Below are positions 1-34,514 of a stretch of DNA of 34,514 nt, in pieces. Made by a program: the position numbers and the translations under genes. Source of the stretch: Candidatus Saccharimonadota bacterium (GTDB taxonomy: Bacteria; Patescibacteriota; Saccharimonadia; Saccharimonadales; UBA4665); assembly GCA_029288515.1 (NCBI GenBank), contig JARIHB010000166.1, forward strand, positions 1 to 34,514, given 5' to 3'. The notes beneath the pieces were generated by a model, which made no database searches, was not told the DNA's origin, and was given only the letters and a program-made list of their open reading frames with translations. Position 1 is the stretch's first letter. Each line of letters begins with the position of its first letter.

Positions 1-222
1 CTGTGGCACATGCTGATAGTTGTGCTAGCTGTGGCATTGGCAGTAGCGGTGCGGCCGATTGCCGAGGAGCTGCTTCGCCAAAGCGAAGCCCTCGCCTTGG
101 CGAACGCGCCAACGCTTAAAACTATCGGGAGCGTAAGTAAACTAGTGTTGGCCTGGGCGGCGGCAGGTCACTGTGGCGTTATTATGCTGCGGCTATATGT
201 GCTGCGGGCACGACTGTGGTAG
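1..222 (+). CDS. Possible 3' end of a hydrophobic/membrane protein, truncated at the window start
   Basis: Frame 1 is open from base 1 to TAG at 220-222 and encodes two hydrophobic stretches (MLIVVLAVALAVAV; LVLAWAAAGHCGVIML). No family recognised. Confidence 0.3.
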   Translation: MWHMLIVVLAVALAVAVRPIAEELLRQSEALALANAPTLKTIGSVSKLVLAWAAAGHCGVIMLRLYVLRARLW

Positions 223-258
223 CATGTATATGATGATTATTATATAAATATTTTTACT

Positions 259-1482
259 ATGGATAGTTACGAATTTTCTAGTGAAGACTACGACAAAGCC
301 GAAGATCATTCTGTGCTTCGGCTGCCCAACGGCGAACAGGTGCATTTTCAGGCTTTCATGGACAGAGCCCAGATGGCGGGCGAAACCGTGCTGCACGCCA
401 GTGCGTTCCAACCCGGTGATATGGTGATCTTTAAGCCGGATGAAGCTGACCCGTTGGCCTCACCGACCGATTTTGTAGTAATGACGGTCGATCATACGCA
501 CTGGGAGTCATTGGGCCTGAACGATGCGCCGAGCGTGCATTCTATATGCAGCCTGCAGGGCACAGCTGTGCCGGAAGAGTTTACTGACCAGCCTATGCAT
601 TTTGTCGGAAGCGCTGTTGGGCTCAGCAATGCTGAGCTCGGAGGCCAAGTGGCGACTCATATGGAGCCACGATTTACGACCGTTGACGGGAGGCAAGTGC
701 TCGGCTTTAGCAACTATAGATATGCAGAAACCTTCCGTCTGGACGAAGACGGCCTCCAATCACTCGGGCCTAACGAGCTGGAGGCTACGATACGAAACGA
801 GTCAACGCGACATACCAACCACCTGGAACGCGTGCGAAGCCTGGCAGGTCTTTTTGGCTATGACATCACTGCAGAAGACCAGCCAGATGTGATGGTTGCC
901 CTGGACCGAGGTCAATATATGGTAGAGTACCGAGGAGGGCGCAGCGCCAACCATTTAACAGTGCTCGACCCGCAAACCGGGCTTTGGATGCAGGCACTAT
1001 ACTACGGCAGCGACAAGCAAATATTACAAGTGTCGGTAGCTGATCTGCGCGAACGCCGTCTGTCGTCGGTCTTTGCCGACGAGGATTACGGTATCAGTAC
1101 CGCCTATCAGATACGGGATGTCAACCCGGGTATCACCACCTATACTACAGCGCCGCGCTACGGACTGGATATGATTTGCTACCGGCCCTCTGCAGAGGTG
1201 TCAAGGTATCAGCTCGGTATACCGCCAGCCAGCGAGCATGTTCCATATACAATCCCAAGCCCTGACCTGTTAATCTCACCCGACGGCACGCTGCGCATCG
1301 GCAGCACTCTATCATATGACACAATGTGCGAAAATCACCCCGGTCTGGCCGAACAAGTGACCAGCCGTATCAGCGTCACACCAAACCCCGACGGCCCGCC
1401 AACATTGCACATCGGCGATAAGACCGTGGAACTGCCTGACCCGATCCCTCTCCTTGAGCACTACACACGGGTGCTACATTAA
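259..1482 (+). CDS. Hypothetical soluble protein (407 aa) with acidic N-terminus
   Basis: Long ORF after an AT-rich intergenic stretch; N-terminus MDSYEFSSEDYDKAED; no TM segment, signal peptide or recognised motif. Confidence 0.8.
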   Translation: MDSYEFSSEDYDKAEDHSVLRLPNGEQVHFQAFMDRAQMAGETVLHASAFQPGDMVIFKPDEADPLASPTDFVVMTVDHTHWESLGLNDAPSVHSICSLQGTAVPEEFTDQPMHFVGSAVGLSNAELGGQVATHMEPRFTTVDGRQVLGFSNYRYAETFRLDEDGLQSLGPNELEATIRNESTRHTNHLERVRSLAGLFGYDITAEDQPDVMVALDRGQYMVEYRGGRSANHLTVLDPQTGLWMQALYYGSDKQILQVSVADLRERRLSSVFADEDYGISTAYQIRDVNPGITTYTTAPRYGLDMICYRPSAEVSRYQLGIPPASEHVPYTIPSPDLLISPDGTLRIGSTLSYDTMCENHPGLAEQVTSRISVTPNPDGPPTLHIGDKTVELPDPIPLLEHYTRVLH

Positions 1483-1556
1483 TTAGTCCACTGTCTTTCT
1501 TCTACGTTACGCGCTACCGACAGCATTAGATAGGCATACTTACTAGTCTTAGCATC

Positions 1557-2159
1557 CTAAACTTGCTCGATCAGCTCCAGCCGGCGCACAATTGATCTGG
1601 GGGATAGGATTGTACCGGGGGAGGTGACGGCATTAGCGCCGATTTTACTGTCATCGCCAATGCAGGCGCCAAATTTCGTTATGCCAGTTTTTATCACCTT
1701 ACCGTCCCACATTACAGAGATTATTTTATCGTGGCGTTCGTTGTAATGATTAGCAGTAACTGAACCGGCCTCAAAATTGACCCGGCTGCCGATAATCGAG
1801 TCGCCCACAAAGTTAAAGTGGGCCAGTGCTGTGCTTGCGCCGATAAGGCTATGCTTTACTTCGCAGCCAGGGCCAATAGAGGAACCGCGGCCAACGTACA
1901 CGCCGCCGCGCAGTAAGCTATGGAGGCCTACAAAGGAATCTGCTGCAATGATAGCTGGCGCAAGAATTGTGGCAGCGGGATCTACTCGGGCAGCCGTATG
2001 GATGGCGACTCCATCTTTTATGATATATTCCCCACTCAGATGGGACACTGCATCACGAATCAGATTTTCTATACGTTCAATTGCTTGCCACGGATATGGG
2101 CACGCGCTCAGCTCCGGGAATTGCTCTATTATATCAGTACAGAAAAGTGTAAGCGTCAC
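1557..2159 (-). CDS. Hexapeptide-repeat (left-handed beta-helix) acyltransferase, resembling the GlmU C-terminal domain
   Basis: Hexapeptide repeats and the GlmU-like segments IGPGCEVKHSLIG, AHFNFVGDSIIGSRVNFEAG and KFGACIGDDSKIGANAV; the GTG start overlaps the upstream TGA (GTGA). Confidence 0.85.
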   Translation of the reverse strand: MTLTLFCTDIIEQFPELSACPYPWQAIERIENLIRDAVSHLSGEYIIKDGVAIHTAARVDPAATILAPAIIAADSFVGLHSLLRGGVYVGRGSSIGPGCEVKHSLIGASTALAHFNFVGDSIIGSRVNFEAGSVTANHYNERHDKIISVMWDGKVIKTGITKFGACIGDDSKIGANAVTSPGTILSPRSIVRRLELIEQV

Positions 2160-3337
2160 GCTTTCGCAGCAAGCAGAGGCCAGAAGGTTTGTTGGCCATG
2201 TGCATCCAAATTAAAGTGGTCGGTTATGTCGCGACGGAAGTCCTCTCGGTCGAAGGCGCGCAGCTTGTCATTGTGCAGTAGGAACTCCTCGAGCTCCAGA
2301 TATATGCGTAGCAACTCTTGCTCGTCCCGAGCACTTAAAGCAGTAGCCCCTTCGGTCTGTTGTGCGCGCGCCGTAATGATGCGCATCTTGTCCAGAATAG
2401 GGTCTATTTCGGACACATCTGCGACCGAGCTGGCGAGATATACGATAATGTCGGGTGAAGTAACTGAGCTTGTTTGGCGCCCAAAAAGACGTGCCACCCA
2501 CGATCTTTTATAACCAATACCGATGGCATTGAACTGATAGGCAGCGCACAACAAACCAATGTCGGCCAATATAGCCGGAATGATATACATGCGGCTGGCA
2601 AAGTACCAGTTGTGGTAGCCCACAATCTCTAGGACGGCCGTGTTGAGTACCGCAGCGAATTGCAAGCCAATGCCAATAGTGAGCCAGGTGAAAACCCTCT
2701 GGTAACTACTGCCTGTTTTGGCCCTCATCTGGCTAACAAGGTACAGCGCCGCGCCGTAAAAAAGCAACGGCAACGTAGGAACAAGTTCAAACGCATCATA
2801 GCCTGCTTCATCGGCGCCCTGGTCGGTACCGACCGGTGCGTGGGGGAGCAGTGCATGAAGAGCCCAGGCCGCAAGTGACAGGCCAAGAACAACCCATACA
2901 CGCGCCCATACACTTTTAAATCCCAGTGTTTTATAAAACTTGCGCGCACCCAGGAACATAAGGATCGAGCCCAAAAAGTAATTCATATAGGTTAAGAATG
3001 TTAGTGTCGGGTCCTGCCATAAGTTGTGATACTCGATGTAAGGGAACAGTAAGGCTACAAGCCCGACAGCCAGCTGTGAAAATGCGATAAGGCGGTAAGC
3101 CGGCTTCAGCTCCGGCTTAAAGTTGCGCACCGCCCGGAAGAACAAAAAAGCACCGCTGAGAGCAATGGCGGCATCAAACAGCGATAAAGGCGCTCCAAGC
3201 GGAGAATAGAGCGTGGTGCTGGCTAGCTTATCCGGGCGAGGCACCACAAACCACACCAGCCCCGCAATTACCGACAAGCTTACCAATACGACTGTAATTA
3301 TACGGAGCTTAACGATAGTCGGAGCTGCTGTTTTCAT
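2156..3337 (-). CDS. Polytopic membrane protein (about 8 TM helices) with a soluble C-terminal domain
   Basis: Multiple hydrophobic segments over about residues 10-270, followed by a charged helical tail; translationally coupled to the acyltransferase gene. Confidence 0.75.
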   Translation of the reverse strand: MKTAAPTIVKLRIITVVLVSLSVIAGLVWFVVPRPDKLASTTLYSPLGAPLSLFDAAIALSGAFLFFRAVRNFKPELKPAYRLIAFSQLAVGLVALLFPYIEYHNLWQDPTLTFLTYMNYFLGSILMFLGARKFYKTLGFKSVWARVWVVLGLSLAAWALHALLPHAPVGTDQGADEAGYDAFELVPTLPLLFYGAALYLVSQMRAKTGSSYQRVFTWLTIGIGLQFAAVLNTAVLEIVGYHNWYFASRMYIIPAILADIGLLCAAYQFNAIGIGYKRSWVARLFGRQTSSVTSPDIIVYLASSVADVSEIDPILDKMRIITARAQQTEGATALSARDEQELLRIYLELEEFLLHNDKLRAFDREDFRRDITDHFNLDAHGQQTFWPLLAAKA

Positions 3338-3421
3338 GGTAATTGCTTATGATTATAAACGAAGGTTTCCAAAGTTCCTACTATTATTTAAGGACGTAAT
3401 TGGATGCAGGGAATAGTGCAG

Positions 3422-4819
3422 TTAACGCCGGGCCGTCCAGGCAAATGTAGCTGTAGTGGCACCCGGGTCGACATCAACATTAATTGTAAACTGGGTAGCA
3501 CCCGCGCCTGAAATCCAAAACTTCGTTGCCGATCCAAGACTGTTGGTCGGGGTGACAGAAATATTGCCGAGTGCCGGCGTAACAGATAAGTTGTGAGTGA
3601 CAGCTATACTCGTGGCGCCATTCAAGACGGTTGCAGTTCCACTGGACTCGGTGGTGTACCCGACATTGTTACGGATAATAGTAGTTGCAGCGCCGCTGCT
3701 TTCCAGCAAGGCGACCGTTGCGGCTGCATTCGTTACCAATGTGTTGGATGTAATGATATTATCGCCGCTCCCGCCAGTGCTTTCTTCACGGATAAGGCTA
3801 CGGGTTTTGTTGGCATTTACTGCCGTTTCGAGCACGTTTCCCGTTATAACGTTATAGTGGGTATTAAATTCCAGATGAACGCCCGACGCTGCCGCGCTGC
3901 CATTGTCGCCGGGGCTGGTAAACATATTACCTACGATCATACAGCGCGTGCCGGCAATAAAAACGCTGTCACCCGCAATACCGTCGAAGGTGCAGGCTAC
4001 AATCTTGGTGTCCTTGGCATTCTGTACACGTACTCCGATGCAGTTATGCAGCCCGGCTACAAAATTAGCGCCGGTGATATGTTGCAGCCCCGCCTGATCG
4101 TAGAACATGATAGGATTACTGCCTATAGGGTTGCTACTGCCGCCCAAATATTCAAAGTCGCTGCTTATAAACCAGTTTTCGTCACTGGAAGTTGTCCAGA
4201 CACCGCCGCCAAAGCCGGCGCTCAAGCCGCCTTGATCAAACAGGCACTGCATAACCCGGTTGTGGTGACCAAAGGCGCCACCCGGCATAGGGCCCAATTT
4301 GAGTCCCCAGTCATAGCAGCTTGTGAAGTGCAGCCGCTCGAAGCTGCACTGAACAGCTCCATCAGCCTTGATGCCGCCGCCAGCTGACTCGTTGGCACTG
4401 TTGCCGTCAATAGTGAAATCACATAGGTGTGCGCCAACAATAGCTACGCCGTTCTGGCCACTGTTAAAGGTGATTACATAATCATTAAGGCTAGCCGTAG
4501 CTTTTAAGGTGGTCGCTTCGCGGCCGGCGCCGATGACAGTTACGGCGCTGTTGACGGTTAGCGTAGTGCCGATAATAGCAGTCCCAGGCGGCAGCATAAG
4601 AGGTTTTTTGGCTGCTATAGCCGCATCAATAGCAGCCTGCAATGCAGTAGCGTCGTCAGTACTGCCGTCAAACTGAACGCCATAATCCGTGGCCTGCAGA
4701 TATGTGCCAGCGGTCCGGAGTTTGAGCGTGCCGTCAGCATTATGCTCAACACCTAAAAACTCATTCAGCACTTGGCCCCAGACACCGCCATCGCTGCCAG
4801 GAACAGGTAATCTTGCCAT
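3422..4819 (-). CDS. Right-handed parallel beta-helix protein (pectate_lyase_3 / tailspike-like glycan-binding or depolymerase protein)
   Basis: The segment ATDYGVQFDGSTDDATALQAAIDAA...LMLPPGT matches the pectate_lyase_3 N-terminal motif. Beta-helix rungs follow (IVGN, ITGN, ITSN), then a C-terminal beta-rich domain. A short N-terminal module MARLPVPGSDGGVWGQVLNEFL precedes it. Confidence 0.8.
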   Translation of the reverse strand: MARLPVPGSDGGVWGQVLNEFLGVEHNADGTLKLRTAGTYLQATDYGVQFDGSTDDATALQAAIDAAIAAKKPLMLPPGTAIIGTTLTVNSAVTVIGAGREATTLKATASLNDYVITFNSGQNGVAIVGAHLCDFTIDGNSANESAGGGIKADGAVQCSFERLHFTSCYDWGLKLGPMPGGAFGHHNRVMQCLFDQGGLSAGFGGGVWTTSSDENWFISSDFEYLGGSSNPIGSNPIMFYDQAGLQHITGANFVAGLHNCIGVRVQNAKDTKIVACTFDGIAGDSVFIAGTRCMIVGNMFTSPGDNGSAAASGVHLEFNTHYNVITGNVLETAVNANKTRSLIREESTGGSGDNIITSNTLVTNAAATVALLESSGAATTIIRNNVGYTTESSGTATVLNGATSIAVTHNLSVTPALGNISVTPTNSLGSATKFWISGAGATQFTINVDVDPGATTATFAWTARR

Positions 4820-4898
4820 ATTTGTTACAACCCTTTACAGCCTCTATTTTAGCATAAGCCGCATGTTTTTACGGCAGCAAAGCTGTCTTAATGAGACG

Positions 4899-6065
4899 TT
4901 AACGCTGGACGAAAAAACCAGGTTCGCTTGGATCCATCAGGAATCCTTCACCGAGGTCGGGCAAACCATCGCGGAGCATGGCGGCAATAGCCAAACAACC
5001 TATTGGCTCCTGGGGGTACAGCGGGTGCCGTAAACGCTCCTCGATAGCAGTTTTTGCCTGAACGAGTATGTCACGCGCCGGAGCGGCATAATCACCAGGC
5101 ATGCTCTCAATAAGCTCACTGGCATACCGTTCAAGGAACAGCGGGGTTATGTCCTCGTACGGCAGCTCTGTAACGAATTTCAGAAGATCGCTATCACTTA
5201 GGCGTGGATTAAAGTGTCTATACCGCGCGTTGTCATCGTCGCTTGGGCTTTTACCCTCCGGAGTAATCACTCCACTTTCGTGTTTCACCAACGATTGAGC
5301 CATCCCTAACCGGACGGCCGCGTTTAAGGAGTCGGGCTCCTCATAATCATCGGGAATATCCACTGCCACTGTCGTTTCTTCGTCTGCCGTAGCAAATAAA
5401 CCTTGAGGTGCCAGACGCATGAAATGCCGACGCTGTAATTGCGTAGAAGCAGGTCCGGTAAAGCCAACGCGAATAGCTCGTTCATCGTCAAGTTCGTTCA
5501 CACCCAATTCTTTGACGTGTACTTGGGTTTCGGCGGTAGCCAGTATTGTGTTTCCGTCGCTTGGCTCTCTCCCGTACAGCACCTCGCCTTCTTCCGAAGC
5601 TATGCCCTCTAGTTGCCTATAAAAGGTGAAGCCGAATCCCAGCAGAAGTCCACGGTGCGTGCCGATTACTCCCCGAGTGGCATCTACAAATGACCGGCTG
5701 TAGACCGGCGCGTCAGGCTCAAGGGGTAGTCGTACGCTGTAAAGTGCTGCTTCACCCTGGCCGTGATTGCCTGCCGGCCACAGACCGACTAGATCGGCGA
5801 AAGCAGTCATCGGGCTAAACTCCACGCGGCGTACCAGCTGCCCTGTCTCGTCGACATGCATCGAGTTGCGCATACGCATATCCGGTGCCAGCAGGCCAGA
5901 TTGAAGAGTAACAATCGTACCGTCCCCGGAGGCAAGGCATCCCAGGTTAAGGGTATCGTGCTCTTCTGCCCGTTCGTACGCGAGGAATTCAGCTAACTGG
6001 TAATCGCTCATACGAGTTATTGCTTCTTGTGCAAGAGGATGGGGGGTTTCGGCGGGTAGTGGCAT
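4899..6065 (-). CDS. Hypothetical soluble acidic protein (about 388 aa)
   Basis: Long ORF. The start is placed at ATG 6065 (MPLPAETPHP) because TATGAT lies 6 nt upstream and TTGGAT 18 bp further. No recognised family. Confidence 0.75.
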   Translation of the reverse strand: MPLPAETPHPLAQEAITRMSDYQLAEFLAYERAEEHDTLNLGCLASGDGTIVTLQSGLLAPDMRMRNSMHVDETGQLVRRVEFSPMTAFADLVGLWPAGNHGQGEAALYSVRLPLEPDAPVYSRSFVDATRGVIGTHRGLLLGFGFTFYRQLEGIASEEGEVLYGREPSDGNTILATAETQVHVKELGVNELDDERAIRVGFTGPASTQLQRRHFMRLAPQGLFATADEETTVAVDIPDDYEEPDSLNAAVRLGMAQSLVKHESGVITPEGKSPSDDDNARYRHFNPRLSDSDLLKFVTELPYEDITPLFLERYASELIESMPGDYAAPARDILVQAKTAIEERLRHPLYPQEPIGCLAIAAMLRDGLPDLGEGFLMDPSEPGFFVQR

Positions 6066-6155
6066 GTAGCGATCATACGCTATGCAAGGCCGCATATCCA
6101 AAGCAGCCGTACACATACTACGGCTTGGGCCGCTTAGGTGGACGCCTGCCGTAGG

Positions 6156-6533
6156 CTAGGCTTGCTCTACATGTATCAAGCTGCCGTCTGGGTCGGTAAA
6201 ATTAAACCACTTTGTGCCTGAGCCCGGGCCATGCAAGTCGTCTTGAATGTCACTAACTTTAACACCTTTGTCGCCAAGCTCTTTGTGTGACGCCTGGAGG
6301 TCCGAAGCCGCGAAGTATAGTGTTGCAGTGCCTGGCTTCATATGCGCATGGTGGGTGGTAAGCGTAACAGTGACGCCTCCCTCCGGGAGGGAGAGGGATA
6401 CCCACCAATTATCATCATCTTGACGATAATCCGCCGTGACCTCCAGGCCGAGCTTGTCAGCATAGAACGACTTGGCCTGTGGCATATCACTAACGGCCAT
6501 TTGAAGCATCATGAATTTGTTGATTGTTGGCAT
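6156..6533 (-). CDS. VOC (glyoxalase/bleomycin-resistance) family protein
   Basis: Motifs VSDMPQAKSFYADKLGL and WFNFTDPDGSLIHVEQ; AGGAGG Shine-Dalgarno before ATG 6533; divergent from the MarR gene. Confidence 0.9.
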   Translation of the reverse strand: MPTINKFMMLQMAVSDMPQAKSFYADKLGLEVTADYRQDDDNWWVSLSLPEGGVTVTLTTHHAHMKPGTATLYFAASDLQASHKELGDKGVKVSDIQDDLHGPGSGTKWFNFTDPDGSLIHVEQA

Positions 6534-6575
6534 AAGCACCCCTCCTATTGCGAATAGTATAATATAATCGTATAA

Positions 6576-6588
6576 TCAAGTTACTTGA
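6576..6588. promoter_or_regulatory. Palindrome, putative MarR operator
   Basis: Perfect inverted repeat TCAAGT-T-ACTTGA in the short divergent intergenic region between the VOC and MarR genes, next to several TATAAT boxes. Confidence 0.6.
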
Positions 6589-6615
6589 AATTAGAGATAA
6601 TGTCAACGATTTGTC

Positions 6616-7095
6616 ATGCATTCTAGGGAAGATTTGGAAAAAGAGGTAATGGTAGCTGCCCGGGATCAGGGTATTGGCTCTGTCTTATTCCGCAATGCTT
6701 TGGGCCGAAAGCTTGGCGTGAATGTTACCGATAATGAATGCCTCAGTTTTTTAACCATACAAGGAGTGGCGACCCCATCGGAACTTGCACATTACACCGG
6801 TCTTACTACCGGCTCCACTACGGCGATGTTGGACAGGCTAGAGAAGGCCGGATTTATTATGCGCAAACCTAATCCAAAGGACAGGCGCGGCGTACTGATT
6901 GAGGTCAACAAAAAATGGATGGCGGCCGCCGGACCGCTGGTTGCCGGCATTCAAAGTGCGCACAGAGAATTACTTGGCAGCTACTCGGATAAGGAGCTGA
7001 TAGTGATAGCCGATTTTTTGAAACGCTTCACTTATAATGTCCACGAACACACAAAGAAGATAGAAGAAGATACTCCGTCGACGCTTAGCCGCTAG
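6616..7095 (+). CDS. MarR-family transcriptional regulator
   Basis: Winged-HTH signature TPSELAHYTGLTTGSTTAMLDRLEKAGFIMRKPNPKDRRGVLI. Confidence 0.95.
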   Translation: MHSREDLEKEVMVAARDQGIGSVLFRNALGRKLGVNVTDNECLSFLTIQGVATPSELAHYTGLTTGSTTAMLDRLEKAGFIMRKPNPKDRRGVLIEVNKKWMAAAGPLVAGIQSAHRELLGSYSDKELIVIADFLKRFTYNVHEHTKKIEEDTPSTLSR

Positions 7096-7124
7096 CCGCT
7101 GACAAACTTCAGCTGGCGCCCGGT

Positions 7125-8177
7125 TTATGCCTCGCCTGGCGGCACAATCCGAAGCCACTCCTCTGGAACCAGCTCTGCAGCCTTCTTAACCGCCTCAGGG
7201 AGAATATGGTGCGAGACATCACCCAACAAGCCTCCGGCTTTCAAAGCCGGGCATTTCAGACGTTCGATGTGCAGAACAGCTGCTGACGGCAGATGTAGTT
7301 CGCCTTGGGCAGTCAAAATTATTTTAGATATATCCGGCGGGTCCGGTGGCGGGGGCGGCATAGACAGACGCCCCGCATCAAACTCCGGCGTCCGGCCGGT
7401 GTATGGGCCAAGGCGCTCGCTGTGGAACTCGTCTGCCCGGAAGTTAGCCAAGCCGGTGAATGCCCGTGACTGGCTTGCCTCGGCAATAGCTTCCGGGTCA
7501 ATCGGCTGGGCAAGCAGTTCTGGTGTCAGTTCTTGGTCAGTCTCTACGCCCGTTAGCAGCAACATATAGACGCGGGAAGCGCCAGCCAGCGAGTTCTCGG
7601 CAATGTTGTGAGCGGCAGCACTGTCCGAGCTGCTAATGCCTGCTATTGCTATGTCCTCCGGGAGGGGCGGTACGGGCAAGCCGCTCTTTATGGCTTCTTC
7701 GGTGCGGCGTTGGAGCGTGGCGTAGCTAAGCGCATCGGTGAGATAGCGTTGATACGGCGGCAAGCTACCGGCTGCGGCCTGCGCCAGCGGTTCAAACGGC
7801 TCACCCATAACGTCCGAATCGAGATCACCGATGAGCGGCCGGAACGGCTCATCGGCAGGTATTTCCGCGCCCCGTCGTTGCATAGCGCCCCGCAACATAC
7901 TCATCGCTACGTGGTCGGTAATTACGCCGCGCACTTCCTCATGCTGCAGCGGTCCGGCCATGCGCGTCATAATCTCGCCCAGCCCGTAATAGTAGCTGGC
8001 CTCACGTTCGGCATCCGGTACGGCTAAGGCCGCATGGAACAGTTCGGCGGAGCTCGATTCAGCCAGCGGATCGGTACGACCCAAATCAGTCGGCACCAAA
8101 GCCCGAGCCCGCTCTATGAGCTCTGGCCATTCGGGCGGTATTTCGCGGGTGTGACGAGGAGGAGTTATGCCTTCCAT
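7125..8177 (-). CDS. Hypothetical soluble Pro/Glu/Ala-rich protein (350 aa)
   Basis: Long ORF, convergent with marR; poly-Pro linker (MPPPPPDPP) and a KCPAL motif near the C-terminus; no recognised family. Confidence 0.75.
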   Translation of the reverse strand: MEGITPPRHTREIPPEWPELIERARALVPTDLGRTDPLAESSSAELFHAALAVPDAEREASYYYGLGEIMTRMAGPLQHEEVRGVITDHVAMSMLRGAMQRRGAEIPADEPFRPLIGDLDSDVMGEPFEPLAQAAAGSLPPYQRYLTDALSYATLQRRTEEAIKSGLPVPPLPEDIAIAGISSSDSAAAHNIAENSLAGASRVYMLLLTGVETDQELTPELLAQPIDPEAIAEASQSRAFTGLANFRADEFHSERLGPYTGRTPEFDAGRLSMPPPPPDPPDISKIILTAQGELHLPSAAVLHIERLKCPALKAGGLLGDVSHHILPEAVKKAAELVPEEWLRIVPPGEA

Positions 8178-8388
8178 ATCGGATAATTATTACCACGCAC
8201 CAGTTGCTTTTACAAATAAGTTTTATTGTTTCAGGGCCGGTTTGTCTGCCTTGGCAGTACGTACCGCGGAAGTTCTGCGGTGTAAAGCGCTGTGGATAAT
8301 ATAAAATGTTCGCATATTTAATGCGATTTTAATAAATAAGGAGGAGAATAGTAGGTACAAAGGGGTGGTAATTAAAAGGAGGGTAGTC

Positions 8389-9699
8389 TTGAAATATAGA
8401 TTTACACATAAACTAGTAATGGCCTTGAGTGGCTTTATCGTTGGAATTGGCATTTTGATGGCAGCCACCGGTACGGGCCATGCAGCGAGTTCGGTAAATA
8501 GCCACGTCGAATTATATGGTGGCACAACGCTAACATCGGATAGTGGTCAGTTTAGCCTCGCTGTGCAGGGTGACGGCAATGTAGTGGCTTATTTTGGCAA
8601 CCGGCCGTACTGGGCGCTTGGCACATCTTCGCAAGGAGCGCGGCTGGCCGTTCAGGGTGATGGTAATCTAGTACTTTACACGAGCAGCTACAGTGTACTC
8701 TGGGCTTCAGGCACGTATGATCCTGCTGGCGCTCAGCTGCGCATACAAAATGATGGAAACGTGGTGCTTGTCGGCAACTCGCGCGGTCTCTTATGGGCGA
8801 GCAACAAGGCACCGACCCGTCTGTATAGTGGTCAAAAACTAGTTGGCGATAATTGGTGGACCATCTATTCTCCAAATTACCGCTACCGAATGGTTATGCA
8901 GCCCGACGGTAATGTTGTTGCATACGATGGCGGAACGGCAATCTGGTCCAAGCATGGAGCGCAGCAGCACTCCACGTTGGAGATGCAAACCGATGCTAAT
9001 TTAGTGCTCTATAACGGCAGTCATACTGCTTTATGGGCCACAAACAAGTTTGGCCCTAACGGTAGCTACCTGGAGGGTCAGAATGATGGTAACTTCGTGG
9101 TGTATTCGCCAAATGGAGTTGCCTTATGGAGCACTCGCGGCGACACCACGCCAGATGTTGGTGGTGTAAGTAATGGCCTTATTACTGGTAGCGACCGTGA
9201 TTTGGCGCAAAAGATTTTAGGTTCAGGCAAAGTTACAGGTGATTCGCGTTACATCGGGCAGATCCAGGCCTATGCAAATGGTAACTACGGCTGCCACATT
9301 AACCCAACTATTCTATCGGTCATTTACACCATCGTAGCGCCTGCTTCGAACGGCGGATTGAATCACTCCATCTACATTAGCTCTTTGAACCGATACTGCA
9401 CAGGCGTGATCACAAGCTCCGGTACGAGCAGTTATCACTATACGAGTGGCGGCGGGCACGCAGTTGATATCGCTATAGTTGATGGTGTTTCCTCGACTGG
9501 TTACACTGATAATGATCTGGCGTTGCTGCGGCAAATTATTCCTCGCCTGCCAAGTGGATCGGGCTTGGGGCAGTCAGATTGCCGTCAGAAGAGGTACAAT
9601 CAGACGAGAGACTCAAAGTATATTTTGAGCCTACCTGCTGGTATAACGCAGTTCTCTGATACGTGTAATCATAACCACATTCAGGTTCCAATAAGGTAA
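8389..9699 (+). CDS. Secreted protein with two bulb-type (B-) lectin domains and a C-terminal M15-like (Hedgehog/DD-peptidase fold) Zn peptidase domain
   Basis: TTG start at 8389 after AGGAGG gives a signal peptide (MKYRFTHKLVMALSGFIVGIGILMAATGTGHAA). There are six QxDxNxVx(Y) repeats. The C-terminal region has SYHYTSGGGHAVD and NHNHIQV. Confidence 0.8.
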   Translation: MKYRFTHKLVMALSGFIVGIGILMAATGTGHAASSVNSHVELYGGTTLTSDSGQFSLAVQGDGNVVAYFGNRPYWALGTSSQGARLAVQGDGNLVLYTSSYSVLWASGTYDPAGAQLRIQNDGNVVLVGNSRGLLWASNKAPTRLYSGQKLVGDNWWTIYSPNYRYRMVMQPDGNVVAYDGGTAIWSKHGAQQHSTLEMQTDANLVLYNGSHTALWATNKFGPNGSYLEGQNDGNFVVYSPNGVALWSTRGDTTPDVGGVSNGLITGSDRDLAQKILGSGKVTGDSRYIGQIQAYANGNYGCHINPTILSVIYTIVAPASNGGLNHSIYISSLNRYCTGVITSSGTSSYHYTSGGGHAVDIAIVDGVSSTGYTDNDLALLRQIIPRLPSGSGLGQSDCRQKRYNQTRDSKYILSLPAGITQFSDTCNHNHIQVPIR

Positions 9700-9717
9700 A
9701 CCTACGTACGATGCAGT

Positions 9718-9751
9718 AAAACTAAGCCGGTACTATGCCGGCTTAGTTTTT
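9718..9751. terminator. Intrinsic terminator, probably bidirectional
   Basis: 13-bp inverted repeat AAAACTAAGCCGG / CCGGCTTAGTTTT just downstream of the lectin gene stop. Confidence 0.8.
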
Positions 9752-9791
9752 ATAGTGGATGTACTGCCTGGACTGATCGTAGGTAAAACAA

Positions 9792-9815
9792 AAGACACTC
9801 AAAACAGAGTGTCTT
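9792..9815 (-). terminator. Putative terminator downstream of the tRNA
   Basis: Stem AAGACACTC / GAGTGTCTT, followed on the minus strand by TTGTTTT. Confidence 0.55.
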
Positions 9816-9833
9816 CATATCTGTTATCAAAAC

Positions 9834-9908
9834 TGGCTGGGGGTAAGGGATTCGAACCCCTGAATGCCAGGACCAAAACCTGGTGCCTTACCACTTGGCG
9901 AACCCCCA
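9834..9908 (-). tRNA. tRNA-Gln (anticodon TTG)
   Basis: Reverse complement is TGGGGGTTCGCCAAGTGGTAAGGCACCAGGTTTTGGTCCTGGCATTCAGGGGTTCGAATCCCTTACCCCCAGCCA, with acceptor stem TGGGGGT/ACCCCCA, anticodon arm CCAGG-TT-TTG-GT-CCTGG, GTTCGAA T-loop and encoded CCA. Confidence 0.97.
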
Positions 9909-9959
9909 ATGGTTGTTGTACCGGTGTTATTCTACCGTAAATATGCGTCATTGACAATG

Positions 9960-9998
9960 TGCAGCCTTCAGCATGGATCGGCCACGCTGAAGGCTGCA
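9960..9998 (-). terminator. Stem-loop after the ABC permease gene
   Basis: 13-bp inverted repeat TGCAGCCTTCAGC / GCTGAAGGCTGCA just past the permease stop; weak U-tract. Confidence 0.6.
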
Positions 9999-10005
9999 GC
10001 TATTG

Positions 10006-10815
10006 TTAGCCGGACGTCTTGCGCTTAAACAGCCAGGTAGCCACCGGTATGGAAACGGCAAGCATGCCCAGGCACCATATCACTGCCATCCACCCGTGAT
10101 TGCCGATAGGCGTGCCTAGTATTAAGGCGCGCATTGCTTCGATAACGTGTGTAATGGGCTGATTTTCGGCAAAGGCCCGCAGTACCGGGGTCATGCTTTC
10201 GCCGGGTACGAAGGCGGTGCTGGCAAAGGTGAGCGGGAACACGATAACGAAGGTTAACCACTGCACGCCCTCCACACTCTTTGCCACCACGCCCACAATG
10301 GCGGACAGCCATGAGAAGGCCAGGGTAAACAGCAAAATAATGCCGATAATGCCCAGCCAGTCGGTAAAGCTGGCACTCGTGCGGAAACCGATTGCCAGGC
10401 CGGTCACAATCATTACCAGCGTCGACAAACTGTTACGGAACAGGTCCGAGATGGTGTGGCCGTTCAATACGGCCAAGTTAGACATGGGCAGCGACCGAAA
10501 GCGGTCAACGATGCCTTTTTGCATATCATTACAGATGGCAATCGCAGTGGTCGTTGAACCGAAGGCCAGCGTCTGCACAATAATGCCGGCCATCAGGAAT
10601 TCCTTATAATCTACGCCATCCGGCAGAGCAAGACCGATTGCACCGCCGAAGACCGACGTAAACAGCAGGTAAAACATGATCGGCTGGAAGAACGTACCCA
10701 GCAGCTGGTCGCGGTTGCGGATAATGTGCAGGCTGCTGCGCTTGATCATCAGCAACGAGTCCACCATGGCTTGCACCGGGCGGGAGTGTTTTTCGAATAC
10801 TAATTCCTGAGCCAT
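10006..10815 (-). CDS. ABC-2 type (DrrB-like) exporter permease
   Basis: About 6 TM segments; GIVDRFRSLP, FASTAFVP and FAENQPITH motifs; TAATG overlap with the ATPase gene. Confidence 0.92.
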   Translation of the reverse strand: MAQELVFEKHSRPVQAMVDSLLMIKRSSLHIIRNRDQLLGTFFQPIMFYLLFTSVFGGAIGLALPDGVDYKEFLMAGIIVQTLAFGSTTTAIAICNDMQKGIVDRFRSLPMSNLAVLNGHTISDLFRNSLSTLVMIVTGLAIGFRTSASFTDWLGIIGIILLFTLAFSWLSAIVGVVAKSVEGVQWLTFVIVFPLTFASTAFVPGESMTPVLRAFAENQPITHVIEAMRALILGTPIGNHGWMAVIWCLGMLAVSIPVATWLFKRKTSG

Positions 10816-11777
10816 TACACATCCTCCTCGTCGGTGGTTTGTTGTTTTTGTTTGCCAGTTAATGACAGGAATACGTCGTCCAGCGTCGGCTTATGCACCG
10901 CCATAGACTGTACGCTCACATGGCTGCGCGCTAAGGCGTCGAGGGCGCTTGTAACATCGGTGTTGATGTCTTGAATGGTGACACTGGCAGTGAATTCTTT
11001 GGTGTTAGTGTCGGCAACCCGTTTGCCGAGCGCCTGTACGGCAGATTCCAGGGCTTTGCTGTTGGCAAACGTTAGCTCCAGACGGTCTTTGCCGACTTTA
11101 CTCTTCAGCTCGTTGGCCGTACCTTCAGCGATTACCTTACCGCCATCGATAACGACTATTTTATCGGCCAGTTGGTCAGCTTCTTCAAGGTACTGGGTAG
11201 TAAGCAGAATGGTCGTGCCGCTTTCCATCAGTTTCTTGATAATCGCCCACATGGCCAGGCGAGAGCGCGGGTCCAAGCCGGTGGTCGGTTCGTCCAGAAA
11301 GATAACCGGCGGCGTAGCAATGAGACTCACCGCCAGGTCCAGGCGGCGGCGCATACCGCCCGAATATGTTTTTGCCGGACGGTCGGCAGCTTCAACCAAG
11401 CTGAAATCCTCAAGCAGTTCCTGGGCGCGAGCTTTGGCGCTCTGGGCGGTCAGGCGATACAGCCGGCCCATCATTACCAAGTTCTCGCGGCCGGTCAATA
11501 GCTCGTCTACGGCGGCACTTTGGCCGGTGAGGCCGATCACGCCGCGCACTTTATCGGCCTCGCGAGTAACGTCGTAACCTTCAACTGTCACGGAACCGCC
11601 GTCGTAATGCAAGAGCGTGCTTAGGATACGCACGGTCGTGGTCTTACCCGCGCCGTTCGGCCCTAATAAGGCCAGCATGGTACCGCGTTCAACACGCAGG
11701 TCGATGCCCTTCAGCACATGGTTTGATCCATATGATTTAGTCAGACCTTTTACCTCAATCACATATGTATTCTTCAT
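10815..11777 (-). CDS. ABC exporter ATP-binding protein (DrrA-like)
   Basis: Walker A GPNGAGKTT, signature YSGGMRRRLD, Walker B IFLDEPTTGLDP, and C-terminal PTLDDVFLSLTG. Confidence 0.95.
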   Translation of the reverse strand: MKNTYVIEVKGLTKSYGSNHVLKGIDLRVERGTMLALLGPNGAGKTTTVRILSTLLHYDGGSVTVEGYDVTREADKVRGVIGLTGQSAAVDELLTGRENLVMMGRLYRLTAQSAKARAQELLEDFSLVEAADRPAKTYSGGMRRRLDLAVSLIATPPVIFLDEPTTGLDPRSRLAMWAIIKKLMESGTTILLTTQYLEEADQLADKIVVIDGGKVIAEGTANELKSKVGKDRLELTFANSKALESAVQALGKRVADTNTKEFTASVTIQDINTDVTSALDALARSHVSVQSMAVHKPTLDDVFLSLTGKQKQQTTDEEDV

Positions 11778-11868
11778 TGGCGATACTCCTGTGCTACACG
11801 GTGGCTATTTGTATAATAGTAGCGTATGCTTATCTCCGTGTCATCTATAATGCCGTAATAGGCACATA

Positions 11869-11897
11869 TTCACAAAATAATAATTATATGGTATAAT
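11869..11897 (+). promoter_or_regulatory. Sigma70-type promoter, probably leaderless
   Basis: TTCACA (11869-74), 17 bp spacer, then extended -10 TGgTATAAT ending at 11897, 6 nt before ATG 11904. Confidence 0.7.
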
Positions 11898-11903
11898 AAA
11901 TAT

Positions 11904-13142
11904 ATGAATTTTGAGAACGGAGATATGGGCAAAGATTTTCCTGAATTTGATTCTGGGGCGTTTGACCGTGAATTACAACACCTTCTGGGTGGCGAGGGAA
12001 TGCAAGAAATGCATTTTCTACCTACCCAGGGTCATGGGGACGCCGTACCCACGGACTACGCGAATCCAGCCGGCGGCATAGAAGGCGCAACGCCGCACAA
12101 TCCCATGGAAAACGTCGCTCGGGCACTGGAGTACCTCCAAGGACAGCAAGCCCATGCGTTCGGTGCAATGTTCAAGGCCGTAGTGAAGCATGAAGACTTA
12201 GGCCCTCCGACGCAACCTGATGAAGATACGCTTGCAGAGTTCGGTCCTGACAGCATTGCTCATTTGGATAGTGGCACGGAAGCAGCAGGGCTAGCAATGG
12301 ACCAACAGCTCAACACCATGCCGTATGAAAAAGACATAGCCGCAGCCGGTCTTGCGCTGTCGGATAATCCATTCGCGCCAGGCCTGCGCATACAAGACGG
12401 CGGGCGCTTTGCCGCCGCTTTGCAGCAAACGCCCGAGGGCAGCGCCAGCACCCAGCTAACAAGCGGGCTCCACGATATGATTAGGAGCAGTATGTTCGCG
12501 CTCAGCCGGCCGTATGTCCCTACCATAAACGACGAGGACTACGCTACCTACAGCGTACCGCGCACTCCCACCGAAAGCGAAACGCTCGGGGAAACGAGCG
12601 AAGGAACAAGACAGTCAATAAGCCAAATGACACTGCACGCTTCAGAGATTGCCGACGGCTTAGAGCATACCGGCGCTAATCCGGAAGACGTTGCCAGCCT
12701 GCGCCGTCTTCATAGCGCCGTAACCGAAGGCATGCTGCCACACCTGTCCGTTGCGCTCGATTTAGATCTGCTCCAAAAACCAACAACTTACTGGAGTGAT
12801 CGGGTCTGGACGCAGTTCTCTCACGAAGACTGGAACAGGATTTCTACATTCTTTGACGACGCAGAACGTGTAGCTCCCGACCGCTCGGTAACATTACATG
12901 ACCTCGCAAGCACGTTCGCGGACAACTTGCAGGATTTGATAGACGGCAATTTCCAGCCTACAGAGCGTCCGCCATTCCCAACGTATGATGACGCAGAGGA
13001 CCTTACCTTCACGTCCCATAGAACACCAGAAGAGTTAAAACAAGATGCCATCGTCGAGGCGCAAGAGCGTAGTCGGCAGGAACAGCTCGTTGCTCGCCTG
13101 CGTGCTATCGCCGGCAGGCATGCGCCCGCTACAGAACAGTAA
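11904..13142 (+). CDS. Hypothetical protein, paralog family A copy 1
   Basis: Shares AGL...I.DG.RF.A.LQ and LLQKPTT...WTQFSHEDW...FFD with the two downstream ORFs. Confidence 0.85.
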   Translation: MNFENGDMGKDFPEFDSGAFDRELQHLLGGEGMQEMHFLPTQGHGDAVPTDYANPAGGIEGATPHNPMENVARALEYLQGQQAHAFGAMFKAVVKHEDLGPPTQPDEDTLAEFGPDSIAHLDSGTEAAGLAMDQQLNTMPYEKDIAAAGLALSDNPFAPGLRIQDGGRFAAALQQTPEGSASTQLTSGLHDMIRSSMFALSRPYVPTINDEDYATYSVPRTPTESETLGETSEGTRQSISQMTLHASEIADGLEHTGANPEDVASLRRLHSAVTEGMLPHLSVALDLDLLQKPTTYWSDRVWTQFSHEDWNRISTFFDDAERVAPDRSVTLHDLASTFADNLQDLIDGNFQPTERPPFPTYDDAEDLTFTSHRTPEELKQDAIVEAQERSRQEQLVARLRAIAGRHAPATEQ

Positions 13143-13216
13143 AGCCGCGCGACGCGCGTTCACTCACGTCAATTTCGCAGGCTTCCTCAACACGCTGCGT
13201 GCTATAGTGTATGGCT

Positions 13217-14440
13217 ATGGATGAACGCTACAACGGTGGTAACGACAGAGATGACCAAAATCCGTGGGCCGATATCAATCCATACAATAGCCCTGTGCTG
13301 CCACCTGATACCAATTTCCCGAGTCCCGATTTACTGCCAGCATACCCCGTCGATGTGCCCGACACAGCGGCTGCACACCAAGAAGCAGTGCCTGTCGAAC
13401 CAAACCAGCCACCTGCCGTAGCTGTATTAAAAGAGACTTTTGCATTCTACGAGGACCGGCACATGCATGCCATGGAAAAGACTGCAGCGGTTGCTGATTT
13501 TATAGATACAATCACCGCCATTGCAGACATCCTGCGGCCGGCGTTGCCGGAACTAACCGATGAAGACGTTCGCGCTCTCACCTTATATGAATTTAGAGCA
13601 TGGTTTCATGAATACCACACCGACGCCCTACTGCATAGCGCCACGTTAGAGGAGGCCGGCCTCCGAGAAACGGATAGCCTTATCAACCCCCAGCCTTACA
13701 TCGCCGACAGCAACAAGCTCGCGGCACTATTGGGCGAAGCGGTTGCACCCGATGACACGCTGCGCAGCGGTATTGAGAACGCGCTCACGCTCACGCTTGA
13801 CCAGCTACGGGCCGGTTACCTGCCTTACGGAACGTCTGATGAACGTGGGGCGCCGGCAAGGGAATGGCAGGGCAGTATAGCGCCCGACGTATCCCCGGGA
13901 GAAGAAGCTGAATTCCGGGGCAAAGTAGAGGGCGCGTTAGACCACGCATCACTGCTGGCTGGACCGCTTGGGGCACTTGGCATCAGACAACGCTTGCGGG
14001 AAGACTTTCTGCTTGCCGGCATCGCCCACAAGGAAGACGTACTGGGCGCCTTTTTTGTGGTTCACCACTGGGATTTACTGCAGCCCGCCACCAGCAAACC
14101 CATAGACACCAAGTGGACACAATGGGGTCCGGAAGATTGGCGGGGGCTTGAGGGTTTCATAGAGAACCTGGCGGTCACTGCCCCCGACAATTCAGAAACG
14201 TTGCGGACGATTGCCGCTACCGTCAGCACCAACATTTCTATGTACCGTGACGGTATATTGCACGATCCGATACCGCAGCGGCCACTGCCCGAACTGCTAC
14301 AATTTCGAGAGGAAGACATACTAGCCATCGAGGAAAGAGAGCCCTTAACCGAAGTCGAACAGGAACGCTTGCGGCAGCGCAGGGTTGAGACGCTCATTGC
14401 TATGGATAGAGTAGCCCAAAGACTACAACAATTTGTATAG
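13217..14440 (+). CDS. Hypothetical protein, paralog family A copy 2
   Basis: Contains WDLLQPATS...WTQWGPEDW...FIE. ATG 13217 is preferred over 13211 because TGcTATAGT at 13200-13208 would be only 2 nt from 13211. Confidence 0.85.
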   Translation: MDERYNGGNDRDDQNPWADINPYNSPVLPPDTNFPSPDLLPAYPVDVPDTAAAHQEAVPVEPNQPPAVAVLKETFAFYEDRHMHAMEKTAAVADFIDTITAIADILRPALPELTDEDVRALTLYEFRAWFHEYHTDALLHSATLEEAGLRETDSLINPQPYIADSNKLAALLGEAVAPDDTLRSGIENALTLTLDQLRAGYLPYGTSDERGAPAREWQGSIAPDVSPGEEAEFRGKVEGALDHASLLAGPLGALGIRQRLREDFLLAGIAHKEDVLGAFFVVHHWDLLQPATSKPIDTKWTQWGPEDWRGLEGFIENLAVTAPDNSETLRTIAATVSTNISMYRDGILHDPIPQRPLPELLQFREEDILAIEEREPLTEVEQERLRQRRVETLIAMDRVAQRLQQFV

Positions 14441-14472
14441 CAAGGAGGGGTCGGCGTGCTATAGTATCGCCT

Positions 14473-15612
14473 ATGCATGAGCTTGAACCCGAACATAGAG
14501 CGCCCTACGATGCGGCCGCAGAAGCCATACACCACAGCATGAACGACGCCGATACCGCGGGATTATTACCTACCCACGTAGCCGACAATGAACCCCCGCA
14601 ACCTCCTGAAGAAAGTATCACAGTGGAAACGCCGGATGGCGATCAGCTTACATCTTTATTCAAACAGCTTGCTCTTACACGTAACCGTATGTTTAGCCAC
14701 GTTATGGGCGGCGACAATCGAGGGGCCAGCGCTACGAATAGTGATGATGGTCCCCCTCGTTGGCCAGGTGTTACCGACGCGCAGCAATTAACGCACATAC
14801 GCAGCGAACTGGACGTACCGATCCTCCACGATATTATGGATAGCGCCGGATTACGTTTGCTCCCGGAGTCGCTTGTTCCGACAGCGGAAATCGTTGACGG
14901 CGCGCGGTTTACGGCAACCCTTCAGCGCATTCATCAGCCCACTACTTCATTAGTACGCGGTGTTGAGGATACTATTTACCATTCACTGCGTAACATTGTT
15001 AACGCATACGTACCGCAGGTATGGGATCCCGCGTATGAAACGTTTCATATAGGCACCCCCTTGCGCAGCGACCTGACGCCGGATTCGAGCGCGTACCAGC
15101 GCTATCATACCGCCATAACGCAAACCGTCGTACACAGCCAGGCATTGGCTGATATACTCGGCAATTGGCACGTCAGCGAAGCGACGCGCACACTGCTGCA
15201 CAGTGTTCGTGAGGCACATGACGAACAGCGGCTGGCAGCGTGGGCTGTCGCGCAACACTGGAACCTCTACCACCCGCCTACCACCCGCGACGAGGACCTG
15301 GAGTGGACTCAGTGGACAACATATGAGGATTGGCAAAAACTGTTCAGCTTTTTTGATGTCATTATAACTACACAAGAGCCGCCGTCTCCCTTCACCAGCC
15401 GGTTGGCACAGACCTTGGCCGCCAATATAGAAAGAAGACGGCGCGGCATACTCGTGCCAAGCGCCGGACAGGCCAGCTCTTCGCACAATATGCATCAAAT
15501 CGCACATACAGCTGAAAACAGATCGCCATTAAACGACCCCCATTACGACCACCTGCTCGCCCAGGCAGGGCACCGGCTTATTAATATCGGAAAGTTTTAC
15601 GCAACGCGGTAA
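14473..15612 (+). CDS. Hypothetical protein, paralog family A copy 3
   Basis: Contains WNLYHPPTT...WTQWTTYEDW...FFD; TGcTATAGT at 14457-14465 lies 7 nt before the ATG. Confidence 0.85.
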   Translation: MHELEPEHRAPYDAAAEAIHHSMNDADTAGLLPTHVADNEPPQPPEESITVETPDGDQLTSLFKQLALTRNRMFSHVMGGDNRGASATNSDDGPPRWPGVTDAQQLTHIRSELDVPILHDIMDSAGLRLLPESLVPTAEIVDGARFTATLQRIHQPTTSLVRGVEDTIYHSLRNIVNAYVPQVWDPAYETFHIGTPLRSDLTPDSSAYQRYHTAITQTVVHSQALADILGNWHVSEATRTLLHSVREAHDEQRLAAWAVAQHWNLYHPPTTRDEDLEWTQWTTYEDWQKLFSFFDVIITTQEPPSPFTSRLAQTLAANIERRRRGILVPSAGQASSSHNMHQIAHTAENRSPLNDPHYDHLLAQAGHRLINIGKFYATR

Positions 15613-16043
15613 TTACTGGAACCTTTGGTTTCTAAGAGTACCGGCTCCAGCTGGTCGGTGGGCTTTAGGATACTGTCTACGAAATGGTCAAGCTGGTCGT
15701 TGGTAAGGTTGGCTTTTACGGCATATCCGGCGATGCCTTGCGCGCGCAGGCCAGCCGGCGCATCTGCTTCGTTCAAGTTGGATATAACCAGCACTTTGAT
15801 ATCTTTTCCCCAGTCGCTGGCGCGCATGCGCGCCAAAATCTGGTCGCCGGCGATTTTCGGTACCATGAGATCTAACAGCACTAGGTCAGGCAATTCACGC
15901 TGTATAACGGCCAGCGCTTCTTCGCCATCATAGGCTGACGTACACTGGTAGCCGAGTATCTCCAGGCGCGTTTTGTAAATGTCATTCAGGCTGGCATTAT
16001 CTTCTACAATTACTACTTTAAGCGGCGGTGTATTTGGATCCAT
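15597..16043 (-). CDS. Single-domain response regulator (receiver)
   Basis: KVVIVED, phospho-acceptor LVLLDLMVP, ISN and conserved Lys (YAVKA); start ATG 16043 follows a TACAAT box. Confidence 0.92.
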   Translation of the reverse strand: MDPNTPPLKVVIVEDNASLNDIYKTRLEILGYQCTSAYDGEEALAVIQRELPDLVLLDLMVPKIAGDQILARMRASDWGKDIKVLVISNLNEADAPAGLRAQGIAGYAVKANLTNDQLDHFVDSILKPTDQLEPVLLETKGSSNYRVA

Positions 16044-16094
16044 AATAGTTTTATTGTAAACTACGGCCAACGTTTTTACTACGAAGGCAAAACT

Positions 16095-17393
16095 ATGGAA
16101 TACGACAGCTATCCAGAGGCTATACCGCCTGCTTATGATCGTACTGGTAATCTACCCTATGAGGGCTTAGAGGTTTTACCTCAACATGCAATGTATGAAC
16201 AACCTTGCACGCCGGACGATATATATTTTCTGCCCACTGCTGTAGTTCATAGTCCAGAAACAACAGATCAGCCCGCAGATATTGTATCGATCAGCGAGAT
16301 GCTCAGAGGGCGCGAGGCGCCCGATACACTCAACGACCGGCATCCGGACTGGCCGCCCATTACATTAACGTATTACTTCGGCATGCACGGACGGGCAGGC
16401 CATGCGCAGGATTTAGGCGAGCATGTGCGCAGTGCGCAGGTATATTGTTATGAGCACACTGACGGCCCCCAGCTCAGCAGTCCTTTGAAAACGTATGCCG
16501 AAGATCAAGAAGAAGGTGTAGAAGCACTGCTTGATCGTACTACCAATAAGGAAGGCGCCTCGGTACGCGGCATGATTCATGAAGACCTATTTCGGGCAGT
16601 GCACGGCACCGGTGTAGTTATCGGACATTTTGATTTAAGCCCCGCGCAGACCAAAAATTTTAGGCCGACAGCGGCAGCCCATGACCTTACAAGGAACATG
16701 AATAAACTGAGTGCCGGCAACACCTTCGACGAAACACTAGATGCCGCCGGCCATGCATTAAAGACGCTCTACACCGGTCAGGCGCACCGGGACATACACA
16801 TGATCGGCCCGCGGCATAATGAGGACGGGACGGTTACAGCCGGAAATTTCGAAGATGAAATGGGCCGTATTTTCGCTGCGTACCCTCATCTGAAAGCCCG
16901 AGACCACATACAGGTAGTCGCCTCGATGGGTGCAACTCATGAGTTCGCTCAAATGGCGTGTGCTGCCGCATCTGGCGTGGAAGTTAGAGCAATACATGCA
17001 AACGGCGATCAGCATGCAATGATTGAGGATGACATTCGTGAAGCGCTCAGTCTTGGACAACAGCCCACACGTGAACAATTAGCACGCTTCTATATGGAAT
17101 CGGTTACCCTAGCCGCCTTAGCAAACGGCATGGAGCATGACACTGTGTTTGCTAATTCTGCCAGTTCCGAACCACTGCAATATGCCAGGACTATTGCCGA
17201 AACGGTTGATATTAAAGATATTGCCGTCTTGCACGACGTTGTCGCTCAAGGATGTAATGTAGCGCAAGCGGCACAATTGATTAATATCACGCTTACCACC
17301 AAGGGGCTGCCGCCGCTCGCCCGATCGTACGCAGATATGCGGCCATTTATTGCCGCGCACGCCGCAGCTCAGGCTACCATCAGACAAACATGA
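16095..17393 (+). CDS. Hypothetical protein with acidic/Pro-rich N-terminus; possible EreA/ChaN/TIKI-like fold
   Basis: Motif order YYFGMH, VYCYE, VIGHFD, RDIHM, VVASMGATH resembles the H...E...D...RD...GxxH pattern of that superfamily. The ORF is solid; the fold call is tentative. Confidence 0.65.
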   Translation: MEYDSYPEAIPPAYDRTGNLPYEGLEVLPQHAMYEQPCTPDDIYFLPTAVVHSPETTDQPADIVSISEMLRGREAPDTLNDRHPDWPPITLTYYFGMHGRAGHAQDLGEHVRSAQVYCYEHTDGPQLSSPLKTYAEDQEEGVEALLDRTTNKEGASVRGMIHEDLFRAVHGTGVVIGHFDLSPAQTKNFRPTAAAHDLTRNMNKLSAGNTFDETLDAAGHALKTLYTGQAHRDIHMIGPRHNEDGTVTAGNFEDEMGRIFAAYPHLKARDHIQVVASMGATHEFAQMACAAASGVEVRAIHANGDQHAMIEDDIREALSLGQQPTREQLARFYMESVTLAALANGMEHDTVFANSASSEPLQYARTIAETVDIKDIAVLHDVVAQGCNVAQAAQLINITLTTKGLPPLARSYADMRPFIAAHAAAQATIRQT

Positions 17394-17405
17394 TAGTATA
17401 GGGGC

Positions 17406-18773
17406 ATGCAAGAGATGCCGACCATCACCGTGTTAGGCACGGGCTACGTAGGGCTTACGACGGCCGCGCTGTTTTCGGCCGCCGGTATGCATACCTACGT
17501 TGTAGACCCAAACGACAGCCGGCTGGCAAGTGTCCGCCAGGGCAAATCATTCTTTTATGAAGTGGGGCTTGACCCGGTTATTGCGCAGGCCGTACAGACA
17601 GGCATGCTGATACCAACAAATTCGTACCGCGAATCGGTGCCGCACAGCGACTTTATTATTTCGGCAGTCGGTACGCCAGATAATCCCGACGGCAGTTCCA
17701 ACCTGCAGTACGTCTACGCTGCCGCGAGAGAGGCTGCGGCGCACATGCAGCCGCATGCCATATATGTACAAAAGAGTACGGTGCCAGTAGGTACGGGTAA
17801 CCACATAGCCAAACTGTTCGCCGAGGCCGGCGTGCACAATGCCTATGTTTCCAATCCGGAGTTCCTGCGTGAAGGTACCGCGCTACTCGACAGCCTGTGG
17901 TTTGACCGTATCGTAGTCGGCGGCAACGATGCAGCCGCGCTGGAACGAGTAGTAGATGTGCATCATATTGTCGAGAAGGCGCGCGGCGCAATAGCACAAG
18001 CAGCGGGCATTAATCCGCCCACGACCCTGCCGGCAGGGTCGTACATTAGCACATCGCTCGAAAGCGCCGAAATGATCAAAGTGGTGTCCAACGCCTTTTT
18101 AGCGCTCAAGATATCATTCGCCAATTCAGTGGGCATACTAGCCGACACCACCGGGGCGGATATTACGCAGGTGCTAGCAGCCGTCGGCGCCGACCGGCGT
18201 ATCGGCACAGCGTTTCTGCAAGCTGGGCGGGGATATGGCGGCGGCTGCTTCCCAAAAGACGTCAGCGGGCTCATTGCCGCCGGGCTGCACCAGGGTGTAC
18301 AGCTCACTATCATGGAAGCTGCCCAGGAAGTAAACGAAGCAATGCCCGGCTATGTTGTAGCCAAGCTGCAAAATGCGCTGGGCGGTACGCTGGGCGGCAA
18401 ACGTGTTGCAGTGCTGGGGTTGGCTTTTAAGGCAGGTACCAGCGACTGCCGCCGCTCGCCGGCGATTACTATTGCCAACATGCTTGCTGCGCGTGGGGCA
18501 CACGTATCCGCGTACGATCCACAAGCCAACGATGAGGCGCGTGGCTTGCTTCATGCAAATGTACAGGTTCAAAAGCAGTACGATGATGCACTTACCGACG
18601 CGGACGCGGCAATTATTGCCACGGACTGGCCGGCATTTACCAGCCAGGCACCTGCTGAATTCGCGAAGCACATGGCTGGTACGGTGTTTGTCGACGCCAT
18701 GAATTGTTTCGAGCCAGCGAGTGTGCAAGCAGTGGGCTTGCAATATATAGGTATCGGTCGTAAAGCCGCTTAA
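17406..18773 (+). CDS. ugd: UDP-glucose/GDP-mannose dehydrogenase family protein (UDP-glucose 6-dehydrogenase)
   Basis: NAD-binding GTGYVG, KSTVPVGT, SNPEFLREG, catalytic GYGGGCFPKD, and LGLAFKAGTSDCRRSP. Confidence 0.95.
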   Translation: MQEMPTITVLGTGYVGLTTAALFSAAGMHTYVVDPNDSRLASVRQGKSFFYEVGLDPVIAQAVQTGMLIPTNSYRESVPHSDFIISAVGTPDNPDGSSNLQYVYAAAREAAAHMQPHAIYVQKSTVPVGTGNHIAKLFAEAGVHNAYVSNPEFLREGTALLDSLWFDRIVVGGNDAAALERVVDVHHIVEKARGAIAQAAGINPPTTLPAGSYISTSLESAEMIKVVSNAFLALKISFANSVGILADTTGADITQVLAAVGADRRIGTAFLQAGRGYGGGCFPKDVSGLIAAGLHQGVQLTIMEAAQEVNEAMPGYVVAKLQNALGGTLGGKRVAVLGLAFKAGTSDCRRSPAITIANMLAARGAHVSAYDPQANDEARGLLHANVQVQKQYDDALTDADAAIIATDWPAFTSQAPAEFAKHMAGTVFVDAMNCFEPASVQAVGLQYIGIGRKAA

Positions 18774-18828
18774 CTAATAATACGTATTGCACACGAGCGC
18801 AAAAAATATTTATAATAGCTTACTTATT

Positions 18829-20013
18829 ATGGAACACAATCCCGACTCTGACGATCCACAACAGCAGCCGAATGGCGATCCCGACAGTCCCTATGGTCAG
18901 CCATATCAGGGCTACCCCGAGCCGTTACTGCCCCCGACAGATAGTTCAAGAGCACCGGGCTTTGCGCCCGACTCTCCTGGCTATGATGCTCCCGGCCTGC
19001 TGGGGGGGAGGATGGACTATTTACCTCCGCGCGGCCCTTTACCGCCAGACATAGAGATGGGTCTCCGATACGACAACGCAATGTCCGAGTTAAACCATAG
19101 GGAAGCCGTTACCTATCCGATCGCCCTCCCCCCCGGCAGAGGCACTCCTGATTCCGCGCGAACAGTCGTTGCCACGAACGATGCGATTCTCACCAGAGAC
19201 TACCGCGGCATCACCGTTGAGCGACAGGGTGAGCCAGGGGCAGCGGCCACCTATGAGCGTTTTTTCAGAAGCTCGGACGGCCGTATACATAAAGATACGG
19301 CCAATGTTGCCGAGCTGCTGCGAGATGTGCCGCCGCCAGGCAGCGTATCGCATCGCGTCCGCGAACGGGCCATCACAGCTGCGCTCACCAAATACGATAC
19401 CTTCCTACACACTATACATCTTGAGCCTGAGATGGTGACGGCCGCAGAAGTTGAAGCGCTTTCAGCCGCCGTTCGCGAAGCCGGGCCGCCGCCAACTTCA
19501 CATCAGAGCGTCCAACAGTTTGTCGACAACCGTATTGTCGCCGAAAGGGCAGTTGATACACTGGACGCCAGGCAAGCAGCACCCCAATTCACACGTAGGT
19601 TGCACGCCTGGCTGCGTAGCCAGGGTAGCGACCCGGACGGTATACAGCAGTTCACAGTAAGCGGCGCACCCGGTAATGCAGATATTACTGTCGCCGCCGG
19701 CTTTAAAAATTTTTCGGACCAACTTCCGCCTATCCCATTCGCCGAAATAACCCTTCGCAGTGCACTTCCTGGTAAAACTATTGCCGAACGACTACGCGAT
19801 ACCAGTCCCGCCGCCCCCGTTCCTATTATTGGCCACCTGCAAGAAACTATTACCTATAGTGTGCCATTAAACGATGAGCCATTCATATGTGTACGGCATG
19901 TAAATATCACTGATTTACAAAACAATGAAGTCGACGATGTAGTAAATAGATTCTATGGCGACACCGATGACCTTCGCATATTGATGGGCTTTCTGTATAA
20001 CCCAACCCCGTAG
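18829..20013 (+). CDS. Hypothetical protein, paralog family B copy 1
   Basis: ATG 18829 follows TTGCAC-18bp-TATAAT (18787-18816); contains YERFF..DGRIHKDTAN..LL.DVPPPG and C-terminal GDTDD...LYNP. Confidence 0.85.
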   Translation: MEHNPDSDDPQQQPNGDPDSPYGQPYQGYPEPLLPPTDSSRAPGFAPDSPGYDAPGLLGGRMDYLPPRGPLPPDIEMGLRYDNAMSELNHREAVTYPIALPPGRGTPDSARTVVATNDAILTRDYRGITVERQGEPGAAATYERFFRSSDGRIHKDTANVAELLRDVPPPGSVSHRVRERAITAALTKYDTFLHTIHLEPEMVTAAEVEALSAAVREAGPPPTSHQSVQQFVDNRIVAERAVDTLDARQAAPQFTRRLHAWLRSQGSDPDGIQQFTVSGAPGNADITVAAGFKNFSDQLPPIPFAEITLRSALPGKTIAERLRDTSPAAPVPIIGHLQETITYSVPLNDEPFICVRHVNITDLQNNEVDDVVNRFYGDTDDLRILMGFLYNPTP

Positions 20014-20025
20014 CCGCTTACCGAC

Positions 20026-21258
20026 ATGAAAGATTTAGGCGACAACTCCTTCGACGAAGGATATCCATTCTATAACACTCAGCGGCCAGATGACCAGACA
20101 GACGCCCGAGGGTTTGATCCAATGCGTGCTCCAGACTATCTGCCGAATGGCGGTATTCGTGGTTCACTGGACGGCAGCCTGTCGGCTGGCGATCTGCCGC
20201 CCTTCGGCACCGATCAATTTGACAACCGACAACCGCTCGATACCATTACACGCCGCAGCACACGTATGGCATACGATGAGGTGCGGCAAGGTATACAAGA
20301 GACACATATCCCAACTACGTATGAGGTAGCCCAGCCCACCGCAGACAGATACGGCTTCGGCGCGACTGCACCGCGAACAGAACTCGTTCATGAAAGTGAC
20401 CTGGGCACTGTCGCAATCGTCAGCGATAGGTACGGACTTACTGTTGATTTCTTTCCCAGTGACGGCTCACCACCGCAATACAACCACTATTTTACCCACG
20501 GGCCAAAAGGCGCTGTACACAAAGATACCGTCAACCGGGGTTCGTTACTGTATGAAGTACCACCGATGGGCAGCGTGCCGCATGAAACGCGGGAACGGAT
20601 GATTTCTTTTGCCCAGAAACGTGCAGCGCTCAACAATAAACAATCTGCGCAATCTATAGCCGTTGGCCCAGCAGAGATACAATACCTGGCCGGGCTGATG
20701 CGCGATGCGCACGCACCGCGCATGGCATTCGATGAACTGTACACCATCGGCCAACGCCGGGCAGAAGCCCACACACCAGTGAGCGAGCATGCGGCGGAAA
20801 CCGCTTCTGAAGTGTTCGACTATAACCTCCAGCGCTATTTGGAGCGACGCGGTTATGATTTGAGCGCATTTGCATTTCCGATCGACAGACAAGAGCAAGT
20901 GAGCGCCGCCGGCGAATATATGTACGTTACAGCCGGATATCGTACTACTGGAAATGCTGGCGTACCTCCGATCCCAACCGTGACAGTTGATGTGTATATA
21001 CCACTTGAACCCGACGAAGCGGTTGCAGCGCTGACTTCCCAAAGGATTGATACCGGACCTATTTCTCCGCCGGTAATCGCGTTCAGACAACGCGCCATTA
21101 CATACGAATATGACAGCCAGAGACGCATACTGACCGGCGTCGTAACAACCAGCCTCATATGCGATAAAAATATACACGGCCTTACACAGAGCGGCTTCAA
21201 TGCTGATGCCGACGATGCACAGGCCATAAATCTGTTTCTGCAGCAACAAGAATTTTGA
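20026..21258 (+). CDS. Hypothetical protein, paralog family B copy 2
   Basis: Contains YNHYF..KGAVHKDTVNR.SLLYEVPPMG and C-terminal FNADADD. Confidence 0.85.
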   Translation: MKDLGDNSFDEGYPFYNTQRPDDQTDARGFDPMRAPDYLPNGGIRGSLDGSLSAGDLPPFGTDQFDNRQPLDTITRRSTRMAYDEVRQGIQETHIPTTYEVAQPTADRYGFGATAPRTELVHESDLGTVAIVSDRYGLTVDFFPSDGSPPQYNHYFTHGPKGAVHKDTVNRGSLLYEVPPMGSVPHETRERMISFAQKRAALNNKQSAQSIAVGPAEIQYLAGLMRDAHAPRMAFDELYTIGQRRAEAHTPVSEHAAETASEVFDYNLQRYLERRGYDLSAFAFPIDRQEQVSAAGEYMYVTAGYRTTGNAGVPPIPTVTVDVYIPLEPDEAVAALTSQRIDTGPISPPVIAFRQRAITYEYDSQRRILTGVVTTSLICDKNIHGLTQSGFNADADDAQAINLFLQQQEF

Positions 21259-21266
21259 GGAATAAT

Positions 21267-22601
21267 ATGACTGACAAATCTGAGGCATTTAACGATGGAT
21301 ATGGGGAAACGGGTGACGGGTTGGGTGGTTTTCCTCACGTATACGATGCCTTACGTTATTTGGGCCTGGACGGCGATGCTGGCATTGCGCCGGTGGTCGA
21401 TCCGGATACTGGCTACACAGGCGACGTAATGAGTGATAGCGGGTTGCACGCCGGCCACAGCCGCTCCTACGACGCTGCCGACGCCGCGCCCGCATATGAA
21501 CCAACAGATAACGTACCCTTTGGCGTTGAACATTTTGATGGTGCCGCTGAGCCGGACATTGAGGACAGCCAGCGTGCCGTAGACACCTTCGTCACTATAC
21601 AAGAATCGTTACTCAGCGATCCTTATAATCAACATTTTATAGATAATCCGCCGATTGTCCGTGAGGGCACCGAAACAGAGGTTGATACTGTGTTGCATCT
21701 TTCTTATAACGGTGATGATGGAGAGGCCGACATTACGGTAAGCGCCGGGCGAGGCCTAGCAGTCGACTTTACATCAAACGACGGCAGCATATCGTATAAC
21801 CGCTACTTTATGGCGTACAGCACCGCGGGTAATTGCACGGGCATATATAAAGACAGGGCTAACCGCCAGGCATTGTTAGAGAACGTACCAGGACCCGGCG
21901 AGGCGCCGCAGCTGGAACGCTTGGCGGCAATTGCCTCCATTGAGCACAGCCACGACACCCTGAATGCTACCCTAGGATTATACACACCGGTCACCGACGC
22001 TGAATTGCGGCATGTTATGCTGTTCGTCTCGCAGGCCAAGCCGCCGGCCGCACCTTTTACTGCTTTGGCAGATATTGCCCATAAGCGCGGCACAAGTATC
22101 CAACCCATCAACCCCGCAGACAGCACTTTTGCAGGTACCCTTTTTAGCGATGTCATCCGCGACTTTCATGAGTACACGGCTGAACAGGGAGAATTACCCG
22201 GTAGTGATCCAGATACAATCCACCGCCATTACAGAGGCGAACATGATACGGCACTGCGCATTTCAGTCACCTATCACCACCATACTGTCGATCTGCCAGC
22301 GCCAGCCCTGCACATCGATATGGAAACGATTCTTTCCGCTGCAAGAATGGAGGCAGAACTCGCCAAACGCGACGAGCATCTATACAACGTGCCTGAGGGC
22401 AAGTGGGAGGCGCGTCTTTCCTACCTGATACTGAACGGACAACTGTTTGGCCGGCTGATTGAACAATTCGCTACGCAGGAGAGAGTAGTATATCAGTCAG
22501 ATAATTCATTTACGGCAGACGGTGACGATGTCATAATGGCGCGCGGCGTGATGTACAATCCGTCATTCAGCCAGGCAGATACGTTACATAGGGAGGAATA
22601 A
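21267..22601 (+). CDS. Hypothetical protein, paralog family B copy 3
   Basis: ATG 21267 after GAGG; contains YNRYF...GIYKDRANR..LLENVPGPG and FTADGDD...MYNPSF. Confidence 0.85.
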   Translation: MTDKSEAFNDGYGETGDGLGGFPHVYDALRYLGLDGDAGIAPVVDPDTGYTGDVMSDSGLHAGHSRSYDAADAAPAYEPTDNVPFGVEHFDGAAEPDIEDSQRAVDTFVTIQESLLSDPYNQHFIDNPPIVREGTETEVDTVLHLSYNGDDGEADITVSAGRGLAVDFTSNDGSISYNRYFMAYSTAGNCTGIYKDRANRQALLENVPGPGEAPQLERLAAIASIEHSHDTLNATLGLYTPVTDAELRHVMLFVSQAKPPAAPFTALADIAHKRGTSIQPINPADSTFAGTLFSDVIRDFHEYTAEQGELPGSDPDTIHRHYRGEHDTALRISVTYHHHTVDLPAPALHIDMETILSAARMEAELAKRDEHLYNVPEGKWEARLSYLILNGQLFGRLIEQFATQERVVYQSDNSFTADGDDVIMARGVMYNPSFSQADTLHREE

Positions 22602-22602
22602 T

Positions 22603-23739
22603 ATGACAGGTTTCGAACAGCAAGGCAAGCCGCCGTCGGAGGGAGGCGAGGGGAACTTTGATACTTTTATGGCTTCCGGTGGCACAGCAGGAGGGAATGA
22701 TCTTGGCCAGGTCCACTATCTGCCAGACAAGGCTGCGGCAGACGCAGGGCAGGGGTATGCTGCCCCTTTTATAGCTCATGAGGGCAATCCGCCTGATGTA
22801 TATCGCGGCCTCGAGGGCCCGGGAGACGATCCATTCAGACTACGACGTTTTGACATTGCCACGGCCACCGAAGACGACTTGCTGCACACCTCGGATCTGC
22901 ATCGTGCTGTCGTTGTCGATATGTTCACAAAATGGCAGGCGTACACCGATACCGAAGATGGCACAGAAAAAATAGACATGGAATGCGAACAGGTACGCAG
23001 TGACGGCGACCGGCACATAACAGACACATTGCTTATTACCGCCGACCGTACAAGAAGTACTCTTGCCGTACAGCTTAAAGGAAACTCCTTGGTACACACC
23101 TACTACCACGATGATGCGGGTAATGTGCGCACCGCCATAGGTAATGACCAGGGGGCACATGCACAGCCGCCACAGGAAGGCACTCATGTGGATCGGTACG
23201 CCACCTACAACGAGCTAGAGCGTATTAGACGCCTGAGTACCACCGCTCATCCTAAAACAGTACCCTTCTCGGACCTAACAGTACTGGCGCTTACTCATTT
23301 TATAGACCCGCCAGCTATGGGCCCCGACGAAACGAAACATGCAGCCAAAGAATTTAAAGAACTCTTTGGCAGTATGGTACCGTCGCATCATACTAACAAT
23401 GATCTGCATTACGGAGACAGCCTGGAAGTGAGCACCACTACACGAGGCGTTCATGACGCAAACCCCAATCTTCAGTTTACCTACGAAAAACCGGCAGGCA
23501 GTGAATATGCCGTCATACTACCCGGCGCAGGTGAGCTACGGAGTATTTCTCTGGCGGCAGAGCACATTACCATTCGCTTCTACATTACAGGAGGCGAACT
23601 GCGGTGCGCTTACCGGCGGCAGGTATTTACTCCAGACCGGACGAAACCATTAGCAGACACCGGACACTTACGCATGCATGCCGACCGGGCGCTGCTGCGC
23701 GCAGCACGCAATGCCGCGCGAAAACCGCTGCCCGCATAG
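22603..23739 (+). CDS. Hypothetical protein, paralog family B copy 4 (divergent)
   Basis: GGAGG Shine-Dalgarno; HTYYHDDAGNV, ATYNELERI...AHPKTVPFSDL and C-terminal HADRALL..ARKP align with family B blocks. Confidence 0.8.
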   Translation: MTGFEQQGKPPSEGGEGNFDTFMASGGTAGGNDLGQVHYLPDKAAADAGQGYAAPFIAHEGNPPDVYRGLEGPGDDPFRLRRFDIATATEDDLLHTSDLHRAVVVDMFTKWQAYTDTEDGTEKIDMECEQVRSDGDRHITDTLLITADRTRSTLAVQLKGNSLVHTYYHDDAGNVRTAIGNDQGAHAQPPQEGTHVDRYATYNELERIRRLSTTAHPKTVPFSDLTVLALTHFIDPPAMGPDETKHAAKEFKELFGSMVPSHHTNNDLHYGDSLEVSTTTRGVHDANPNLQFTYEKPAGSEYAVILPGAGELRSISLAAEHITIRFYITGGELRCAYRRQVFTPDRTKPLADTGHLRMHADRALLRAARNAARKPLPA

Positions 23740-23832
23740 GAGTATGTGGCTGATGATCCGGCGAAAGCGTATAAATTATCACTGCGCCAGCATAAGGCAC
23801 GTGTATACTGAAACCGTTAAGGAGGCGTCATA

Positions 23833-24729
23833 ATGCGCATGGTTTCACTACTCCGTACAAAAATTATGCAGCTCGCCGGCATCGGTGCCGGCATAGTCGT
23901 AACCGCCAGTATGGGCGTCATGAGCGTCGGCACTGCGACCGCCCAAGGCGTGCCGCAATCCCGGCATGCTACCGCACATACCTATGCCGCGCTGGGCGAT
24001 TCAGTGGCTGCCGGCTATGGACTGCCGGCTGGTTCGGATACCACTGCTGCCGATGTACAATGCGGCCGATCCAGCGATGGGTATCCTCATCTCGTCGCAT
24101 CCGCGCTTGATATGCCACTTACTAATGCCACCTGCGCCGGGGCAACGGCGGGCGATTTGGTAACGAGACAATTCAGAGGTGGTACGCTGGTGGCACCGGC
24201 CCAACTGGATACTGCCTTTGCGGCCGGCACCCCGGAACTCATTACCATTACTGCCGGTGCCAACGACCTGCATTGGACTGATTTTATTAAAGCCTGCTAC
24301 ACCACCGACTGCACAGCATCAGCCTATACAAACGCCGCCAATACAGCCCGGTTTATCATGAAAATTAAGCTGAATGCCGCCCTGGCTGATATCTATCTGC
24401 GAAGCGGCGGCACGCCGCCGCAGGTTGTTGTTACGGGTTATTACAACCCATTTTCGGCGGCGTGTGCCAGCCAGCAGTCCGCCATTACTCCTGCCGAAAT
24501 TGCCTGGTTTAGCAGTCAGGTGCAGGCCTTAAACAGAGCACTGAGGCAAACGGCTAATAATTATTTCTACACTACCTACGTGCCGGTCGATTTCAGCGGC
24601 CATGACATATGCTCATCCGACTCATGGATACAGGGTCCCACTGCAGCGCAGCCGTTTCATCCCACGGCTACCGGCCAGGCTATGATTGCCAAAGATGTGC
24701 TGGATATCGCTGCTGCGGATGCAGAGTGA
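23833..24729 (+). CDS. Secreted SGNH/GDSL hydrolase (Streptomyces esterase/lipase SEST-like)
   Basis: Signal peptide; ALGDSVAAG (block I), CAGAT, TAGAND (block III) and FHPT (catalytic His); paired Cys; AAGGAGG Shine-Dalgarno. Confidence 0.9.
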   Translation: MRMVSLLRTKIMQLAGIGAGIVVTASMGVMSVGTATAQGVPQSRHATAHTYAALGDSVAAGYGLPAGSDTTAADVQCGRSSDGYPHLVASALDMPLTNATCAGATAGDLVTRQFRGGTLVAPAQLDTAFAAGTPELITITAGANDLHWTDFIKACYTTDCTASAYTNAANTARFIMKIKLNAALADIYLRSGGTPPQVVVTGYYNPFSAACASQQSAITPAEIAWFSSQVQALNRALRQTANNYFYTTYVPVDFSGHDICSSDSWIQGPTAAQPFHPTATGQAMIAKDVLDIAAADAE

Positions 24730-24795
24730 ACCGCGAGTACACAGAGACGTAAACCGGTATAGCTTTTCGAGACGCGGGCAGTATACAATACGACT

Positions 24796-25869
24796 ATGAA
24801 CGACGAAGCACCGGCGCCTCCTACACCTGATACGCCGCAGCCACCTGGCACACCACACCGTCCGAGCATACTCGTTCTGACTGCAGCCATACTCCTTGTC
24901 GGTGGCATTATTACTGCCGCGTGGGGTATAACCCACCATAAAAGATCATCGCCGAATTACACCGCTACGACCACCAACAGCACCGCTCCGCCCCAAAAAC
25001 CGACAATCACCGACGACGGCACGTTGCACCTTAACCCGGCAGCCAATTACGGCAATAAATATGCAGACGGCATACTGCCAGTTGGCGACAATAGGTACAC
25101 CACAAGCGGCGCTCGCAAGGGCTACGTATACGTGTGCCGCGCCAACTTCGTACCCGCCAGCCAAGCCGGTGCTCAGGTGCGCGGGCCATGGTTTGTCAAC
25201 AATAATACCCAGTGGGACATCAACAAAAAGGCAGCAGTGCAGGGATCTATTACCTGGGACCAACAGATAACTATCAACGTAAACGGCGGGCGCCGTATTA
25301 TCACCACTAACGACCTGCCAGATCATCACACGGGTCAATTCCCAGTCAGCCGGAGTGACCCGGCGCGCATCTATGACGCCAATCCCAACTCTATAAGCGC
25401 GCAAACATTAACCTACGATCTGCCGGCAACGCCGCAAACCACCAGCTCCAACTGCATGGGCGGGGAAGTGGGCATCATGCTCACCGGCGTGGCGCTGTTT
25501 AACGCCTTCGACGCCGGCGGACGCGACGCCGGTGCCTGGGAAGTGCAAGATACCTGCGACGGCCACCCGCAAAACAAAGGTGAGTACCACTACCACACCC
25601 TCAGCCGCTGCATTGCCGACACCAGCGTAGAAAAGGTTATCGGTTTCGCCCTTGACGGCAATCCTATAACCGGGCCGAAGGTAAGCGAGAGCAACATACT
25701 CACCACCAGCGACCTTGATGAATGTCATGGCATTACCAGCGACATTGTTCTGGACGGCGTGCGCAAAACCGCCTACCACTATGTAATGACCCAGGACTTC
25801 CCTTACTCAGTGAGCTGTTTCCGGGGCACAGCTATACAGCCGCCAGGCCAACACGAAGGGCGGCCCTAG
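24796..25869 (+). CDS. YHYH-domain protein with N-terminal membrane anchor
   Basis: DTCDGHPQ..GEYHYH, IGFALDGNPITGP, LDECHG and YHYVMTQDFPY motifs; one TM segment near the N-terminus. Confidence 0.9.
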   Translation: MNDEAPAPPTPDTPQPPGTPHRPSILVLTAAILLVGGIITAAWGITHHKRSSPNYTATTTNSTAPPQKPTITDDGTLHLNPAANYGNKYADGILPVGDNRYTTSGARKGYVYVCRANFVPASQAGAQVRGPWFVNNNTQWDINKKAAVQGSITWDQQITINVNGGRRIITTNDLPDHHTGQFPVSRSDPARIYDANPNSISAQTLTYDLPATPQTTSSNCMGGEVGIMLTGVALFNAFDAGGRDAGAWEVQDTCDGHPQNKGEYHYHTLSRCIADTSVEKVIGFALDGNPITGPKVSESNILTTSDLDECHGITSDIVLDGVRKTAYHYVMTQDFPYSVSCFRGTAIQPPGQHEGRP

Positions 25870-25897
25870 CCACACAAAACTATGCTACTATAGTGCA

Positions 25898-27241
25898 ATG
25901 AATGAGCACGACAACGGTATGAGCGACAGAAATGGAGAAGGGTTTGATCCATACGAGGAGCAGCCTATACCCAGGGATGCTATGAGCGACAGTGGGCTGC
26001 ACGCCGGTCATGACAGTCCCTATGGCGCCAGCGACGAGACTTCGGCGCCAGTTGAACATCAGTTTGAGCCGCTTACGGCTTCGGAATTTGATACATCACC
26101 ATTTGAGGGCCGGGTTCCGGTTGATGCTTCCGAACGTGACGCAGTCGTCAGCACCTTTATGGCTATTCATGATAGGACTGTGCAGGCGTACCCAGACTTC
26201 CAGGATGTCGACTTTGTGGCGAGTAGAGAGGGCATACTACGGGAGATGAGTTTCGCGGGCGAGGTAAGCGATGAGACTACCCTGGCGCGGATTACCGTTG
26301 CACATGGGAATATGGTAACCGGCGAACCGGCTGAATCATCCCAGATAATTATAAAAAGAACTGACACTCAGGGTCAGCCGCTATCGTTCGACTATTACTA
26401 TATTCGGGAGGATGGAGCCGTATATAAAGACAAAGTCGATTTGCTGGCCGACTCTATCCGACCTCGTGCCAATGAAATGTCATCCCGGGAGCAGCGCGAT
26501 GTAATCACACAGCTTGCACGTGAGCGAAGAGGTTTGTACAGAGATGCGGTTGCGGCTGGCCTGATGCGCATACCGGTGGGGATCGACGAGATGACCCATG
26601 TAGAACGGTTTGTTTCTCAGGTTCAGCCGCAAACAATATCATTCGGACAAATACATACGTACATCCTCGAGAGGGCTACCAACCCCTCGTTCAACCCGGC
26701 AGCGCTTGAGGAGGGTGCAGATCCTCAGGAGCTTCATAAGGCGCTGGGGCTCATAGAAGACTCGAAGGCTGGAGCGCTCGCATTTACCAGGTACACCGCA
26801 CGCCGCATTCAGGAAGGCGCCGACAAAATCGACAGCACCACCGGAACGCTGCCTATCGAGGTCCCCGCAGACTCTATGACCGCTCCTGCAACTCTTGGCG
26901 CTCAACTGACCCTTGGCTACGAGGAGGGCGTACCCTATGCGCAAATGACCGCTCAGGCCCTGTTGATCAGACCTCGGCTGGAGGCAATACGCTCATACTG
27001 TATAGAGAGAGGCATACCATTCCCTGAAGAGCTGACGAGCGGTCGTCTGCATTCTGAGCTACGCGTGACCGTTGACTCAGACGACTGCCTGCGCATGTCA
27101 CATCAGCTAACAGTGCTCAGCGACGACCGCAGGCATAGGGTTACCTACGCCCAGGGAGATGCGATCGCTGACAAGTCAGTGGCAGGTTTTCTTCGAAACT
27201 TCTACCGCAATCCGGTATTTAATCTCCGCTTCAAGGTATAG
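25898..27241 (+). CDS. Hypothetical protein, paralog family B copy 5
   Basis: Contains FDYYYIREDGAVYKD, VGIDEMTHVERFVSQVQP and C-terminal ADKS...FYRNPVF; MSDSGLHAGH is shared with copy 3; TGcTACTAT lies 6 nt before the ATG. Confidence 0.85.
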   Translation: MNEHDNGMSDRNGEGFDPYEEQPIPRDAMSDSGLHAGHDSPYGASDETSAPVEHQFEPLTASEFDTSPFEGRVPVDASERDAVVSTFMAIHDRTVQAYPDFQDVDFVASREGILREMSFAGEVSDETTLARITVAHGNMVTGEPAESSQIIIKRTDTQGQPLSFDYYYIREDGAVYKDKVDLLADSIRPRANEMSSREQRDVITQLARERRGLYRDAVAAGLMRIPVGIDEMTHVERFVSQVQPQTISFGQIHTYILERATNPSFNPAALEEGADPQELHKALGLIEDSKAGALAFTRYTARRIQEGADKIDSTTGTLPIEVPADSMTAPATLGAQLTLGYEEGVPYAQMTAQALLIRPRLEAIRSYCIERGIPFPEELTSGRLHSELRVTVDSDDCLRMSHQLTVLSDDRRHRVTYAQGDAIADKSVAGFLRNFYRNPVFNLRFKV

Positions 27242-27291
27242 TAAAGTAGTAAGCAGAATAAAAGCTCAATTAGCATAGGAAGGGATCGGTT

Positions 27292-27654
27292 GTGGCTTCT
27301 AAAATTCTTGTTGTGGAAGATGACGCGTTTTTGTTAAAGGCATATAAGTTTAAGCTTGAAAAGGCCGGCTTTGAAATTCAAGTTGCTACTAATGGCGAGG
27401 ACGCGCTAAAAGTACTTGATACGTTTCCGGCACAGGTCGTCCTGCTGGACCTGGTTATGCCGCGTAAGGACGGCTTCGCTACCCTCGAAGAGATACGCAA
27501 GCGGCCAGAGCTAAAAGACCTGCCGGTATATGTTGTAAGCAACTTAGGTCAGAAAGAAGAAATCGACCGGGTTATGGCGCTGGGCGCCACAGATTGCCTT
27601 ATTAAAAGCAATCTGTCGATGGACGACCTGGTAAAAAAGATTCAGGCTATCTAG
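27292..27654 (+). CDS. Single-domain response regulator (receiver)
   Basis: KILVVEDD, LLDLVMPRKDG, VVSNL and LIKS motifs. Confidence 0.93.
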   Translation: MASKILVVEDDAFLLKAYKFKLEKAGFEIQVATNGEDALKVLDTFPAQVVLLDLVMPRKDGFATLEEIRKRPELKDLPVYVVSNLGQKEEIDRVMALGATDCLIKSNLSMDDLVKKIQAI

Positions 27655-27668
27655 GCGCCCGCGCCAGC

Positions 27669-28880
27669 TTATTCGCGGCGCAGGGCATCTATGGGGTTAA
27701 TGCGGGCTGCACGACGGGCCGGTAGATAGACCACTATCATACCCACCAGCAACATGAAGGCGATCATACCAAGTACCAGCCACCACGGTGTGGCAAACAG
27801 CTGGAAATGCTCGGTTACGCCGCGATGAGCAGCAAAAATATTCATGGCCAGAGTAATTATCTGGCCAAGCACAATCGCACAGACAATACCCAATACAGCG
27901 CCGGCAACCGATAGCAGCATGGCCTCGAATATAAACAGCTTACGCATATCCCGGTTGCGGCCGCCCAGCGTTACCATCAAGCCGATCTCTTTAGTTCGTT
28001 CCAACAGAGAAATAGTTAACGTGTTAAACATTCCCAACACTGCCACGATCATGCCAATCCCGCCAAAGCCCGCCAGAATAACGTTAAAGAAAGTGAAGAT
28101 TTGATTAATCTGATCAATGGTGTCGATCGGTGAGGTGGTAACGAAGCCAAGGCTTTCGATTTGCTTGCGCATGGTGCTAACGTTAGGGGTTTGGTCAACT
28201 TCAATTTTGACCTGCTTGAAGGCGGGTACGCCGGCGTCGGTAAACACCGCCCCCGGCAGGTATAGCTCGTTACCGCCCTCGGTATCAACAACGCCGGCAA
28301 TGGTGAATGTCCCTTTTACAGAGTCACGGGCCGCACTGCTCAAAGGAACGTCCACCGATACCTCTTTGCCAATGGCAGTCTTTGGGTTGGTGATGCCGAT
28401 GGCTTTGACGGCTGTAATATTCAGCATTATAGTCGAACGGTCATCGCTGCGCAGCTGGCGGCCGGCAGCCATAGCCGTATTGCTCATTTGCTGATAGCTG
28501 CTGTCTTGGCCATAAGCAATCGCGTCAACTTCGCTGCCGTGCGACTTCAAGCTGGCCGCGAATGAGTACATAGCACCTGCGCGCACCACATGTGGCAGGT
28601 CACGCATTTTGGTAAAGCTGGACTGATCAAGTTTTATGATCTTGGAATTAGATGACGTGACATCTATCGACTTCACCGACTGATTGCCCAACACTTGGCT
28701 GGTGACGAGCCGTTGCAGCCCGATACCAAATGACAGCAGAAAGAATATGGCCCCGATGCCGATAACCACACCAAAAACAGTTAAAAAGGCCCGTAGTTTT
28801 TTATGGGTAAGGTTGCGCCAGGCCATATATAGCAGCACGCGTGTAGGTATGATATTGGGATTGCGGAACGTCTTTTTCAT
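27669..28880 (-). CDS. ABC transporter permease, MacB/FtsX family
   Basis: N-terminal [15 protein letters not shown], a large extracytoplasmic loop, [13 protein letters not shown], and C-terminal [17 protein letters not shown]. Confidence 0.93.
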
Positions 28881-28882
28881 AG

Positions 28883-29677
28883 TTACTGCCTGTTATACCT
28901 GTTGAGCCGCTGCTGCATTTGGGCCAGCAGCTCGTCGGTCGCTTTTTTGATAGACTCGTGCTGCAACACTTCAACCTGGCCGTCTTGGATATGGATGAGG
29001 TGGTCGGCAAGCGGTAAAAATTCCATGTTGTGGGTAACCAGAATAATCGTCCGGTTGTTTTCTTTTTGGGCGCGCTGCAATAGGCCCATAATCTTATCGC
29101 CGTTAGCGCTGTCCAGGCTGCCGGTCGGCTCGTCTGCGATAATAAACAGCGGGCTGCTGGCAAGCGCGCGAGCCATAGCAATCCGTTGTTGCTCACCGCC
29201 CGATAATAGCGTGGGATATTTGTTGGCGTAGCCGCCCATCTCCACCTCCTCCAGGGCAAACTGCGCAACTTCGGACGCCCGGGCACGAGAGTAGCCCAAA
29301 AAGTACAGAGGCAGCGAAACATTCTCCAGGACGTTCAGACTTTGCACCCAGTAATTCGACTGGTATACAATGCCCAGCCGGGTGGCCCGGAAAAAGGCCA
29401 GCTCGTCGGACGATAGCTTATACACTTCCCGGTCGTCGAACAGCACCGTGCCGGTCGTGGGCCGCTGCAGGCCGGTAAGAATATTTAACAGCGTGGATTT
29501 GCCGCTGCCGGACGGGCCGTAAATGATATTGAAGCTGCTCTCTAACAGTTCAAAATTGGCATCCTTGATAGGCGTGACGGTTTCGTCGCCTACAACGAAC
29601 TGCTGCGTGACATTGGTGGCCTTTACGATAATCCGGCCACGTGGTGAGGCTTGTGATGGTGATGCACTTGCGTCCAT
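28883..29677 (-). CDS. ABC transporter ATP-binding protein, LolD/MacB type
   Basis: [33 protein letters not shown] and VTHN motifs. Confidence 0.95.
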
Positions 29678-29679
29678 AT

Positions 29680-32600
29680 TTAGAACCCGAATACTTTCTT
29701 TAGGCTGCTAAGTACAATGGTCAGCACGTTATCGGAAGCCCGGCCGATAATAGCCGATTGCGTATCACCCTTGCCAGCGTTGCCGGCCTTATCGCGCGAT
29801 ACCGGCTGCACGCTGTACACCTTGCTGGTGGGCAAGTCCGACACGATAACGATATGCTCGAACGATAGCCCGGTGTCCTCGGCGGTACGATTATTGAAGG
29901 CGATGGCGGCCGAGCCTTCGGCAAACGCCACCTGGCTGGTTGACGGTTCATCGGTATGCCACGAGACAACGACCTGGCCGCGGGCTTCGGCGCCCGTACC
30001 GCGAATGGACGATTCGACAGTCACATTGCTGATCTTCGGCGGCCGGGTGTCAAGCGCTGTGTGGAAGGTTTGCCGGTCGGAAACAGCTACATTTCCGGAA
30101 GCGTCGCTAGATGTGGCAAACAGGAAGTATTCGCTGTCATCTTCCAGATCGCGAATGATCATAGTGTGGTCGGTAGTCATCGCCGGGTCGGCGGTCTCGG
30201 CACCGGTAGTACCGGTCTTGCCATAGGTAATGCGCGAGGTGGAAGGTACGTTTGTTTGCCAGGTAACCTGCTGGGTGCTGGTGGGCTCCCCAAGCACCGG
30301 CTGGAAACGGACATTAGTAATGCGTGGCCGTGGCGGCGTAGTGAACGAGAATATGCTGCCTTCGTAGGCATTACCTTCGGAATCGTAGGCCACAAGCTTA
30401 TAGAAATACTTTGTGCCGTCTTCAAGGCCGTTTATGTTAACACTATACGTCGATTCTATTGTGGCGGTATTAAGCGACTTGATGCCGCCGAAACCCTCAC
30501 TCTTGCCGTACAGTAATGTCACTTTAGTGGCGTTCTTGGAGGTGAATTGCACTGTTGCATCAGATAGCGTAATGGCGTGAGTGGTAATTTCTTTTAGGAT
30601 AGGCGGCGGGGAAGTAGTGAAGGTGTACTCCTGGCTGGTGCCGGTGTTGCCGTCTTCGTCGGTCCATTTTGCAACATAGTAATAGGTGGTGCCGGGGCTG
30701 AGGTTGTCGAGATCAATTTGATGAGCGGTAACCTGCGAAGAATTACCAACTTCGGAGGGGCTGTAATGCCCGCTTGACGTTCCCAGCGCAATCTTTGAAT
30801 CGCTACCGCGGTCGGTAGCCCAGCTGATAGTAGCCCTCTTGGTGGTGATACCGCTGGCGGCCGGCTCGCCCACCAGATTGGCCGCTGAGGTAAATTTTCC
30901 TGTCGGTAATTGGTCGGCAGTAGCACTGAAGGCGCCGCAGTTGTTGGTGCTGTCGCAGGCCTTTACCTGATAGTAGTACCGCTGCTGGCTCAGATTGGCA
31001 TCGATGTACGTAGTACTAGAGCTGGAGCCGACCGGGTTAAAGGTGACATTGTCTGTGGAACGGTACACCTTGTACGAGGCAATGCCGGCGCCGATATTGC
31101 TTGGCACATCCCATGTAAGCGCCAACCGCCAGTTGCTTGTGGCTTTAATGGATACGTCGACCACGTCAACGTTCAACGGAATACCAGGCGCTGTAGTATT
31201 GGCCGTAAAGCTCACGGACGTGTAGCTGGAGTAGTTAATACTGTTTGATTCGTCGCGTGCCACAACGTAGAACATATTCCCTCCAGGCTGTGTGGCATAC
31301 GGCCCGGCGCCGAGTGATGTTACACCCGGACTCGTAAAGGTGCATGACTGGTCTGACGGCAAGGTGTTGACTGTATAACAGTAGGTAATATTCGAGGCAC
31401 TTCCCACGAACGTGGCCGGCGCCGACCAGCTGAATGCAAACGAGTTCGTAGTATTGCTGGATGGCGTGGCAACAACTGACTGCGGCTCTGACGGCGCGCC
31501 GTTGGTGTTTACCTTTAAGGCCGCAGTAGCATACGTAAGCGTTACGTTGCCGGCCTGATCCCAGGTACGGAAGTATATGGTGTTGACGCCTTCTTGCAGA
31601 TCCGGAAAGTCAGGTGAGTTTTGCGTAGTATATGAGCCGTCGTTGGCCAGCAGGTCGCCCATGTCGCCCGTACCACTGTGTGCATCGCCATACCAGGTGC
31701 CGGCGGTGCCGATACGGTACTGCAATCCGGCAAGCCCGGAAGCCGCGTCGCTTGGAGCATTACCGCCGCTGGTCGGCCACGTGAGGGTGTTGGTTTTAGT
31801 GTTTACAAAGCCGGACGGAGCAGTAATAAATCCGGGATTCACCGGCGGTGTGTCGTCGAAGCGGAAGTGGAATTCAATGCTGGTAGCCGAGAGATTGCCG
31901 GCATTGTCCATCGGCTTAAGAATAAGGTAATACGGAGATGTTGAGGTGGTTAACGGCAGTCCGAGCGCGCCAGGCGTCGCCAAGTCCAGCTGCGTGTCAG
32001 TCACCAGGTACTGACAAAAACCGCCATCCTGATTGGGACTATTCCCCAAAAGTCCTTTGGTAGTTGCCGGATCAGCGGTGTTATCGGTGCCCAGATAGGC
32101 ACAGTAGCCCCTTACGCCGGAACCCACATCAGAGCCAGCAGTCCAGCTGAAGTACGGCGAGCCGCCATTGGTCCAGGCGTTGGAGGCCAGGCTACTGCCG
32201 CCGGCGGCTTTGAGGGCGCTGATGGACATGCCAGTGGTCTGCGGGGCAGTTGTATCCGATGTGGATAATAGCGTCAAGCTGTTGAGCGTTACCTGCTGGC
32301 TGCCATTACCGCTCAACACTGCTTGCCAGGTAATACCATGGAAGGTTACCGGGAAGGAGGCGATATTCGTATTCACTGTTGCTACATCGTTGGCTTGCGT
32401 CGTAGAAGCCGACAAGACCCATCCGCTACCGTTCCAATATTTCCAGTTCGCGCCATCGTCGTCTGATAAACGATAGGTGATGGTGCCGCCATTAGGCGTC
32501 TCGTTGGAAGTAAAGTTATCCCAGTGCCAGACGCTGTTCCGGCGCACGCCGGTACCTAGCGTTACGGTTTGAGGTGTAGCGGCGAAGGGTTTGGCCGTAA

Positions 32601-34476
32601 ACGAACTACGGGCGGTGTTGCTAATGCGTACTTCGTCGATGGAACCGGCGAAATACCCCTGCGCCCACCCCGATTCAGACGAAAAACCGCCCAGTGTCGA
32701 ACCGATAAGCAACGGCTGGTCGGTGTCCGGGAGTGTAAGCGCGGCTGCTGTCTGAGCATTGAGCGTGCCATCTATATAAAGTTTCATGGTTGTACCGTCG
32801 TACGTAGCAGCAATATGGTGCCAGTTTGTATCCTGGCCCACGGTAGCCGACTGCAGGAAGCCGTTATTGCCATATGACCACACCTGGGCATCAGCGTTGG
32901 GGGAGTTACCTAGGCCTGCGTACAGCTTACCCTTGTATACTGCCATACTCTGCACTGTTTCGATAACGTTTGCACCCCAGCTGGAATTAAGGCCGCCGCC
33001 GCCGATTTTGGTCCAGGTGCCGGCATCATAGCTCCATACCTCACCGTCGCCCGCCGTATTACCCAGGCCGGCGTATATCACACCATTGTATACGGCCAGC
33101 GTCTTCAGTTGCTCGTACTGGCCGTCGGCCCAGCTGCTCGCTATGCCGTCGCCGCCGATTTGTGTCCAGGTGGTGCCGTTATATTCCCAGAGCTCGGCGT
33201 CGCCGGTGCTGTTGCCCAGGCCAGCATAGAGCTTGCCATCATAGGGCACCATGGATTCAACCTGCTCGTAAACAGTATTCCAACTGCTGTTCAGCCCGTC
33301 GCCGCCAACCTTAGCCCAAGCCGTACCATTCCAGCGCCAGACTTCGGCATCTCCCGCACTCACGCCAAGGCCGGCATAGAGGTTACTGCCGTACACCGCC
33401 AGCGAGCTGACTCGTTCAAAGTTCGTTGTCCACCCGCTGTTTAGGCTGTCACCGCCGATTTTGGTCCAGGTGCTGCCATTGTATCGCCAGACTTCGGCAT
33501 CGTTGGCCGAGTTCCCCAGGCCGGCATATAACGCGCCATTGTACGTGGCCATAGAGTACACTTCTTCATAATTAGTGGTCCAGCCGCTATTCAGGCTGTC
33601 ACCGCCTACTTGTGTCCAGGTAGTGCCGTCAAAGCGCCAGACTTCGGCATCGTTGGCGGTGGTGCCGAGGCCGGCGTACAGGTTGCCGCCAAAGCTGATC
33701 AAACTCATAACGTTTTCGTATGTCGTAGCCGGCCAGCTGCTGTTCACCCCTTGGCCACCAACAATCTGCCAGGTAGTGCCGTCAAAGCGCCAAACCATGG
33801 CATTGCCGGCTACGGTATTACCGGTGCCGGCATATAAGTAGTCACCGGAGACTGTCATGGTTTCGATGTCTTGCAGGTTAAAATAGCCCCAACTTTTGTT
33901 TATATATCCGCCGCCGATGCGCGTCCAGGTGGTGCCGTTGTACGTCCACACTTCGGCGTTATTGCCCGTAGCCACCAGACCGGCATAGAGCGTTGAGCCG
34001 TTGTACGTCAGCGAGTTGACTTGTGTGTGCGTATTCGTAAAGCTGCCGTTTAACGCATCACCGCCGATCTTGGTCCAAGTGCCTGACGTCAGCTTCCACA
34101 CCTCGTTATCACCGGCGGTCGTGCCGAGGCCGGCGTACAAGCTGGTGCCGTCATCGGTAAAGCTATAAACTCCCTCGTACGAGGTGCTATCCCACGAAGA
34201 GTTCAGCGTATCGCCGCCGACTTGCGCCCAGGTGGTGCCGTTATATTCCCACACCTCAGCGTCACCGGCGGTCGTGCCGAGGCCGGCGTACAGTTTGCTA
34301 TTAAACCATCGCATGCTGACCACGGTCTCGTAGGTAGATGCCGCCCAGCTGGAACTTAGGGCGTCGCCGCCGATTTGTGTCCAGGTGGTGCCCGTTAGCC
34401 GCCAAACGTCAGCGTCGCCAGCAGTATTGCCAAAACCTACATACAGATTTGTGCCATCGTTTGACATGCTGTACAC
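29680..34476 (-). CDS. Giant cell-surface protein (5'-truncated): beta-propeller-like repeats, LamG-like part, several FN3/Ig-like domains
   Basis: At least 1598 codons open up to the adapter junction; 11 repeats of about 50 aa; WHHIAATYDG...LYIDG...GSIDEVRIS (LamG); FN3-like blocks such as LSPGTTYYYV and LEDGTKYFYKL; Thr/Ser/Gly-rich. Confidence 0.9.
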   Translation of the reverse strand: MYSMSNDGTNLYVGFGNTAGDADVWRLTGTTWTQIGGDALSSSWAASTYETVVSMRWFNSKLYAGLGTTAGDAEVWEYNGTTWAQVGGDTLNSSWDSTSYEGVYSFTDDGTSLYAGLGTTAGDNEVWKLTSGTWTKIGGDALNGSFTNTHTQVNSLTYNGSTLYAGLVATGNNAEVWTYNGTTWTRIGGGYINKSWGYFNLQDIETMTVSGDYLYAGTGNTVAGNAMVWRFDGTTWQIVGGQGVNSSWPATTYENVMSLISFGGNLYAGLGTTANDAEVWRFDGTTWTQVGGDSLNSGWTTNYEEVYSMATYNGALYAGLGNSANDAEVWRYNGSTWTKIGGDSLNSGWTTNFERVSSLAVYGSNLYAGLGVSAGDAEVWRWNGTAWAKVGGDGLNSSWNTVYEQVESMVPYDGKLYAGLGNSTGDAELWEYNGTTWTQIGGDGIASSWADGQYEQLKTLAVYNGVIYAGLGNTAGDGEVWSYDAGTWTKIGGGGLNSSWGANVIETVQSMAVYKGKLYAGLGNSPNADAQVWSYGNNGFLQSATVGQDTNWHHIAATYDGTTMKLYIDGTLNAQTAAALTLPDTDQPLLIGSTLGGFSSESGWAQGYFAGSIDEVRISNTARSSFTAKPFAATPQTVTLGTGVRRNSVWHWDNFTSNETPNGGTITYRLSDDDGANWKYWNGSGWVLSASTTQANDVATVNTNIASFPVTFHGITWQAVLSGNGSQQVTLNSLTLLSTSDTTAPQTTGMSISALKAAGGSSLASNAWTNGGSPYFSWTAGSDVGSGVRGYCAYLGTDNTADPATTKGLLGNSPNQDGGFCQYLVTDTQLDLATPGALGLPLTTSTSPYYLILKPMDNAGNLSATSIEFHFRFDDTPPVNPGFITAPSGFVNTKTNTLTWPTSGGNAPSDAASGLAGLQYRIGTAGTWYGDAHSGTGDMGDLLANDGSYTTQNSPDFPDLQEGVNTIYFRTWDQAGNVTLTYATAALKVNTNGAPSEPQSVVATPSSNTTNSFAFSWSAPATFVGSASNITYCYTVNTLPSDQSCTFTSPGVTSLGAGPYATQPGGNMFYVVARDESNSINYSSYTSVSFTANTTAPGIPLNVDVVDVSIKATSNWRLALTWDVPSNIGAGIASYKVYRSTDNVTFNPVGSSSSTTYIDANLSQQRYYYQVKACDSTNNCGAFSATADQLPTGKFTSAANLVGEPAASGITTKRATISWATDRGSDSKIALGTSSGHYSPSEVGNSSQVTAHQIDLDNLSPGTTYYYVAKWTDEDGNTGTSQEYTFTTSPPPILKEITTHAITLSDATVQFTSKNATKVTLLYGKSEGFGGIKSLNTATIESTYSVNINGLEDGTKYFYKLVAYDSEGNAYEGSIFSFTTPPRPRITNVRFQPVLGEPTSTQQVTWQTNVPSTSRITYGKTGTTGAETADPAMTTDHTMIIRDLEDDSEYFLFATSSDASGNVAVSDRQTFHTALDTRPPKISNVTVESSIRGTGAEARGQVVVSWHTDEPSTSQVAFAEGSAAIAFNNRTAEDTGLSFEHIVIVSDLPTSKVYSVQPVSRDKAGNAGKGDTQSAIIGRASDNVLTIVLSSLKKVFGF
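32870..34476 (-). repeat. Tandem coding repeats of about 150 bp (about 50 aa), 11 units with the first partial
   Basis: Consensus W-T-x-[IV]-G-G-D-x-L-N-S-S-W-x(4-5)-Y-E-x-V-x-S-[ML]-x(3)-G-x-L-Y-A-G-L-G-x(4)-D-A-E-V-W-x-Y-N-G-T-T. Confidence 0.9.
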
Positions 34477-34514
34477 CTGTCTCTTATACACATCTGACGC
34501 TGCCGACGATAAGG
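34477..34514 (+). other. Illumina Nextera adapter read-through (assembly artefact)
   Basis: CTGTCTCTTATACACATCT (Tn5 mosaic end, 34477-34495) followed by GACGCTGCCGACGA (34496-34509) and TAAGG (probably the start of the index), at the contig end. Confidence 0.97.

What the first reader, a model, noticed from the sequence alone, without database searches (positions are those of the whole stretch)
259..27241. Candidate effector repertoire: about 12 same-sized soluble orphan proteins, most with acidic disordered N-terminal leaders
Seen in sequence: ORFs at 259, 6065(-), 8177(-), 11904, 13217, 14473, 16095, 18829, 20026, 21267, 22603 and 25898 are all about 350-450 aa and lack TM segments or Sec signals. 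Most begin with D/E/P/G-rich stretches studded with F/Y (MDSYEFSSEDYD, MNFENGDMGKDFPEFD, MEYDSYPE, MKDLGDNSFDEGYPFY, MTDKSEAFNDGY, MNEHDNGMSDRNGEGFDPYEE). This leader style cuts across otherwise unrelated C-terminal domains. Established: Saccharibacteria are obligate epibionts of Actinobacteria and encode type IV pili and, in studied strains, T4SS-like genes. Inference: the leader could be a translocation or chaperone signal on a diversified set of proteins delivered to the host. No secretion genes are present in this window.
Basis: partly seen in the sequence, partly recalled or inferred. Interest (0 to 1): 0.8.

Follow-up and report, generated by a model that had tools for sequence, protein, structure and literature searches.

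The report
Shared address tag on orphan proteins
In this tiny parasitic bacterium about 75-80 unrelated-looking proteins, nine of them in this window, begin with the same floppy acidic tag carrying a short conserved motif, which likely works as an address label for sending a fast-evolving set of proteins into the host bacterium, although export itself is untested.

Summary
All 12 ORFs are soluble, with no Pfam or NCBIfam family. Nine carry an acidic, Pro/Gly-rich, predicted-disordered leader with a conserved motif, [LMF]xxx[DHG][FLY][LH]P, near residues 30-45; 259, 4899 and 7125 do not. Genome-wide about 75-80 proteins (~9% of coded residues, ~48 families) carry it: 74 of 1077 N-termini against 2 of 749 internal windows. 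They cluster in tandem and have half the usual lysine. The bodies are not all unrelated: 8 of 12 fall into two paralog families. ORF 16095 is a predicted EreA/ChaN (TIKI-fold) hydrolase; other carriers have zincin, PRTase or methyltransferase signatures. The genome encodes VirB4-, VirB3-, VirD4-like proteins and six T4SS pilins. Relatives keep an acidic leader and a start-proximal EF/FE dipeptide on homologs, but the LP motif was essentially confined to this genome, so it is not a pan-Saccharibacteria signal. Best reading (50%): an N-terminal export tag on a diversifying effector repertoire; no export, partner or toxicity was shown. I found no description in the papers searched.

The parts
11904..13142 (+). 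Leader carrier, family A paralog 1 (412 aa); motif core HFLP at residue 37 (12012-12023)
   Evidence: no relative outside the window found
13211..14440 (+). Leader carrier, family A paralog 2 (409 aa); motif core DLLP at residue 40 (13328-13339)
14473..15612 (+). Leader carrier, family A paralog 3 (379 aa); motif core GLLP at residue 30 (14560-14571)
16095..17393 (+). Leader carrier (432 aa); motif core YFLP at residue 44 (16224-16235); residues 1-60 predicted disordered; body is a predicted EreA/ChaN (TIKI-fold) hydrolase with conserved H98, E120, D180, R232, H282
18829..20013 (+). Leader carrier, family B (394 aa); motif-like sites LLPP at residue 33 and DYLP at residue 63
20026..21258 (+). 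Leader carrier, family B (410 aa); motif core DYLP at residue 37 (20134-20145); residues 5-53 predicted disordered, body of two beta-meander-plus-helix domains without a clear fold match
21267..22601 (+). Leader carrier, family B (444 aa); motif variant MxDSGLHA, core at residue 59 (21441-21452)
22603..23739 (+). Leader carrier, divergent family B member (378 aa); motif core HYLP at residue 38 (22714-22725)
25898..27241 (+). Leader carrier, family B (447 aa); motif variant MxDSGLHA, core at residue 33 (25994-26005)
   Evidence: (repeat D8)
259..1482 (+). Soluble lysine-poor orphan (407 aa) with acidic start and EF dipeptide but no LP motif; membership of the class uncertain
4899..6065 (-). Soluble lysine-poor orphan (388 aa); no motif and hardly any leader; probably not a member
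7125..8177 (-). Soluble orphan (350 aa) with acidic Pro-rich start, no significant motif (p 0.056); has a paralog on contig C79

Best explanation
The leader is likely an N-terminal address tag: a predicted-disordered acidic stretch with a start-proximal EF/FE dipeptide and a conserved [DHG][FLY][LH]P motif, which a single chaperone or secretion ATPase would recognise to export dozens of unrelated, fast-evolving proteins into the host cell, most plausibly through the Saccharimonadia type IV secretion system. Shown: the shared motif on ~48 unrelated families, disorder of the leader in two structure models, absence of Sec signals and TM segments, tandem duplication, lysine depletion, enzyme signatures in some bodies, presence of T4SS genes. 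Inferred: a common binding partner (strong inference), that the partner is an export machine (moderate), that the machine is the T4SS and the destination an actinobacterial cytoplasm (weaker). The lineage-specific LP motif would then be a signal that drifts together with its receptor.
For: Motif score >=10 in 74 of 1077 N-termini vs 2 of 749 internal windows; with one random member from each of 75 families the regex occurs in 19 on average vs 1.5 in shuffles, maximum 7. All six Leu and all four Pro codons are used at the motif and no upstream k-mer is enriched, so the constraint is on protein, not DNA. The motif is kept in the one close homolog from another source (P0002, 40% identity). Leader pLDDT <50 in both AlphaFold models. 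37 of 81 carriers are adjacent to another carrier vs 9 by chance. 3 of 72 carrier or acidic-leader proteins have a Pfam hit at E<=1e-5 vs 62 of 77 neighbouring soluble non-carriers. Bodies include a predicted EreA/ChaN hydrolase, a fold also used by HopBA1, PMT and RRSP, zincin-like families in which some paralogs have lost HExxH, PRTase-loop proteins (weak E 0.014-0.018) and a CheR-like methyltransferase. The N-terminal module is exchangeable: zincin homologs in G001 carry a ~95-aa helical N-terminus instead, and family B homologs have leaders from almost none to over 200 aa. T4SS parts are present: VirB4-like and PrgI on C48, six T4SS pilins on C110, VirD4-like on C11 and C76.
Against: No export, partner or host effect was tested. 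The LP motif scores in only 1 of 91 outside family B homologs (1.1 expected), and in 0 of 334, 0 of 79, 1 of 306 and 0 of 215 sampled genes of G003, G017, G209 and G005, although the T4SS is conserved across the class; a leader profile found only two weak matches in 22 congeners. The EF dipeptide is enriched among lineage-specific proteins only in G000 (83 of 312 vs 25 of 250), not in five other samples, and is present in only 4 of the 12 window ORFs. With one-per-family training and all A/B paralogs removed, only 5 of the 9 window carriers stay below p 0.05. Well-studied T4SS substrate signals are mostly C-terminal (recalled, not from a call). The coupling-protein homolog is not essential in S. 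epibionticum (passage, 10.1101/2025.01.22.634366). Carriers are not linked to secretion genes, and no immunity-like or chaperone-like small gene is paired with them in the window. Some homolog families (B single-domain form, 16095 family) occur as single-copy genes with short or no leaders.
Confidence: 0.5

Rival explanations
1. The leader is an internal docking or localisation tag: it would bring these proteins to a hub inside the epibiont (pole or attachment-site scaffold, condensate, or a storage compartment of swarmer cells) without export.
For: A short linear motif in a disordered acidic region fits any docking partner. No Sec or TM signal. No linkage to secretion genes. A lineage-restricted motif fits a lineage-restricted hub.
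Against: An internal role does not easily explain ~9% of a reduced genome being spent on rapidly diverging tandem paralogs at 23-35% identity with degenerate active sites, nor the lysine depletion in every GC bin.
Confidence: 0.2
2. The leader is a degron or protease-adaptor site (ClpCP-type) that would keep potentially harmful conflict or defence proteins short-lived or latent inside the cell.
For: Disordered N-terminal tails with aromatic residues are typical unfoldase initiation sites (recalled). A Clp ATPase lies next to two carriers on C155 (L034). Bodies include hydrolase, protease and PRTase-CE-like signatures known from conflict systems.
Against: One adjacency is anecdotal. No antitoxin or sensor partner is paired with the window carriers. 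Housekeeping proteins almost never carry the motif.
Confidence: 0.12
3. The proteins are exported, but by a route other than the T4SS (type IV pilus / type II-like machinery, vesicles or direct membrane contact), and may act at the host surface.
For: Nine T2SSE-family ATPase segments score above cut-off. N-terminal signals are unusual for T4SS (recalled). The motif varies while VirB4 is 88% identical between G000 and G209.
Against: No prepilin-like or Sec signal in carriers. Acidic, cysteine-poor soluble enzymes-like bodies fit a cytoplasmic destination as well as a surface one.
Confidence: 0.12
4. The leader has no shared function; it spread by duplication and exchange of a 5' gene segment and is a by-product of how new genes arise in this lineage.
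For: One DNA repeat is visible between paralog leaders (55 nt, 71%). Carriers have lower GC3 than other genes (0.54 vs 0.58).
Against: Only the 4-8 motif residues are conserved while flanks and codons are fully diverged, across many families, which indicates selection on the peptide.
Confidence: 0.06

Closest known systems
Effector repertoires marked by a short N-terminal motif (oomycete RxLR, Plasmodium PEXEL; recalled, RxLR and PEXEL papers seen only as search listings)
   Same: Short conserved motif some tens of residues from the start, acidic flanks, unrelated fast-evolving bodies, lineage-specific tandem expansion.
   Different: Those are eukaryotic and follow a Sec signal peptide; here there is no signal peptide, the organism is a bacterium, and export is unproven.
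Type III secretion N-terminal signals with chaperone-binding motifs, and the Legionella Dot/Icm acidic E-block signal (both recalled)
   Same: Disordered, compositionally biased signal on diverse soluble cargo; acidic character as in the E-block.
   Different: No T3SS was looked for or is expected; the E-block is C-terminal. Carrier C-termini show no net-charge difference from other proteins (p 0.84; slight Arg excess, p 0.01).
The Saccharibacteria 'T4SS effector array' (TM7x small secreted proteins; PMC7427843, PMC12592800, passages read)
   Same: Proposed host-directed cargo of the same T4SS.
   Different: Those are 4-6 small Sec-signal proteins inside the T4SS locus, now read as VirB2-like pilins (PMC10633639, PMC12857230, passages); this genome has them on C110. 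The carriers here are 200-850 aa, signal-less and scattered.
EreA/ChaN-like (TIKI) superfamily: EreC, BcR135/136, ChaN, HopBA1, PMT C2, RRSP (PMC7979712, PMC6254334, passages read) - for ORF 16095 only
   Same: Parallel beta-sheet core; conserved His, Glu, Arg, His in the same order as EreC H50/E78/R261/H289; five of these six structures appear among the top 19 structural matches.
   Different: Z only 5.4-7.7; the glutamate just before the first His is absent; no Pfam or PDB sequence match; substrate unknown.

Membership tests
T4SS-translocated effectors | Genome encodes VirB4, VirB3/6/8-type membrane parts and a coupling ATPase | tested here: met
   VirB4-like (5' part, contig end) and PrgI on C48, six T4SS pilins on C110, VirD4-like on C11 and C76; VirB6/VirB8 not identified by Pfam
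T4SS-translocated effectors | Soluble protein without Sec/Tat signal or TM anchor | tested here: met
   78 of 81 carriers have no TM segment; window ORFs (hydropathy scan only, no SignalP)
T4SS-translocated effectors | C-terminal translocation signal (charged or E-block) | tested here: not met
   No net-charge difference in the last 25 residues (p 0.84), slight Arg excess; the shared feature is N-terminal
T4SS-translocated effectors | Signal binds the coupling protein or an adaptor | not tested
   No complex prediction was obtained
T4SS-translocated effectors | T4SS-dependent appearance in the target cell | not testable with these tools
   Needs co-culture experiments
Saccharibacteria T4SS pilin ('effector') array | Small Sec-signal proteins with PF18895, inside the T4SS locus | tested here: not met
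   PF18895 matches only the six C110 genes; none in the window
EreA/ChaN-like (TIKI) superfamily (ORF 16095) | His-Glu pair, basic residue and second His conserved | tested here: met
   H98 invariant; E120, D180, R232, G279, H282 in >=90% of 18 sequences; first Glu of the 2His/2Glu set absent
EreA/ChaN-like (TIKI) superfamily (ORF 16095) | TIKI alpha/beta core fold | tested here: inconclusive
   EreC Z 7.7 (177 aligned, rmsd 4.0), ChaN 7.3, HopBA1 6.4, 2qgm 6.3, PMT 5.4, interleaved with tetrapyrrole methylases at Z 6-7.4; Foldseek HopBA1 prob 0.84, E 0.11
Toxin-immunity (polymorphic toxin) systems | Small immunity gene directly downstream of each toxin gene | tested here: not met
   Window carriers follow each other or housekeeping genes directly

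The most novel reading that the evidence does not exclude
This is the first visible substrate signal of the Patescibacteria type IV secretion system: a soil-type Saccharimonadales lineage devotes ~9% of its proteome to a Legionella-scale arsenal of about 80 injected enzymes and pseudo-enzymes aimed at another bacterium, tagged by an N-terminal motif that drifts between lineages, and stripped of lysines to escape the actinobacterial Pup-proteasome pathway.
Probability: 0.25. Interest if true: 0.92.

Novelty: new variant of a known kind. Interest (0 to 1): 0.72.

Why it matters
The T4SS is essential for epibiotic growth but its role is called completely unknown (PMC11665869, passage; PMC10633639, passage), and no substrate is established in the passages read. 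A concrete motif and a list of ~80 candidates turn the open question of how Patescibacteria manipulate their hosts into a direct test: fuse a 60-residue leader to a reporter, mutate four residues, look in the host. Even if the tag proves internal, a lineage-specific address motif on 9% of a minimal proteome is an undescribed sorting system.

Tried and rejected
Upstream DNA motif or regulon: no k-mer enriched after correction (best 0.76). DNA-level repeat as cause of the motif: rejected by codon diversity. Lysine depletion as a GC artefact: holds in all five GC bins and with a motif-only definition; it is shared by 24 acidic-leader proteins without the motif, so it marks the wider class. Family B fold: no Foldseek match at E<=0.001 in PDB or viral libraries, best VIA Z 6.6 to generic beta-sheets; whole chain only, domains not folded apart, so a known fold is not excluded. 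ESM Atlas gave no usable hit for 20026 or 13211. Family A: no outside relative and no PDB profile match; searches scored only the top 7999 candidates of near length. Profiles of two other carrier families had no PDB match. Single-domain family B homologs in 9 genomes share no neighbours, so context gave no function. HExxH is enriched (10 of 77 vs 12 of 485, p 2e-4) but is supported by family conservation only in two families; at least three hits (C197, C142, C132) look like chance. No RNA holder was listed for the region. Relatives of ORF 259 could not be searched in the genome index and no complex prediction was obtained, so both remain open. Literature searches that found no description of such a leader: (open-access PMC and bioRxiv only; supplements not read, and supplementary tables of PMC10633639 may list related proteins). 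Earlier scan findings: nothing for this genome; eight loosely matching notes describe other systems.
Full report
Setting. The window is contig C53 of genome G000 (1.21 Mb, 197 contigs, 85.6% complete). I called genes on the whole genome with my own hexamer-based caller (1313 genes, 90% coding; it recovers all 12 ORFs, with a later start for 4899). Start sites from this caller are approximate.

The observation. The 12 ORFs are real, 350-447 aa, soluble by hydropathy, and have no Pfam or NCBIfam family; 15 of 16 other window genes have Pfam hits. Their first 60 residues are acidic (84th-99th percentile of net charge) and mostly poor in Lys/Arg and aliphatic residues. The claim of unrelated bodies is only partly right: 11904, 13211 and 14473 form family A, and 18829, 20026, 21267, 22603 and 25898 form family B; family B has 16 members in this genome at E<1e-5.

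A conserved motif. Among 111 soluble proteins with acidic starts, [HDY][FYL]LP occurs in residues 16-75 of 27 (shuffles: mean 1.1, maximum 6) against 7 of 966 others; a variant [SG][GD]L[HL][PA] occurs in 9 (shuffles 0.25). An EM motif trained without the window, [LMF]xxx[DHG][FLY][LH]P[TG], scores in 9 of the 12 candidates (p 0.001-0.022, 1000 shuffles each) and 0 of 15 other window genes; 259, 4899 and 7125 fail. Genome-wide 74 of 1077 N-termini score >=10 bits vs 2 of 749 internal windows. A stricter test (A/B paralogs removed, one per family, 70 sequences) returned the same consensus (log-likelihood 184 vs 132-167 on five shuffled sets), with an LP-type site picked in 8 of 9 but p<0.05 in only 5 of 9. 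Drawing one member from each of 75 families, the regex is found in 19 on average vs 1.5 in shuffles, so paralogy does not explain it. A second element, an F/Y next to D/E within the first eight residues, occurs in 34 of 59 high-confidence carriers (three doubtful ones dropped by hand) vs 110 of 996 others and 9.7 in shuffles, but in only 4 of the 12 window ORFs. All Leu and Pro codons are used at the motif and no upstream DNA word is enriched: the constraint is on the peptide. AlphaFold leaves residues 5-53 of 20026 and 1-60 of 16095 below pLDDT 50 and folds the bodies well (mean 84.6 and 80.2).

The class. 81 proteins pass the combined motif and composition cut (78 without TM); about four false positives are expected from the internal rate of 3 of 749, and some are visible, e.g. 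a gyrase-like gene. They make up 8.9% of coded residues, fall into 48-52 sequence clusters and sit in tandem (37 of 81 adjacent vs 9 expected). Of 72 carrier or acidic-leader proteins outside the window that I could scan (those on the 39 contigs fetched), 3 have a Pfam hit at E<=1e-5, against 62 of 77 soluble non-carriers from the same contigs. Bodies have half the lysine of other soluble proteins (2.2% vs 4.5%) at equal GC; lineage-specific proteins without an acidic start do not show this (4.7%). Escape from host pupylation is my speculation; no paper holds both terms.

What the bodies are. Family B has 108 relatives at E<=0.001 among 1.84 billion representatives, own copies and two likely spurious repeat proteins included, is patchy in the family (16 of 301 genomes) and expanded to at least ten tandem copies in G209. 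Its model shows two beta-meander-plus-helix domains with no clear structural match and no invariant residue. Family A stays an orphan, with one remote paralog on C164. For 16095 I predicted the EreA/ChaN type from its motifs before folding (note); 17 homologs keep H98, E120, D180, R232 and H282, and the model's structural neighbours include EreC, ChaN, HopBA1, two Bacillus BcR proteins and PMT, at modest Z 5.4-7.7 (family membership and catalytic residues from passages of PMC7979712 and PMC6254334). Elsewhere, a nine-member family has HExxH plus a downstream EExxxE motif, lost in three of seven aligned paralogs; a second family has HExxH in its three complete members; two proteins have a PRTase loop and one is CheR-like. 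Enzymes and decayed enzymes without signal peptides are what an effector set looks like, but not only that.

Relatives. Outside family B homologs mostly keep an acidic leader (71 of 91 full-length) and the start-proximal dipeptide (47 of 91 vs 11.5 in shuffles), but the LP motif scores in 1 of 91; by eye some carry variants (GILP, DMLP), untested. Sampled DNA of relatives holds almost no motif carriers: G003 0 of 334 (400 kb of 1.45 Mb), G017 0 of 79, G209 1 of 306, G005 0 of 215; acidic-leader orphans exist there at lower density, and the 0.67-Mb genome G039 has almost none. G017 and G209 leaders seem to have their own repeated words (by eye). In G001 the zincin body is joined to a helical ~95-aa N-terminus whose best PDB profile hit is ESAT-6, at a non-significant E 0.079. 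So the N-terminal module is exchangeable, and the specific motif is local to this lineage, which argues against a universal Saccharibacteria signal.

Export machinery and literature. The genome has VirB4-like, PrgI, six T4SS pilin, two VirD4-like and several pilus ATPase genes. Passages read say that the T4SS is essential in S. epibionticum and may export proteins (PMC10633639), that its role is unknown (PMC11665869), that the coupling-protein homolog is dispensable (10.1101/2025.01.22.634366, part 1 of 4 and passages), that the earlier 'effector array' consists of small Sec-signal proteins (PMC7427843, PMC12592800) now read as pilins (PMC12857230), and that hosts fight back with Esx secretion (10.64898/2026.09.08.750141), which supplies a reason for an arms race. 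Eight searches found no account of this leader.

Verdict. The leader class and its motif are well supported and apparently undescribed. A common binding partner is a strong inference. Export to the host is the best single explanation (0.5 via T4SS-type routing, about 0.6 by any route); internal docking or degradation remain live rivals. Interest 0.72.

Noticed in passing
L171:1480-2910(-), L179:502-1800(+), L181:1459-2781(-) (genome G001): Three zincin-like proteins with a shared ~95-aa helical hairpin N-terminus; best PDB profile hit ESAT-6 (E 0.079, weak). Possible WXG100-like targeting module in a Saccharimonadales genome.
   Followed up: partly
window 29680-34491 (-): Giant (>1600 aa, 5' end cut) surface protein with nine ~50-aa repeats, LamG and fibronectin-like domains, upstream of a MacB-type ABC pair.
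   Followed up: no
window 8365-9699 (+): Signal-peptide protein with bulb-type mannose-binding lectin repeats and an unassigned C-terminal domain; candidate host-surface adhesin or hydrolase.
   Followed up: no
window 2156-3337 (-): Multi-pass membrane protein with a soluble C-terminal domain and no Pfam family.
   Followed up: no
window 3422-4819 (-), 23833-24729 (+), 24796-25869 (+): Pectate-lyase-like beta-helix protein, secreted GDSL hydrolase and membrane-anchored YHYH protein interspersed with the carriers.
   Followed up: no
window 9834-9908 (-): tRNA-Gln(ttg) next to a DrrAB-like ABC exporter that precedes the family A array.
   Followed up: no
L071:6248-9230 (G017): Two family B genes inserted between rpoC and rpsL, with further acidic-leader orphans after rpsG (gene names from recognisable sequence).
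   Followed up: partly
L128-L136: Single-domain (160-225 aa) family B relatives occur singly in nine genomes with no shared neighbours; probable source of the two-domain expanded form.
   Followed up: partly
upstream of many carrier genes, e.g. window 11880-11903: TATAAT/TATACT-like hexamers a few bases before the ATG suggest leaderless transcripts; not enriched over other genes.
   Followed up: partly
L044:8797-10608 (G000 C79): 604-aa acidic-start protein with a weak SCO2525-type methyltransferase match (E 4e-8, below cut-off), next to the paralog of window ORF 7125.
   Followed up: no
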